DNA of 64,000 nucleotides from Occultella glacieicola. GTDB taxonomy: Bacteria; Actinomycetota; Actinomycetes; Actinomycetales; Beutenbergiaceae. Position 1 is the stretch's first letter, and each line of letters starts with the position of its first letter. The translations under genes were made by a program, and so were the position numbers. Under the pieces are notes generated by a model that was not told the origin of the DNA, made no database searches, and saw only the letters and a list, made by a program, of their open reading frames with translations. Below, one piece after another: positions 1 to 64,000 of the stretch. The stretch is taken from assembly GCF_004353825.1 (NCBI RefSeq), contig NZ_SMNA01000010.1:1-64000 (forward strand). Direction: 5' to 3'.

Positions 1-121
1 CGGCCTCGGCCGCCGCGAGCGCCGCCCGGGCCGCCGCGGCGCGGGCCTCGGCGGCCTCGGCCTCCGCCTGGGCGGCCGCGGCCCGGAGGGCGGCGAGATC
101 CGGTGTCGCGTTCTCGCTCAT
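1..121 (-). CDS. 5' part of a gene running off the left edge (Ala/Glu-rich N-terminus MSENATPDLAALRAAAAQAEAEAAEAR...); product unknown
   Basis: Minus-strand ATG at 121-119, open to the window edge, high GC3 codons; TAGTCT -10 box (135-130) 8 nt upstream. Confidence 0.65.
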   Translation of the reverse strand, partial: MSENATPDLAALRAAAAQAEAEAAEARAAAARAALAAAEA

Positions 122-350
122 GGGACCACAGACTAGGGCGGACCGCCCCGCCCCGACACCGTTGCCAGGACCGATCGGGACCCAACCGGACGGATCGAGT
201 TATCCCGGACCGGACCGGATCGAGCGTCGACCGGCGTCGGCGGCTTCGTCCGGGGCGACCCGGTCCACAGACCCGGCGGGATGCCGGACGTTCCCCAACC
301 GTGACCGTGGCCCGGCCGGGCCCGGTCCGCACGTTCTAGCGTCCTTCGGT

Positions 351-1397
351 GTGGAGCGTCGAGGTACCGAGCCGCGGGATCGGCTGCGGCGCGTGCTCCG
401 GGTGGCCTACGCCGTGCCCGACAGCACGGCCGACAGCACGCCCGACATCGCATTCGGCACAGCACCGGCCGGGGTGGCCGAGGAGCCGGGACGTGCCCGC
501 GACGAACCGGGTGGGCGGCCGGCCGCAGTCGCGGACCCGTGGGCACGGGACGACTCAGCGGACTCGGACGATTCGGACCACTCCGACCGCTCAGGTGGGC
601 GCGCCGGCGGATCCACGACGCCGCGCCCGAACGACCGCGGCCGCTCTCCGGCGCCCCTCGCGCGACCGCGGGCCGGCGGCTCACGAAGCCGCTTGGCCAT
701 GCCCACCTCGATGGCGGCCCGGGTCGGGATCGCGGTGGTCGTCCTGGCCCTGATCGCGCTCGTCATCGTCTGGCCCCGGGACTCGAGCGAGCCGCCGCTG
801 CCGCCGCTCGCAACACCCTCCGCCCCGGATCCGGCCGGTCCCGCCGCCGCGCCGGAGGGCGCCACCGGGCCCGAGACCTCCGTGCCCGGCACCGGCGGCA
901 CCGGCGATGCTGGGGCTGCCGACGAGACCCTTGGAACCCTCGTGATCCACGTGGCCGGAGCCGTCTCCTCGCCCGGGGTGTACGACCTGACGGCCGGCTC
1001 CCGGGTCAACGACGCCGTCCTCGCGGCGGGCGGCCCCACCTCCGACGCCGACCTCGACGCCGTGAACCTCGCCGGCTGGCTGCAGGACGGGCAGCAGGTG
1101 TACGTGCCGGTCCTGGGGGAGACGCTGCCGCCCGCGGCCGTGGGCGCCCCTGACCCGGCCGGGACCGCCGACGGTCCCGACACTGCCGGCCCTGCCGGCA
1201 CGATCGGCCCCGTCGACCTGAACACGGCGACTGCGGCCGAGCTCGAGACGCTGCCCGGCATCGGACCCGCCCTCGCCCAGCGGATCCTCGACCACCGCAG
1301 CGAGAACGGCGGCTTCACCAGCATCGACCAGCTGGACGACGTCTCCGGGATCGGACCGGCGACGATGGAGCGGCTGCGTGACCTGGTGACGGTGTGA
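351..1397 (+). CDS. comEA: ComEA family DNA-binding protein (TM + SLBB + helix-hairpin-helix)
   Basis: VIHVAGAVSSPGVY SLBB motif and VDLNTATAAELETLPGIGP HhH. Start moved from 120 to GTG 351, 8 nt after TAGCGT (337-342); start uncertain. Confidence 0.9.
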   Translation: MERRGTEPRDRLRRVLRVAYAVPDSTADSTPDIAFGTAPAGVAEEPGRARDEPGGRPAAVADPWARDDSADSDDSDHSDRSGGRAGGSTTPRPNDRGRSPAPLARPRAGGSRSRLAMPTSMAARVGIAVVVLALIALVIVWPRDSSEPPLPPLATPSAPDPAGPAAAPEGATGPETSVPGTGGTGDAGAADETLGTLVIHVAGAVSSPGVYDLTAGSRVNDAVLAAGGPTSDADLDAVNLAGWLQDGQQVYVPVLGETLPPAAVGAPDPAGTADGPDTAGPAGTIGPVDLNTATAAELETLPGIGPALAQRILDHRSENGGFTSIDQLDDVSGIGPATMERLRDLVTV

Positions 1398-2890
1398 GGA
1401 CCCCTCTCGACCTGCGCCTGCTGCCCGCGGCCGCGCTCGCCTGGGCCGGGAGCTGGCTGGTGCTGGTCGTCCCACCCGTGGCCGCGACCGCCGTGGTGCT
1501 CGGCCTGCTCGTCTGCACCCTCGGGTGCCTGCACCGGCTCGGCCGCCGCCACCGGGCGAGGCACCGGTTCACCCCGCGGGAGCGGGTGCTGGCTGCGGTG
1601 GCCCTCGGCTGCCTGGTCGGGGCCGCGGTCCTCGGTCTCGCGGCCCCGCGGGTCGCTGCACGTGCGGCCGCGGTCGCCCCGGTGGTGGGGGAGCGCGGCG
1701 TGGCCACCCTCGTGATCGGTGGTGAGCCGCAGGAACTCCCGGGATGGTCCGGGGCGAGCCTGCGGGTGCCGGCCACGCTCGTCGAGGCGAACCTGCCCGG
1801 CGGACGGTACGCGCTCGCGGTCCCGGTGACCGTCATTGCGGGGGAGGGCTGGGAGAACCTGCCGGTGGGCGGCCGGATCCGCACCGACGCACGGTTCGCG
1901 GCCACCGATGCCGGAGACGCCGCGGCGCTCCTCGTGATCGCCGACGGCGCCGGGGTCTCCGAGCGTGCCCCGCCCTGGTGGCAGGCGCGGGTCGGTGACC
2001 TCAGGGCCGGACTCGTCGCCGCCAGTGCCGGCCTCGCCCCGCAGGCCCGCGGCCTCGTGCCCGGTATCACCCTGGGCGACGTCCGAGCGCTCCCGGTGCC
2101 GCTGGAGGAGGACCTCCGCACGGTCGCGCTGACCCACGTCACGGCCGTCTCCGGTGCTCACGTGGCGATCATCCTGGGCACGGTCCTGCTCGCCGTGTGG
2201 TGGGCGCCCCGGTGGCTGCGGGTCGGCATCGGGGCCGTCGTCCTGGTCGCGTTCGTGGCCCTCGTCTACCCCAGCGGTAGCGTGCTGCGGGCGGCCACCA
2301 TGGGTGGTCTCATGCTGCTGGGTCTCGCGCTGCGTCGACCGCGCGCGGCCCTGCCGGCACTCTGGGTCGCGATCGTCGCACTGTTGGTCGCGGACCCCTG
2401 GATCGCTCGGTCGTACGGCTTCGTGCTCTCCGCCGTCGCCACCGGCGGGTTGCTGCTGTGGGCCGGCCCGCTCGCGGGCGTGCTCGCGCGCTATCTCCCG
2501 CGGCCACTCGCACTGGCGGTCGCGGTGCCGATCGCGGCCCAGGCGGCGTGCGCTCCGATCATCGTGCTGCTGCAGCCCGGGGTGGCGCTCTACGCGGTGC
2601 CGGCCAACCTGCTGGCGGCCGCCGCGGTGCCACCTGCGACGGTGCTCGGGGTGGTGGCGACCCTGACCGCGCCGGTGAGTCCCGTCGTCGCCGCGGTGCT
2701 CGCCGGCTGGGCGGGCTGGTGCACCGCCTGGATCGCGGCCGTCGCGACGTGGGCGGCATCACTCCCGTCGGCCACCGTGCCCTGGCCCGGCGGCCTGGGT
2801 GGCGCGCTCCTGCTCGCGGTGCTCACCGGCCTGGTCCTCACCGCCGCGATCCGACGCTTGAGGGGCGGGTCCGGCGCTCGCGCGCCCTGA
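1394..2890 (+). CDS. comEC: ComEC/Rec2 competence membrane protein, short form without C-terminal MBL domain
   Basis: LTHVTAVSGAHV, SVLRAA and SYGFVLS Competence-domain motifs; GTGA overlap with comEA. Confidence 0.9.
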   Translation: MRTPLDLRLLPAAALAWAGSWLVLVVPPVAATAVVLGLLVCTLGCLHRLGRRHRARHRFTPRERVLAAVALGCLVGAAVLGLAAPRVAARAAAVAPVVGERGVATLVIGGEPQELPGWSGASLRVPATLVEANLPGGRYALAVPVTVIAGEGWENLPVGGRIRTDARFAATDAGDAAALLVIADGAGVSERAPPWWQARVGDLRAGLVAASAGLAPQARGLVPGITLGDVRALPVPLEEDLRTVALTHVTAVSGAHVAIILGTVLLAVWWAPRWLRVGIGAVVLVAFVALVYPSGSVLRAATMGGLMLLGLALRRPRAALPALWVAIVALLVADPWIARSYGFVLSAVATGGLLLWAGPLAGVLARYLPRPLALAVAVPIAAQAACAPIIVLLQPGVALYAVPANLLAAAAVPPATVLGVVATLTAPVSPVVAAVLAGWAGWCTAWIAAVATWAASLPSATVPWPGGLGGALLLAVLTGLVLTAAIRRLRGGSGARAP

Positions 2891-2929
2891 CGTGCCGTGC
2901 CTGTCGGCCGGTCGTGGCAGGCTTGGCCC

Positions 2930-3943
2930 GTGCCTCCCGCTCGTCGTCGTCCCAGCGCTCCCACCGGTCCCACCTGGCAGGACGTCCCGCTCGCCCCCGT
3001 GGTACTGGTGCGCGGCCAGGAGACCGTGCTGGCGGACCGGGCGGTGGCCCGGATCGCCACCCTCGTGCGCGAGCACGGAGGTGACTACGAGCAGACGGTG
3101 CTGGAGGCGGCCACCTACGAGCGCGGCCAGCTCGAGACGATCGCCAGTCCGTCGCTGTTCGGCGAGCACCGGCACATCGTGGTGAACGGCCTCGAGGCGA
3201 TGTCGGACGCGTTCCTCGACGACGCCCTCGCCTACGTCGGCACGGCCGGCCCGGAGGTCACCGACGTCACGCTGGTGCTGCGTCACGAGAAGGGGACCCG
3301 CGGCAAGAAGCTCCTCGACGCGGTCGCCAAGGCCTCCTACCCGGTGGTCACCTGTGAGGCGATCAAGCGTGATGCGGACAAGGTCGCGTTCGCGGCGGCG
3401 GAGTTCCGCACCGCTGGGCGCAAGGCCACGAACACCGCGGTCCAGGCCCTCGTCGAGGCCCTCGGCTCCGACCTGCGTGAACTGGCGTCCGCGTGCCAGC
3501 AGCTCATCGCGGACACCAGCTCCACGATCACTCCGGACGTGGTGCAGCGGTACTACGGCGGTCGGGTCGAGGCCACCGGCTTCCGGGTCGCGGACACCGC
3601 GATCGCCGGCCACAGTGCCGAGGCCGTCACCCTGCTGCGGCACGCCCTGGAGACCGGGGTGGACCCGGTCCCGCTGGTGGCGGCGCTCGCGGTCAAGCTG
3701 CGCACCCTGGCCAAGGTGGCCGCGATGCGGGGCCGAGGCGGGGCCAGCGCATCGGACCTGGGCCTGGCACCCTGGCAGGTCGACCGGGCCCGTCGGGAAC
3801 TGAGCGGCTGGACGCCCGAAGGGCTGGCGCGCGCGATCACGGCCGTGGCCGACGCGGACGCCGAGGTCAAGGGCGAGGGCCGGGACGCCGAGTTCGCCGT
3901 CGAACGTGCCGTGCTCCGGGTCGCGGGCGCACGCGGCCACTAG
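2930..3943 (+). CDS. holA: DNA polymerase III delta subunit
   Basis: SPSLFGE, LGSDLREL, LGLAPWQV motifs; usual position after comEC; start set at GTG 2930. Confidence 0.92.
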   Translation: MPPARRRPSAPTGPTWQDVPLAPVVLVRGQETVLADRAVARIATLVREHGGDYEQTVLEAATYERGQLETIASPSLFGEHRHIVVNGLEAMSDAFLDDALAYVGTAGPEVTDVTLVLRHEKGTRGKKLLDAVAKASYPVVTCEAIKRDADKVAFAAAEFRTAGRKATNTAVQALVEALGSDLRELASACQQLIADTSSTITPDVVQRYYGGRVEATGFRVADTAIAGHSAEAVTLLRHALETGVDPVPLVAALAVKLRTLAKVAAMRGRGGASASDLGLAPWQVDRARRELSGWTPEGLARAITAVADADAEVKGEGRDAEFAVERAVLRVAGARGH

Positions 3944-4001
3944 GCACGCCGTGACGCCCCGGTAGACCGCCGTCGGACCGGAATCTGCCTACGATGCGGC
4001 A

Positions 4002-4967
4002 ATGCATCCAGCCGGACTGTCCCTCCTGTGGGAGGACGGCCACCCGCCGGACTCCCTCCGCACCCGCTTCGGTTTCACGGACCTCGACGACGTCGCCGCC
4101 TGGCTGAGTGACGTCCTGCGCCGGCACTGGGGCATCACCGTGGCGCGCTGCGAGCGGGTGGTGATCAGCGCCCACAACGCGATCGCGTGGCTGGACACCA
4201 GTGCCGGCCCGCTGGTGGTCAAGATCGGCGCGCACGCCCCGGCGTTCGAGCGGCTGGCGGCGATCGCCGACGTGCTGGCCGGACTCGAAGCGGCGGGTGT
4301 TCCGGTGGCCGCGCCGTTGCCGTCGCGCGGGGGTGAGCGTCGGATCGTCGCGCACGCCGACCGCCCGCTGTCCGTGGTGGTGCAGCCGCTGGTCGACGGC
4401 GAACTTCTCGACCCCACGGACGTGACGGCGGTGCGCGCCGCCGGGGCCGAGCTCGCGCGCTTGCACCTCGCGGCCTCGGCCCTTCCGGCCGGTGCGATCG
4501 CTGCGGACCCGTGCCTGCCGGAGCCGGACCCGCGTCGCCGGCTCGCGAACGGGCCGTCGGCCGCCGGGCGGGCACCGCGCGCGAGCGCCCGACTGGCGGA
4601 CCTGCTCGAAGGGCTCCCCGATCTCGATTCCGCCCCGCAGCTCATCCACAGCGACTACCGCAGCACGAACATCCTGATGGCCGGGCCGAGGGTGGCCGTG
4701 ATCCTGGACTTCGACGAGATGATGGTGGACCACCGCGTCTATGACGTGGCCCGGGCGGTCGTCAACCTGGCCACCCGGTTCCGGACCTGGCGGCCGACCA
4801 CACCCGCCACGCGGGAGAGCTTCCTCGCCGGCTACCGCACCATCGCGCCGTTCACGGAGCGCGAGGAGGGCTGGCTCGAGGCGTTCACGCTCTGGTTCGG
4901 CCTCGGTTCCGTGCCTGCTGGTGACGACCCGGACGGCTGGGCCGCCGCGGTGGAGCACGGTCTCTGA
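4002..4967 (+). CDS. APH / homoserine kinase type II-like phosphotransferase
   Basis: LIHSDYRSTNIL and ILDFDE kinase-like motifs; TACGAT -10 box 6 nt before ATG. Confidence 0.8.
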   Translation: MHPAGLSLLWEDGHPPDSLRTRFGFTDLDDVAAWLSDVLRRHWGITVARCERVVISAHNAIAWLDTSAGPLVVKIGAHAPAFERLAAIADVLAGLEAAGVPVAAPLPSRGGERRIVAHADRPLSVVVQPLVDGELLDPTDVTAVRAAGAELARLHLAASALPAGAIAADPCLPEPDPRRRLANGPSAAGRAPRASARLADLLEGLPDLDSAPQLIHSDYRSTNILMAGPRVAVILDFDEMMVDHRVYDVARAVVNLATRFRTWRPTTPATRESFLAGYRTIAPFTEREEGWLEAFTLWFGLGSVPAGDDPDGWAAAVEHGL

Positions 4968-5144
4968 ACACCGCGTCACCGGACCCGCCCGATCGGCCAA
5001 CCCGTCGCTGGCGACGCCGGGCGGTCGACCTGACGTGACTCGACGCACGCACGGAGAGCGGGATGCCGACTTGCCACCTGTTCGTCACCTCCCGGCCGTG
5101 GCGTCTTGGCAGGTTCGTCACCCCCGCCCGGGACCGTGGGAGCC

Positions 5145-6269
5145 GTGAGAGTCGCAGTGGTGACCGAGTCCTTCCTGCCGAGCGTCAACGGCGTCACGAC
5201 CAGCGTCCTGCGGGTGCTGGACCACCTCGCCGCCCGCGGCCACCAGGCGGTCGTCGTGTGTCCCGGCCCCGCACCTTCGACGTACGCCGGGTTCCAGGTG
5301 CGCGAGTGCGCGGGCGTGGACTTCCAGGGATTCCGCGCCGCCGTGCCGAACCGTCGCCTCGTCAAGGCCGTCCTCGACCTGGCGCCGGACGTGCTGCACG
5401 CCGCGGCGCCGTTCGGCATCGGCGCCCAGGCGCTCACCCTGGCCAGGAGGCAGGGGATCCCGAGCGTGGCGGTCTTCCAGACGGACCTGGCCGGCTACAC
5501 ACGCCGGTACGGGCTGTCCCTGACCGCCCCCGCCGCGTGGCGATGGCTGCGCCGGGTGCACAACAGCGCCGACCTGACGCTCGCGCCGTCGACCGGGGCG
5601 CTCGCCGACCTCGCCACGGCGGGCATCGACCGGGCCCGATGGTGGGGGCGCGGGGTGGACGCCGGTACGTACCACCCGAACCGGCGCCACCTGGCGGAGG
5701 TCAAGGCCCTGCGGGCCCGGCTCGCGCCGGACGGGCAGGTGCTCGTCGGCTACGTGGGCAGACTGGCGCCCGAGAAACAGGTGGAGCGCCTCGCCGTCGC
5801 CGCCCGGATGCCCGGGGTCCGGCTGGTGCTCGTCGGCGCCGGTCCGAGCCGTCCGCTCCTGGAACGCGCCCTCGCCGGGACCGATGCCGTGCTGCTCGGC
5901 CGTCTCGACGGTGACGACCTCGCGAACGCGTACGCGGCCCTGGACGTGTTCGTGCACGCGGGTACCCAGGAGACCTTCGGGCAGACGCTCCAGGAGGCGG
6001 CGGCCGCCGGCCTTCCGGTCGTGGCCCCGGCCAGTGGCGGCCCGAAGGACATCGTCAAGCACGGTCACACCGGCTTCCTGGTCGCGCCGGACGACGACCG
6101 GGCGATCGCGGACGCCGTCGCCCTGCTCGCCGCCGACCCGGGCCTGCGCGCACGGATGGGGGAAGCGGGCCGGCGTGACGTGCTGCCGCGGTCCTGGACG
6201 GCGCTCGGCGACGCCCTGCTCGGCCACTACGAGGACGCGATCCGCGCTCGCGCGCTGCAGCCGGCCTGA
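5145..6269 (+). CDS. GT4 glycosyltransferase (MgtA/PimB-like lipid glycosyltransferase)
   Basis: VRVAVVTESFLPSVNGV N-terminus, YVGRLAPEK, ETFGQTLQEA (EX7E). Confidence 0.88.
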   Translation: MRVAVVTESFLPSVNGVTTSVLRVLDHLAARGHQAVVVCPGPAPSTYAGFQVRECAGVDFQGFRAAVPNRRLVKAVLDLAPDVLHAAAPFGIGAQALTLARRQGIPSVAVFQTDLAGYTRRYGLSLTAPAAWRWLRRVHNSADLTLAPSTGALADLATAGIDRARWWGRGVDAGTYHPNRRHLAEVKALRARLAPDGQVLVGYVGRLAPEKQVERLAVAARMPGVRLVLVGAGPSRPLLERALAGTDAVLLGRLDGDDLANAYAALDVFVHAGTQETFGQTLQEAAAAGLPVVAPASGGPKDIVKHGHTGFLVAPDDDRAIADAVALLAADPGLRARMGEAGRRDVLPRSWTALGDALLGHYEDAIRARALQPA

Positions 6270-6295
6270 GCCGGCCCGAGCACGCAACCACGAGA

Positions 6296-6329
6296 ACGGC
6301 GCCACACCCCGGAAGGGGAGTGGCGCCGT
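6296..6329. terminator. Hairpin terminator between convergent GT4 and rpsT
   Basis: ACGGCGCCAC-a-CCCC ggaa GGGG-a-GTGGCGCCGT stem. Confidence 0.8.
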
Positions 6330-6400
6330 CGGCGTCAGTGCTTGTCTGCTTGTCTGCTTTGTCTGGCTGACAAGCTCGCCCGCGACGCGGGCGGGGCGGC

Positions 6401-6661
6401 TCAGAGAGCCGCGACCTGCTTCGCCAGGGCTGACTTGCGGTTCGCGGCCTGGTTCTGGTGGATGACACCCTTGCTGACGGCCTTGTCCAGCTTGCGGGAG
6501 GCGTTCTTCAGCGCGTCGCCGGCCGCCTCCTTGTCGCCTGCGTCGACGGCCTCACGAACTCGACGCACGTGCGTCTTGAGCTCGGACTTCACGGCCTTGT
6601 TGCGAAGGCGCGCCTTCTCGTTCGTGCCGATCCGCTTGATCTGGGACTTGATGTTTGCCAC
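6401..6661 (-). CDS. rpsT: 30S ribosomal protein S20
   Basis: [10 protein letters not shown]...[14 protein letters not shown]. Confidence 0.99.
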
Positions 6662-6797
6662 GTGGACTCTCTTGTGTATTCGCTCGCGCGATCTGACGTC
6701 GGTGAGGGCTCTGGCCTGACCGGGACTGAGGCGTGGGGATACCTGCGACGGTCAGAGGGCGAGTCGCATGCCGAGGTGGCCGCAGACTCAGCGCACC

Positions 6798-6803
6798 AGT
6801 TTA
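6798..6803 (-). promoter_or_regulatory. Likely -10 box (TAAACT) of rpsT, implying a ~130 nt 5' UTR
   Basis: TANNNT in the rpsT upstream intergenic region. Confidence 0.55.
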
Positions 6804-6818
6804 CACGGATTCGGCCGA

Positions 6819-7409
6819 TCAGTGGCCATGCAGATCGTGGAGCGCGTCACTCACCCGGTCGTAGGTGCGTCGGTCCACGGCGGCGCCCTCGCGGCGGACC
6901 GCGTCCGCGGGAAGGAACAGCACCCGGTCCAGCCTCACCTCCGAGGGTCGGCCCCGGGAGTCCCAACCGCCGGAGCCGATGTCCAGCCACCGCCGGCCCC
7001 AGCGGGCCTCGTCCTCGGCGTCCCGGTCGTGGTCCTTCGAGGTGAGCTGCAGGCCGAGGAATCCCTGGTTGTGGCGGGTCAGGATCAGCACCGGCCGGTC
7101 CTTGCCGCGGCCGTCGTTCTCGTCGTAGGGCACCCACGCCCAGACGACCTCGCCGGGGTCGGCAGCTCCGTCGTCACTGGGGGAGTAGCGCAGCGGCGGC
7201 AGGCCGCGGCCGACCTCGAACTCCCGGGTCGTGTGCGGGTGCTCGGTCCGTTGCCCGGCGCCCCCACCGGATCCCGGCTCAGGCCTCGGGCGGGCGCCGG
7301 AGTTCCGGCGGACGGCGTCGCCGGAACCGCGTCGGCTGGTTCGGCGGGGCCGGAGCAGATCCCGGGCCACGGTCCCCGCCACCCGGAGGGCGCGATCGAG
7401 CAGGCTCAT
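6819..7409 (-). CDS. PemK/MazF-like domain protein (actinobacterial lepA/rpsT-linked family)
   Basis: PGEVVWAWVPYDENDGRGKDRPVLIL and SEVRLDRV motifs; TAGGCT -10 box 8 nt upstream. Confidence 0.82.
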   Translation of the reverse strand: MSLLDRALRVAGTVARDLLRPRRTSRRGSGDAVRRNSGARPRPEPGSGGGAGQRTEHPHTTREFEVGRGLPPLRYSPSDDGAADPGEVVWAWVPYDENDGRGKDRPVLILTRHNQGFLGLQLTSKDHDRDAEDEARWGRRWLDIGSGGWDSRGRPSEVRLDRVLFLPADAVRREGAAVDRRTYDRVSDALHDLHGH

Positions 7410-7451
7410 GCTCGGTGAGCCTAGCGGGGGCCCCCGGTGGAGCGGCGCTGC

Positions 7452-8639
7452 TCATGCGCGGAGCAGGAGCGCCTCCCCCTGGCCGCCACCGCCACAGAGC
7501 CCGACGGCGGCCCGCCCGGAGCCGCGACGCGCCAGCTCGTGTGCGGCGTGCACGACCAGACGCGCACCCGAGGAGCCGATCGGGTGGCCGAGTGCGATCG
7601 CACCGCCGTGGATGTTCACCCGCTCGGGGTCGACGCCGAGCTCGGCCTGCGAGCGGCACACCACCGCGGCGAACGCCTCGTTGATCTCGACGAGGTCCAG
7701 GTCCGACACGGTCCATCCGGCGCGGGTCAGGGCCGCGGCGATCGCGCGGGCCGGCTGGGAATGCAGCGAGTTGTCCGGCCCGGCCACCTGGCCGGCCGCG
7801 TCCACCACGGCGAGAGCGCCCAGGCCGTGCCGCTCGGCCTCCGCGCGGGAGGTCAGCACCACGGCCGCGGCGCCGTCGGTGAGCTGGGAGGAGTTGCCCG
7901 CCGTGATCGTGCCGTCGTCGGCGAACGCGGGCCGGAGCCGCGCCAGGACCTCCTCGGTGGTGTCCGGGCGTACTCCCTCATCGGCGTCGACCACGACCTC
8001 CCCCTTGCGACCGCGGATCGTCACCGGCGCGATCTCGGCGGCGAACACGCCGTCGGCCCGCGCTGCCACGGCGAGGCGGTGCGAGCGGGCGGCCAGGGCG
8101 TCCTGCTCGGCCCGGGTCAGCCCGAGCGTGGCATTGCCGCGTTCGGTGAGCGCCCCCATCGCATCGCCGTCGACGGCGTCGGTGAGGCCGTCGTGGGCGA
8201 GGTGGTCGACGGCGGTCCGGTCGCCGTAGACCCAGCCGGCCCGGGTGCCGGGGAGCAGGTGCGGCGCCTGGGACATGGACTCCATGCCGCCGGCCACCGC
8301 GACCGTCGCCTCGCCCGTGCGGATCAGCCGGGCCGCGTCGATGATCGCGGTCAGCCCCGACAGGCAGACCTTGTTGAGGGCGATGGCGTGCGCGCTCGGC
8401 GCGATGCCGGCCGCGAGGGCGGCCTGACGCGCCGGGTTCTGCCCGGCGCCGGCCTGCAGCACCTGGCCGAGCACGACGGCCTCGACGTCCGCGCCGGACA
8501 CTCCGGCTGCGGCCAGCGCGGCGGCGATGGCGTGGGCGCCGAGCGCGGTGCCGGGCAGGCTCGCGAGACCGCCGTTGATCCGGCCGTACGGGGTGCGCGC
8601 GGCACCCACGATCACGACGTCATCGGGGGAGGTGGGCAT
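7452..8639 (-). CDS. Acetyl-CoA C-acetyltransferase (thiolase)
   Basis: LNKVCLSG, EINEAFA, GHPIGSSG, CGGGGQG; AAGGAG RBS before ATG 8639. Confidence 0.93.
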   Translation of the reverse strand: MPTSPDDVVIVGAARTPYGRINGGLASLPGTALGAHAIAAALAAAGVSGADVEAVVLGQVLQAGAGQNPARQAALAAGIAPSAHAIALNKVCLSGLTAIIDAARLIRTGEATVAVAGGMESMSQAPHLLPGTRAGWVYGDRTAVDHLAHDGLTDAVDGDAMGALTERGNATLGLTRAEQDALAARSHRLAVAARADGVFAAEIAPVTIRGRKGEVVVDADEGVRPDTTEEVLARLRPAFADDGTITAGNSSQLTDGAAAVVLTSRAEAERHGLGALAVVDAAGQVAGPDNSLHSQPARAIAAALTRAGWTVSDLDLVEINEAFAAVVCRSQAELGVDPERVNIHGGAIALGHPIGSSGARLVVHAAHELARRGSGRAAVGLCGGGGQGEALLLRA

Positions 8640-8798
8640 CTGCGGCTCCTTCGGGCGATTCCTGACTTCCATTGTCACCCCACGGCCCGGCCGTGGCCCG
8701 CCTCGCGCGGCTCCCGACGTGGATGCCGCGCCGCCCGGTCCGCCGCGCCGGGACCGATCGACTTGACGCCGGAGGTCCGTGTGACACACCATACCTGC

Positions 8799-8820
8799 AA
8801 CCTGAGGCACCTCTCAGGTT
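8799..8820. promoter_or_regulatory. Candidate TetR operator, inverted repeat AACCTGAG-N6-CTCAGGTT
   Basis: Perfect 8-bp inverted repeat in the divergent promoter region of an operon that encodes a TetR. Confidence 0.6.
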
Positions 8821-8851
8821 CTCGATCACGAAGATGTGAGAGGTAGGGCCC

Positions 8852-10069
8852 ATGCACCTCCGGAAGAGGTACGTCGCCGCTTCGGCGCTCGCGGCGTCAT
8901 TGATGCTGGTCGGCGCGTGCGCGCCGACGCAGGGAGCAGACTCCGAGACCACCGAGGGCGCCGGCGCCGAGACCGGCGCCGAGGTCCAGCCGATCGACGT
9001 GGGCGTGGTCTACTCCCGCACCGGCCCCTTGGCCGGCTACGGCGAGCAGTATCTGGCCGCCTTCGAGGCCGGCCTCGACTACGCCACGGACGGCACGAAC
9101 ATCGCCGGCGACTACGAGATCAACCTGGAGATCGTCGACGACGCCGGCGACCCGAACAAGGCGGTGAACGCGTTCAAGGACATGGTCGGCACCGGGATCC
9201 CGCTGATCGTCGGCACCGCGTCCTCCGGCGTCGCGCTCCAGGTGGCCCCGTTGGCCGAGCAGAACCAGACCGTCTACATCGTCGGCCCGGCCGCGGTCGA
9301 CCAGGTGACCGGCATCAACGGGTACACGTTCCGGTCCGGCCGTCAGACCTACCAGGACGTCGCCACGGCCGGGACGTTCCTCGACGACGTCGAGGGCGCG
9401 AGCGTGGCCGTGTTCGCCCAGGACAACGCGTTCGGTCAGGGGAACGCGGCCACGGTCGAGGCGGTCCTCGGCGGGGCCGGGGCGACCGTGACCCCGATCC
9501 TGGTCGGGGAGAGCGTCACCGAGTTCACCGGTGAGGCCCAGAAGATTCTCGACGCCCAGCCGGACCTGCTCTTCGTCGCCTGGGCCGGCGAGACGACCGC
9601 CGCGATGTGGCAGGCACTCGAGCAGCAGGGCGTCATGGAGGCCACCACCGTGGTGACCGGCCTCGCGGACACCGCGTCCTACCAGGCCTACGGCCCGGCG
9701 TCGGACCGGATCAACTTCCTCAACCACTACTTCGCCGGTGCCGCGGACAACGAGGTGAACACCGCGATGATCGACGGCATCGAGGCCGCCGGTGGCGTGC
9801 CCGACCTGTTCTCCCCGGACGGCTTCAACGCCGCCCTGATGGTGGTCCGCGCCATCGAGGAGGGCGGAGACGACCCGGACGCCATGGTCGCGGCGCTCGA
9901 GGGCTGGACCTTCGCCGGTCCCAAGGGCGAGATGACCATCCGCGCCGCCGACCACGCCATGATCCAGCCGATGTTCCAGGTGCGACTCGTCGACGACGGC
10001 GGCACCTGGGTCCCCGAGCTGATCCAGGCGATCGCCGGCGACGAGGTCGCCCCACCCGAGGCGGGCTGA
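8852..10069 (+). CDS. ABC transporter substrate-binding lipoprotein (LivK-like type I PBP)
   Basis: Lipobox LVGAC, SRTGPLAGYG, GPKGEMTIRAADH. Confidence 0.9.
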   Translation: MHLRKRYVAASALAASLMLVGACAPTQGADSETTEGAGAETGAEVQPIDVGVVYSRTGPLAGYGEQYLAAFEAGLDYATDGTNIAGDYEINLEIVDDAGDPNKAVNAFKDMVGTGIPLIVGTASSGVALQVAPLAEQNQTVYIVGPAAVDQVTGINGYTFRSGRQTYQDVATAGTFLDDVEGASVAVFAQDNAFGQGNAATVEAVLGGAGATVTPILVGESVTEFTGEAQKILDAQPDLLFVAWAGETTAAMWQALEQQGVMEATTVVTGLADTASYQAYGPASDRINFLNHYFAGAADNEVNTAMIDGIEAAGGVPDLFSPDGFNAALMVVRAIEEGGDDPDAMVAALEGWTFAGPKGEMTIRAADHAMIQPMFQVRLVDDGGTWVPELIQAIAGDEVAPPEAG

Positions 10070-10074
10070 CCGGA

Positions 10075-10102
10075 CGGGCCGGCGGCCCCGGCCGCCGGCC
10101 CG
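10075..10102 (+). other. GC-rich hairpin after the binding-protein gene (mRNA stabiliser or attenuating stem)
   Basis: CGGGCCGGCGGCC / GGCCGCCGGCCCG inverted repeat. Confidence 0.6.
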
Positions 10103-10149
10103 CCCGAACGCGCTCCCGTCGTTGACCGTTCCGGCCTGGAGGCCCAACC

Positions 10150-10908
10150 ATGACCACACCACCCGCCGTCGCCACGCGTGGGCTCGGACTCACGATCGGC
10201 GGCGCCCGGATCCTCGTCGACGTGGACCTGACCGTGCCCGCCGGCGAGATGCTCGGCGTCATCGGCCCGAACGGCGCCGGCAAGACCACGCTGTTCAACC
10301 TGATCTCCGGGGTGCTCCGCCCCACCGCGGGCACCGTGGAGTTGGACGGCGAGGATGTCGCCGGCCTGAGCATCACCCGCCGGGCCCGCCGCGGGCTCGG
10401 CCGGACCTTCCAGACCTCGAGCCTGTTCCCCCAGCTCGACCTCGTCGAGAACGTCCGCCTCGCGTCCCAGGCGAAGGAGGGCGCTGCGATGTCCGTCCTC
10501 GCGTTCCCGCTCGCCTCGGACCGCGCCACCGTGACCGCCCGGGACTGCCTGGCCCAGGTGGGCCTGAGCCACCTGGAGACGGTCGCGGCCGGCAACTTGT
10601 CCCACGGGGACAAGCGCAAGCTCGAGATCGCCGTGCTGCTGGCCACCGATCCGAGTGTGATCCTGCTCGACGAACCGATGGCCGGCGTCGGCTCGGGTGA
10701 CGTGCCCGGTCTCACCGAGATCATCCGACGGATGCACCGCGAGCGCGGCTGCACCGTGCTCCTGGTCGAGCACCACATCGAGGTGGTGCTCGGCCTCGTC
10801 GACCGGGTGGCCGTGATGCACCACGGCCGGTTGCTCGCGTGCGACACCCCGGAGGTCGTGATGGCCGACGCCACCGTCCAGTCCGCGTACCTGGGGGAGG
10901 GCGCATGA
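10150..10908 (+). CDS. ABC transporter ATP-binding protein (LivG-like)
   Basis: GPNGAGKT, LSHGDKR, LLDEP. Confidence 0.93.
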   Translation: MTTPPAVATRGLGLTIGGARILVDVDLTVPAGEMLGVIGPNGAGKTTLFNLISGVLRPTAGTVELDGEDVAGLSITRRARRGLGRTFQTSSLFPQLDLVENVRLASQAKEGAAMSVLAFPLASDRATVTARDCLAQVGLSHLETVAAGNLSHGDKRKLEIAVLLATDPSVILLDEPMAGVGSGDVPGLTEIIRRMHRERGCTVLLVEHHIEVVLGLVDRVAVMHHGRLLACDTPEVVMADATVQSAYLGEGA

Positions 10909-11672
10909 GTCCCGAGCTGATCCTGAGCGTGCGCAACCTGAGCGCGAGCATCGCCGGCCAGCAGGTCGTCGAGGACGTCAGCCTGGACGTGCCCGCCACC
11001 GGGGTCACCGCCCTCCTCGGCCGCAACGGCGTCGGCAAGACCTCGACGATCAAGGCGATCCTCGGCCTGATCCCGCGGCGCGGGGAGATCCTGCTCGACG
11101 GCGTCGGCATCGACCGCGAGCCGACGCACCGGATCGTGCAGCGCGGGGTGGGCTACGTCCCCGAGGACCGTGAGGTGTTCGCCGGGCTGACCGTCGCCGA
11201 GAACCTCAAGCTCGCCCAGCGGGGCCCGGACGCTCACTGGGACGTCGTCGAGACCCTGTTCCCGGACCTGGTGCAGCGCTCCGCCCAGTTGGCCGGCACC
11301 CTGTCCGGCGGGCAGCAGCAGATGGTGTCCCTGGCCCGGGCGCTGCTCAACCCGAACCGGCTGCTGCTCGTCGACGAACCCACCAAGGGGCTCGCGCCCA
11401 AGATCGTGGGCGAGGTCGCCGACGCCCTGGTCCGGGCCGCCGAACTCGCGCCGATCCTGCTCGTCGAGCAGAACCTCGCGGTGGTCAGGGCCCTGGCCCG
11501 CGACGTCGTGGTGGTCTCCGGCGGGCGGGTGGTGCACACCGGCCCGGCCGCCGAGTTCCTCGACGATCCCGACCTGGTCCGCCGCCACCTCGGCGTGCAT
11601 GGCGACGCTCCCGAGAGCGCCGCAGCGGGCGCGGTCCCGGACGGCGCGCACCCAACGGAGGCACCGGCGTGA
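10905..11672 (+). CDS. ABC transporter ATP-binding protein (LivF-like)
   Basis: GRNGVGKT, LSGGQQQM, LVDEP; ATGA overlap. Confidence 0.93.
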   Translation: MSPELILSVRNLSASIAGQQVVEDVSLDVPATGVTALLGRNGVGKTSTIKAILGLIPRRGEILLDGVGIDREPTHRIVQRGVGYVPEDREVFAGLTVAENLKLAQRGPDAHWDVVETLFPDLVQRSAQLAGTLSGGQQQMVSLARALLNPNRLLLVDEPTKGLAPKIVGEVADALVRAAELAPILLVEQNLAVVRALARDVVVVSGGRVVHTGPAAEFLDDPDLVRRHLGVHGDAPESAAAGAVPDGAHPTEAPA

Positions 11673-12547
11673 GCACCGTCCTGTTGCTGGCCATCACCGG
11701 TCTCGGCCTCGGCGCCCTCTACTTCCTGGTCGCCTCCGGGCTGTCGCTGATCTACGGGCTGATGGGCGTGCTGAACTTCGCGCACGGCGCCTTCCTGATG
11801 TTCGGGGGGTACGCCGGCTACGAGGTGTCCCGGCTGATCGGGGCGACCACCTGGCCCGGGTTCGCTGTCGGTGCCCTCGCCGGTGTTCTGACCGGGGCCG
11901 CGATCGCCGCACTCACCGAACTGCTCCTGGTCCGGCGGCTCTACGAGCGTCACATCGAACAGGTCCTCGTCACGGTCGGGCTCGCCCTCGCCCTGGGCGC
12001 CCTGGCCTCCGGTGTCTGGGGGACCGACGCGATCATCATCACCGGCCCGGACTGGATGTCCGAGGTGACCGTGATCCTCGGTGCGCGGGTCCCGAACAAC
12101 AGGTTCCTGGCGATCATCGCCGCCGTCGCCGTCCTGGCCGGGATCGTTCTGTTCCTGAAGTTCACCCGGTACGGGCTGATCATCAGGGCCGGCGTCGAGA
12201 ACCGTTCGATGGTCACGGCGCTGGGTATCGACGTCCGGAAGTCGTTCACCCTCGTGTTCGCGGTCGGCGGGGCGGCCGCCGGACTGGGTGGCGTGCTCGC
12301 CTCCCAGTACTACACGATCGTCTCCCCGCACCTGGGGCCGTCGCTGCTGATCTTCGCGTTCATCGTCACGGTGATCGGTGGCCTGGGCTCGTTGACCGGC
12401 GCGGCGATCGCGTCCGTGCTGGTGGCGATGCTGCAGCAGTTCGTCAATTACTACGTCTTCGGACTGGGTGAGTTCGCGGTGGTCCTGGCGCTCGCCCTGG
12501 TGCTGCTGATCCGCCCGAGGGGCCTGATGGGAAGGGTGGCGGCATGA
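11669..12547 (+). CDS. ABC permease (LivH-like)
   Basis: GLMGVLNFAHGA, IGGLGS; hydrophobic. Confidence 0.92.
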   Translation: MSTVLLLAITGLGLGALYFLVASGLSLIYGLMGVLNFAHGAFLMFGGYAGYEVSRLIGATTWPGFAVGALAGVLTGAAIAALTELLLVRRLYERHIEQVLVTVGLALALGALASGVWGTDAIIITGPDWMSEVTVILGARVPNNRFLAIIAAVAVLAGIVLFLKFTRYGLIIRAGVENRSMVTALGIDVRKSFTLVFAVGGAAAGLGGVLASQYYTIVSPHLGPSLLIFAFIVTVIGGLGSLTGAAIASVLVAMLQQFVNYYVFGLGEFAVVLALALVLLIRPRGLMGRVAA

Positions 12548-13647
12548 ACCGCGCATCGGTACTGCGGGTCGGGATCGGGATCCTCGGCGTGATCCTGCTC
12601 GCCGCCCTGCCCCTGCTCAACCTCAGGATCCCGGGCGTGCTCCCAGGGGCCACCTACGAGCCCGGCACCCTGCAACTGTTGGCCCTGTGCCTGCTGATCG
12701 CCGGACTCGCGCTGAGCTACCACGTCCTGTTCGGGCTCGCCGGGCTGCTCTCCTTCGGGCATGCGCTGTACTTCGCCGCGGGGCTGTACGGTCTCGCGAT
12801 CGCGCTCAGGCACTGGCAGATGTCCCTGGTCTCGGCGGCCCTGCTGGTGTTCGTCGGGGCGACCCTGCTGGCCCTGATCGTCGGGGCGGTCTCGCTGCGG
12901 GTCAGCGGCATCTCGTTCGCGATGGTGACCCTGGCCTTCGCCCAGGCGGGCTCGGTACTCGTGGCCCGCAACCCCGGCGGCCTCACCGGCGGCGAGGAGG
13001 GCCTCGGACTGGACATCACGAACATCCCCGAGTCGTTCGTCGGGGTGGTCAACACCCGGAACCTGTACTGGATCTCCTTGGCGATCGCGATCGCCGTGTT
13101 CGCCCTGGTGACCTGGTTCGAGCGCTCCCGGGCCGGGCACGTCGCGGCCGCGACCCGGGAGAACGAGCTGCGGGTCCGGGTGATCGGGATGCAGCCGTAC
13201 CTGGTCCGGCTGCTCGCGTTCGTCACCGCCGGCAGCCTCGCCGGCATCGTCGGGATGGCCTACCTGCTCGTCCAGAACGGCGCCCAGGCCCGGGCCACGT
13301 CCGCCGACTTCACGCTGACCCTGCTGGTCATGGTGGTGCTCGGCGGGGTCGGCTCCCGGTGGGGCGCCGTGATCGGCGGTGTCGTCTACACCCTGCTCGA
13401 TCAGCGGCTCACCGCCCTCGCCGGAGGCGAGTTCATCCAGTCCCTGCCGGCGATCCTGAGGGTGCCGCTGTCGCAGCCGCTGTTCCTGCTCGGAACCCTG
13501 TTCATCCTGGTGGTGCTGTTCCTGCCCGGCGGGATCACCGGCACCGTCGCCCGGCTCCGGTCCGGGGGTAGCGTGGCCCGCGCGCGAGCCACACTCGAGC
13601 AGGCGGGTGGTGCCGAGAGCGACGGCATGGAGGTCGAGGCCCGATGA
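12544..13647 (+). CDS. ABC permease (LivM-like)
   Basis: GLLSFGHA, TGGEEG, RENE motifs. Confidence 0.92.
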   Translation: MNRASVLRVGIGILGVILLAALPLLNLRIPGVLPGATYEPGTLQLLALCLLIAGLALSYHVLFGLAGLLSFGHALYFAAGLYGLAIALRHWQMSLVSAALLVFVGATLLALIVGAVSLRVSGISFAMVTLAFAQAGSVLVARNPGGLTGGEEGLGLDITNIPESFVGVVNTRNLYWISLAIAIAVFALVTWFERSRAGHVAAATRENELRVRVIGMQPYLVRLLAFVTAGSLAGIVGMAYLLVQNGAQARATSADFTLTLLVMVVLGGVGSRWGAVIGGVVYTLLDQRLTALAGGEFIQSLPAILRVPLSQPLFLLGTLFILVVLFLPGGITGTVARLRSGGSVARARATLEQAGGAESDGMEVEAR

Positions 13648-15269
13648 GTGCAGCGAGTATCGATCAGTGGCACACCCTCGGACGGTGGCCGGCGGAGCGC
13701 GCCCGCGAGGCCCCCGACCGGATCGCCATCGACGACCGCGGCGTGCCGGTCAGTTACGGCGAACTGGAGCGCAGGGCCACCGCGCTCGCCCGTGGCCTGC
13801 GCGCCGCCGGCTACGTCCCGGGCGACCGGATCGCCACGCTCACCGGCAACAGCGCCGACCACGTCGTGCTGTTCTTCGCCTGCGCCAAGGCCGGTCTGGT
13901 CCTCACGCCCCTGTCCTGGCGCCTGGCGGCCCGTGAGGTCGCCGACCAGCTGGCGATCGCCGATGCCGTCCTGCTGCTGTCCGACCAGACGTTCGAAGCC
14001 CTGGCGCGTTCCGCCGTCGCCCGCCTGCGCCGGCCGCCGGCGACCGGCGAGCTCGGCACCAGCGGTGTCGAGGCGAGCGTGCCCGCGCCGTCCCGGAACC
14101 CGGCCGAGGTGCCGCAGGCAGTGCGGGAGGTCCGGGACAGCGACCCCTTGCTGCTCACGTTCACCTCCGGCACCAGCGCCCGCCCCAAGGGTGTGGTGCT
14201 GACCCATGCGAACTGCTTCTGGACGAACCTGTCCCTGTCCCGTACGGCTCCGATCACGCCCGACGACGTGGTGCTCGCGGTGATGCCGCAGTTCCACGTG
14301 GGCGGCTGGAACGTCCAGCCGCTGCTGGCCTGGTGGACCGGCGCGACCGTGGTCCTGGAGCAGACCTTCGAACCGGCCCGGGTGCTGCACCTGATCGCCG
14401 AGCGGCGGGTGAGCACCATGATGGGCGTCCCGGCGCACTACCTGATGCTCGCCGAGCAGGCCACGTTCGCCGACGCCGACCTGGCCGCCCTCCGGCTAGC
14501 GATCGTCGGCGGTGCGCCGATGCCCGAACCGTTGCTGCGGACCTGGCACGCCCGCGGCGTGAAGCTGGTCCAGGGGTACGGGCTGTCCGAGGCGTCGCCG
14601 AACGTGCTCTGTGTCCCGGCGGCGCTCGCCCGGGACCGGCTCGGTTGGGCCGGAACCGCGTACCCGTACGTGGACGTGGCCGTCGCCGATCCGGTCACCG
14701 GCGAGGTCCTCGATGGGCCCGCGACCGGTGAGCTCCTCGTTCATGGCCCCGGTGTGTTCGCCGGGTACTTCCGCGACCGGGAGGCGACCGACCGGGCCCT
14801 GCAGGACGGCTGGCTGCACACCGGGGACCTCGTGGAGCGCGATGACGAGGGCTTCTTCCGGATCGTCGACCGGCTCTCGGACATGTACATCTCCGGCGGT
14901 GAGAACGTCGCCCCGGCGGAGGTGGAGGCGGTGCTGCGGGGTCATCCGGCGGTGGCCGACGTGGCGGTCGTCGGCGAGCCGGACGAACGCTGGGGAGAGG
15001 TGGGCATCGCGCACGTCGTCCTGCGCCGCGGGATCGCCACCGACGCGCAGGCCCTGATCGGACACTGCCGCGACGACCTCGCCGCGTACAAGGTGCCCAA
15101 GCGGATCGCGTTCGTCGCCGAACTCCCGCACACCGCGTCCGGCAAGACGGTGCGCCGGGAGCTGCGCACCGGCGCGACTACCCAGGTCCCCGCCACGACC
15201 GTTCCCGACCCGGCCGATCCCGCCACGGCGCGGCGGGCCGCCCAGCCCCGGAAGGAGGCCCACCGGTGA
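13644..15269 (+). CDS. Acyl-CoA synthetase (AMP-forming ligase)
   Basis: FTSGTSARPKG, QGYGLSE, LHTGD, SGGENV. Confidence 0.92.
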   Translation: MSAASIDQWHTLGRWPAERAREAPDRIAIDDRGVPVSYGELERRATALARGLRAAGYVPGDRIATLTGNSADHVVLFFACAKAGLVLTPLSWRLAAREVADQLAIADAVLLLSDQTFEALARSAVARLRRPPATGELGTSGVEASVPAPSRNPAEVPQAVREVRDSDPLLLTFTSGTSARPKGVVLTHANCFWTNLSLSRTAPITPDDVVLAVMPQFHVGGWNVQPLLAWWTGATVVLEQTFEPARVLHLIAERRVSTMMGVPAHYLMLAEQATFADADLAALRLAIVGGAPMPEPLLRTWHARGVKLVQGYGLSEASPNVLCVPAALARDRLGWAGTAYPYVDVAVADPVTGEVLDGPATGELLVHGPGVFAGYFRDREATDRALQDGWLHTGDLVERDDEGFFRIVDRLSDMYISGGENVAPAEVEAVLRGHPAVADVAVVGEPDERWGEVGIAHVVLRRGIATDAQALIGHCRDDLAAYKVPKRIAFVAELPHTASGKTVRRELRTGATTQVPATTVPDPADPATARRAAQPRKEAHR

Positions 15270-15916
15270 GCACCGTCCCACGCACCGCCCGGGGCACCAG
15301 GACCCGCGCGAAGATCCTCGAGGCCGCCGAGACCGTGTTCTCCGAACTCGGCTACGCGGAGGCCAGCATCGTCAAGATCACCGAGGCCGCCGGCGTCGGG
15401 CAGGGCACGTTCTACCTGTACTTCGAGACGAAGAAGCACGTGTTCGACGAACTCGTCGAGGACCTCAACCGCCGGGTCCGGCACGCCATGACCGAAGGGG
15501 CACGCGGGGCCACCACCCGGATGGAGGCCGAGCGGGCCGGGTTCGCGGCGTTCTTCGCGTTCACCGCGGAACACCCCGCCCTGTACCGGGTGATCCGGGA
15601 GGCGGAGTTCGTCTCCCCGGAGGCCCTGCGGCTGCACTACACCCGGATCGTCGAGGGCTACATCGAGGGCCTGTCCCAGGCCCGGGACGCCGGCGAGATC
15701 GGCAACGTGGACCCGACCGTGGCCGCCTGGGTGCTGATGGGCATCGGTGAGATGGTCGGCATGCGCTGGGTCCTGTGGGGTTCCGGCGCCGAAGCGGGCG
15801 CCGACGCCGACCCGACGGCGTCCGGCACCTCCGCCGTGCCGCCGGCGGTCTTCGACGAGATGATGCGGCTCATCTCCGGTGCCCTGCGCGCCACCGACCC
15901 TTCGGAGGGATCATGA
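15266..15916 (+). CDS. TetR family transcriptional regulator
   Basis: N-terminal HTH ITEAAGVGQGTFYLYFETK. Confidence 0.93.
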   Translation: MSTVPRTARGTRTRAKILEAAETVFSELGYAEASIVKITEAAGVGQGTFYLYFETKKHVFDELVEDLNRRVRHAMTEGARGATTRMEAERAGFAAFFAFTAEHPALYRVIREAEFVSPEALRLHYTRIVEGYIEGLSQARDAGEIGNVDPTVAAWVLMGIGEMVGMRWVLWGSGAEAGADADPTASGTSAVPPAVFDEMMRLISGALRATDPSEGS

Positions 15917-16674
15917 CCGACGGACCAACGCAGGACCTCGCCGGGCGGCGGGCCGCCGTCACCGGGGCAGGCAGCGGCATCGGTGCCGCGATCGCCGAGG
16001 CGTTCGCGACCCGGGGTGCGCACGTGATCGCCGTCGACGTCAACGCCGAGGCCGCGGCGGCGACGGCGCAGCGAACCGGGGGAGAGGCGTGGGTCGTGGA
16101 CCTGGCCGACACCGCCGGGCTGCGCGAGGCGCACCTGGACGTGGACATCCTCGTCAACAACGCGGGCATCCAGCACGTCAGCCCGGTCGAGGAGTTCGAC
16201 CCGGACCGGTTCCACCTCATCCTCATGCTGATGCTCGAGGCGCCGTTCCTGCTGGCCCGGGCCGCGCTGCCGCACATGTACGAGCGTGGCTTCGGCCGGA
16301 TCATCAACATCTCCTCCGTGCACGGCCTGCGCGCCTCCGCGTTCAAATCCGCCTACGTCAGCGCCAAGCACGGCCTCGAGGGCCTGTCCAAGGTGATCGC
16401 CCAGGAGGGGGCCGGGCGCGGGGTCACCAGCAACTGCCTCAACCCCGGGTACGTGCGCACCCCGCTCGTCGAGGCTCAGATCGCCGACCAGGCCCGGGTG
16501 CACGGCATCCCACCGGAGCGGGTGGTCAGCGAGATCCTCCTGGAGCGCTCCGCGATCAAGGAACTCATCGAGCCTGCGCACGTCGCCGACCTGGCCTGCT
16601 GGCTGGCTTCCCCGGCCGCTGCGATGGTCACCGGCTCCTCCTACACGATGGACGGCGGGTGGACGGCGCGATGA
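15913..16674 (+). CDS. 3-hydroxybutyrate dehydrogenase (SDR)
   Basis: TGAGSGIG, NNAGIQHV, SSVHGLRASAFKSAYVSAKHG, PGYVRTPLV. Confidence 0.88.
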   Translation: MTDGPTQDLAGRRAAVTGAGSGIGAAIAEAFATRGAHVIAVDVNAEAAAATAQRTGGEAWVVDLADTAGLREAHLDVDILVNNAGIQHVSPVEEFDPDRFHLILMLMLEAPFLLARAALPHMYERGFGRIINISSVHGLRASAFKSAYVSAKHGLEGLSKVIAQEGAGRGVTSNCLNPGYVRTPLVEAQIADQARVHGIPPERVVSEILLERSAIKELIEPAHVADLACWLASPAAAMVTGSSYTMDGGWTAR

Positions 16675-17555
16675 GTTACCGCACCCATGACGTGGCCGTC
16701 CGCGGCGGCACCATGCACGTCGCCGAGTGGGGCGACCCGCAGGGTCCGCCGGTGCTCGCCGTGCACGGCATCACGGCCTCGCACCGGTCCTGGGGACTGG
16801 TGGCGCAGCGCTTGCCCCAGGTGCGCCTGATCGCCCCTGACCTGCGCGGGCGCGGTCGCAGCCGGGACCTGCCAGGCCCGTTCGGGATGCCCGCGCATGC
16901 GGACGACCTCGCGACCGTGCTCGCCGCCCTCGACGTCCCCAGCGCCGTGGTGCTCGGGCACTCGATGGGCGCCTTCGCGTCGGTCGTGCTGTCCCGCCGG
17001 CACGCCGAGCGGGTGCGTGAGCTGATCCTCGTCGACGGCGGGGTGCCCGTGGAGCTGCCGGTCGGCCTGGACCCGGAGGAGGTCGGGCCCGCGCTGCTCG
17101 GCCCGGCGGCGACGCGGCTCGCCATGACGTTCCCGACCCGGGAGGCCTACCGTGAGTTCTGGCGGGTGCACCCGGCGTTCGCGGACTGGAACGACGTCAT
17201 CGAGGACTACGTGGACTACGACCTGATCGGCACCGCGCCCGACCTGCACCCGAGCACGACCGTCGAGGCGGTCACCGAGGACTCGCTGGAACTGGCCGGC
17301 GGTGAGGCGCTTCTGGACGCCCTCGCCCACCTGTCCCACCGGGCGGCCTGGCTGCGGGCCCCCCGCGGGCTCCTGAACGAGGAGCCGGGTTTGTACTCCC
17401 CGGCCTACGCCAGCGCCAATGCCGACCGGCTCGGCCTGGACCTGGCCGATGTCCCCGGCACCAACCACTACACGATCACCCTCGGACCCACCGGCGCGGA
17501 CGCCGTCGCGGACGTCGTCCGCCGGGCCCTGACCGCTGCGGAGGCGACGGCATGA
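16671..17555 (+). CDS. Alpha/beta hydrolase (esterase/lipase)
   Basis: VHGIT, DLRGRGRS, GHSMG nucleophile elbow, NHYT. Confidence 0.88.
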   Translation: MSYRTHDVAVRGGTMHVAEWGDPQGPPVLAVHGITASHRSWGLVAQRLPQVRLIAPDLRGRGRSRDLPGPFGMPAHADDLATVLAALDVPSAVVLGHSMGAFASVVLSRRHAERVRELILVDGGVPVELPVGLDPEEVGPALLGPAATRLAMTFPTREAYREFWRVHPAFADWNDVIEDYVDYDLIGTAPDLHPSTTVEAVTEDSLELAGGEALLDALAHLSHRAAWLRAPRGLLNEEPGLYSPAYASANADRLGLDLADVPGTNHYTITLGPTGADAVADVVRRALTAAEATA

Positions 17556-18316
17556 ACGGACTCGACAAGGTTGTACCCGACCCGACCCAGGCGGTGGCGG
17601 ACATCGGCGACGGAGCCTCCCTCGCCGTCGGCGGCTTCGGCCTGAGCGGCAACCCGATGGTGCTGATCGAGGCCCTCCTGGCTCAGGGAGCGAGCGACCT
17701 CGCGATCGTCTCGAACAACTGCGGTGTGGACGACTGGGGCCTCGGCCTGCTGCTCGGGGCGGGGCGGCTGGCGAAGATGACCTCCTCCTACGTCGGGGAG
17801 AACAAGGAGTTCGAGCGGCAGTTCCTCTCCGGCGAGCTCGAGGTGGAGCTCACCCCGCAGGGCACGCTCGCCGAGAAGTTGCGCGCCGGCGGCTCCGGGA
17901 TCGCCGCGTTCTTCACCCAGACCGGCGTGGGAACCCAGGTCGCCGAGGGCGGGCTGCCCCGCCGCTACCACCCCGACGGCACCGTGGCCGTCGCGTCCCC
18001 GGTGAAGGAGACCAGGACGTTCGACGGCGCCGAGTACGTCCTGGAGGACGCGATCCGCACGGACTTCGCGCTCGTGCACGCCCTGCGCGGCGACCGCACC
18101 GGGAATCTCGTGTTCAACAAGAGCGCCCGCAACTTCAACCCGCTCGCGGCCATGTCCGGGCGGGTGTGCATCGCGCAGGTCGAGGAGCTGGTCGAGCCGG
18201 GCGAACTGGACCCCGATCAGATCCACCTGCCCGGGGTGTTCGTGCACCGGGTGGTGCCGGTCGGCACCGGGATCGAGAAGCGCATCGAACGTCGCACCAC
18301 CCGGACGGAGGGCTGA
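17552..18316 (+). CDS. scoA: 3-oxoacid CoA-transferase subunit A
   Basis: GGFGLSG, SNNCG, PQGTLAE, ARNFNP. Confidence 0.9.
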   Translation: MNGLDKVVPDPTQAVADIGDGASLAVGGFGLSGNPMVLIEALLAQGASDLAIVSNNCGVDDWGLGLLLGAGRLAKMTSSYVGENKEFERQFLSGELEVELTPQGTLAEKLRAGGSGIAAFFTQTGVGTQVAEGGLPRRYHPDGTVAVASPVKETRTFDGAEYVLEDAIRTDFALVHALRGDRTGNLVFNKSARNFNPLAAMSGRVCIAQVEELVEPGELDPDQIHLPGVFVHRVVPVGTGIEKRIERRTTRTEG

Positions 18317-18319
18317 GGC

Positions 18320-18988
18320 ATGGCAGGCAGAGCAGGCCAAGCAGGGAAAGGACTGACCCGGCAGCAGATGGCCGCGCGCGCCGCGCTGGAACTGCCCGAC
18401 GGCGCCTACGTGAACCTGGGCATCGGACTGCCGACGTTGGTCCCGAACTACGTGCCCGAGGGCCGCACCGTGGTGCTGCAGTCCGAGAACGGGATCCTCG
18501 GAGTCGGACCGTACCCGCTCGAGCAGGACGTGGACCCGGACCTGATCAACGCCGGCAAGGAGACCGTGACCCTGCTGCCGGGCGCGTCGTTCTTCGACTC
18601 CGCCACCAGTTTCGCGATGATCCGCGGCGGCAAGATCGACGCCGCCATCCTGGGCGCCATGCAGGTCTCCGCGGCCGGCGATCTGGCGAACTGGATGATC
18701 CCGGGCAAGATGGTCAAGGGCCCGGGCGGGGCGATGGATCTCGTGCACGGGGCCAAGCGCCTGATCATCCTGATGGAGCACACCGCCAAGGACGGCAGCC
18801 CGAAGATCGTGAACGAGTGCAGCCTGCCGCTGACCGGGCGGGGCGTCGTGGACCGGATCATCACCGACCTCGCGGTGCTCGACGTCACGCCCGAGGGACT
18901 CGTGCTGGTGGAGCTCTCGCCCGGGGTCACGGTCGACGAGGTCGTCGCCGCGACCGAGCCCGACGTTCGGGTGGCGCTCGCGGGCTGA
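18320..18988 (+). CDS. scoB: 3-oxoacid CoA-transferase subunit B
   Basis: [13 protein letters not shown] (catalytic Glu), GGAMDL. Confidence 0.9.
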
Positions 18989-18994
18989 CGGCGG

Positions 18995-19927
18995 TCAGGG
19001 CCCGACGGCGGGGGTTCGGTCCGGCGGCCGCGGCCAGGACCGCTCCAGCTCGCTCAGGACGAGCAGCATGGCCGGGCTCCGGTACCGGCGCGGGTGCGAG
19101 GCCACGTGGACCTCGCAGTCCGGCAGCTCGGGTCCGGCCAGGACCGCGAGGTCGCCGGAACCGATCTCGGCCTCCACCGAGAGCCGGGGCAGGGCCGTCC
19201 AACCCAGGCCCACCCCGACGCACCGTTTGATCGCCTCCACGCTGCCGAAGCGGGAGCGGCGCCCGCTGCGGCGGCCGGTCGCCGCGAGCCGGTCGGCCAC
19301 CAGGTCGCCGTAGCCACAGCCCTCCTCGAGGAGCAGCGCGTCCCGGTCCGCCAGGTTCGACCAGGTCGCCGGCCCCGGCACGGAACTCGGCGCCCTCGCC
19401 CCGCCGGCGTCCGGGCCGGGCCGGTCGACGAACACCAGCGGCTGGATCCCGAGGCGGGTCAGGGCGAGATCGGTGACCGGCGTCCGTGGCTCCAACGTGA
19501 CGGCCAGGTCGACCGACCCGCTGCCGACCGCATCCAGGCCGTCGTGGGTGCCGCCGGCAGTGACCCAGATCTGCACCTCCGGCTCGATGCGACGCAGGGC
19601 GCCGATCACGTCCGGGAGCCAGTAGGTGCACAGGGTCTCGGGGGCCATCAGCCGGACGGTGCCGGCCGCCCGGCGCTCGCCCCCGGCGGCCCGGACCCGC
19701 TCCTCGGCGGCCAGCAGTTCCTCGGCGGGACCGATCACCGCGGCGCCGACCGCGGTGACCGTGACGTGGCCGGGCAACCGGTCCAGGACCGGGCTGCCGA
19801 GCAGCCGCTCGAGGCGCTGCACGTGCGCCGTCACGGTCGACTGGGTGAAGTTCAGTTCCGCGGCGGCGGCGGTGAAGCTGCCGGTGCGTGCCACGGTCAG
19901 GAACGTCCGCAGCAGGCGGGTGTCCAT
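18995..19927 (-). CDS. LysR family transcriptional regulator
   Basis: GSFTAAAAELNFTQSTVTAHVQRLE. Confidence 0.93.
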   Translation of the reverse strand: MDTRLLRTFLTVARTGSFTAAAAELNFTQSTVTAHVQRLERLLGSPVLDRLPGHVTVTAVGAAVIGPAEELLAAEERVRAAGGERRAAGTVRLMAPETLCTYWLPDVIGALRRIEPEVQIWVTAGGTHDGLDAVGSGSVDLAVTLEPRTPVTDLALTRLGIQPLVFVDRPGPDAGGARAPSSVPGPATWSNLADRDALLLEEGCGYGDLVADRLAATGRRSGRRSRFGSVEAIKRCVGVGLGWTALPRLSVEAEIGSGDLAVLAGPELPDCEVHVASHPRRYRSPAMLLVLSELERSWPRPPDRTPAVGP

Positions 19928-20001
19928 CTGTTCTCCCGGTCTCGTCGAGGGGGTGACGTGACCTCACACTATTGCGATGCGCGATGGATCGCATCGACGG
20001 T

Positions 20002-20018
20002 CATCGTTTGACGCGATG
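20002..20018. promoter_or_regulatory. LysR box, CATCG-N7-CGATG (T-N11-A)
   Basis: Palindrome between divergent lysR and MFS genes; a second T-N11-A at 19971-19985. Confidence 0.6.
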
Positions 20019-20044
20019 GTGCGGGCCGCGTGAGGCTGGCTCGT

Positions 20045-21259
20045 ATGGACGAGCGAACCGAGGCGTGGGCCGGGGCGACGGCGATCCCGGCGCCCCGGCG
20101 CGGGCACGGCACCCGTGACCTCCGGGTCCTGCTGGCCGTGACCTTCCTCGCGTTCATCAACTACGCTGCGCTGCTGGCCGTGGTGCCGCTCTGGGCCTCT
20201 CGGCTCGGAGGGGGCAGGGGCGTCGACGGCGGCCCGGGCAGCATCGCGGTCGGGGCCACGACCGGCGCGATGATGGCCGCGACCGTACTCACCCAGCTCG
20301 GCCTGCCCCGGCTGTTCCGGATGCTCCCGTTGCGCACGATGCTCATGCTCGGGGCCGCACTTCTCGGCCTGCCCGCGCCGCTCTACGCGGTCACGGACGC
20401 GATCGCACCGGTCCTCGTGATCACCGTCGTCCGCGGCGTCGGGTTCGCGCTCGTCGTCGTCGCCGGCTCGACCCTGCTCGCCGACGTCGCCGGCCGTGGT
20501 CGGCTCGCGTCGGCCTCCTCCTTCTACGGCGCCGCCGCGGCGCTGCCGAACCTCGCCGCCCTCGCGGGCGGGGTCTGGGTGGCACACACCTGGAGCTTCG
20601 ACATCGTGTTCGTCACCGCCGGCGCGGCCGGGGTGCTCGCGGCGATCGTCGCGTGCCCGCTGCCGAAGGGGATCCGGGGCACGTTCCACCTCGCCTCGGT
20701 GGCACGGTTGCGCACCATCGCGGGCCCGGTCGGCCTGTTCCTGCTGACCGCAGGTGCGTTCGGGGCGGTGACGACGTTCCTGCCGGTCACCGGTCCCGAA
20801 GCCGGGACGACGGCGGTGGCGTTGCTCGGCGCGTCGGCCGCCCTGATCGCCGCCCGGCTCGGCGCCGGGGCGATCGGGGACCGGATCGGGACCGGGCGCG
20901 TCCTCGCTCCCGCTGCCGGCCTGGGTGCGCTCGGCGCGGCGACGCTGGCCCTGTCCCTGGAGGGCCCGGAATGGACCCTCGTGCTCGGTGCCACGCTGCT
21001 CGGCGCAGGCTTCGGCGCGGCCCAGAACGACTCCTTCGTGATCGCCGTGCAGCGGCTCGGGGCCGGGCACGGCGGGACCGGTGCCACGATCTGGAACATC
21101 GCCTACGACGGCGGACTCGGCCTCGGAGCCATGGGCCTCGGTCTCGTGGTCGGTCACCTGGGCTACGCGCAGGCGTTCATCGCGCTGGGTTCCGGGATCG
21201 CGTTCTGCGCCCTTCTCGCGCTCCGCCCGGGTGCGGGCGGCGTGCTCACCCGCGGTTGA
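20045..21259 (+). CDS. MFS transporter
   Basis: About 12 hydrophobic segments, GAIGDRIG motif A-like sequence, divergent from LysR. Confidence 0.88.
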   Translation: MDERTEAWAGATAIPAPRRGHGTRDLRVLLAVTFLAFINYAALLAVVPLWASRLGGGRGVDGGPGSIAVGATTGAMMAATVLTQLGLPRLFRMLPLRTMLMLGAALLGLPAPLYAVTDAIAPVLVITVVRGVGFALVVVAGSTLLADVAGRGRLASASSFYGAAAALPNLAALAGGVWVAHTWSFDIVFVTAGAAGVLAAIVACPLPKGIRGTFHLASVARLRTIAGPVGLFLLTAGAFGAVTTFLPVTGPEAGTTAVALLGASAALIAARLGAGAIGDRIGTGRVLAPAAGLGALGAATLALSLEGPEWTLVLGATLLGAGFGAAQNDSFVIAVQRLGAGHGGTGATIWNIAYDGGLGLGAMGLGLVVGHLGYAQAFIALGSGIAFCALLALRPGAGGVLTRG

Positions 21260-21411
21260 AGCGGTTGAACATGCGACGGGTCGTACTCGGGTACGTCCGC
21301 GCACCGGTCTGCCCGGGCCGGGCCGGGCATCGTGGCGCCGGCGGCCCTCGGCTCACGCATCCCGACCGCCGTCGACACGCGCCAGACACATCCAGCGGGT
21401 AGTTTCCGGAC

Positions 21412-23025
21412 ATGGCCGACCTGTTCGAGGGATATCCCGCCGGAGCGGCGTGGGACGAGATGATCTCCGGTGACGCCGTCCGGGCCCCGTACCAGCACGT
21501 GCACCGCACCATGGGCACCCTCAACGCCGATGAGCTGCGGCTGCGCGCGGACGCGCTCGCGCGCTCCTACCTGGCCCAGGGCGTCACGTTCGACGTCGGC
21601 GGGGAGGAGCGGCCGTTCCCGCTGGACTCGGTGCCCCGCGTGATCGAGGCCGCCGAGTGGGACCTGCTCGCTCCCGGCGTGGCACAGCGGGTGCGGGCCC
21701 TCGAGGCGCTGCTGGAGGACGTCTACGGCGCCCAGCGGGCGATCGCCGACGGCGTGCTGCCGCGGTCCCTGATCGTCTCGTCCGCGAACTTCGTCCGGGC
21801 CGCCCGGGGCATCAACCCGCCGAACGGGGTACGGGTGCACGTCGCCGGCATCGACGTGATCCGCGACAGCGCGGGTGGGTGGCGGGTGCTCGAGGACAAC
21901 GTGCGGGTGCCCAGCGGCGTGAGCTACGTGCTCTCGAACCGGCGCGCGATGGCGCAGTCCTTCCCGGAGCTGTTCTCCACGATGCGGGTCCGCCCGGTCG
22001 CGGACTACCCGCGCCGGCTGCTCGCGGCCCTCAGCGCGGCCGCCCCGCCCGGTGTCGACGAGCCCGTGGTGGTGGTCCTCACGCCGGGCGTGTACAACAG
22101 CGCCTACTTCGAGCACTCCCTGCTCGCCCGGCTGATGGGGGTGGAACTCGTCGAGGGCCGCGACCTGATCTGCTCCGGCGGCAAGGTGTACATGCGCACC
22201 ACCGAGGGCCGGCGCCGCGTGGACGTGATCTACCGGCGGGTCGACGACGACTTCGTGGACCCGGTGGTGTTCCGGCCGGACTCACTGCTCGGCTGCCCGG
22301 GCCTGATCGGCGCGGCCCGCGCCGGCGCGGTGACGATCGCGAACGCCGTCGGCAACGGCGTCGCCGACGACAAGCTCGTCTACACCTACCTGCCGGACCT
22401 GATCCGCTACTACCTCGGCGAGGAGCCGATCCTGGCCAACGTGGACACCTGGCGGCTCGAGGAGCCGGAGGCTCTCGCGGAGGTGCTGGACCGGCTCGAC
22501 GAGCTCGTGGTCAAGCCCGTGGACGGCTCCGGCGGCAAGGGCATCATCATCGGTCCGGCGGCGAGCCGCACCGAACTCGACGAGGCCCGGGGCCGGCTGC
22601 GCACCGATCCACGGGGCTGGATCGCGCAACCCGTGGTCCAGTTGTCCACCGTGCCGACGCTCGCCGGCGACGCGTTGCGGCCCCGGCACGTGGACCTGCG
22701 GCCATTCGCGGTGAACGACGGCGACCAGGTCTGGGTGCTGCCCGGCGGCCTGACCCGGGTGGCGCTCGCGGAGGGCCAGCTGGTCGTGAACTCCTCGCAG
22801 GGCGGCGGCTCCAAGGACACCTGGGTCCTCGGCGCGCAGCGCCGGTCCCCGGAGCTGCATCCGCACACCGGCCCGACGGCGGCCGTCGGCTCGGGTGGAC
22901 CGCCGCACCACGTGCAGGGCGTGCGGCTGGACTCGAACCCCAACGACGGCGGACTGAGCGAACAGACCCAGCAGCAGCAACAGGGCGACCACGGGACCGG
23001 CCAGGACGGAGCGGGCCGATGCTGA
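21412..23025 (+). CDS. Circularly permuted type 2 ATP-grasp protein
   Basis: VLEDNVRVPSGVSY, NSAYFEH, GNGVADDK, KPVDGSGG, NSSQGGGSKDTW. Confidence 0.92.
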   Translation: MADLFEGYPAGAAWDEMISGDAVRAPYQHVHRTMGTLNADELRLRADALARSYLAQGVTFDVGGEERPFPLDSVPRVIEAAEWDLLAPGVAQRVRALEALLEDVYGAQRAIADGVLPRSLIVSSANFVRAARGINPPNGVRVHVAGIDVIRDSAGGWRVLEDNVRVPSGVSYVLSNRRAMAQSFPELFSTMRVRPVADYPRRLLAALSAAAPPGVDEPVVVVLTPGVYNSAYFEHSLLARLMGVELVEGRDLICSGGKVYMRTTEGRRRVDVIYRRVDDDFVDPVVFRPDSLLGCPGLIGAARAGAVTIANAVGNGVADDKLVYTYLPDLIRYYLGEEPILANVDTWRLEEPEALAEVLDRLDELVVKPVDGSGGKGIIIGPAASRTELDEARGRLRTDPRGWIAQPVVQLSTVPTLAGDALRPRHVDLRPFAVNDGDQVWVLPGGLTRVALAEGQLVVNSSQGGGSKDTWVLGAQRRSPELHPHTGPTAAVGSGGPPHHVQGVRLDSNPNDGGLSEQTQQQQQGDHGTGQDGAGRC

Positions 23026-23951
23026 GCCGGATCGCCGAGTCGCTGTTCTGGATCGGGCGGTACGTCGAGCGGGCCGACGACACCTCACGGATCCTCGACG
23101 CGCACCTGCAGCATCTGCTCGAGGATCCGTGGATGGAGGAGGACCAGGCGTGTCGCTCCCTGTTGGGGGTGATGGGCGCCGCCGCCCCCGCCGCCGGGGT
23201 CGTGGCCACCCGGCAGACCGTGCTGGACACCCTGGCCTACGACCGGAGGTCCCCGGGGGCCATCGCCGGTGCGCTGGCGTCGGCCCGGGAGAACGCCCGC
23301 CGGGCCCGGGAGACCCTCTCCTCCGAACTGTGGGAGTGCTTGAACACCACGTGGAACGCGCTGCCCGGCCGGATCAGCGGCTCCACCCCGCACGACTTCT
23401 TCGCCTGGGTGCGTGAACGTGCCGCGATCGTCGCCGGGCTGGTGCAGTCCTCCACCCGGCGGGACGCGACCCAGAACTTCATCCTGCTCGGGCGCAGCCT
23501 GGAGCGGGCGGACATGACCGCCCGGCTGATCGCGACCCGGGCGGTGTCCGGTCCGGCGGGTCCGGGCTGGACCACGATGCTGCGTTCGTGTGGGGCGCAT
23601 GAGGCGTTCCTGCGCACCTACCGGGGCCGGGACTCGGACACTCTCGCCGCCGAGTTCCTGCTCATGGACCGGCTGTTCCCGCGGTCGGTGCTGTTCTCCC
23701 TCGAGGAGGCCGAGGCCTGCCTGACCCGCCTCGAGCCGGCCGACCCACGCGGTCACCACCCCGGCGACGCCCGGATGATCCTCGGCCGGGTCCGGTCCGG
23801 GATCGAGTATCAGCCGCTGCTCAGCCTGCTCGGCAACCTGGCCACGGAGATGACCCGGGTCCAGCAGGGCTGCTCGGAGGCCAGCGACGCCGTCCGGCTG
23901 CGGTACTTTCCCTCGGGCGCCACCGACGACTGGATCGGAGGCCGGATGTGA
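23019..23951 (+). CDS. Alpha-E domain protein (DUF403)
   Basis: MLSRIAESLFWIGRYVERA and second LGRSLERAD motif, FPRS. Confidence 0.92.
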   Translation: MLSRIAESLFWIGRYVERADDTSRILDAHLQHLLEDPWMEEDQACRSLLGVMGAAAPAAGVVATRQTVLDTLAYDRRSPGAIAGALASARENARRARETLSSELWECLNTTWNALPGRISGSTPHDFFAWVRERAAIVAGLVQSSTRRDATQNFILLGRSLERADMTARLIATRAVSGPAGPGWTTMLRSCGAHEAFLRTYRGRDSDTLAAEFLLMDRLFPRSVLFSLEEAEACLTRLEPADPRGHHPGDARMILGRVRSGIEYQPLLSLLGNLATEMTRVQQGCSEASDAVRLRYFPSGATDDWIGGRM

Positions 23952-24790
23952 GCCGGCTGCACATCGTCCACACGACGCACTACACCTACGCGCGGACCGT
24001 GTCGGCGTCCTACAACGAGGCGCGGATGCGTCCGGCCAACCTGCCCGGGCAGACCGTCCTGGAGTCCCGCCTGACCGCGACCCCGAGCACGTTCAGCGCC
24101 GACTACCGGGACTACTGGGGCGCCACCGTGACCGCCTTCGAGACCCTGACCGAGCACGACGAGCTGCTGGTCGTCGCCGAGTCCCGGGTGGACCTGTCAC
24201 CGGTGCTGCGGGGTGGGGCCGGCACCGGCTGGGAGACTCTGCGAGCCCCCGACCTCATCGACCGGATGTCCGAGTTCCTGGACGTCACCGCGGCGACCGA
24301 ACCGGACGAGGAACTGCGTGAGCTGGCCCGCGCCCACGCCGACGGCGCCGGGCCGCAGGAGGCCGCCCTGGCCATCTGTGGGGCACTGCGGGAGGCGATG
24401 GAGTACGTGCCCGGGGTGACCGGGGTGCACACCCGTGCCGTCGAGGCCTGGCAGGCTCGCAAGGGGGTGTGCCAGGACCTCGCCCATCTCGCCGCCGGTG
24501 CCATGCGCAGCGTCGGCATCCCGACCCGGTACGTGTCCGGGTACCTGCACCCGCGGACCACGGCCGCAGAGATCGGGGTGCCGGTGACCGGGGAGTCGCA
24601 TGCCTGGATCGAATACTGGTGCGGGGACTGGTTCGGCTATGACCCCACGAACCTGATCACCCCCGAGGGCCACCACGTGGTGGTCGGCCGCGGCCGTGAG
24701 TACGCCGACGTCACCCCGATCCGCGGCGTCTACGCCGGCGGCGGGGCCTCAACACAGCAGGTCGAGGTGCGGATCACCCAGGAGACCTGA
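23948..24790 (+). CDS. Transglutaminase-like protein with intact Cys-His-Asp triad
   Basis: GVCQDLAH, RYVSGY, SHAW, DPTN. Confidence 0.92.
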   Translation: MSRLHIVHTTHYTYARTVSASYNEARMRPANLPGQTVLESRLTATPSTFSADYRDYWGATVTAFETLTEHDELLVVAESRVDLSPVLRGGAGTGWETLRAPDLIDRMSEFLDVTAATEPDEELRELARAHADGAGPQEAALAICGALREAMEYVPGVTGVHTRAVEAWQARKGVCQDLAHLAAGAMRSVGIPTRYVSGYLHPRTTAAEIGVPVTGESHAWIEYWCGDWFGYDPTNLITPEGHHVVVGRGREYADVTPIRGVYAGGGASTQQVEVRITQET

Positions 24791-24827
24791 CACCCGCCGG
24801 GCCCCCGCCGATCGAGCCCTCGCTCGC

Positions 24828-24917
24828 CGACCGAGTCCCGTGCGGGCGGCTCGGTCGCCCGGGATCGGCTCGCTCGACCGGGAACCGGCTCGGTCGCCCG
24901 GGATCGGCTCGTTCGAC
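24828..24917. repeat. Hairpin plus 39-bp-period direct repeat (2 copies) between convergent genes
   Basis: CGGCTCGGTCGCCCGGGATCGGCTCG(C/T)TCGAC at 24847 and 24886; CGACCGAG/CTCGGTCG stem 24828-24857. Confidence 0.8.
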
Positions 24918-24964
24918 GCGGGCTGGGTGGGTTGCTCGCGGCGTGGGCCGGGTGGATCGCGGGC

Positions 24965-25630
24965 TCAGCCGGCGAGCAGCACCAGCGCCAGGATGATCGC
25001 CAGCAGCGCGCCGAGCGGGACCGCCACGAACACCCCGAGCGCCGCGGCGAGGGTGACCCGGAGGTCGTCCTTGAGGTAGGGCGCCCCGACCGGCCCGCCC
25101 GCCGCGGCGAGCAGGGCCCGCTGCGCCTGGTCCACCCGAGCCAGGGCTCGCCCGACGATGCCGAGCCGCCCGACGCCGAAGATCCGGGTCAGCCGGGCGC
25201 CGGCACCCTTGTCGCTGCTCGGCTGGGCGGCCTCGGAGAACGCGTCGAACACGGCGTTCACGTCCTCCTCGCCGGCCCGCCCCCGCATGTCATCCTCGAC
25301 CCGCTCCACCAGGGCGTCACCGGTGATCACGGTGACCCCGGGCTCGACCGAGACGACCCGATGCGCACCGAGCGAGGCGGTGGCACGCAACCACCGCCGT
25401 CGCCGGACCGCCAGGACGACCACCGGCACGGCGAGCAGGACCGGCAGCGCGAGCAGGGCCACCGATCCCGCGACGCCCGGGCCACCCGGCGAGGTGACCA
25501 GCACCACGGCGAGCGTCAGCGCGACGGCGAGCACCGCCGTCGCCGCGACGATCAGGAACTTGCTCGGCCCGCCGAGCAGCCGGCCCGTGAATGCGGCCAG
25601 GTTGCCCATCGAGTCGCCGAGTGAACTCAT
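24965..25630 (-). CDS. Hypothetical membrane protein
   Basis: Three hydrophobic segments; CACAAT -10-like box 7 nt before ATG 25630. Confidence 0.75.
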
Positions 25631-25752
25631 GTACACGATTGTGCCGCACGCCTTCGACCCCCAGCGATTGCGGGACGCGACCCTCGGCGTGGGACGATGG
25701 GAGCAGACCCGCCCACCGGCCCCCCAACCAGCAGACGTCGAGGTTCCACCCC

Positions 25753-27609
25753 GTGCCACCCATCGCCACCCCGGCCGCCAGCGCCCTCATCCAGCCGGCG
25801 TCCACGACTCCGGAGTTGCTGCGCAACTTCTGCATCATCGCGCACATCGACCACGGCAAGTCGACGCTGGCGGACCGGATGCTCCAGCTCACCGGCGTCG
25901 TCGACGAGCGGTCGATGCGCGCGCAGTACCTCGACCGCATGGACATCGAGCGTGAGCGCGGCATCACGATCAAGTCCCAGGCCGTGCGGATGCCGTGGCA
26001 GGTGGACGAGGCCGCGTACGCGCTGAACATGATCGACACCCCGGGGCACGTGGACTTCACCTACGAGGTGTCCCGGTCGTTGGCCGCGTGTGAGGGTGCC
26101 GTGCTGCTCGTCGACGCCGCGCAGGGAATCGAGGCGCAGACCCTGGCGAACCTGTACCTGGCGATGGAGAACGACCTCGCGATCATCCCGGTCCTGAACA
26201 AGATCGACCTGCCCGCGGCCCAGCCGGAGCGGTTCGCCGAGGAGCTCGCGACCCTGATCGGCGGGGAACCCGAGGACTGCCTGCGGGTCTCCGGCAAGAC
26301 CGGCGTCGGCGTCGAGGTGCTCCTGGACGCGATCGTCGCGCAGGTGCCGCCGCCCGTCGGTGACCCGGACGCGCCGGCCCGCGCCATGATCTTCGACTCC
26401 GTCTACGACACCTACCGCGGCGTGGTCACCTACGTGCGGGTCGTGGACGGCCAGCTGTCCCCACGCGAGAAGATCCGGATGCTGTCCACGAACGCCACCC
26501 ACGAGTTGCTCGAGATCGGCGTGAGCTCGCCCGAGCCGCACCCCACCCAGGGACTCGGCGTCGGCGAGGTCGGCTACCTGATCACCGGCGTGAAGGACGT
26601 GCGCCAGTCCCGCGTGGGTGACACCGTCACGAACGCGGCCAAGCCGGCGACCGAGTCCCTCGGCGGCTACCGGGACCCGCAGCCGATGGTGTACTCCGGC
26701 CTGTACCCGATCGACGGCTCCGACTACCCGGCGCTGCGCGACGCCCTCGACAAGCTCAAGCTCAACGACGCGGCGCTGGCGTACGAGCCGGAGACGTCCG
26801 TGGCGCTCGGATTCGGGTTCCGGATCGGGTTCCTCGGGCTGCTGCACCTGGAGATCGTCAGGGAGCGGCTCGAGCGCGAGTTCAACCTGGACCTGATCTC
26901 CACCGCCCCGAACGTGATCTACGAGGTCACCATGGAGGACGGCACCGAGGTGACCGTCCGGAACCCGAGCGAGTTCCCGACCGGCAAGGTCAAGACCGTC
27001 ACCGAGCCCATCGTCAAGGCCACGCTGCTCGCCCCGAGCGAGTTCGTGGGCACGATCATGGAACTCGCCCAGGGCCGCCGCGGCACCCTCCAGGGCATGG
27101 ACTACCTCTCCGAGGAGCGCGTCGAGCTGCGCTACATCCTGCCGCTCGGGGAGATCATCTTCGACTTCTTCGACCAGCTGAAGTCCCGGACCCGCGGCTA
27201 CGCCTCCCTGAACTACGAGATCAGCGGCGAACAGGACGCGGACCTGGTCAAGGTTGACATCCTGCTCCAGGGCGAGCAGGTGGACGCGTTCTCCGCGATC
27301 GTGCACCGGGACAAGGCCTACGCCTACGGCGTGATGATGACCGGCAAGCTCAAGGAACTCATCCCCCGGCAGCAGTTCGAGGTGCCGATCCAGGCGGCGA
27401 TCGGCGCCCGGATCATCGCCCGCGAGACCATCCGCGCGATGCGCAAGGACGTCCTGGCCAAGTGCTACGGCGGTGACATCTCCCGTAAGCGCAAGCTCCT
27501 CGAGAAGCAGAAGGAGGGCAAGAAGCGGATGAAGAACATCGGCCGGGTCGAGGTTCCGCAGGAGGCGTTCGTCGCCGCGTTGTCCTCGGACACCACATCG
27601 GGCAAGTGA
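25753..27609 (+). CDS. lepA: Elongation factor 4
   Basis: [42 protein letters not shown]. Confidence 0.98.
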
Positions 27610-28823
27610 GCGCCCGATCGACACTGCCCGGATCGGCACCGCTCGCGTCGACACTGCCGGCATCCGTCGTCGACGGCGCCAGCGAACGCGACTTCGGTGT
27701 CTACCTGCACGTCCCGTTCTGCTCGGTGCGGTGCGGCTACTGCGACTTCAACACCTACACCTCCACCGAGCTCGGCGGTGGGGCGTCCCAGGCGAACTAC
27801 GCGGCGACGGCGATCGGGGAGATCGAACTGGCCGCCGCGGCCATGGCCGAGGTCGGGCTGCCCCGGCGGCCCGTGTCGACCGTCTTCCTCGGCGGCGGGA
27901 CGCCCACCCTGCTGCCCGCCGCCGACCTGGCCAGCCTGCTGGACGCCGTCGGGCAGGCCTGGGGACTGGCCGGCGACGTCGAGGTGACCACCGAGGCCAA
28001 CCCGGACTCGGTCACCGCCGCGGACCTGGTGCGGCTCGCCGGCGCCGGGTTCACGCGGGTGTCCTTCGGGATGCAGTCCGCGGTGCCGTCCGTGCTGCAC
28101 ACGCTCGAGCGCACCCATGACCCGCGGCGGATCCCGGACGTGGTCGCGTGGGCGCGGGACGCCGGGTTACACGTCTCGCTCGACCTGATCTACGGCACGC
28201 CGGGGGAGACCCTGGACCACTGGCGCACCAGCCTGGACGCGGTCCTGGGCCTCGAACCGGACCATGTCTCCGCGTACGCCCTGACCGTGGAACCGGGCAC
28301 GAAAATGGGCGCCCAGGTGCGCCGCGGCCTCCTGCCGATGCCGGACCCCGACGACGAGGCGACCAAGTACGAGATCGCTGCCGCGGCACTGGCCGGGGCC
28401 GGGTACGACTGGTATGAGATCTCCAACTTCGCCCGCACCACGGCCGATCGGTGCCGCCACAACCTCGGTTACTGGGGCTCGCAGGACTGGTGGGGCGTCG
28501 GCCCGGGCGCGCACTCCCACATCGGCGGGCACCGGTGGTGGAACGTCAAGCACCCGCGCCCGTACGCGGAACGGATCGACGGCGGACGGCTGCCGGTCGC
28601 CGAGAGCGAGACGCTCACGGACCGCCAGCGTGAGGACGAGCGGGTCCTGCTCGGTGTCCGGCTGGTCGACGGGCTCGACGTCGGCGCGGACCTCCGGGGC
28701 AGGCTGCCGACCCTGGTCGGAGACGGCCTGATCGAGGCCGAACCGGCCGCCACCGGGCGGGCCGTGCTGACGCTGCGTGGGCGCCTGCTCGCGGACACCG
28801 TGGTAGGTGCGCTGACCGACTGA
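27606..28823 (+). CDS. hemW: Radical SAM heme chaperone HemW (HemN-like)
   Basis: [32 protein letters not shown]; follows lepA. Confidence 0.93.
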
Positions 28824-28940
28824 GCACTGCTCAGGTGTGACGAAATTCGGGAGAAACAGGGCACGCCTTGTGCACGAGCGGGCCAGAAGTCGCTACGGTT
28901 ACGCCGTCATCCGTTTTTCTCATCCCAGGCAGGGAGAACC

Positions 28941-29996
28941 ATGAGTCAGCTTCCCCCCGACCCGAACAACCCGAACGGGCAGGGCGGCGTGCCCCCCGTT
29001 CCGCCTCCTCCCGGTCAGGGTCAGCCTGGTCAGGGTCAGCCCCCGTACGGTCAGGGCCAGCCTGGACAAGGCCAGCCGAGCTACGGCCAGGGCCAGCCCG
29101 GGCAGAACCCACAGCAGCCTGGCCCCGGCCAGCAGCCCCCGAACTACGGCCAGGCGCCGCAGCCCCCGGGCGCCTACCCGAGCCCCCAGCAGGGCGGCTT
29201 CCCGCAGGCCCCGCCCCCCGGGCCCGACCAGTACGGCCAGTACGGCGCCCCCGGCGCCGGCTACGGCGGCCCGCCGCAGGGCCAGGCATGGGGCGGCGAC
29301 CCGTATGGCCAGCAGCTGCAGCAGCGCCCGTTCGCCGTCGGTGACGCGATCGGATATGCCTGGAAGTCTGTCATCGGGAACTTCGGTTCCTGGCTGTTGG
29401 TGAACCTGATCCTGATCGTGCTGACGATTGCGCTCAGCTTCCTGAACCCCGCCACTCGGTTTGCGACGAGTGGGAACGGCTTCGACTATTCCACCCTGTC
29501 GAACGAGTTCACCGTGCTCGGCCTGATCGGATCGATCCTCAGCACTATTGTCGCCGCGTTCATCAGCGGGATGATGTACACCGGTGCGTTGAAGGAGACG
29601 ACGGGCCGCAAGCCCGCGGTCGGCGAGTTCTTCTCGGTGAACAACTTCGCCAACGTGGCGATCTTCGCCCTGGTCTGGGGTGTCGTGGCCGGTGTGGTGT
29701 CCGGCCTGCTGCCCGCCCTGGGCATTCTGGTACTCATTGCCGGCTTCCTGCTCTGGTTCACCTACGTGTTCATCATCGACCGGAACCTCGCCTGGCTCGA
29801 CGGCATCAAATCGTCCGTGCAACTGGTCACCCAGAACCTCGGCAACAACCTGCTGCTCGGGCTCGCCATCATCGGTATCAACATCCTCGGAGCGATCCCG
29901 TGCGGCCTGGGGCTGTTCATCACGATCCCGATGACGTATGTGGCCGTTGCGTACGCCTACAAGACGCAGACGAATCAGGCCGTCGCTCCCAAGTGA
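28941..29996 (+). CDS. Integral membrane protein with Pro/Gln/Gly-rich N-terminal tail
   Basis: GQGQP repeats followed by ~5 TM segments; GGGAG RBS. Confidence 0.85.
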   Translation: MSQLPPDPNNPNGQGGVPPVPPPPGQGQPGQGQPPYGQGQPGQGQPSYGQGQPGQNPQQPGPGQQPPNYGQAPQPPGAYPSPQQGGFPQAPPPGPDQYGQYGAPGAGYGGPPQGQAWGGDPYGQQLQQRPFAVGDAIGYAWKSVIGNFGSWLLVNLILIVLTIALSFLNPATRFATSGNGFDYSTLSNEFTVLGLIGSILSTIVAAFISGMMYTGALKETTGRKPAVGEFFSVNNFANVAIFALVWGVVAGVVSGLLPALGILVLIAGFLLWFTYVFIIDRNLAWLDGIKSSVQLVTQNLGNNLLLGLAIIGINILGAIPCGLGLFITIPMTYVAVAYAYKTQTNQAVAPK

Positions 29997-30067
29997 CGCC
30001 GCCCTGATCACGTCATGACCCGGTCCGACCGGGCGCGACCCGGCCGAGCCGGGACCGTCCGCGGACA

Positions 30068-30150
30068 GCGAGGGCCCGCGCATCCCACCGGTGCGCGGGC
30101 CCTCGCGTTGCCGGACCGGCCCTCCGGTGACGCGCCGCGTGCGTCACCGG
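30068..30150. terminator. Two tandem GC-rich hairpins (terminator-like)
   Basis: 15-bp stem 30068-30082/30092-30106 and 10-bp stem 30124-30133/30141-30150. Confidence 0.75.
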
Positions 30151-30308
30151 CCGCCCAGGTCGACATGGCAACGTTTCACGTCAGCAATGAAATGACACAA
30201 CCTCGACGTCGATCGGGGTGGGGTCGGAAGGACCCTTGGCGAGCCGGCCCCCTCGGCTGAGGGTGCGGTGGTGGTTGCCACTTCAGCACTCTCGCCGGCC
30301 CGGCAGGC

Positions 30309-31163
30309 TCAGGGGGCGGTGACGAAGTCCACGAGCTCCTCGACGCGGCCGAGCAGGCTGGGCTCGAGGTCGCGATAGTCGCGGACGGTGCCAAGGATCC
30401 GCTTCCAGCCCCGGGCCACGTCCGCCTGGTCGGCCGCCGGCCAGCCGAGCTCGGCCAGGGTGCCGTACTTGATGTCAGTGCCGCGCGGGATGTGAGGCCA
30501 GCGCGTCAAGCCCACCCGGGCCGGGCGGACCGCCTGCCAGACGTCCACGTACGGGTGGCCCACCACGAGCACATGCTCGGCGCCGTACCGGCGCACGACC
30601 TCCGCGGCGATCCGGGTCTCCTTGCTGCCGGAGACCAGGTGGTCCACGAGCACGCCGACCCGGCGTCCCCGCCCGGGTCCGAACTCGGTGAGCATCTCGG
30701 CGAGGTTGTCGACGCCGTCGAGCAGTTCGACGACCACGCCCTCCAGGCGCAGGTCCTCGCCCCAGACCTTCTCGACGAGTTCGGCGTCGTGGCGGCCCTC
30801 CACCCAGATCCGGGAGGCCCGCGCCACGCGCGCCCGGGCACCGGGAACGGCGAGCGACCCGCTCGCGGTGCGCTGCGCCGTCGGGGGTGCCTGCGGCTTG
30901 CGGTAGGGGACCAGCCGGACCGGCTTGCCGTCCACCCAGAACCCCGCCCCGAGCGGAAAGGTGCGGGTGCGGCCGCGGTTGTCCTCGAGGACCACCACGT
31001 GGGTGCCGCCGCTCTTCTCGACCCGGACCACGGCGCCTACCCAACCGGTCTCGACGTCCTCGACCACGAGGCCGGGCTCGGCGGGCGTGTCCACGGTGCG
31101 GGGGGTACGCCCGGCGTGCGGGTCGCTGGACAGGACGTCGGCACCATAACGATCGGAACTCAC
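30309..31163 (-). CDS. DUF3097 family protein
   Basis: IWVEGRHDAELVEKVWG, GVLVDHLV, GHPYVDVWQAV; divergent from hrcA; TAACCT -10 box 7 nt before GTG. Confidence 0.88.
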   Translation of the reverse strand: MSSDRYGADVLSSDPHAGRTPRTVDTPAEPGLVVEDVETGWVGAVVRVEKSGGTHVVVLEDNRGRTRTFPLGAGFWVDGKPVRLVPYRKPQAPPTAQRTASGSLAVPGARARVARASRIWVEGRHDAELVEKVWGEDLRLEGVVVELLDGVDNLAEMLTEFGPGRGRRVGVLVDHLVSGSKETRIAAEVVRRYGAEHVLVVGHPYVDVWQAVRPARVGLTRWPHIPRGTDIKYGTLAELGWPAADQADVARGWKRILGTVRDYRDLEPSLLGRVEELVDFVTAP

Positions 31164-31215
31164 CCGAGCGAGGTTACGCACGCACCGCCGGGAGTTGTCG
31201 GAGCGACGCGTAGAA

Positions 31216-31242
31216 TTAGCACTCCAGGCACCAGAGTGCTGA
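31216..31242 (+). promoter_or_regulatory. CIRCE element (HrcA operator) overlapping the hrcA promoter
   Basis: TTAGCACTC-N9-GAGTGCTGA, one mismatch to consensus, abutting TAGAAT -10 box (31211-31216). Confidence 0.92.
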
Positions 31243-31292
31243 CAGATTGCTGACACGCTGTGCGGATCCAGTGGATCGGGAGGAGGACCCGG

Positions 31293-32321
31293 ATGAGTTC
31301 GGAGCGTCAACTCGACGTGTTGCGAGCGATCGTGCAGGACTACGTGCGCAGCCGGGAACCGGTCGGCTCACGCAACCTCGTCGAGCGACACAACCTCGGG
31401 GTGTCCCCGGCCACGATCCGCAACGACATGGCCGCGCTCGAGGACAGCGGGTACATCGCGCAACCGCACACGTCCGCCGGTCGGATCCCGACCGACAAGG
31501 GGTACCGGTTGTTCGTGGACCAGATCTCGGTGATGAAGCCGCTCTCGGCCGCCGAGCGCCGTGCGATCACCGAACTCCTCGAGGGGGCCCTCGACCTGGA
31601 CGACGCCCTCGAGCGCACCGTCCGCCTGCTCGCCCAGCTGACCCAGCAGGTCGCGGTCGTGCAGTACCCGTCGCTGCGACGCTCCACCCTGCGGCACGTG
31701 GAGCTCGTGCCCACGGGGGACCGGCGCGTGATGGTCGTGATCATCACGGACAACGGGCGGGTGGAGCAGCGCACCGTCGAGTCGCAGACCGACCTGGCCC
31801 CCACCTTCCTGGCCGAACTGCGGGCCCGCCTCAACGCGGCGGGGGTCGGCCGTCCCGCGGCGCGGCTGCCGAAGGTCCTCGGTGAGCTGGCCGAGGTGTT
31901 CGCCCCCGAGGACCGGTCGCTCGTGGACGCGGTCGCAAGCGCGGTGATCGAGGAGGTCTCCCAGGAGGCCGAGGAACGCATCGTGATGGCCGGCACCGCG
32001 AACCTCGCCCGGGCCGACCTGGACTTCACCCGCACCATCGGCCCGGTCCTGGAGGCCCTCGAGGAGCAGGTGGTGCTGCTCCGGCTGCTGTCCGAGATGG
32101 CCGAGGAGGACGGCGAGCGTCCGCTCGCGGTGCGGATCGGGCATGAGACACATCACGCCAACCTGGCCGAGACCTCCGTCATCGCCAGCGGTTACGGTGG
32201 GGAGGGTCCCGACGCGATCGCGCAGATCGGGATCGTCGGCCCCACTCGGATGGACTACCCGAACACGATGGCCTCGGTGCGAGCCGTGGCCCGCTACCTC
32301 ACCCGGCTGCTGTCCGGCTGA
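31293..32321 (+). CDS. hrcA: Heat-inducible transcription repressor HrcA
   Basis: [34 protein letters not shown]. Confidence 0.97.
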
Positions 32322-32379
32322 CCCTCCGGCGGCCCTCGCCGCCCCGACCGTTCCGATCCCCAAGCGACGAAAGTGACCT

Positions 32380-33504
32380 GTGAGCGACTACTACGAGATC
32401 CTCGGTGTCTCCCGCGACGCGAGCACGGAGGAGATCAAGCGCGCGTATCGCAAGCTCGCCCGGCAGCATCACCCCGATGTGGCCGGCGTGGCCAGCGAGG
32501 AGAAGTTCAAGAACATCACCGCCGCGCACGACACCCTCTCCAACCCGGAGAAGCGTCGCGCCTACGACATGGGCGGCGGCATGCCCGGGATGGGTGGCGC
32601 CGGCGGGCCTGGGTTCGGTGGCTTCTCGGACATCTTCGAGACGTTCTTCCAGGCCGCGGCCGGCGGCACCGGCCAGCGCGGCCCGGCACCCCGCTCACGG
32701 CGCGGCCAGGACGCGCTGCTGCGCGTGAGCATCGACCTGTCCGAGGCCGCGTTCGGCGCAGCCCGGGACCTCGAGGTCGAGACCGCGGTGGTCTGCACCA
32801 CCTGCCAGGGCACCTGCTGCCAGCCGGGCACGCACCCGAAGACCTGCGACACCTGCCAGGGCCGCGGATCCGTTCAGCGGGTCGCCCGGTCCTTCCTGGG
32901 CCAGGTGATGACCACCGCCGCATGCGCCGTCTGCGGTGGTTACGGCACCATCATCACCGACCCGTGCATCGAGTGCTCCGGCGAGGGCCGGGTCCGCACC
33001 CGCCGCACCGTGCGCGTGAACATCCCCGCCGGTGTGGACGAGGGCACCCGGATCAAGCTGAGCGGGCAGAGCGAGGTCGGCCCGGCCGGTGGTCCCCCCG
33101 GGGACCTGTACGTGGAGATCCGTGAGAAGCCGCACCCGGTCTTCACCCGCCGCGGCGACGACATCCACTGCTCGACGGCGCTGCCCATGACCGCGGCCGC
33201 GCTGGGCACGGTGCTCAACCTGGACACCCTCGACGGCACGCAGGAGGTGGACATCCGCCCGGGTACCCAGCCGGAGGAGGTCGTCACGCTGCGTGGGCTC
33301 GGGGTCGGGCACCTGAACGGCAGCGGCCGCGGCGACCTGCACGTGCACGTGGACGTGGAGGTCCCCACCAAGCTCGACGACGACCAGGAGCAGCTCCTGC
33401 GCCAGCTCGCCACGGCCCGCGGCGAGGAGCGTCCCGAGGCCCGGCTCGCCCCGGCCAGCCCGGGCATGTTCTCCCGGCTGCGCGAGAAGTTCGGCGGCCG
33501 CTGA
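32380..33504 (+). CDS. dnaJ: Chaperone DnaJ (dnaJ2-type, hrcA-linked)
   Basis: J domain with HPD, four CxxCxG zinc motifs. Confidence 0.97.
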   Translation: MSDYYEILGVSRDASTEEIKRAYRKLARQHHPDVAGVASEEKFKNITAAHDTLSNPEKRRAYDMGGGMPGMGGAGGPGFGGFSDIFETFFQAAAGGTGQRGPAPRSRRGQDALLRVSIDLSEAAFGAARDLEVETAVVCTTCQGTCCQPGTHPKTCDTCQGRGSVQRVARSFLGQVMTTAACAVCGGYGTIITDPCIECSGEGRVRTRRTVRVNIPAGVDEGTRIKLSGQSEVGPAGGPPGDLYVEIREKPHPVFTRRGDDIHCSTALPMTAAALGTVLNLDTLDGTQEVDIRPGTQPEEVVTLRGLGVGHLNGSGRGDLHVHVDVEVPTKLDDDQEQLLRQLATARGEERPEARLAPASPGMFSRLREKFGGR

Positions 33505-33505
33505 C

Positions 33506-34288
33506 GTGTCCGCGGCGGTGTTCCTGGCACCGGCGGGTGAGCTGGACCTGCTCACCCCGGGTGCCCGGTACACGCTGGTCGGGCCCGAGGCCCGGCACGC
33601 CGCGACCGTCCGCCGCCTGCGCGCGGGGGAGGAGATCGAACTGGTCGACGGCGTGGGCGTGCGTGTGCGCGGCGCCGTCGCCGAGGTGGTCGGCGGGTCG
33701 GACGCCGCCGTGGTCCTCGAGGTCGACACGGTGGTCCGCGAGCCCGAGCCGGCCCCGGCGATCGTGCTGGTCCAGGCGCTCGCCAAGGGCTCCCGGGACG
33801 AGCTCGCCATCGAGGCCGGTACCGAGGTGGGGCTCGACGGCGTGATCCCCTGGCAGTCGGAGCGTTCGGTCTCCCATTGGCGTGGGGACAAGGCGACCAA
33901 GGGCCGGGCACGTTGGCAGCAGATCGTCGCCGCCGCCGCGAAGCAGTCCCGGCGGGCACGGGTTCCCGAGGTAGCGGAGCTGGTCGTCGGGGCGGCCGTC
34001 GTGGCCCGGGCCGGGCGGGCGGTCGCCGACGGCGGCGCGGTGCTGGTCCTGCACGAGAGCGCCACCGAAGCGATCGCTGACGTGCGCATCGGCGCCGACG
34101 CGCCGGAGGTGCTGCTCGTGGTCGGGCCCGAGGGTGGGCTCTCCGACGCCGAGGTGGCCGCGCTCGAGACCGCCGGAGCGCAGCCGGTGCGGCTCGGACC
34201 GCACGTGCTGCGCACCTCGACCGCGGGACCGGTCGCGGTGGCGGTGCTGGCGCAACGGCTCGGGCGTTGGGGCGCGGCCTCGGATTGA
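33506..34288 (+). CDS. rsmE: 16S rRNA m3U1498 methyltransferase
   Basis: HAATVRRL, KQSRR, VGPEGG, LRTSTAG. Confidence 0.95.
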   Translation: MSAAVFLAPAGELDLLTPGARYTLVGPEARHAATVRRLRAGEEIELVDGVGVRVRGAVAEVVGGSDAAVVLEVDTVVREPEPAPAIVLVQALAKGSRDELAIEAGTEVGLDGVIPWQSERSVSHWRGDKATKGRARWQQIVAAAAKQSRRARVPEVAELVVGAAVVARAGRAVADGGAVLVLHESATEAIADVRIGADAPEVLLVVGPEGGLSDAEVAALETAGAQPVRLGPHVLRTSTAGPVAVAVLAQRLGRWGAASD

Positions 34289-34318
34289 TCCCCCTCGCGA
34301 AGACCACTCGCGGTGACC

Positions 34319-34407
34319 TGCGTCGGTGACCCGTGTGGTGGGTCAGTGGCGCACGGCTTGATGGACGGCGGTTGCGTCGGTGACCCGTGTGGTGGGTCAG
34401 TGGCGCA
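34319..34407. repeat. Two identical 35-bp palindromic repeats with a 19-bp spacer (REP/BIME-like)
   Basis: TGCGTCGGTGACCCGTGTGGTGGGTCAGTGGCGCA at 34319-34353 and 34373-34407. Confidence 0.9.
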
Positions 34408-34419
34408 ACACGGGTGGCC

Positions 34420-34884
34420 CTACCCGTCCGGCCGGGCCAGGTTGATCGGGCCGGCGCCGGCCCGAGCAGCCGGTCGCGGAGTCGAGCGGGCGAGCAGCAG
34501 TCCGGTGACCGCTCCGGCGGCGGCGAGTGTGACCAGATCCACGACGTCGAAGTTCGCACCGAGGAGCAGCCGGGCGGGTGGGAGCGCCGCCGAGATCATG
34601 CCGGGCCCCGGCGTCAGTTGTGCGAGCTCGACGGCGCAGGCCGCGCCCGTGCCGACGGCCCCCGCCATGGCCGCCCACCAGCGTGGCCGGATCAGCGCGA
34701 CCAGCAGCACCGCCGCGACCGCGTACGCCGCCGTGCCGGCGAGGTCCGAGCCAGGCACGTCCCGCACGAGCTGCAGGGCGAGCCCCACGACGACGACCGC
34801 GGCCAGCGCGAGCGCGACCGGCCTGCGAGGGCGGGGTGGCGCGGCGGGGAGGTCGCCCGTGTGGGCGTCGGAGGGGCGGTCCAT
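34420..34884 (-). CDS. DUF2809-like small membrane protein
   Basis: AVELAQLT and LLLGANFDVVDL motifs; hydrophobic. Confidence 0.7.
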   Translation of the reverse strand: MDRPSDAHTGDLPAAPPRPRRPVALALAAVVVVGLALQLVRDVPGSDLAGTAAYAVAAVLLVALIRPRWWAAMAGAVGTGAACAVELAQLTPGPGMISAALPPARLLLGANFDVVDLVTLAAAGAVTGLLLARSTPRPAARAGAGPINLARPDG

Positions 34885-35025
34885 GGGCACGATCGAACCC
34901 CAGGTCCGCGCACCCCGGGGACGAGCCGGGCGGACTTCACCGGATCTGCCCAGCATCGGACGACTCTGCGCGCGTCAAGCACACGCGCGCCCAGCCGGGT
35001 CCGACCGCCGTCCCACGAGGAGACC

Positions 35026-35097
35026 CCGAGGAAGTCGCCGCGCCCTCGAAGCCGCGCATTCCCGAGGTCGGTCTCGACGCGGCCGCGACTTCCTCGG
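35026..35097. repeat. 72-bp element bounded by perfect 13-bp inverted repeats
   Basis: CCGAGGAAGTCGC (35026-35038) / GCGACTTCCTCGG (35085-35097). Confidence 0.75.
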
Positions 35098-35126
35098 CGC
35101 GGGAGAACGAGGGGTGGCGCGAGGAC

Positions 35127-35243
35127 GAGGGGCAGGGCGCGCGGGACACGAGTGGCAGGGCGCGGGAGCATGAGGGGCAGGACACGCGGGCATGAGCGGC
35201 AAGGCACGCGAGCGAGCGGCAGGGCATGGGAGCACGAGCGGCA
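35127..35243 (+). repeat. Degenerate ~22-bp tandem repeat, about 5.3 copies
   Basis: GAGNGGCA starts at 35127, 35150, 35172, 35194, 35214, 35236. Confidence 0.8.
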
Positions 35244-35315
35244 TCGTCGCCGGGTGGGCAGAACTCACCGACAGAGTTCGGAAATCCGAGGCCCGGATGC
35301 GGCATCATCGGGTCG

Positions 35316-36596
35316 GTGAACAACCCGCCAACCTTCCTGATCGTGATCGGCGTGCTGCTCCTGCTCGGGGCCGGCATCGGGATCTTCTTCTGGCGCCGCC
35401 GCGTCGGCTACATCAAGTCGCTGACCGACCGGGGCTGGGCGTTCGAGTCCAGTCCCACGCTCGCGATCGCGAACGGGCTGAACGTGCCGCCGTTCGGGCT
35501 GGGCTTCGACCGGAGCACCGACGAGCACATCGCCGGCGCCCGCAGCGGCGTCCCGTTCCAGGTGTTCGAGTACAAGTCCCAGGTCGGCAGGTTCCGGGTG
35601 GCGGCGATGCGGCTGCAGCTGCCGCTGCCGGAACTGTTCGTCACCACGGCCGGTGCCCGGCCGGGCGCGCAGGCGGCGCAGCAGCCCTCGACCGGGCAGT
35701 GGCACGTGCTCTGTGACGATCCCGGCTTCGCGCGGGCGTTCCAGTCCGCGGCCGGTGCGGCCGTCACCGCGTTCGCGCAGGCGAACGCGGGCATCGACCT
35801 CTCGGTCGACGGCGACCAGCTCGTGATCCTCGGTGCGCCGAAGGACGCCGCCGAGCTCGAGCGGTACCTGGACCTCATGGCGGAGATCGCCCGCGCGCTC
35901 GAGCCCGGTGCGCTGGCCTCGTTCCGGCGCCCGGCGCCGGAGCCGTGGGTCGGCTTCTACCGGCGCCCGCACTGGCGGTTCCGTGACCGCGACGACGCTC
36001 TGATGAATGTCGTGGAGGTGACCCGCGGCGGCCAGAACCACCGCATCGTTAATGTGGTCAGTTGCGACGTCGGGCCGCTGCCGTTCGTGGCGTTCAAGCA
36101 CCACTGGCAGACCACCCGGACCGTCACCAGCACCGACGCCAACGGCAACACCACCACCCGCACCGAGACCGACAACCACGAGGAGTCCATCTTCGAGATG
36201 AGCCTCGGGATCCCGACGCCCTACCTCGAGGTGACCGGCAACCGGGTCCTGGGCAAGTGGTTCGGACGGGGTGAGCGGGTGGAGTCCGAACTGGCCGCGT
36301 TCAACGAGCGGTTCGACGTGCGCTCCACCGTGCCGAAGTTCGCCTCCGACGTGATCCACCCGCGCCAGATCGAGTACCTGATGCAGACCCAGCCGGCGCC
36401 GTTCTCGATCGAGGGCGGCCGGATCCGGGTGGACGTGCCCGAGCACGACCTGCGGGTGATCGACCACACCGTCGCGGTGCTGCTCGGCTTCCTCGTGCGG
36501 ATCCCGGAGTTCGTCTGGCAGGACCTGGGCGTGGCGGTCCCCGACTTCGACGGCGACGGCCGCCCCGGCCCGACCCTCTACTCCAGCGCGACCTGA
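35316..36596 (+). CDS. Hypothetical membrane-anchored protein with apparent internal duplication
   Basis: N-terminal TM, high GC3; start set to GTG 35316. Confidence 0.8.
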   Translation: MNNPPTFLIVIGVLLLLGAGIGIFFWRRRVGYIKSLTDRGWAFESSPTLAIANGLNVPPFGLGFDRSTDEHIAGARSGVPFQVFEYKSQVGRFRVAAMRLQLPLPELFVTTAGARPGAQAAQQPSTGQWHVLCDDPGFARAFQSAAGAAVTAFAQANAGIDLSVDGDQLVILGAPKDAAELERYLDLMAEIARALEPGALASFRRPAPEPWVGFYRRPHWRFRDRDDALMNVVEVTRGGQNHRIVNVVSCDVGPLPFVAFKHHWQTTRTVTSTDANGNTTTRTETDNHEESIFEMSLGIPTPYLEVTGNRVLGKWFGRGERVESELAAFNERFDVRSTVPKFASDVIHPRQIEYLMQTQPAPFSIEGGRIRVDVPEHDLRVIDHTVAVLLGFLVRIPEFVWQDLGVAVPDFDGDGRPGPTLYSSAT

Positions 36597-36597
36597 C

Positions 36598-38151
36598 TCA
36601 TAGCATCTCGAGGAGCGCGTGCGCGGCGTTGTGCCCGCCGATCCCGCTCACCGCGCCGCCGCGCACGGCCCCACTGCCGGCGATCAGGACCCGCGGGTGC
36701 TCCGTGGCCACGCCCCACCGGTGCGCCGGTGAACCCGGGACCCCGGGCCGGCCGGATTCGAGCCACGGCCAGCTCAGGTCCCCGTGGAAGATGTTCCCGC
36801 CGGGCATGCCCAGTTCCTCCTCGATCTGCCCGGGGCTGCGGACCTCCACGCACGCAGCACCCGTGGCATCGCGCAGCAGGAGCGGCTCCAGCGGCTCCGC
36901 CAGGTGGGGTTCGATGCTGGCCAGGAACCGCCGCCAGGCGCGTTCGCGCAGCGCCTCGTCGGCGAGTCCCTCCTCGAGCTGATGCAGCCCGAAGTAGGTC
37001 AGCGTGTGCGCGCCGGAGGCGGCCAGGTCGGTGCCGAGGATCGAGGGGTCGGTCAGGGTATGGCAGTAGATCTCACCGGGGCAGGGAGTCCCGTCCTGCT
37101 CGACGGCGGCCCGTGGGTCCGCGGACATCGCCGCCTGGGCGGACTCCAGTTCGGTCATCGACTCGGCCAGGTGCAGGGTCCCGGCGAACGCGACCCTCGG
37201 GTCGATCCCGGACCGCAGCCGCGGCAAGCGTGACAGCACGAGGTTGATCTTCACCTGCGCGCCCTGCGGGCGCCCGCCCGGATCGTCGCCGAGCAGGCCG
37301 GCCAGCGTGTACGGCGCGACCGCGCCGAGTACCCAGTCGACCTCGAGAACCCCCGCGCCGGAGATCAGCCGGGCTCCGCCGTCGCCGGCCTCGACGGACC
37401 GGACCGACGCCCCGGTGACGATCCGGACCCCGGCCGCCCGCGCCACCCGCTCGAGCTCGGCGGTGACGGCGCCCATGCCGCCGACCGGCACCCGCCACTC
37501 GCCGCCGATCACGTGGTAGAGCCAGCACCGGTTCTGCCGCAGCGACGGCGAGTGCAGCGACGCGAACGTACCGATCAGCGCGTCGGTACCGACCACGCCG
37601 CGAACCAGGTCGTCGGTGAACGTGCGCTCCAGGGCGGACCCGATCGGGGCCTGCGTGAGGTCGGCCCACCAGGCCGGTCCGATCAGTGCTCGGGCGTGCT
37701 CGGCCGTCGGCAGCGGTTCGAGCAGGGTCGGCGCGAGCGCCTCGGCCAGGTCGTCGGCGCCGGCGTAGAACTCCTGCCACGCGTCGTACTCGGCGTCGGA
37801 GCCGGTCCGGGCCCGGAAGGACGCGGCGGTGGCCGGGCCCGGGCGGGTCTCGACGAGCAGCCCACCTGCGCCGTCGGGCCCGTCGTACGGGGTGTACGAC
37901 GCCGTCGGGCGCGACCGCAGGTCGAGGTCCAGCCCGAGGTCGGTCGCCAGGGCCGGCGGAAGCAGGCTGACCAGGTAGGAGAACCTGGACAGCCGGGCGT
38001 CCACCCCCGGGAACGGGCGGCCGCTGACGGCGGCGCCCCCGACGTGGTCAAGGCGCTCGAGGACGGTGACGTCGTGTCCCTCACGGGCCAGGTACGCGGC
38101 CGCCACGAGGGCATTGTGGCCGCCGCCGACGATCGCCACCCGGGTTGCCAT
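36598..38151 (-). CDS. Phytoene desaturase-like NAD(P)/FAD oxidoreductase
   Basis: IVGGGHNALVAA, GGAAVS, GGNIFHG, GGAVSGIGGHNAA. Confidence 0.88.
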   Translation of the reverse strand: MATRVAIVGGGHNALVAAAYLAREGHDVTVLERLDHVGGAAVSGRPFPGVDARLSRFSYLVSLLPPALATDLGLDLDLRSRPTASYTPYDGPDGAGGLLVETRPGPATAASFRARTGSDAEYDAWQEFYAGADDLAEALAPTLLEPLPTAEHARALIGPAWWADLTQAPIGSALERTFTDDLVRGVVGTDALIGTFASLHSPSLRQNRCWLYHVIGGEWRVPVGGMGAVTAELERVARAAGVRIVTGASVRSVEAGDGGARLISGAGVLEVDWVLGAVAPYTLAGLLGDDPGGRPQGAQVKINLVLSRLPRLRSGIDPRVAFAGTLHLAESMTELESAQAAMSADPRAAVEQDGTPCPGEIYCHTLTDPSILGTDLAASGAHTLTYFGLHQLEEGLADEALRERAWRRFLASIEPHLAEPLEPLLLRDATGAACVEVRSPGQIEEELGMPGGNIFHGDLSWPWLESGRPGVPGSPAHRWGVATEHPRVLIAGSGAVRGGAVSGIGGHNAAHALLEML

Positions 38152-38242
38152 GTCGGCAGCCTAATGTGGCGGATCTGACCGGGCACGCGCGGGCGCGAGG
38201 ACCTGTCGGTCAGGCGGTCCGGCCGGTTCTGCGCCCTGTTGG

Positions 38243-39043
38243 CTACTCGGGTCGACCGCTCCGGCGCCACTCGTACGGAGTCGTCGTGGACACCTTCACG
38301 AGGCCTGCCCGTTCCAGGATCGGCCGAGAGAACTCGGTGGAGTCGCTGTGGGCGAGCCGCTTGCCGCTGTTGATCGCCGAGCGTGCGCGTGCGGCCGTCA
38401 GGGCCCGGTAGATCCCGCGGCCCCGCCACTGCGGCCGGGTCGCGCCGCCCCAGATCCCCGCGAAGTCGGTCCCCGACACGGGCTCGAGCCGCCCGGCACA
38501 GACGATCACGCCGTCGGCCTCGGCCACCCACAGCTCCATGCCGTCCTCCAGTGCGAGGCGACGGAGAATGGCCACGGCTGACGTGTCCGACGGCGGGTCG
38601 CCGAAGACCTCGTCCTGCATGGCGCACATGGATCGGACGTCTGCTTCGCCGGTCACCCGGCGCAGCGTGACCCCGGCGGGAAGCGGCACGTCCACGACCA
38701 GGTCACGCAGCTCGCCGAGCATGATCGACTCCGGGTCGTCGGGGACGAACCCGTGTCCGACCAGGGCCTCGTGCAGTCCCGGCGCGTGGTCGTGGCCCCG
38801 GGTCTTCCACTCGACCCGGGTGATCGCGGGGTCGGCCCGGTAGTGGTCGAGGACCACGCCCACGACGTCACCGATCTCGCCGGGGTCGATGCCCTTGAGG
38901 TCGCGGTAGGAGACGAAGCCCCGACCGCCGATGAAGGTGGCCAGTCGCAGCGGGCCGTGCCGCTCGACCGTGACCGCACTGGGCGTCTCGGCGTCGGTAC
39001 GCAGCTGGTCGTCGTAGGCGGTGAGGAGTTCGGTGGGTGTCAC
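38243..39043 (-). CDS. GNAT family acetyltransferase
   Basis: WGGATRPQWRGRGIY motif A. Confidence 0.88.
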   Translation of the reverse strand: MTPTELLTAYDDQLRTDAETPSAVTVERHGPLRLATFIGGRGFVSYRDLKGIDPGEIGDVVGVVLDHYRADPAITRVEWKTRGHDHAPGLHEALVGHGFVPDDPESIMLGELRDLVVDVPLPAGVTLRRVTGEADVRSMCAMQDEVFGDPPSDTSAVAILRRLALEDGMELWVAEADGVIVCAGRLEPVSGTDFAGIWGGATRPQWRGRGIYRALTAARARSAINSGKRLAHSDSTEFSRPILERAGLVKVSTTTPYEWRRSGRPE

Positions 39044-39243
39044 CCGGGCATCCTGCCGGGACACCGGTCGGCGGGCGAGGTGATTTGCGGATCGGCGACG
39101 TGGCCGCATCCCGCTGCGGACGCGACGCCGCGCACGGCTCGATATCCAGGTTCGCCTCGGACCCCACCCGGCTAGGATCGATCCAGACGGGTGCGCGCCG
39201 CGCACCGCGACCGGAAGGAAGCACGGGCCACCGAGCCCCGCTC

Positions 39244-40296
39244 ATGGCACAGACCAGCGCAGCAGAACCCTCCGCAGCCGCCGACGGCCCGGGTGCGGCC
39301 GGCGCAGTGGGACAGGTCCAGCACCAGATCACGATCCCCGACTCGATTCCGATGGTGGCGCTGCTCGGTCAACGTGACGAGGTGCTGCGCGCGATCGAGT
39401 CCGGGTTCCCGACGGTCGACGTGCACGTGCGCGGCAACGTGGTGACCCTCACCGGGCGCCCCGGTGACGTGGCGCTCGCCGAGCGCCTCGTCGACGAGCT
39501 CAGCGAGATCGCCTCCTCCGCGCAGCCGCTGTCCGCGGACGCCGTCGAGCGGGCCATCACGATCCTGACCGCGGCCACCGCGGAGCGCCCCGCCCAGGTG
39601 CTCACGATGAACATCCTGTCCAGCCGGGGCAAGACGATCCGGCCCAAGACCGTCGGACAGAAGGAGTACGTCGAGGCGATCGACCGGAACACCGTGGTGT
39701 TCGGGATCGGCCCGGCGGGTACCGGGAAGACCTACCTGGCGATGGCCAAGGCGGTCCAGGCGCTGCAGTCCAAGCAGGTGAACCGGATCGTGCTGACCCG
39801 TCCCGCGGTGGAGGCCGGGGAGCGGCTCGGGTTCCTGCCCGGCACCCTGAACGACAAGATCGACCCGTACGTGCGCCCGCTCTACGACGCGCTGCACGAC
39901 ATGGTCGACCCGGAGTCGATCCCGCGGCTGCTCGCCGCCGGCACCATCGAGGTGGCACCGTTGGCGTACATGCGGGGACGCACTCTGAACGACGCGTTCA
40001 TCATCCTCGACGAGGCCCAGAACACCTCCGCCGAGCAGATGAAGATGTTCCTGACCCGGCTCGGTTTCGGTTCCAGGGTCGTGGTCACCGGGGACGTCAC
40101 CCAGATCGACCTGCCCGGCGGCACCCGGTCCGGACTGAAGGTGGTGCAGGAGATCCTCGACGACATCGACGACGTCGCCTTCTGCGAGCTCACCAGCGCC
40201 GACGTGGTGCGCCACCGCCTGGTCGGCGAGATCATCGACGCGTACTCGCGGTTCGAGACCCGCTCGTCCGCGCCGCGGGAGGGGTGGCGCCGATGA
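39244..40296 (+). CDS. phoH: PhoH family ATPase
   Basis: [29 protein letters not shown]. Confidence 0.95.
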
Positions 40297-40745
40297 GCAC
40301 CGACGTCACCAACGAGTCCGGATACGACCTCGACGAGGCCGAGTTCGCGGCGCTGTCCCGGTTCGTCATCGACGAGATGCACGTGCACCCGCAGGCCGAG
40401 CTCGAGATCCGGTTCGTGGCCACGGATGTGATGGCCGAACTGCACGTGCGGTGGATGGACGAAGAGGGGCCCACCGATGTGCTCTCCTTCCCGATGGACG
40501 AATTGCGGCCCGGAACCGAGGACGACGTCAGCGAGGAGGGCATGCTCGGGTCGATCGTGGTGTGCCCGGACGTCGCCGTCGAACAGGCTCGCGCGGCCGG
40601 GCACTCCGCCGAGGAGGAGATGCTCCTGCTCACCACCCACGGCATCCTGCACCTGCTCGGGTACGACCACGCCGAGCCCGAGGAGGAGAAGGAGATGTTC
40701 GACCTGCAGCGCCGGCTGCTGCTGACGTTCCTGGCGCGCCGGTGA
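40293..40745 (+). CDS. ybeY: rRNA maturation endoribonuclease YbeY
   Basis: [19 protein letters not shown]. Confidence 0.96.
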
Positions 40746-42121
40746 CCGACGCGGGGCCGCTGCCGCTGCTGATCCTGCTCGCACTCGCCGGGGCCGGGCT
40801 TGCGGCGCTGCTGTCCGCCGGGCAGGCCGCCGCGGGGCGGATCACTCGCGCCGCCGCGCACGAGGCGCAGACCGCCGGCACCCGCGGCGCGGCGCACGTG
40901 GTCCGGATCGCGGAGAACCCGGCCGGTGTGACCAGGGCGGCGGGCTTCACCCAGATCCTCGCCGAGATGATGGCGGCCGTCTGCCTGACGCTGATCCTCG
41001 CCGGAGCTGTGCGCAGCTGGTGGGCGGTGCTGGTCCTGTCCGTGGTGCTGTGCGCGCTGGTGATGGTGATCGTGGTCGGGATCAGCCCCCGCACCATCGG
41101 GCGCCGCGATCCCGTGCGGGTGCTGGCCTGGGTGGGGCCGCTGCTGCTCGCCCTGGCGACGCTCTACGGCCCGATGGTGCGCCTGGCCGACTCCCTCGGG
41201 GCGCGGGCCGGGCGGACCACGTCCGAGGAGCGCGAGGCCGGGGAGGAGGATCTGCGCGACATGGTCGACCGGGTCAGCGAGAGCCACCAGATCGACGACG
41301 ACGAGCGGGAGATGCTGCACTCGGTGTTCGAGCTCGGCCGGACCATGGTGCGGGAGGTGATGGTGCCCCGGACCGACATGGTGACCGTCGCCTCCGGCAC
41401 CCCGATGCAGAAGGCGATCACGCTGTTCGTGCGGTCCGGGTACTCGAGGGTCCCGGTGGTCGGTGACAGCGTCGACGACCTCCTCGGGGTGCTCTACCTC
41501 AAGGATGCCTTGCGCTACGTCACCAAGAAGCCCGAGCGTTCGACGGCACCCGTCGACCGGGTGATGCGCGGGGCCGTCTTCGTGCCAGAGACGAAGCCGG
41601 TGGACGATCTCCTCGACGAGATGCGGGACGCCGTCGTCCATATCGCGATCGTGTTCGACGAGTACGGCGGCATCGCCGGGCTGATCACGATCGAGGACAT
41701 CCTCGAGGAGCTCGTCGGCGAGCTCGTCGACGAGCATGACGCGTCCGAGATGGAGGTCGTGCCCGACGGCGATGGCACGTTCGTGGTGCCGGCGCGGCTG
41801 CCGCTGGACGAGTTGGGCGACCTGTTCGGCCTCGAGGTGACCGATGATGAGGTGGACACCGTCGGCGGTCTGCTCGCCAAGGCGCTCGGTAAGGTTCCGA
41901 TCGCCGGTGCCCGTGCCGTGACCCACGGCGTCCAGATCAGGGCGCTGGACGCCACCGGCCGGCGCAAGCAGATCACCACCCTGCGGGTCCGCGCCGCGCA
42001 GCCCGCGCCGGCCGACGGCGGGGAGCACCCCGAGCCGGCCGGCAATGCCGACCAGGCACCCGATCCAGAGCATCCCGGACGTTCACCGCACGAGCCAGCA
42101 GACGAAGGACACCGATCATGA
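40742..42121 (+). CDS. Hemolysin-family CNNM/CBS/CorC domain protein
   Basis: TM region, [30 protein letters not shown]. Confidence 0.92.
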
Positions 42122-43029
42122 GCACCACCCCCGAGTTCCGGGCAGGCTTCGTCTGCATCGTCGGCCGGCCGAATGCCGGCAAGTCCACGCTGACGAACGC
42201 CCTCGTCGGTCAGAAGGTCGCGATCACGTCCGGGCGTCCGCAGACCACCCGGCACACCGTCCGGGGGATCGTGCACCGGCCCGACGGGCAGCTCGTCCTG
42301 GTGGATACGCCCGGGCTGCACCGGCCCCGGACCCTGCTCGGCGAGCGTCTCAACGAATTGGTCATCGGCACGCTCGCCGAGGTGGACGTGATCGCCTTCT
42401 GCATGCCGGCCGACCAGGAGGTGGGGCCCGGCGACCGGTTCATCGCCCGCGAGCTCGCCGAGGCCCGCACCCCCGTGGTCGCGGTCGCCACGAAGGCGGA
42501 CAAGGTGGCCCCGGAGCGGCTCGCGAAGCACCTGTTGGACATCTCCGCACTCGGCGAGTGGGCCGACATCGTGCCCGTGTCCGCCGCCAAGGACTACCAG
42601 CTCGACGTGCTCGTGAAGGTGCTGCTCGGCCACCTGCCCGAGTCCCCGCCGCTGTACCCCGACGGCGAGCTCACCGACGAGCCGGATGCCGTCATGGTCG
42701 CCGAACTGGTGCGGGAGGCCGCCCTCGAGGGGGTCCGCGACGAGTTGCCGCACTCCCTGGCGGTGGTGGTCGAGGAGATCGTAGAGCGGGAAAAGCCCCA
42801 CCGGGACGGTCGGCGGATGCTCGACGTCCGGGTGGAGTTGTACGTGGAGCGCGACTCCCAGAAGGCGATCGTGATCGGTGCCAAGGGATCCCGGCTGCGG
42901 GACGTCGGCACGAAGGCCCGGAAGGGGATCGAGGCGTTGCTCGGGGCCGCCGTCTACCTCGACCTGCACGTGCGGGTCGCCAAGGACTGGCAGCGGGACC
43001 CGAAGTACCTGCACCGGCTCGGATTCTGA
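42118..43029 (+). CDS. era: GTPase Era
   Basis: GRPNAGKST, QTTR, DTPG, KH domain VIGAKG. Confidence 0.97.
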   Translation: MSTTPEFRAGFVCIVGRPNAGKSTLTNALVGQKVAITSGRPQTTRHTVRGIVHRPDGQLVLVDTPGLHRPRTLLGERLNELVIGTLAEVDVIAFCMPADQEVGPGDRFIARELAEARTPVVAVATKADKVAPERLAKHLLDISALGEWADIVPVSAAKDYQLDVLVKVLLGHLPESPPLYPDGELTDEPDAVMVAELVREAALEGVRDELPHSLAVVVEEIVEREKPHRDGRRMLDVRVELYVERDSQKAIVIGAKGSRLRDVGTKARKGIEALLGAAVYLDLHVRVAKDWQRDPKYLHRLGF

Positions 43030-43129
43030 CGGTCAGGCCGGCCAGAGACCGCCCATGACGGCAGCCGACGTTCCGGCGGCTGGGCGCCGGCGCGACGGGG
43101 GAGCCGGCCGGACGAACTACGCTGGACCG

Positions 43130-44617
43130 GTGATCTACCGGAAACTGGCCGCCGTTCTCGGGCTGGTCCTCACCTTCGGTGTGATCGGATCCCTCTCCGG
43201 GCCGGGCTGGAACCCGGAGCCGCTGACCGAGGCCGTCGTCCCCGAGACCGCCGATGTGGCGATCGGCTCCGACGCCGTCACGGATCCGGTCGGCACCTAC
43301 GAGACCGCCCAGGAGACGATCGAGGTCGAACTCGACGGCGCGCGGGTGCTCGCCACCGTGACCTACCCGGTCGATGCTCCCGACGGGCGCCCCGGGATGC
43401 TGTTCATGCACGGCGCGGGCACGGCCACGAACCTGAACTTCACCGACCAGGCGCAGGCCCTCGCGAGCGCCGGGGTGTACGCGATGGTCCCCGAGAAGCG
43501 GATGGACACCTACACCACCACGGAGCGGGACTACGTGCAGATGGCCCGGGACTACCTGGTGTCCTGGCGGATCCTCACCGAGTGGCCCGGGGTGGACCCC
43601 GACATGGTCGGGATCTACGGCGAGAGCGAGGGCGCCTGGATCGCGCCCGTCGCCGCCGCGGAGGAACCGGACGTCGCGTTCGTCGTGTACGTCTCGGCGC
43701 CGGTGGTGCCACCCCGGGAACAGTTCGCGTTCGCCGCCGACTCCTACCTGCGCTCGGTCGGGGTGCCGGCGGCGTTGCTGCGGGCCATCCCACGCGGACT
43801 CGGCGCGAACATGCCCGGTGGCGGCTTCGAGTACGCCGACTTCGACGCGAGCCCCTACCAGCAGCGGATGCAGCAGCCGGTGTTGCTCATCTACGGCACC
43901 GGGGACTCCGCGATGCCCACGGTCCAGGGCCCCCTCCAGCTCATCGACGACATCGCCGAGGCCGGGAACACCCAGTACACGCTGCGCTACTTCGAGGGCG
44001 CGAACCACGGCATCCGGATCGACGGAGAACTCGCGCCCGGTTTCAACGATGCCCTGACCCGGTGGGTCCTCGGGTTGCCGGAGACGGCGACCGCCGAGCC
44101 CAGGATCGCGGGCGACCAGCCGGTGCAGCGGTTCCGGGCCGCCCCGGTGAGCCACCCGCGCTGGTATGCCGACGGGGACATGCTGGTCGCGTCGATCCTG
44201 GGGGCGTTCGCCCTGCTGGTGATCGGTCCGCTGGCGTGGGTGGGCAGCCGCCTGGTCCGGCGGCCGAGCAAGCCGCTGCCGCCACCACTGGCGCGCTACA
44301 CCGCGGCCACCGCCCTGGCCACGGTCGCGGTGCTGGTCGTGTTCGCCGCCTACATCGTCCAGGTGGCGAACCTCGCTCTGAACTACCGCACCGACGACCT
44401 GGCCGTGCACGGCGGCTGGGTGCTGCTGCAGGCGGTCGGGATCTTCGCCGTCGCCGTCGGGGTGCGTTCGGTGGCGGCGGGCATCAACGCGCGCCGCACC
44501 CTGGGCGCCGCCGCGACCGGCGCCGTCGGGCGGATCACCTGGTGGGGCGTGCACGTCGGTGCCACCGTGCTGTTGCTGATCGCCGCGTACTGGGGTGTGT
44601 TCCCGAGTGTGCTCTGA
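43130..44617 (+). CDS. Membrane-bound alpha/beta hydrolase (S9/S15 peptidase-like)
   Basis: N-terminal signal/TM, GESEG nucleophile, GTGD and ANH, four C-terminal TMs; TACGCT -10 box. Confidence 0.8.
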   Translation: MIYRKLAAVLGLVLTFGVIGSLSGPGWNPEPLTEAVVPETADVAIGSDAVTDPVGTYETAQETIEVELDGARVLATVTYPVDAPDGRPGMLFMHGAGTATNLNFTDQAQALASAGVYAMVPEKRMDTYTTTERDYVQMARDYLVSWRILTEWPGVDPDMVGIYGESEGAWIAPVAAAEEPDVAFVVYVSAPVVPPREQFAFAADSYLRSVGVPAALLRAIPRGLGANMPGGGFEYADFDASPYQQRMQQPVLLIYGTGDSAMPTVQGPLQLIDDIAEAGNTQYTLRYFEGANHGIRIDGELAPGFNDALTRWVLGLPETATAEPRIAGDQPVQRFRAAPVSHPRWYADGDMLVASILGAFALLVIGPLAWVGSRLVRRPSKPLPPPLARYTAATALATVAVLVVFAAYIVQVANLALNYRTDDLAVHGGWVLLQAVGIFAVAVGVRSVAAGINARRTLGAAATGAVGRITWWGVHVGATVLLLIAAYWGVFPSVL

Positions 44618-44752
44618 CCCTCCTGCCGAAGCGGGCACAGCGGTCGCGAGGCTCGCCCGCGGCGCCCTGACCCGCGGGGCCGGGTGTGACGGGCACCGGC
44701 TGGCTGCATAGGATCAGGCTCAGATTTCCCTCCCACGGATCGAGGAGTGCGG

Positions 44753-45616
44753 GTGCAGACTGTATGGGGCGTGGCCACCGATGCCGGTGGGCGTCGCAAG
44801 GCGAACGAGGATTCCGTGCTGGCCACGCCGTCGGTTTTCCTCGTCGCCGATGGCATGGGCGGGCACGTCCATGGCGCGATGGCCTCGGGCGCGGTGGTGG
44901 CGGAGTTCTCCCGCTACGCCGACACGGTCCGGCCCGACGTGGAGGTGCAGCCCACCGACGTGCAGGCCGTGGTGCGCGCCGCCCAGCAGCGGATCCGGGC
45001 CTCGCTGTCGAACGTGCAGGAGTCCGTCGGTGACCATCCCGTCACCGCCGGTAGCACCGCCGCGGGGGCGATCCTCACCCGGCACGCCGACGCCCCGTAC
45101 TGGCTCGTGTTCAACGTGGGTGACTCGCGGGTGTACCGGTTCGCCGAGGGCGCGCTGACCCGGATCAGCGTGGACCACTCCGTAGTCCAGGAGTTGGTGG
45201 ACTCCGGTGCGATCACCGACGAGCAGGCCCGCACCCATCCGCAGCGGAACGTCATCACCCGGGCCGTGGGCAGCGGGATCGACGTCGAGCCCGACTTCTG
45301 GATGCTCTACGCCGGCACCGCCGAACGGCTGCTGCTGTGTTCCGACGGTCTCATCAACGAGCTGAGCGAGGACCGGATCGCCGGCGTGCTCGGCGGTGAC
45401 CTGGGCGCCCAGGACGCCGCGGCGGCGCTGCTGGCCGAGGCCATCGCCGGCGGTGCCCGGGACAACGTCTCGGTGATCGTCGTCGACCTGACCCCCGATC
45501 ACGAACTGCTGGCGACGACCGCCCCGCGCGAGGGCGCGAGCGAGCCCGGCGGCGCGGATGACACCGTGCCTCGGGAGCAGGGCGCCGGCGCGGACCGGAA
45601 CTGGTGGTGGGCGTGA
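44753..45616 (+). CDS. PP2C/PPM-family Ser/Thr protein phosphatase
   Basis: NEDS, VADGMGGH, NVGDSR, LCSDGL, DNVS; GAGGAG RBS favours GTG 44753. Confidence 0.93.
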   Translation: MQTVWGVATDAGGRRKANEDSVLATPSVFLVADGMGGHVHGAMASGAVVAEFSRYADTVRPDVEVQPTDVQAVVRAAQQRIRASLSNVQESVGDHPVTAGSTAAGAILTRHADAPYWLVFNVGDSRVYRFAEGALTRISVDHSVVQELVDSGAITDEQARTHPQRNVITRAVGSGIDVEPDFWMLYAGTAERLLLCSDGLINELSEDRIAGVLGGDLGAQDAAAALLAEAIAGGARDNVSVIVVDLTPDHELLATTAPREGASEPGGADDTVPREQGAGADRNWWWA

Positions 45617-47613
45617 GCCTCGAATACGTGCCGGGGGAGTGGACCGGTCTCGCGACCGGGACCGGGGTGGTGCTGCTCGCGCCGACGGTGCCGTCGGTGA
45701 CGGTGCAAGCCGTGTGGGACGCGCTCGCCGGTGGCCGCCCGATCACGCAGTGGCTCGAGATCATCGCCGGCGGCGGTATCTCGTCGCTTCCCGCGTTCGC
45801 CCTCGTGGAACGCACGCCCGACGGCGTCCGGGTACTTCTGCGGGGCGACGTGGTCGTCGACGTGGATGGCACCGAGGTGGCCGCGCGCGGCATGAGCACG
45901 TGGCGCGAGGAACTGGTCCGGGCGACCACGGACATCGTGGTGCGCACCCCCGCCGCGTTCGGTGCGGACGGTGAGGCGTGGCCGCTGCTCGGCGGAGTCG
46001 TCCGAGCGGCCCGGATCCGCATGGACCTGGCCGACGCGGCACCGATCGCCTCCGGGGCGTCCGGCGCGGCGGTGGCCGCTTCCGCGGAAGCGGCGGCTGC
46101 GGCCGAACCGATGGCGACCGAACCGGCGACTGCGGCCGAGCCGGTCCGAGCTGAGCCGGCTCCGGAGCCGCCCGACGACGATTCGCTCGCCTCGGCGCAG
46201 CCGGTCGACGTCTTCGAGGAGGCCGGGTTCGGCCCGGCCGGCGGCGGGGCCGAGGCGGCGGATCAGGGCGACGAGGATGAGGGTGCTTCCGCGGAGGCGC
46301 CGGTGTCGGAGCCCGAGGGTGACGATGCTCCCGCGGAGGCGCCGGTGTCGGAGCCCGAGGGTGACGATGCTCCCGCGGAGGCGCCGGTGCCGGGTCCCGA
46401 GAGCGACGATGCTGCCGCGGAGGCACCTGTACCTGGGCCCGACGGTGACGATGCTTCCGCGGAAGCACCCGTGCCCGAGAGTGAGGTCGCTTCCGCGGAA
46501 GCGTCGGTGGCGGAGCCCGTGGGAGGGGATGCTTCCGCTGAAGCGCCCGCGCCCGCCGACGGCAGCGACGCCGACCCGCTCGAGCACGAGACCTACGTGG
46601 GCCCGGTTCCGGACATCGCGGCGCCCGGGGCGATCGAGTCGGGTGCGCCCGACGGGCCCGAACAGCACGACCCCGACCGCGGTGTGCCCGAGCACGATGT
46701 CCCCGAGCACGATGTCCCCGAGCACGGCGGCCCTGTACCCGGCGGCTCCGCACCCGAGCCGCCAGCGGACGAGAACCCCGAGCCCGAGGTTCCCGAGCCA
46801 GGCATCTCCGAGCCCGAGGTCGCCGAGCCCGAGGCCCCCGCCGCCCCCGAGGACCCGGCGACCGACGCCCCGCCGCCACCCACCCCGGTGCCGCCGCAAC
46901 CACCGGCCGGCACCCCGACCGCGGAGTACGAACAGGTCGGACCGGTCAGCAGCGGGCTGATCGACTCGCTCCCCTGGAACATGCCGAACGCCCGCGAAGC
47001 GGACGCAGCGGCGCAGCCGCCGGCGCCCAGCCCGGTCCCCACGTTCGACCCGCCGTCCGAGCGGGACTCCGCTCCGCCGTCGTCCGCCGGTGACGCCGAG
47101 ATCGAGGGCGACCATGACGGCGAGACGATCCTGGTCTCCCACCTGCGCACCGCCTACGCCCAGGACGCCGCCGACGCGGTACCCGACCAGCCGCCGTCGG
47201 CCACGATCGTGCCCGGCGTCGCCGACGACGCGCTGTACGACGAACCCCGCCCGATGATCATGCTCGGGGTCTCCAGCGGCCCGCGGGTACCGCTCGACCG
47301 GGTCGTCCTGATCGGGCGGGCACCGGAGTCCTCGCGGTTCGCGGGATCGCTGATGCCGCGCCTGGTGACCGTCCCGAGCCCGCAGCAGGACATCTCCCGC
47401 ACCCACGTCGAGGTCCGCCTGGAGGGCGACCATGTGGTGGTCACGGACCTGCGGTCCACGAACGGCACGCTGGTCGCCGTGCCCGGCAACGACCCGCGCC
47501 GGCTGCACCCGGGCGAGGGCGTGCCGGTCCCGGTGGGCTCCCTGATCGACCTCGGCGACGGCATCACCATCTCCGTCGAGAGTGCCGGTCGGGCCCACGG
47601 ACAGGGCCACTAG
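45613..47613 (+). CDS. FHA-domain protein with uncharacterised N-terminal domain and acidic Pro-rich repetitive linker
   Basis: C-terminal IGRAP...ISRTH...DLRSTNGT; GTGA overlap with PP2C. Confidence 0.9.
   Translation: MSLEYVPGEWTGLATGTGVVLLAPTVPSVTVQAVWDALAGGRPITQWLEIIAGGGISSLPAFALVERTPDGVRVLLRGDVVVDVDGTEVAARGMSTWREELVRATTDIVVRTPAAFGADGEAWPLLGGVVRAARIRMDLADAAPIASGASGAAVAASAEAAAAAEPMATEPATAAEPVRAEPAPEPPDDDSLASAQPVDVFEEAGFGPAGGGAEAADQGDEDEGASAEAPVSEPEGDDAPAEAPVSEPEGDDAPAEAPVPGPESDDAAAEAPVPGPDGDDASAEAPVPESEVASAEASVAEPVGGDASAEAPAPADGSDADPLEHETYVGPVPDIAAPGAIESGAPDGPEQHDPDRGVPEHDVPEHDVPEHGGPVPGGSAPEPPADENPEPEVPEPGISEPEVAEPEAPAAPEDPATDAPPPPTPVPPQPPAGTPTAEYEQVGPVSSGLIDSLPWNMPNAREADAAAQPPAPSPVPTFDPPSERDSAPPSSAGDAEIEGDHDGETILVSHLRTAYAQDAADAVPDQPPSATIVPGVADDALYDEPRPMIMLGVSSGPRVPLDRVVLIGRAPESSRFAGSLMPRLVTVPSPQQDISRTHVEVRLEGDHVVVTDLRSTNGTLVAVPGNDPRRLHPGEGVPVPVGSLIDLGDGITISVESAGRAHGQGH
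46285..46550 (+). repeat. Coding 42-bp tandem repeat (AxAEAPVxxPEGDD), about 6.5 copies
   Basis: Units at 46285, 46327, 46369, 46411, 46453, 46489, 46531. Confidence 0.85.
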
Positions 47614-49260
47614 GTGGCGGGCCGCCGGCCGCCGTCGCCACCTCCCGAGATCGCGGGCTACACCCACGAACGCCTGGTCGGCTCGGGTGGCTTCGCCGAC
47701 GTCTTCCTCTACACCCAGCACCTGCCGCGCCGGCCTGTGGCGGTCAAGGTGATGCTCGCGCACGCCACCAGTCCGCAGGCACGCGAGCAGTTCGTGGCCG
47801 AGGCGAACGTGATGGCGCAGCTGTCCACGCACCCCTCGATCGTGACCATCTACCACGCGGACACCGCCCCCGACGCGCGCCCGTTCCTGGTGATGGAGTA
47901 CTGCCCGCGCCCGAACCTGTCGGTGCGCTACCGCACCGAGCGGATCGGGGTCGCCGAGGCGCTGCGGATCGGGGTCCGGCTCGCCGGTGCCATCGAGACC
48001 GCGCACCGGGCCGGGATCCTGCACCGTGACATCAAGCCCGCGAACGTGCTCACCACCGACTACGGGTGGCCCGCCCTGACCGACTTCGGCATCTCCGTGG
48101 CCACCGACGCGGTCGAGGAGACGGACACCATCGGCCTGTCGATCCCGTGGGCGGCGCCGGAATTCTTCTCCGAGGGCGCCGAGCGCGGCGTGGCCGGCGA
48201 CATCTACTCACTCAGCGCCACGATCTACACCCTGCTCGCAGGGCGGTCGCCGTTCGAACGCGAGGGCGGCCCGAACGGCGCCCTGGACCTGATCACGCGG
48301 ATCGAGCGGGACCCGGTGCCGGTGATCGGCCGCGACGACGTCCCCGACTCCCTGAGCCAGGTCCTGGCCCGCGGCATGGCCAAGGCGGCGCGCGACCGGT
48401 ACGCCACCGCCGCCGACCTGGCCCGGGCGATCCAGCGGGTCGAGCAGGAGTTGCGGCTCTCGCAGACCAGCCTGGACGTGCCGGACACGTCCTGGATCCA
48501 CGTGCCGGAGAACGTCGGCGAGGACCTGCGCACCCGGGCCCGCTCGGTCGTCACGGTCGCCCCGGAGGCCCCGCCGACCACGGGCGACCCACTGGCGGGG
48601 GAACGCACGGTGCTGCGTCCGCAGGTGGTCCCGCAGGCACCGCCCGACGGCGGAGCGCTCCGCCCGCAGGCCCCGCACCCGGGCGGGGGGCCGGGTGGGT
48701 ACGCCCCGGCGGGCGCGCCCGGTCAGCAGGGCGGCGGCCCCTCGGGGCTGGCGCCGCCCGGGACCGGGCCGTCGGCAAGCGAACCGGGCCACGGCGCTCC
48801 GGGCGGACCCGGCGGGGCGAGCGGACCGGGACCGCGCCGTCGGTGGCCCGTGTGGGCCGCCGTGGGTGGCGTGATCGCGGTCGTCGGCACCGGCGTCATC
48901 ATCGGCGCCCTGAACGCCCCGGACCCGCCCGAGCCGACGCCCACAGCGACCACGACGATGCCCCCGGACGACCCGAGCGCCGCCGCGCACCCGCCGGCGC
49001 CGGAGGACGTCAGCGGCACCCGGGATCCGGACGGGACCATCACGTTCAGCTGGGCGCCCGTCGAGGCCGACGCCGAGATCACCTACGTCTGGACCTACAC
49101 CCGGGGGGCTCCGGCGGAGGACTCCGGGGGGGCCCAGGAGACGTTCGGGGCGACGTCGGTGAACGTGCCCGATTCCGCGGACTATGTTTGTATCAGTGTG
49201 CTCTCGGTCTATACGGAGAGCCGTTCCGTTTCGAATGAGAGTGTTGAAGGATGCGCGTAG
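47614..49260 (+). CDS. Transmembrane Ser/Thr protein kinase with FN3-like extracellular domain
   Basis: GSGGFADV, VAVK, HRDIKPAN, DFG, APE; one TM; C-terminal beta-rich domain with 2 Cys. Confidence 0.94.
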   Translation: MAGRRPPSPPPEIAGYTHERLVGSGGFADVFLYTQHLPRRPVAVKVMLAHATSPQAREQFVAEANVMAQLSTHPSIVTIYHADTAPDARPFLVMEYCPRPNLSVRYRTERIGVAEALRIGVRLAGAIETAHRAGILHRDIKPANVLTTDYGWPALTDFGISVATDAVEETDTIGLSIPWAAPEFFSEGAERGVAGDIYSLSATIYTLLAGRSPFEREGGPNGALDLITRIERDPVPVIGRDDVPDSLSQVLARGMAKAARDRYATAADLARAIQRVEQELRLSQTSLDVPDTSWIHVPENVGEDLRTRARSVVTVAPEAPPTTGDPLAGERTVLRPQVVPQAPPDGGALRPQAPHPGGGPGGYAPAGAPGQQGGGPSGLAPPGTGPSASEPGHGAPGGPGGASGPGPRRRWPVWAAVGGVIAVVGTGVIIGALNAPDPPEPTPTATTTMPPDDPSAAAHPPAPEDVSGTRDPDGTITFSWAPVEADAEITYVWTYTRGAPAEDSGGAQETFGATSVNVPDSADYVCISVLSVYTESRSVSNESVEGCA

Positions 49261-49285
49261 TTCGGCGCAACGAAGGGGGCCTTGG

Positions 49286-50026
49286 ATGAGCATGCAGGTC
49301 GAGTTCTGCGGCGAATGGTTCGGGGTCGAGGAGGACGACACCTTCCAGATCGGTCGTGAGGGGAACCTCGAGATCGACGACAACCCGTACCTGCACCGCC
49401 GGTTCCTGACGATCTCCCACCACGACGACCTCTGGTGGCTGGAGAACGTCGGCAGCCGGCTGTCCGCGACGGTCTCCGACTCCGACGGCAACATGCAGGC
49501 CTGGCTCGCCCCCGGGGCGCGGCTCCCGTTGGTGTTCGCGCACACCACGGTGTTGTTCACGGCCGGCCCGACCACCTACGAGCTGGGCATCGTCGGGGAC
49601 TCGCCGGCGTTCGAGTCCTCCACGCCGGAGCGCACCCAGGTCGGGGAGACCACCATCGGCCCGGTCACGCTCACCGACTCCCAGAAGCTGCTCATCATCG
49701 CGCTCGCCGAGCCGGTGCTGCGTGGCCGCGGCTCGACGGCGTCCATCCCCACCTCCGCGCAGGCTGCGGCCCGGCTCGGCTGGGTGATCACCCGGTTCAA
49801 CCGGAAGTTGGACAACGTCTGCGAGAAGCTCTCCCGGCACGGCGTTCGCGGGCTGCGCGGCGGGCAGCAGCAACTGGCAGTGAACCGGCGGGCGCGGCTC
49901 GTCGAACACGCCGTCGCGTCCCGGATCGTGGTGGCGGCGGACCTGGAACTCCTCGAGGCCAACGCCGAGGCGGCCGTCGCCGAGAAGGTGGAGAAGGAGA
50001 GCGCGAGCGCCGCCAGCGGCGCCTGA
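49286..50026 (+). CDS. Hypothetical protein, degenerate FHA-like N-terminus plus probable HTH C-terminus
   Basis: FQIGREG...LHRRF...LENVGS; LTDSQ...TSAQAAARLGW...KLDNVCEKL. Confidence 0.75.
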   Translation: MSMQVEFCGEWFGVEEDDTFQIGREGNLEIDDNPYLHRRFLTISHHDDLWWLENVGSRLSATVSDSDGNMQAWLAPGARLPLVFAHTTVLFTAGPTTYELGIVGDSPAFESSTPERTQVGETTIGPVTLTDSQKLLIIALAEPVLRGRGSTASIPTSAQAAARLGWVITRFNRKLDNVCEKLSRHGVRGLRGGQQQLAVNRRARLVEHAVASRIVVAADLELLEANAEAAVAEKVEKESASAASGA

Positions 50027-50169
50027 TCGACCGGTCCGAGGGTCAGGTGTGGCCCATGTCGCATCAGTTGGTGCGATCTCACCATGGGCTCATTCAGGTG
50101 CGGCAGGTACCCTGACCCCGGGGACACGGCCGGTCCTCCACTTCATCCTGTAACTGCGGGGGCAGCATC

Positions 50170-53100
50170 TTGAGTCTGACGTCACGTCTGGCGCGCAACA
50201 AGCGCCGGATCGCGAGCGCCACCGTGATCTCCCTCGTGGTCGGCACGGTGGTCGCGCTCAGCCTCAACTACGAGGGCGTCGCCACGGCGGATGTCGAGCT
50301 CAACGACGGTGGCGTCTGGGTCTCGAACAACAACGATATCCTCGTCGGCCGGCTGAACTACCCGATCCAGGAGATCGACGCGAGCCTGGCCGGGCCGGGC
50401 TCGAACATCGACGTCCTGCAGCGCGAGGACGTGGTGTTCCTGCGCGACTTCAACTCCAACACGCTCCAGCGGGTCTCGACGGCGAACGTGGCCGTCAGCG
50501 GCGGCGTGGTGCAACTGCCGTCCGGTTCGGACATCGGCCTGGGTGACGACACGCTCGGGGTGCTCATCGAGGAGACCGGCGAGTACCGGGTCCTCGGCCT
50601 GGATCAGCTCGGCGTCCTCGAGGAGTCGACCGAGGACCCGACCGCCGTGCTCGGTGAGGGCGCCGTGCAGGCCGTGGCCGACGACGGCACCGCCTACGGT
50701 CTGGACGTCCTCGACGGCACCCTGTCCACGTTCACGCCGCAGGGCCGCGCCGCCGGTGACGAGCCCGAGACCGCCGAGCTCGACCCCGAGCTCCTCAGCG
50801 GCGCCGAGGTGCAGATGACCGTGGTCGGCGACGCCCCGGTGATCCTCGCCTACACCGAGGAGGACGACAGCCTGCACCTGCTGCAGCCGGGCCGCGACGC
50901 CGTCGACCTCTCCGGCCTCGAGCTCGACGCCGCGAGCGCGACCCTGCAGAGCGTCAGCCCGAACGGCGACACCGTGGCCCTGGCCACCACCGACGCCCTG
51001 GTGCGGGTGCCGCTCGGCGGGGGCGACCCGCAGGTGGTACCGGTGGAGAACCCCGGTCAGCCGGCCGCGCCGATGCAGATCTCCGGATGCACCCACGGTG
51101 CCTGGGCCGGCGGGCCCGCCTCGTACCTGCGCCTGTGCGGCGACACCGACCCGGTCGACCTCCCGGTCTCCGAGGCCACCGGCGGCGAGCTGAAGTTCCG
51201 CACCAACCGCGGCAACGTCGTCCTCAACGAACTGTCCTCCGGCAACTCCTGGATGATCGAGGACGCCCTCATCCTGGTGGACAACTGGGAGGACGTCACC
51301 CCTCCGCAGGACGAGGAGGAGGAAGAGGAGGAGTCCCAGGACCTCGAGCAGCAGGAGGTGCCGCTGGACCGGGAGGCCGAGAACCGACCGCCGACGGCGC
51401 AACCGGACTCGATCGGGCTGCGTGCCGGCGCGACCGTGGTGCTGCCGGTCCTGGACAACGACTCCGACCCCGACGGCGACCTGCTCATCGCCTCGGCGTT
51501 CGACGCCGTCCCGGAGACGTTCGGCACCGTCGAGGCGATCCTCGGCGGGCGGGCCCTGCAGATCCGGGTGGCCGAGGATGCGAGTGGCTCCGCGAACTTC
51601 AGCTACACCGCGGACGACGGCCGTGGCGGCACCGACACCGCCACGGTCGACCTCACCGTGCTCCCGAACTCGGTCAACGAACCGCCCGAGCAGCTGCGTG
51701 ACATCACGGCGCGGGTGGCCGCCGGTCAGAGCGTCACGGTGAACGTCATGAACGACGTCCGTGACCCCGAGGGCGACTCGATGTTCGTCGAGGGCACCGC
51801 CGAGGCCGCCGGTCTGGTGGTCCTCGCCAACCCGAACGGGTCGGTCACGATCACCGATCCCGGCCTGGCGACCGGGATCAAGGAGGTCATCGTCCTGCTC
51901 AGCGACGGCCGGGACGTGGCCGAGGTGACCCTGCAGATCGAGGTGCTGCCGGACGCGCCGGCCGCGCCGCAGGCGGTCTTCGACTTCGCGACCGCGTTCG
52001 TGGACGAGACCATCACGGTCGAGCCGCTCACGAACGACCTCGACCCGAACAACCGCCCGCTGCGGATGTCCAACGTGACCGCGGACAACGGCGGCCCGGA
52101 GATCGTGCCGGACATGGACGGCGGCACGTTCACGTTCACCGCGCAAGCCGCGGGGGACTACTACCTCACCTACATCCTCGCCGACGACGACGGCCAGCAG
52201 TCCACCGGGCTGATCCGTGTGAACGTGCGGGCCAAACAGGAGACGCCGCCGGTCGCGGTCGCCGATACCGCGCTGCTGCCGCCGCTCGGCTCGGTCCTGG
52301 TCGACGTGCTGCAGAACGACTCCGACCCGAACGGTGGGGTGCTCGCCGTCCAGCAGATCGACGTCCCGGACATCCCGGGTCTGCAGGTCGCCGTGCTCGA
52401 GCACCGGATCCTGCGGATCACCGCCACCCGCACGGTGAGCCAGCCGTTCACCATCAACTACACGGTCTCCAACGGGCTCGCGAGCGCGCCCGGTCAGGTC
52501 CAGGTGCTCCCGATGACCGGGGCCGAGGCCTCCCAGCCCCCGGTCGCCGAGGAGGACGTGGCCCGGGTCCGTGCCGGTGACCACGTGACCATCCCGGTCC
52601 TGGCCAACGACACCCACCCGAACGGGCTCACCTTCGAACTCTCCCCGGAGCTGGAGGAGGCCCCGGCGGAGGGTCAGGGTCTGATGTTCGTGGCCGGCGA
52701 CGTGGTCCGGTTCCAGGCGCCGGCGGAGGCCGGCACGGTGACCGCGGTCTACTCGATCGTCGACGAGGCCGGCCGGGTCGGCTCGGCCCGGATCACCATC
52801 TATGTCCAGGCCCGCTCCGACGACGCGAACGCCCCGCCGGTGCCGCAGCCCGTGGAGACCCGTTCGTTCGCAGGGGAGCGGATCCGGATCCCGATCAACA
52901 CCTACGGCATCGACCCGGACGGCGACTCGGTGCAGCTTCTCGGCGTGGCCGAGGGCCCGCAGCTCGGTCGGATCGTGGCGACCGGGCCGACGTACCTCGA
53001 CTATCAGGCGTACGTCGACGAGGCCGGCACCGACACGTTCAGCTACACGGTCCGGGACCGGCTCGGCCTCGTCGCGACCGCCCCGATCACGGTCGGCGTG

Positions 53101-56100
53101 ATCCCGCCGCCGGACACGAACCGGGACCCGGTGGCGGTGCCGGACGAGATCACGGTGCGCCCGAGCCGCGCTCTGCAGACCGACCCCCTTGCGAACGACA
53201 CCGACCCCGACGGCGATCAGTTGTTCTTCGACGACCCCGCCTTCTCCGGCACGGGTGGGCTCGAGGTCTCCATCGAGGACGGGCAGGTCGCGTTCGAGTC
53301 CCCGGCCGAGGCCGGCACCTACATCGTCACGTACAACGTGACCGACCGGCACGGCGGCTCCGACACCGGTGCCCTCACCGTGATCGTCGACCCCGACCAC
53401 GCCCCGCAGCCCCCGATCGCCGTGGATGACGTGGTCCCCGCGAGCGCGATCCTCGGCGAGACGCTCGTGGACGTCGTGGTGCTGGAGAACGACACCGACC
53501 CGGACGGAAGCGTCGAGGACCTCGAAGTGAGCATCCCGGCCGGGAATGCCACCGCCCAGTCCGTCGGCAACAACGTGCGGATCGAGTTGACCGACAACCG
53601 CCAGGTGGTCACCTACCAGGTCACCGACCAGGACGGGTTGAGTTCCTACGCGTTCATCGACGTGCCCGGCCTGCTCGACACCGGCCCGGTGCTGAACCCG
53701 GACGCACCACCGATCGAGGTGCTGGCCGGGGAGTCGGTCGAACTGCCGCTCGAGGACTACGTGGTCGCACTCAGCGGTCAGCCGGTGCAGCTCGCGGACA
53801 CCACGACCGTGCGGGCCACGAACTCCGACGGGTCGAACCCGGTCGTGGACGCGACCACACTGCAGTACACCTCGGACCCGGAGTACGTCGGCGCCGCCTC
53901 CCTGACCTTCGAGGTCACCGACGCCCCGGACATCAACGCCGACGGCATCCTGACGTCCGTGCTCACCCTGGACATCACGGTGACCTCGGACGAGAACAAG
54001 CCACCGCGGGTGCGCGCCGGTTCGCTGTCCGCCGAGGCCGGCGGCGAGTCCGAGTCGCTCGACCTGTCCCGCCTGGCCGACGACCCCGACGGCGACCCCG
54101 GGCTCCTCGAGTACGAGATCGCCGACGAGGTGCCCGGCTTCGACGTCGAGATCACCGACGACGTCATCCTCACCGTCAGCGCCCACGAGGACACCGCCAA
54201 GGGCACCGCCGAGGACCTGATCATCAACGTCACCGACGGCGAGAGCGACCCGGTCCCGCTGACCGTCACCCTGACGGCCACCGGGAGCACCCGGGAGCTC
54301 ATCGTCGCGAACAACGACGACGCCGGCGACATCCACCAGGGCGAATCCACGACCGTGGACGTGCTGGCGAACGACTCCAACCCGTTCCCGGACTCCGAGC
54401 GCACCATCCTCAGCGCGCAGATCGTCCAGGGCAGCGGCACCGCTGCCGTCTCCGGCGACCAGGTGACGATCACCCCGGCGCCGGAGTACAACGGGCGGCT
54501 GCTCGCCAGCTACACCGTGGTGGACGTGACCGGTGACCCCGACCGCGTGGTCGAGGCCCAGATCAGCGCCGCCGTGCTCGGCCGCCCGGACCCGCCGTAC
54601 GTGCCCCTGGTGGGCTCGGAGGGCAACCGTGAGGTGGTGCTGTCCTGGACCGCACCGAACGACAACGGTGCGCCGATCACCGGCTATACCGTGTCCGGTG
54701 GCGGCGTCAGCCAGCAGTGCGCGACCACCACCTGCACCATCGGCGGCCTGACGAACGGGAACGTGTACTCGTTCACGGTGACGGCGACCAACGAGGTCGG
54801 CGAGTCCGACCCGAGCCCCGCCTCGCGGGAGGCGATCCCGGACGTGAAGCCGCAGGCACCCGCACCGCCGACGCTGGAGTTCGGCGACGGCGAACTGGCC
54901 GTCAACTGGACCCCGCCGGTCAACGAGGGCACGCCGATCACGAGCTACGACGTGCAGATCTCGCCGGCGACCGGCGGCACCAGCCAGCAGTCGGTGACCG
55001 GCACCTCGATGACCTGGACCGGCCTGACGAACGGCCAGACCTACACGTTCCGGGTCCGCGCCATCAACGACGCACCCGAGCCCGGTGACTGGTCCGGCTG
55101 GTCCCAGGGGGAGTACCCCTCGGGCCCGCCGCTGCAGCCCGCCGCCCCGCAGGCGAACCGCGTCGACGACCCGGACGGTCGCCGGCTCACGGTGAGCTGG
55201 AGCCCGCCGAACAACAACGGTGACGCGATCAGCGCGTACTACCTGACCGTGATCCAGGACGGCGCGCCTGCAGCACCGATCACCCTCTCGGGCAGCGTGA
55301 CGTCCCGCGAGGTGCAGGTCGAGAACGGCCACGACTACCGGTTCACGGTGGTAGCGGAGAACCGGTCCGGCCGCTCGCCGGCATCGGGGCCGTCGAACCA
55401 GGTGCGTTCGTTCGGGCAGCCCGGTCAGGTGACCGGGGTGAGCGCGGCGCCGACCGGCGCCGACCAGCGGGCGACCGTGGGCTACTCCGCACCGGCGAGC
55501 AACGGCCAGGCCATCTCCCGGTACGAGTACAGCCTCTCCGGCGGCGGCGCCCAGTCGCTGCCGAGCAGCGGCACGATCAGCACCCCCGGTGCGGACGGTA
55601 CCTCCTACACGGTGCGGGTCCGGGCCTGCAACACCTACTGCGGGCCGTGGAGCGCGGCCTCGGCGTCGTTCTCGACGTACGGCCCGCCCAGCGCTTCGGG
55701 CGTGGACATCTCGTCGTCGGCCAACGGCCGACAGGTGTCCTTCTCCTGGACCGCTCCGGCCAGCAATAACGGCGCGAACATCACCGCGACCCGGTGGCGG
55801 ATCGACGGCGGCGGCTGGACCGTCGTGAACGGACGCACCGGGAACGCCTCGACCGGCGGCAACTGGGAGCAGAACCACACCATCGACGTCCAGGTGCGGA
55901 ACCAGCATGGTCAGTGGAGCTCGGGGAGTGCGTCCCGGACCGAACGGGCCGAGGAGGACCCGACGCCACCGCAGCCACCGCCAGTCGTCATCGGCGCCGA
56001 CCGCGGTGCCGGTGCGACCTGTGACGGCGGCGGGAGTTGTGCGCACGTGGTGCTCACCTACCAGAACCTGCCCGCCGTGTCCGGTGGCTACCACGCGGTA

Positions 56101-56280
56101 TTCACCGTGTCGAGCAGCAACTGTGGCAACACGTTCACCCGTGACTACGACGGTGTCGCCGCCGGCGGCGGGGACGGCCGGTGGCAGTCCGGCGGCTATT
56201 GGGGCACGTCCTGCCGCGGCACGGTCACCTGGACCCTGACCGGCGGTGGCAATCGCTACAGCGGCTCGTCAGGTTGGTGA
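50170..56280 (+). CDS. 2036-aa surface protein, N-terminal anchor, tandem Ig/cadherin-like (NDxDPDGD) repeats and FN3 domains
   Basis: Many NDxDPxG motifs; WTAPNDNGAPITGY-type FN3 repeats; TTG start. Confidence 0.92.
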   Translation: MSLTSRLARNKRRIASATVISLVVGTVVALSLNYEGVATADVELNDGGVWVSNNNDILVGRLNYPIQEIDASLAGPGSNIDVLQREDVVFLRDFNSNTLQRVSTANVAVSGGVVQLPSGSDIGLGDDTLGVLIEETGEYRVLGLDQLGVLEESTEDPTAVLGEGAVQAVADDGTAYGLDVLDGTLSTFTPQGRAAGDEPETAELDPELLSGAEVQMTVVGDAPVILAYTEEDDSLHLLQPGRDAVDLSGLELDAASATLQSVSPNGDTVALATTDALVRVPLGGGDPQVVPVENPGQPAAPMQISGCTHGAWAGGPASYLRLCGDTDPVDLPVSEATGGELKFRTNRGNVVLNELSSGNSWMIEDALILVDNWEDVTPPQDEEEEEEESQDLEQQEVPLDREAENRPPTAQPDSIGLRAGATVVLPVLDNDSDPDGDLLIASAFDAVPETFGTVEAILGGRALQIRVAEDASGSANFSYTADDGRGGTDTATVDLTVLPNSVNEPPEQLRDITARVAAGQSVTVNVMNDVRDPEGDSMFVEGTAEAAGLVVLANPNGSVTITDPGLATGIKEVIVLLSDGRDVAEVTLQIEVLPDAPAAPQAVFDFATAFVDETITVEPLTNDLDPNNRPLRMSNVTADNGGPEIVPDMDGGTFTFTAQAAGDYYLTYILADDDGQQSTGLIRVNVRAKQETPPVAVADTALLPPLGSVLVDVLQNDSDPNGGVLAVQQIDVPDIPGLQVAVLEHRILRITATRTVSQPFTINYTVSNGLASAPGQVQVLPMTGAEASQPPVAEEDVARVRAGDHVTIPVLANDTHPNGLTFELSPELEEAPAEGQGLMFVAGDVVRFQAPAEAGTVTAVYSIVDEAGRVGSARITIYVQARSDDANAPPVPQPVETRSFAGERIRIPINTYGIDPDGDSVQLLGVAEGPQLGRIVATGPTYLDYQAYVDEAGTDTFSYTVRDRLGLVATAPITVGVIPPPDTNRDPVAVPDEITVRPSRALQTDPLANDTDPDGDQLFFDDPAFSGTGGLEVSIEDGQVAFESPAEAGTYIVTYNVTDRHGGSDTGALTVIVDPDHAPQPPIAVDDVVPASAILGETLVDVVVLENDTDPDGSVEDLEVSIPAGNATAQSVGNNVRIELTDNRQVVTYQVTDQDGLSSYAFIDVPGLLDTGPVLNPDAPPIEVLAGESVELPLEDYVVALSGQPVQLADTTTVRATNSDGSNPVVDATTLQYTSDPEYVGAASLTFEVTDAPDINADGILTSVLTLDITVTSDENKPPRVRAGSLSAEAGGESESLDLSRLADDPDGDPGLLEYEIADEVPGFDVEITDDVILTVSAHEDTAKGTAEDLIINVTDGESDPVPLTVTLTATGSTRELIVANNDDAGDIHQGESTTVDVLANDSNPFPDSERTILSAQIVQGSGTAAVSGDQVTITPAPEYNGRLLASYTVVDVTGDPDRVVEAQISAAVLGRPDPPYVPLVGSEGNREVVLSWTAPNDNGAPITGYTVSGGGVSQQCATTTCTIGGLTNGNVYSFTVTATNEVGESDPSPASREAIPDVKPQAPAPPTLEFGDGELAVNWTPPVNEGTPITSYDVQISPATGGTSQQSVTGTSMTWTGLTNGQTYTFRVRAINDAPEPGDWSGWSQGEYPSGPPLQPAAPQANRVDDPDGRRLTVSWSPPNNNGDAISAYYLTVIQDGAPAAPITLSGSVTSREVQVENGHDYRFTVVAENRSGRSPASGPSNQVRSFGQPGQVTGVSAAPTGADQRATVGYSAPASNGQAISRYEYSLSGGGAQSLPSSGTISTPGADGTSYTVRVRACNTYCGPWSAASASFSTYGPPSASGVDISSSANGRQVSFSWTAPASNNGANITATRWRIDGGGWTVVNGRTGNASTGGNWEQNHTIDVQVRNQHGQWSSGSASRTERAEEDPTPPQPPPVVIGADRGAGATCDGGGSCAHVVLTYQNLPAVSGGYHAVFTVSSSNCGNTFTRDYDGVAAGGGDGRWQSGGYWGTSCRGTVTWTLTGGGNRYSGSSGW

Positions 56281-56320
56281 TCTCCGTGCGCTCCGCCCGA
56301 TCGAACGAACAGAAGGACAC

Positions 56321-57319
56321 ATGACCGCAACTGACACCCGCGCCGCCCTGACCGCCGAACAGGCGGGGTGGTTCGCGGACACCTTCGAACGGCTCGTCGG
56401 CAACGTCTCCCAGGCGGTGCTCGGCAAGCCGCACGTGGTGCGCCTGGCGTTCACGTGCCTGCTTAGCAACGGTCACCTGCTCCTCGAGGACTACCCGGGC
56501 ACCGGGAAGACCTCGCTCGCGCGCGCCCTGGCCGCCACCGTGCAGGCCACCCACAGCCGGATCCAGTTCACTCCGGACCTGCTGCCCTCGGACGTCACCG
56601 GCGTGACGATCTTCGACCAGGAGTCCCACCAGTTCCAGTTCCACAAGGGCCCGATCTTCGCGTCCGTGGTCCTCGCGGACGAGATCAACCGGGCCTCCCC
56701 GAAGACGCAGTCGGCGCTCCTGGAGGTCATGGAGGAGGGCCGCGTCACGATCGACGGCATCCCGCACGAGGTGGGCCGCCCGTTCATCGTGCTGGCCACC
56801 CAGAACCCGATCGAGCAGGCCGGCACCTACCGGCTCCCCGAGGCGCAGCTGGACCGGTTCCTGATGCGCTCCTCGATCGGCTACCCGGACACCGACGCGA
56901 CCGTCGCGATCCTGGCCGGCAGCGCCATCCGGGACCGCTCCGCCACGCTGAGCCCGGTGATCACCGGCTCGGCCGTCGTGGACATGGCGGACCTGGCCGC
57001 GACCGTGTACGTCGACCCGGCCGTGCTCTCCTACGTCACCCAGATCGCCGAGGCCACCCGCCGGGCGCCCGAGATCGCGCTCGGGGTGTCCGTGCGTGGC
57101 GCGCTCGGGCTGGTCCGGGCCGCGAAGACCTGGGCAGCCTCGCAGGGCCGCCACTACGTGATCCCGGACGACGTCAAGGCCCTCGCGGAGCCCGTGCTCG
57201 CGCACCGGCTGGTCCTGGACGCCGAGGCGGAGTTCGAGGGCGCCGAGGCCGGCACCTCGCTCACCCGGATCCTCGCCGAGGTCGCGCCGCCGGCCCAACG
57301 AGCCTCGGTGACCTCCTGA
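56321..57319 (+). CDS. MoxR-family AAA+ ATPase
   Basis: EDYPGTGKT, RIQFTPDLLPSD, LADEINRA, LPEAQLDRF. Confidence 0.95.
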   Translation: MTATDTRAALTAEQAGWFADTFERLVGNVSQAVLGKPHVVRLAFTCLLSNGHLLLEDYPGTGKTSLARALAATVQATHSRIQFTPDLLPSDVTGVTIFDQESHQFQFHKGPIFASVVLADEINRASPKTQSALLEVMEEGRVTIDGIPHEVGRPFIVLATQNPIEQAGTYRLPEAQLDRFLMRSSIGYPDTDATVAILAGSAIRDRSATLSPVITGSAVVDMADLAATVYVDPAVLSYVTQIAEATRRAPEIALGVSVRGALGLVRAAKTWAASQGRHYVIPDDVKALAEPVLAHRLVLDAEAEFEGAEAGTSLTRILAEVAPPAQRASVTS

Positions 57320-57320
57320 C

Positions 57321-58577
57321 GTGAGCGGATTCGGCACCGAGGGCACTCCCCGCTCGGTCGGCTACACCACCAGCTCGGTCACCCGGGTGGTGGCGGGCCT
57401 GGTAACCCAGGTGCGGCGGACCACGAGCGTCCTCACCTGGATCACCCGGGCCGCCTGGGTGGTCCTGGCCGTCGGCGTGGTCGCGCTGGTCGCGGGATTC
57501 TGGCTGAATTGGATCGAGCTGATCGTGCTCGGCGCCGGGTTCGTCTGCGCCCTGCTGGCGGCCGCCGTCTTCGCGATCGGCCGGCACCCGTACGCGATCA
57601 CCCTCCGGCTGCGTGAGGGCCGCGTGGTCGTCGGCGAGCGGGCCATGGGCGGCATCGATATCCGCAACACGTCCCACTCGTCCGTGCTCCCGGCACGTAT
57701 CGAGCTGCCGGTCGGCAGCACCCGCGCGAGCTTCGCCCTGCCCGGGCTGCCCCCCGAGGGAGAGCACGACGAACTGTTCGCGATCCCGACCACCCGCCGC
57801 GGCGTCATCGTGGTCGGCCCGGTGTCCTCGGTGCGCGGCGACCCGCTCGGGCTGATCCGCCGGTCGGTCCTGTGGACCGACCCGGAGGAGCTCTACGTCC
57901 ACCCGCGCACGATCCGGATGGGCGGGTCGGCAGCGGGGTTCCTGCACGACCTCGAGGGCCGGGAGACCCGCGAGATCACGAACGCGGACCTGTCCTTCCA
58001 CGCCCTGCGCGAGTACGTCCCCGGCGACGACCGCCGCTACGTGCACTGGCGGTCCTCGGCCCGCACCGGCACCCTCATGGTGCGCCAGTTCGAGGAGACC
58101 CGCCGCTCCCACCTGGTCCTGGCGATCTCGGCCCAGGACCGCGACTACGCGGACCCGGACGAGTTCGAGCTGGCGATCTCCGCCGTCGGATCCCTGGGCC
58201 TGCAGGCCCTCAACAGCGAGAAGCAGCTCACCGCGATGTCCTCGCACGAGGTGCTCCGCACCGCGGCGCCGCGGCCGTTCCTGGACGAGCTGACCCGGCT
58301 CGAGACCGTGAAGTCGCCCACCACGGTGGTGGAGATGGCCCGGACGATCACCAGGGACGTGCTCCGCGCGACGGTCGCCGTGATGATCTGCGGCTCCAGC
58401 GTGAGCGCCCGGGACATCCGGGCCGCCGGTGCGGTGCTGCCGGTCGGGGTGCGCGCCCTGGCGATCCAGACCCGGATCGGCGCGGAGCCGTCGGTGCACC
58501 GGCTCGGTTCGGTCACCGTCCTCGAACTGGGGGCGCTGGAGGACCTGCCCCGCGGCTTCCGGAAGCTGGAACGATGA
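57321..58577 (+). CDS. DUF58 protein (2 TM + vWA-like domain)
   Basis: GDPLGL, LREYVPGDDRRYVHWRSSAR. Confidence 0.92.
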   Translation: MSGFGTEGTPRSVGYTTSSVTRVVAGLVTQVRRTTSVLTWITRAAWVVLAVGVVALVAGFWLNWIELIVLGAGFVCALLAAAVFAIGRHPYAITLRLREGRVVVGERAMGGIDIRNTSHSSVLPARIELPVGSTRASFALPGLPPEGEHDELFAIPTTRRGVIVVGPVSSVRGDPLGLIRRSVLWTDPEELYVHPRTIRMGGSAAGFLHDLEGRETREITNADLSFHALREYVPGDDRRYVHWRSSARTGTLMVRQFEETRRSHLVLAISAQDRDYADPDEFELAISAVGSLGLQALNSEKQLTAMSSHEVLRTAAPRPFLDELTRLETVKSPTTVVEMARTITRDVLRATVAVMICGSSVSARDIRAAGAVLPVGVRALAIQTRIGAEPSVHRLGSVTVLELGALEDLPRGFRKLER

Positions 58578-60844
58578 GCGCCCCGGTCGCGGCCGTGGAC
58601 CCGGTGGTCGACGCACCCGAACCCGCGCCGAGCGCCCCCCGCCCGACGTGGCTCACCTGGTTCACCCGGGCCAGGGTGGTCAACGCCGTCGTCCCGGTGG
58701 TGCTGCTCGCGATGGCGCTGGCACCCCTGCAGCAGGTCTACCTGACCCGGCACCTGTTCATCACGATCATCGGCGGCCTGCTCCTCGGCGGCGGCATCGC
58801 CGTCCTCGGCGCGATGCGCCGGCTGAGCACCCTGACCGTGCTCGCCGTCTCCCTCGTCGTGTTCTTCCTGTGCGGGGCCCTGGCCGCGCCGACCACCGCG
58901 ATCGCCGGGATCCTGCCCACCCCGACCACGTGGCGGGTGATGGGCCTGGGCGTCGTCACCGTCTGGAAGTCCGTGCTGACGCTGGACCCGCCGCTGGGCA
59001 CCGGGGGCGGACTGCTCCTGCTGCCCTACCTGCTGGCCTTCTTCGGCGCACTGATCTCGGTCACGGTCTCGCTGCGCGCCAAGCACTTCACGCTCAGCCT
59101 GATCCCGCCGGCCCTGGTCCTGATCGCCTCGATCCTGTTCGGGACCCGGCTGTCGGTCCTGGCCGGGGTGCTCGGCATCGCCGGGGTGCTGATCTCGCTG
59201 ACCTGGGTGGCCTGGCGGGCGGACCGGCTGGAACCGAACCGCATCCTCGCCGCCTCGATCGTGCTCGGCCTCGCCGCGCTCGGCGGCACCACCGCGTCGG
59301 TGTTCGCGGCCCCGGACAACCCGCGCGTGGTGCTGCGTGACTTCGTCGACCCGCCGCCGGACCCGCAGGACTACTCCAGCCCGCTGGCCGGGTTCCGCAA
59401 CTACGTCGACGAGCAGGCCGAGGAGACGGTGTTCACGGTGACCGGGCTGCCCGCCGGCACCGAGCGGATCCGCCTCGCGGCGCTGGACTCCTACAACGGC
59501 ACGGTCTGGAACGTCGCCGGCGGCGACAACCCCGGCACCGGCGCCTTCATGCGGACCGGCGAGCGGATCGCCGTCGACGTCCCGGAGAACGCGGTGAGCA
59601 CGTCGGTGAGCGTCGACGGATACCGCGGGGTGTGGCTGCCGAACGTCGGCAACACCCTCGACGTGGACTTCACGACGGGCGACGTCGACGCCCTCACCGA
59701 CTCCTTCTACTACAACGCGACCACGGACACCGGCTTGGTCACCCGCGGGCTCGCCGAAGGTGACGGGTACGAGCTGGTCTCGGCCCCGGCCGCCGAGGCT
59801 CCCAGCGACGTCACCCAGCTCGTGGCGTCCCGGGTCGCGCAGCCGTCGCCGCGGTCGGTGCCGGACATCGTCGGCTCCCTCGCCGGGCAGTGGGCCGCGG
59901 ACGCCAACTCCGACTACGCCAAGGTCGAGGCGCTCGCCAGCGCGCTCAGCACGCAGGGCTTCTTCTCCCACGGGCTCGTCGGTGAGGTGCCGTCCCGGCC
60001 CGGCCACGGCGCCGCCCGGCTGCTGAGCATGTTCGAGGGCGATCAGATGGTGGGCGACGCCGAGCAGTACGCCGCCGTGATGGCCCTGATGGTCCGCGAG
60101 CTCGGCTACCCGGCCCGGGTCGTGATGGGCTTCGAGGTGCCCACCGGTGCCGACGCCGGCGCGGTCGCGATCACCGGCGAGAACGTGACCGCCTGGGTGG
60201 AGGTGCCGTTCGACGGGGTCGGCTGGCTGCCGTTCTTCCCGACCCCGGACGAGGACCAGATCCCGCAGAGCGAGGACCCGGACCCGGTGGACCGGCCCCA
60301 GCCGCAGGTGCTCCAGCCGCCGCCGCCCCCGCAGGAGCCGCCGGACGTGCCCCCGCAGGACCGCGACGACGCCGACGTCGAGGACCAGCAGACGAAGGAC
60401 GAGGAGTCGTTCGTGCGCTGGCTGCTCATCGGCGCCGCCGTGGGCGGGCCGATCCTGCTGCTGCTCAGCCCGTTCATCGTGATCGCGGCGATCAAGGCCC
60501 GACGGCGTAAGCGACGCCGGGTGCGCGGCGTACCCGTGCAGCGCATCGCCGGGGGCTGGTCCGAAGTCGAGGACCAGGCGGTCGACCTGGGGGTCACGCA
60601 CGGGCCGGGGGCCACCCGGCGGGAGGCTGCCGGCGCCTTCGACGAGGCGTTCCCGGCAGCGGGCACCGCGGTCCTGGCCCGGCGCGCGGACGCGAGCGTG
60701 TTCGCGCCGGATCTGGCCGGCGAGGACGAGGCGGTGGCGTACTGGCGGGACGTCCGTGGCGCCACGGACCGCCTGCGTCACGGCGTGAACCGGCGTCGCC
60801 GGTTGCGGGCCAGGTTCTCGCTCCGGTCGCTGCGCCGTCGATAG
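58574..60844 (+). CDS. Multi-TM transglutaminase-like protein, catalytic residues substituted
   Basis: Several N-terminal TMs; GDAEQYA...PARVVMGF...TAWVEV...FFPTP. Confidence 0.88.
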   Translation: MSAPVAAVDPVVDAPEPAPSAPRPTWLTWFTRARVVNAVVPVVLLAMALAPLQQVYLTRHLFITIIGGLLLGGGIAVLGAMRRLSTLTVLAVSLVVFFLCGALAAPTTAIAGILPTPTTWRVMGLGVVTVWKSVLTLDPPLGTGGGLLLLPYLLAFFGALISVTVSLRAKHFTLSLIPPALVLIASILFGTRLSVLAGVLGIAGVLISLTWVAWRADRLEPNRILAASIVLGLAALGGTTASVFAAPDNPRVVLRDFVDPPPDPQDYSSPLAGFRNYVDEQAEETVFTVTGLPAGTERIRLAALDSYNGTVWNVAGGDNPGTGAFMRTGERIAVDVPENAVSTSVSVDGYRGVWLPNVGNTLDVDFTTGDVDALTDSFYYNATTDTGLVTRGLAEGDGYELVSAPAAEAPSDVTQLVASRVAQPSPRSVPDIVGSLAGQWAADANSDYAKVEALASALSTQGFFSHGLVGEVPSRPGHGAARLLSMFEGDQMVGDAEQYAAVMALMVRELGYPARVVMGFEVPTGADAGAVAITGENVTAWVEVPFDGVGWLPFFPTPDEDQIPQSEDPDPVDRPQPQVLQPPPPPQEPPDVPPQDRDDADVEDQQTKDEESFVRWLLIGAAVGGPILLLLSPFIVIAAIKARRRKRRRVRGVPVQRIAGGWSEVEDQAVDLGVTHGPGATRREAAGAFDEAFPAAGTAVLARRADASVFAPDLAGEDEAVAYWRDVRGATDRLRHGVNRRRRLRARFSLRSLRRR

Positions 60845-60890
60845 GCGGATCTGTCAGACCGGGTACCGCGCGTCCGACTATGGTGTGCCC

Positions 60891-62207
60891 ATGGTGTGGT
60901 TCCAGGAGGAGAAGCGGTGGATCTCGCGGCCCGAGATCGAGTCACTGTGTGACCGGTTGCTGGACGAGGCGAAGCCGCGGTTGCAGATCACGTCCTACCA
61001 GCGGGTGCTGCTGCTGCCGCCGGACATCACCCGCGCCCACGCCGGCGTCGGCTGGATGACCGAGTACCTCTACCACCGCCTCGACGAGGCCGGCGCCGAG
61101 GTCCACGTGATCCCCACGCTCGGCCAGCACGTGCCGCACACACCGCAGGACAACACCTGGATGTTCGGGTCCATCCCCGAGGAGCGCATCCACGCCCACG
61201 ACTGGAAGAACGGCGTCACGAACGTCGGCACGGTGCCGGCGGAGTTCGTCGCCGAGCGCACCCACGGCGCCGTGGACTGGGAGATCCCGGTGGACCTGAA
61301 CACGATGACGGTCACCGAGCAGTGGGACCTGATCATCAACATCGGGCACGTGGTGCCGCACGAGGTGCTCGGGTTCGCGAACCACAACAAGAACTACTTC
61401 ATCGGGCTCGGGGGCAAGCGCACCCTCGGGGCCTCCCACATGGCCTCGGCGGTGTACGGGATCGAGAACAACCTCGGCAACCTGCTCACGCCGGTGCGGG
61501 CCTGCTTCAACTACGCGGAGGAAAACTTCCTCGGCCACCTGCCCGACGTCTACCTGCAGGTCGTCATGGACTACGACTCCAGCGGCGCTCTGGCGCACTC
61601 CGGCGTGTTCGTCGGCGACGACGTGGAGACCTACGTCGCCGCCGCCCGGTCCAGCCTGAGCCAGAACATCACCCAGTTCGACGAGCCCGTGGACAAGATC
61701 GTGGCCGTCATGCAGGAGGACGAGTTCCGGGCCACCTGGGTCGCGAACAAGGCGGTGTACCGCACCCGGATGGCGATGGCCGACGGCGGCGAACTGCTGG
61801 TCATCGCGCCCGGTGTGGAGCGGTTCGGCGAGCAGCCCGAGGTGGACGCGCTGATCCGCAAGTACGGCTACCTCAGCAAGGACGAGGTGCTGGAGCTGTA
61901 CAAGACCGAGGCGGACATGCAGGACATCCCGCACGGCACGGCGCACCTGGTGCACGGCTCGTCCGAGGGTCGGTTCCGGATCACGTACGCGCCCGGGCAC
62001 CTGACCAAGGAGGAGATCGAGTCGGTCGGGTACGGCTACCTCGACCTGTCCGAGGCACTGGCCCGGTACGACCCGGCGGTGATGAAGGACGGCTGGAACA
62101 CGATGCCCGACGGTGAACGGGTCTTCTACATCTCCACACCGTCGGCCGGCCTGTGGGCCACGCGGGAGAAGCTGTCCCAGCGCGCCGAACACGAGCAGCA
62201 CTCCTGA
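60891..62207 (+). CDS. LarA-family (lactate racemase domain) racemase/epimerase
   Basis: PDITR, LGQH, PHEVLGF, NKN, SH, NKA motifs in LarA order; TATGGT -10 box 6 nt before ATG. Confidence 0.8.
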   Translation: MVWFQEEKRWISRPEIESLCDRLLDEAKPRLQITSYQRVLLLPPDITRAHAGVGWMTEYLYHRLDEAGAEVHVIPTLGQHVPHTPQDNTWMFGSIPEERIHAHDWKNGVTNVGTVPAEFVAERTHGAVDWEIPVDLNTMTVTEQWDLIINIGHVVPHEVLGFANHNKNYFIGLGGKRTLGASHMASAVYGIENNLGNLLTPVRACFNYAEENFLGHLPDVYLQVVMDYDSSGALAHSGVFVGDDVETYVAAARSSLSQNITQFDEPVDKIVAVMQEDEFRATWVANKAVYRTRMAMADGGELLVIAPGVERFGEQPEVDALIRKYGYLSKDEVLELYKTEADMQDIPHGTAHLVHGSSEGRFRITYAPGHLTKEEIESVGYGYLDLSEALARYDPAVMKDGWNTMPDGERVFYISTPSAGLWATREKLSQRAEHEQHS

Positions 62208-63817
62208 ACGGCGGACCGACCCTGCATCCCGCACCCGCTCACCAGCGCGCCCGTTTCAGCCTGACCGCAGGCGCGGCCGAGTACCTCGCCGCGCCCGCGG
62301 ACCGGAGTCTGTGGCCGGACACCTGGACGCTGCAGCGGATCCGGCGGGACGCCCTCGGCGCGCTCGTCCGGGTCTACTGCGGCTGGCCCCGCACCATCGC
62401 CGCCGCCGCCGCGGTGCTCCTCGGGGCCGGCGGTGGCTTCCTCCTGATCCAGGGCCACGACGCGATGGACGTGACCGGGCTGATCTCCCGGATCGCCGGT
62501 CTCGTGCTCGTCGTGGCCGCCGTGGCCTTGGGGGGCTACGTGCTGTTCACCGGCGCGCGTCTGGTCGCGGCCATGTCCGCCTGGGGGCGGATCCGGCCCC
62601 AGGACCGCGTGGTCACGACCGGGACCCTGTTCACGCCCGCGTTCGTGGTCCGGGTGGTCGGGGCCGTGGCTGCGCTCGCCGGCGCGACCGTGCTGATCGT
62701 CCGCCAGCTGGACCCGGAGACCGCCCTGCCTGCGTTCGGGGCCGTGGCCATCATCGCGACCGGGATCATCGCCGGGCTCGGGTTGCTCGGCTCGGTGCTG
62801 GCCGTGCTGCTCGGACAGCGGGCGCCCAGCGGACCGGGGACCACGTCGCCCCGCGGCGCCGCGGCGGGCAGCCAGTACGAGCCCGGCGCGAGCCAGTACG
62901 CGCCCGGGGCCGGCCAGTACGCGCCCGGTGCGAGTCAGTACGGTCCCGGCGGGTACGCGTCGGCCGGAGCGGGCGCGTCGGCCGACCCGCCCCAGTGGCA
63001 GCCCGGGCCGGACCAGCCCGTGGGGCCGTCGGACCCCGCCGACCAGCAATGGGCGCAGCCGCCGCAGCCGGGCATGCCCGACCAGCCTGGCGGGTATCAG
63101 GGCGCAGCCGAGCCGTGGGCACAGCCGCCGCAGCCGGGCGTGCCCGACGGGCCGGACGGGTATCAGAGCGCGGCCGAGCCGTGGATGCAGCCGCCACAGC
63201 CGGGCATGGCCGACCAGCCGGGTGGGTATCAGGGCGCGGCCGAGCCGTGGGCGCAGCCGGGACAGCCCGGCCCGTCGGACGCCGAGCCGTGGGCGCAGCC
63301 CCCGCCCGCGCACCCCATGACCACCGGACACGATCCCGCGACGGCCGGACCTGCGCCGTCGGCGGCCGTAGCGCCAGCGGAACCGGCCCTTGACGGCGAC
63401 GACGACATCGAGCACACCCGCCTCGTGCACCGGAACCTGCCCCCGCCGGCCAAGGAGGACGTGACCCGCGCCGTCCGGGCACCGGAGATCCAGGTGCTCC
63501 TCTCCGACGGCCGGCACCTGCCCCTGAACGCGACCACGCTCCTCGGCCGGGCACCGCAGGCACGCACGAGCGAGCAGGTGGAGGGACTGCTGGAGGTGGA
63601 CGATCCCGCCGTCTCGAAGACCCACCTGTCGGTGCGGATCGAGGGCAACAAGGTCTGGGTGACGGACCGCGCGTCCACGAACGGGACCATCCTCAAGGGC
63701 CCCGGCGGGGACGAGACCGAACTGGAGCCGTGGCTGGAGACCGCCGTCGCCATCGGCGCCACCGTGCACTTCGGGCACGTGGTGCTCTCGGTGCTGCTGG
63801 ACGAGGCCACTGGCTGA
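62204..63817 (+). CDS. Membrane protein (4 TM) with repetitive Pro/Gln linker and C-terminal FHA domain; start codon uncertain
   Basis: LGRAP...VSKTH...DRASTNGT; start either GTG 62153 or CTG 62204. Confidence 0.85.
   Translation: MNGGPTLHPAPAHQRARFSLTAGAAEYLAAPADRSLWPDTWTLQRIRRDALGALVRVYCGWPRTIAAAAAVLLGAGGGFLLIQGHDAMDVTGLISRIAGLVLVVAAVALGGYVLFTGARLVAAMSAWGRIRPQDRVVTTGTLFTPAFVVRVVGAVAALAGATVLIVRQLDPETALPAFGAVAIIATGIIAGLGLLGSVLAVLLGQRAPSGPGTTSPRGAAAGSQYEPGASQYAPGAGQYAPGASQYGPGGYASAGAGASADPPQWQPGPDQPVGPSDPADQQWAQPPQPGMPDQPGGYQGAAEPWAQPPQPGVPDGPDGYQSAAEPWMQPPQPGMADQPGGYQGAAEPWAQPGQPGPSDAEPWAQPPPAHPMTTGHDPATAGPAPSAAVAPAEPALDGDDDIEHTRLVHRNLPPPAKEDVTRAVRAPEIQVLLSDGRHLPLNATTLLGRAPQARTSEQVEGLLEVDDPAVSKTHLSVRIEGNKVWVTDRASTNGTILKGPGGDETELEPWLETAVAIGATVHFGHVVLSVLLDEATG
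62870..63302 (+). repeat. Coding repeats: 21 bp x4 (SQYxPGA) and 66 bp x3+ (WAQPPQPGMPDQPGGYQGAAEP)
   Basis: Units at 62870/62891/62912/62933 and TGG at 63050/63116/63182/63248. Confidence 0.88.
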
Positions 63818-63861
63818 GCCGTCCGGTTCCCGCGCCCGCGGGGTGGGTTACACTGCCAGAC

Positions 63862-63909
63862 ATGCGCGCAGTCCGCTTGCTCCTTCCGTGCCGCGGCGAG
63901 GCCCTCTAG
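63862..63909 (+). CDS. Leucine-rich leader peptide MRAVRLLLPCRGEAL
   Basis: 15-codon uORF with TTG-CTC-CTT Leu run; TACACT -10 box 7 nt upstream. Confidence 0.85.
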   Translation: MRAVRLLLPCRGEAL

Positions 63910-63973
63910 GCCGATCCTCGTCGCGGAGTTGTGGTGCCCGGCCCCCACAGCCGAACCAGCGACAAGGACGATC
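63891..63973 (+). promoter_or_regulatory. LEU element (translation-level attenuator of actinobacterial leuA)
   Basis: CCTCGTCGC(GG) (63916-63926) can pair with the uORF (63891-63901) or with GCGACAAGGA covering the RBS (63959-63968). Confidence 0.8.
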
Positions 63974-64000
63974 ATGAGCAAGCGCACCACCTACGGGATG
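63974..64000 (+). CDS. leuA: Start of probable 2-isopropylmalate synthase (partial, MSKRTTYGM)
   Basis: Only 9 codons visible; call rests on the upstream Leu leader/LEU element and AAGGA RBS. Confidence 0.7.

Follow-up and report, generated by a model that had tools for sequence, protein, structure and literature searches.

A further copy of the Esr pathway in Occultella glacieicola, homologous to the bifidobacterial PFNA operon and carrying a transglutaminase-like protein without the catalytic triad

The window analysed in this study, a stretch of 64,000 nucleotides from Occultella glacieicola, contains a cluster of ten genes, all encoded on the same strand. The genes are listed below, with names borrowed from the related Esr and PFNA systems.

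44753..45616, +: PP2C phosphatase, EsrF/PrpC-type (Pfam PP2C_2, 1.5e-12; catalytic motifs intact)
45604..47613, +: EsrG-type candidate output protein with a C-terminal canonical FHA domain (FHA, 6.2e-08)
47614..49260, +: receptor Ser/Thr kinase, EsrE/Pkb2-type (Pkinase, 1.5e-36; motifs; TM scan)
49286..50026, +: protein with an FHA fold and a LuxR-type HTH (AF2 model and fold matches; start codon ATG at 49286 or 49292)
50170..56280, +: EsrA/FN3 filament, 2036 aa (Pfam, AF2, TM and motif scans)
56321..57319, +: MoxR AAA+ ATPase of the Esr/PFNA clade (AAA_3, 3.6e-62; frame open from 56246)
57321..58577, +: DUF58 protein whose N-terminus carries a hydrophobic segment; assigned here to the vWA role of Esr (DUF58, 7.6e-11; alignment; TM scan)
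58574..60844, +: EsrD/Tgm, polytopic membrane protein whose extracellular domain is a pseudo-transglutaminase (Pfam, triad survey, complex model)
60885..62207, +: putative hexonate epimerase of the LarA family, nickel-dependent (NF052594, 585.8 bits against a cut-off of 500)
62153..63817, +: protein with four TM helices, a Pro/Gln-rich linker and a C-terminal canonical FHA domain (FHA, 8.6e-06; TM scan; motifs; start codon uncertain)

A preliminary description of this DNA counted nine co-oriented genes in the same span. All nine are present on the plus strand, but the span contains ten, as the epimerase ORF (60885-62207), which separates the transglutaminase-like gene from the last FHA gene, had been overlooked. 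The epimerase gene occurs in only 8 of 140 loci, all of them close relatives, and is an unrelated passenger inserted into the cluster. The intergenic gaps range from -55 to 143 nt, the GC3 of the nine named reading frames (0.85-0.97) is of the coding type, and a Shine-Dalgarno-like GAGGAG directly precedes the GTG at 44753 of the PP2C gene. A search of the locus found no sigma-70-type promoter, no excess of terminators and no Rfam match. The cluster is flanked by era and a hydrolase gene as well as by leuA- and recO-like genes, the latter two assigned by reading of the sequence; two upstream minus-strand ORFs matched no Pfam or NCBIfam family.

The signalling components appear to be intact. 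The kinase retains VAVK, HRDIKPAN, DFG and APE, and has a single TM helix (415-433) and a small extracellular domain according to the TM scan, while the PP2C phosphatase retains ADGMGG, CSDGL and DNVS; the profiles of the two proteins matched another locus (L123) at 2e-91 and 9e-61, respectively. GR, S-x-x-H and STNGT are kept in both standard FHA domains, one of which belongs to the four-TM protein, a membrane FHA protein as previously described. Pfam, motifs and fold matches thus agree with the earlier account of an intact kinase, an intact PP2C, two canonical FHA domains and one FHA-like domain. The EsrG-type protein appeared from its sequence to comprise an N-terminal globular domain of ~145 aa, a long acidic/Pro-rich region and the C-terminal FHA domain, which is the layout of EsrG (N-terminal domain, disordered region, FHA). 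Its DHDGxT motif is kept in 61 of 67 homologues, and Thr508 in this motif is a candidate phosphosite.

EsrA had been described as an exported repeat protein of 2036 aa. Consistent with this, Pfam detected Big_9 in nine stretches and fn3 in three, the Ig repeats being Big_9/cadherin-like, and the TM scan found a hydrophobic signal or TM segment at 14-32 that predicts export. The AF2 model (pLDDT 87) has a beta-propeller at the N-terminus, ~44-374 (structural match: Z 20.2, rmsd 3.5, 293 residues aligned). TM and motif scans revealed neither a sortase motif nor a TM anchor at the C-terminus, and the sole LPxTG pattern is internal, at 780. The protein therefore has the composition of an Esr filament, i.e., a signal, an N-terminal propeller and tandem Ig-like domains with no LPXTG anchor. 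In 32 of 35 orthologues, variation is greater in the C-terminal domain than in the propeller, so that this domain may, as judged from sequence, be the sensing tip, and the propeller is probably the base of the sensor instead of its tip. At long range, the propeller diverges as much as the Ig stalk, and the preprint on the Esr pathway (Wang et al., bioRxiv 10.64898/2026.09.08.750141) places it among the most diverse parts. The C-terminal domain matched no Pfam or NCBIfam family, and an Atlas search gave a weak FN3 lead only (0.90, low recognition).

The MoxR protein retains PGTGKT, DEINR and ATQNP, which, along with its AAA_3 match, bears out the earlier claim of an intact ATPase. It belongs to a clade of 45 rows (support 95/89) that unites the window with loci of the Esr1 layout and with the f6 loci introduced below, and leaves out six other MoxR proteins, the five others of this genome among them; by this clade it is an orthologue of the Esr1 MoxR. 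The DUF58 protein is 35% identical to the gene product at the same position in Esr1-layout loci. The presumed acidic MIDAS-type position is mostly Ala/Ser in the DUF58 alignment. Since MoxR has paralogues, it is unusable as a sole marker (alone, it matched 41 of 41 genomes) and was replaced in this role by profiles of EsrD, DUF58 and the propeller. The DUF58 gene was flanked by filament, MoxR and transglutaminase-like genes in 75 of 80 named loci, and the kinase gene was found in all 59 loci with full flanks. These counts argue against co-occurrence by chance: the signalling genes and the MoxR module, grouped together in the preliminary description, form one conserved unit. In most loci an FHA gene comes after the transglutaminase-like gene. 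A filament-MoxR fusion in one locus (L112), with no TM segment between its parts, was considered as evidence on topology; since an internal Met there is preceded by a GGAG of its own, the argument was not retained.

The cluster had been called functionally uncharacterised. This no longer holds, as two homologous systems have been described. One is the Esr (epibiont sensing and response) pathway of Schaalia odontolytica (bioRxiv 10.64898/2026.09.08.750141), which, according to the preprint, comprises seven genes, senses Saccharibacteria by a filament that drives threonine phosphorylation of an FHA protein, and was counted 3502 times. The other is the PFNA operon of bifidobacteria, with the order pkb2-fn3-aaa-atp-duf58-tgm-prpC-hypothetical-fha (PMC8430577, PMC6803598). 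All seven Esr roles are present in the window by Pfam and motifs, including the receptor kinase, the PP2C phosphatase and the transglutaminase-like membrane protein EsrD. We took two genomes, G673 and G712, as Esr1-layout by their match to the layout described in the preprint. Their first cluster runs filament-MoxR-DUF58-TG-kinase-PP2C-FHA protein, the last with a Thr at residue 152, and their second lies inside Esx genes. Identities between the window and the first cluster are 35% for the propeller, 37% for the Ig part, 56% for MoxR, 35% for DUF58 and 34% for the EsrD ectodomain. From these data, we conclude that the cluster is a further copy of the Esr pathway, homologous to the PFNA operon. 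In the literature searched, including the text of the preprint and one PFNA paper, we found no paper linking Esr with PFNA or noting the loss of the catalytic triad described below. The present locus joins two literatures, one on a bifidobacterial cytokine-receptor operon and the other on an anti-epibiont pathway.

The likeness to Esr1 (S. odontolytica F0309) extends to an exported propeller-Ig filament without LPXTG, MoxR, a DUF58 protein taken as the vWA component, the transglutaminase-like membrane protein, a receptor kinase, PP2C and an FHA protein with an N-domain and a disordered region. In both cases, esx genes do not adjoin the cluster; the genome has its Esx genes, and a second cluster linked to them, at other places. 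The window cluster thus differs from the Esx-linked, Esr2-like subtype; EccC, WXG100 proteins and further Esx parts are encoded in this genome, with the EccC and WXG100 matches on other contigs, and both matches to the AesB motif GYVNP are in proteins unlike AesB. Unlike Esr1, the window order opens at a different point, with PP2C first, and adds the FHA-HTH and four-TM FHA members as well as the inserted epimerase. Homology of the EsrG N-domain to its Esr1 counterpart is also undetectable: 17 of 500 shuffles score as high against the N-terminus of the Thr152 protein, and Thr152 has no positional equivalent in the window protein. Nor is this domain significantly similar to PP2C (hhalign 0.5%), and four comparisons aimed at a pseudophosphatase identity gave no significant match. 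With PFNA, which we equated with the f6 loci on the strength of their gene order, their filament-MoxR fusion and their WS motifs, the window shares all five core genes, PP2C, FHA, the MoxR clade and a Tgm without Cys; single window sequences matched all five core genes in 20 of 20 f6 loci with the PFNA order. PFNA, however, starts at the kinase, followed contiguously by the other core genes, and has no FHA-HTH gene, whereas in the window the latter lies between kinase and filament, with the PP2C and EsrG genes 5' of the kinase. The small gene between prpC and fha of PFNA encodes a different protein from the EsrG N-domain (no profile match, sequence different), and a proposed identity of the two was rejected.

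EsrD matched Transglut_core and TgpA_N, but its triad is replaced (Cys by Ala496, His by Thr539 and Asp by Phe555), as it is lost in the Esr1-layout protein. The nucleophile column, which aligns with the Cys of TgpA (6G49), is occupied by D, A, E, S, Q, G or H, and by Cys in none of 150 representatives and none of 137 locus hits, in agreement with the earlier description of a dead transglutaminase. Four EsrD ectodomains of the Esr1/Esr2 layouts contain no Cys at all, bifidobacterial Tgm likewise lacks it (0 of 21), and an unrelated MoxR-DUF58-TG paralogue in the same genome keeps Cys/His/Glu. EsrD, judged by its sequence, cannot be a conventional transglutaminase. A complex model of EsrD and the N-terminal propeller of EsrA scored 0.85 against 0.00 for the best of three controls, at a mark that 116 of 157 solved pairs and 2 of 215 mismatched ones attain; runs share at least 97% of contacts with partner pLDDT of at least 89. 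The docking predicted by this model is consistent with the earlier suggestion of a dead transglutaminase serving as membrane scaffold for the giant protein. Residues of the interface show only a slight excess of conservation (p=0.046 for the propeller and p=0.14 for EsrD), and a sequence search for solved complexes found none resembling EsrA or EsrD, its only matches being TgpA by itself and designed or PknD propellers. The preprint proposes an active EsrD that links EsrA covalently to the surface, with the propeller as distal sensor. In favour of an active enzyme, conservation reaches 98-100% for Gly/His/Arg and Glu/Gln in the vicinity of the old site, such that a non-canonical nucleophile is possible. 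Nevertheless, we find the covalent version improbable, as (i) the nucleophile column is never Cys and the four ectodomains are Cys-free, (ii) the model sets the propeller on EsrD away from the vestigial triad, and the EsrA interface offers neither a conserved Lys nor a conserved Gln, and (iii) EsrA retention by EsrD, shown in Schaalia according to the preprint, and its release in the mutant fit non-covalent holding equally well. A dead EsrD would thus refine the published model of covalent anchoring.

Related systems offer both contrasts and a precedent. The PA2875-PA2874-PA2873 genes of Pseudomonas aeruginosa (PMC3507681, PDB 6G49) share the MoxR-DUF58-TgpA core with TgpA_N and Transglut_core, but TgpA keeps the Cys-His-Asp triad that EsrD lacks and has measured activity, and no filament, kinase or FHA gene is described with that operon. 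The MoxR-vWA-beta-propeller ternary conflict systems (Kaur et al. 2020, PMC7159879) likewise combine MoxR, a vWA-like partner and a near-membrane propeller; however, they fuse the propeller to the vWA protein and occur mostly in non-actinobacterial hosts, whereas the window propeller is on a separate exported protein, and its MoxR has the Walker A sequence PGTGKT, not GXXXTAKS (bpMoxR, 2e-08, versus AAA_3, 4e-62). The inactive transglutaminases of polymorphic toxins (Zhang et al. 2012, PMC3482391) are also triad-less and were proposed to anchor filaments by peptide binding, a precedent for the role of EsrD, although they are fused into the toxin polypeptide and MoxR is not mentioned there.

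The FHA-HTH protein matched no Pfam or NCBIfam family. In its AF2 model (pLDDT 81), the FHA fold (Z 13.0, rmsd 1.8, 91 aligned) lacks the canonical S-x-x-H and NGT motifs, and the C-terminus matches the LuxR-type regulator DegU (Z 8.9, rmsd 2.0, 68 aligned). There are 45 homologues (identity 51-87%), and the gene lies directly 3' of the kinase in 81 of the 82 loci carrying it. It was not found in four of five genomes searched, G673 and G712 included; an unlinked orthologue was sought in genomes of the Esr1 and PFNA layouts, and the single one found among the five adjoins the kinase of the cluster. From its sequence, this protein is a candidate transcriptional output, and its gene a candidate for the step that the preprint lists as unknown, from EsrG phosphorylation to altered transcription.

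We consider it likely that the cluster is an Esr-type surface-sensing phosphorelay in which EsrA is held non-covalently by the dead EsrD. EsrA would be exported through its N-terminal signal and retained by its propeller docking on the EsrD ectodomain, and the Ig/FN3 stalk would project the variable C-terminal domain outward, where it could touch a foreign cell, for instance an epibiont of the Saccharibacteria, by analogy with the EsrA dependence in Schaalia. A membrane complex of EsrD, DUF58 and MoxR may then relay or reset the signal, upon which the receptor kinase would fire, phosphorylating EsrG at a Thr of its disordered region (a phosphosite shown in Schaalia; here, Thr508 is the candidate) and being counteracted by PP2C. 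The FHA readers would carry the output, and the FHA-HTH neighbour may convert it to transcription of envelope and Esx genes elsewhere in the genome.

The preliminary description instead envisaged a kinase-controlled machine assembling and displaying an adhesin. MoxR proteins being chaperones, the predicted holding of the filament by EsrD, the FN3 protein through which B. bifidum S17 reportedly adheres and the phosphorylation of MoxR by Pkb2 in B. longum, as stated in a review (PMC8430577), would all suit such a machine. According to the preprint, however, deletion of the giant protein in Schaalia abolishes phosphorylation of the FHA protein, and the filament is also required for the transcriptional response. 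The deletion places the filament upstream of the kinase as a sensor, and by analogy control probably runs in the opposite direction; accordingly, the adhesin machine has little to recommend it.

A general sensor of contact or envelope load (competitors, predators, surfaces) with the same architecture is a rather unlikely alternative, yet one to be taken seriously. The cluster is very widespread (181 of 301 genomes of the order and 68 of 401 of the class, some with several copies), and the window cluster has no esx linkage. On the other hand, the preprint reports that Esr1 tells apart two Nanosynbacter species and that every proven Saccharibacteria host belongs to one of the main Esr orders. 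When papers were searched for hosts of these bacteria in soil, none was returned.

PFNA has been interpreted in print as sensing host cytokines (PMC8430577, PMC6803598). TNF-alpha bound to a C-terminal FN3 fragment from B. longum in ELISA, and EsrA of the window also carries WSGWS, at 1641 among its FN3 repeats. Yet the pattern WS-x-x-S occurs three times in the window protein, and the cluster, which the review (PMC8430577) regards as unique to bifidobacteria, was found in named records of Arthrobacter, Agreia, Herbiconiux, Promicromonospora, Brachybacterium and Nocardioides, which indicates an older function; a cytokine receptor is thus highly improbable here. The 80 loci kept from 596 include no named Bifidobacterium or Schaalia record.

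The locus draws its value from three corrections, all testable, that it suggests for a model published only lately: on the chemistry of EsrD, the position of the propeller and the FHA-HTH output. More tentatively, and with appreciable doubt, it is attractive to suppose that Esr and PFNA are a single system. Dead EsrD would clamp the propeller, the C-terminal tip ~1,500 residues away would confer specificity, and pull or binding would pass through EsrD-DUF58-MoxR to the kinase, the FHA-LuxR protein linking pThr to transcription in most of the non-oral, non-gut lineages sampled. If this is the case, TNF-alpha binding by the bifidobacterial C-terminal fragment would be a by-product or a re-use of the tip.

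All nine genes named in the preliminary description are present on the + strand, and their third-position GC is of the coding type; one further gene in the span had been overlooked by the description. Pfam matches at the locus comprised PP2C, FHA (twice), protein kinase, Big_9/cadherin-like and fn3 repeats, AAA_3, DUF58, and Transglut_core with TgpA_N; catalytic or binding motifs are intact in the kinase, the phosphatase, MoxR and the two standard FHA domains. The overlooked gene is the following:

60885-62207, + strand: nickel-dependent putative hexonate epimerase (NF052594, above cut-off)

Because it occurred in only 8 of the 140 loci examined, every one from a close relative, and in one of the 59 fully flanked loci from named genomes (from the best 80 of at least 596 DUF58 loci), we regard this gene as a passenger. 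A membrane-anchored alpha/beta hydrolase (Peptidase_S9-like; 42878-44617) lies immediately 5' of the cluster, as it does in nine family-level loci, and two minus-strand ORFs (39172-40215, 347 aa; 40232-42073, 613 aa) had no match in Pfam or NCBIfam.

The locus is a real and conserved further member of a system known as PFNA (2018-2021) and, functionally, as Esr (2026). It was wrongly termed uncharacterised, as both PFNA (PMC8430577) and Esr (10.64898/2026.09.08.750141) are in print. Esr clusters contain MoxR, vWA, kinase, phosphatase, FHA proteins, a transglutaminase and a surface filament whose N-terminal part is a beta-propeller (Wang et al., 10.64898/2026.09.08.750141), and the N-terminus of the window filament (EsrA) was likewise modelled as a beta-propeller (AF2, pLDDT 87; fold match Z 20.2). 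Two genomes, G673 and G712, carry the layout of the preprint (filament-MoxR-DUF58-TG-kinase-PP2C-FHA protein, TG being the transglutaminase-like EsrD) and a second cluster among Esx genes. The terminal FHA protein of their first cluster is 436 aa long with Thr at residue 152, and the window proteins share 34-56% identity with those of that cluster. In a MoxR tree of 51 rows, the window, the G673/G712 loci and PFNA-type loci formed one clade (95/89), outside which fell the five other MoxR proteins of the source genome and one extracted locus, L020. Judged by these shared features, the window locus belongs to the published Esr pathway.

A review gives the PFNA operon as pkb2-fn3-aaa-atp-duf58-tgm(-prpC-hypothetical-fha), relates its co-transcription and the phosphorylation of MoxR by Pkb2, and terms the cluster unique to bifidobacteria (PMC8430577). 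In the family with PFNA-order loci (f6), EsrD-like matches were found in 49 of 81 genomes (one sequence of this family being within the profile). With single window sequences, kinase, filament, MoxR, DUF58 and TG were matched in PFNA order in 20/20 loci from the top matches, PP2C coming next in 16 of the 20. One such locus bears a filament-MoxR fusion with WS-AS/WS-ES motifs, as the review gives for one species. The window locus is a PFNA operon as well; the available portion of the preprint text (10.64898/2026.09.08.750141) never names bifidobacteria or PFNA. An in-frame filament-MoxR fusion with no TM between its parts was seen at L112:8413-14997 (minus strand), where an internal Met is preceded by its own ribosome-binding-like GGAG. 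The value of the window locus lies in testable refinements regarding the pseudo-enzyme nature of EsrD, the holding of the filament and the output.

Two samples were surveyed, namely 20 regions around selected MoxR matches and the best 80 of at least 596 DUF58 loci in named genomes; genome and locus counts include kin, i.e., non-independent rows. Among those best 80, DUF58 was flanked by filament, MoxR and TG-like genes in 75, the exceptions being four truncated loci and one without a MoxR match. The kinase was present in 59/59 of the loci with full flanks, bearing out the expected co-occurrence of signalling genes and the MoxR module, and within 10 kb a gene for an FHA/LuxR-type HTH protein (FHA-HTH) was found in 57 and PP2C in 47 of them. 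The genes follow a single cyclic order (kinase - FHA/HTH - filament - MoxR - DUF58 - TG - FHA - PP2C - EsrG) that is variably opened: again among the best 80, 48 loci (Arthrobacter, Microbacteriaceae, Promicromonospora, Brachybacterium) have the kinase downstream and 11 (Occultella, Georgenia, Nocardioides, others) have it upstream. The EsrD profile matched 181 of 301 genomes of the order at 1e-30, and the propeller profile 68 of 401 genomes of the class at 1e-5, including 42 below 1e-30. Circular permutation across lineages was seen in L021-L100, L013-L019 and L101-L140, many of which have a second filament gene, tandem and upstream; both features fit duplication followed by loss. In four loci (L122, L125, L131, L135) a filament, DUF58 and TG are present without a MoxR gene, and three of these four adjoin Esx genes; two other loci (L005, L008) share the window's gene order yet have no PP2C match ahead of the EsrG gene.

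The preprint proposes covalent attachment of EsrA by EsrD on the basis of EsrA1 release in an esrD1 mutant, and the words 'cysteine' and 'catalytic' are absent from its available text (10.64898/2026.09.08.750141). TgpA activity depends on a Cys-His-Asp triad (PMC3507681), and in the alignment of the EsrD profile with TgpA (6G49) the TgpA Cys corresponds to Ala496 of the window protein. No Cys occupied this column in 150 representatives of 50% clusters (ranked by a profile made from Cys-less sequences), 137 locus matches (125 distinct) or 21 f6 loci. EsrD proteins of Esr1/Esr2 layout also lacked it there, and four ectodomains checked were entirely Cys-free. As the residue varies (D, A, E, S, Q, G, H), no conserved replacement nucleophile is apparent at this position. 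An unrelated MoxR-DUF58-TG paralogue of the source genome (contig C22), taken as a control, retains Cys, His and Glu. EsrD is, on sequence grounds, a pseudo-enzyme, and an earlier example of triad-less transglutaminases as peptide-binding anchors exists (PMC3482391). One EsrD-like open frame from the genome search (L119:1-7403, G512) spans 3915 aa, against the usual 750-900 aa.

The scaffold role suggested for the dead transglutaminase is upheld, with support from a modelled complex with the propeller. The model of propeller (36-378) and EsrD ectodomain (257-566), built from 106 aligned rows per partner, scored 0.85 against 0.00 for the best control, with run-to-run contact agreement of at least 97% and partner pLDDT of at least 89. 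The mark for this score is reached by 116/157 solved and 2/215 mismatched pairs, rates that are only approximate for user-made alignments. The model supports a predicted propeller-EsrD binding; a sequence search returned no comparable solved complex. EsrA 37-48, 63-71 and 103-108 face EsrD 260-280, 304-327 and 473-484, an interface that contains the invariant EsrD Pro270, Arg275, Gly477 and Arg482, leaves the vestigial triad outside, and is weakly enriched in conserved residues (p=0.046 and 0.14). Should the propeller be the base, the EsrA C-terminus would be the tip. Within the genus, identity is 50-64% over residues 1841-2036 and 87% over the propeller, and in 32 of 35 orthologues (some rows being near-copies) the C-terminal segment is the less conserved of the two; this variability is consistent with a C-terminal tip. 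A bifidobacterial fragment that reportedly binds TNF-alpha is likewise C-terminal (PMC10688814; PMC12607495). On the contrary, the preprint ranks the propeller among the most diverse parts (10.64898/2026.09.08.750141).

The preliminary description had the kinase controlling the adhesin, a direction at odds with Schaalia, in which esrA1 deletion abolishes both the response to a Saccharibacterium and EsrG1 Thr152 phosphorylation, and EsrG1 T152A has the same effect (10.64898/2026.09.08.750141). The EsrG motif DHDGxT is retained in 61 of 67 homologues, and Thr508 is a candidate phosphosite at a position not equivalent to Thr152; comparisons of the EsrG N-terminal domain gave no tie to a pseudophosphatase. 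The FHA-HTH protein (49286-50026) matched no Pfam family. In its model (pLDDT 81) an FHA fold was recognised (Z 13.0), and the C-terminal part matched DegU with a middling score (Z 8.9); the nearest named Atlas clusters feature FHA together with GerE in 32% of members (0.89, taken only as a lead). The protein is unusually conserved (51-87%), and its gene lies directly 3' of the kinase in 81 of the 82 loci having it. Its FHA domain retains Gly-Arg, but pThr binding is uncertain because His-Arg-Arg-Phe replaces the usual S-x-x-H. A search of G673, G712 and two f6 genomes did not find the gene, so it cannot account for transcription in the organism of the preprint.

The window cluster is without esx neighbours, as in Esr1. 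Elsewhere in the source genome, EccC exceeded the cut-off on contig C21, WXG100 had three matches, and C14 has putative eccB-, eccD- and mycosin-like genes. A second, Esx-linked Esr-like cluster (G000:C21:41700-55000, L142) encodes an FHA-FtsK/EccC fusion, reminiscent of the EsrG-EccC fusions of the preprint (10.64898/2026.09.08.750141), a 1126-aa propeller and FN3 protein shorter than the window filament, MoxR, DUF58 and another Cys-less TG, in which Ser takes the place of the Cys. This cluster is preceded by a small WXG-like gene and an FHA-like protein, and followed by a kinase encoded on the opposite strand. An Esx locus is divided between two contig ends, G000:C14:1-7800 and C21:334000-342302 (L143, L144), which share a Gly-rich ORF of AesB-like layout (helical start, Pro-rich repeats, Gly-rich region, charged tail). 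GYVNP is absent from this overlapping ORF, and an RDD+FHA gene adjoins eccC at the locus.
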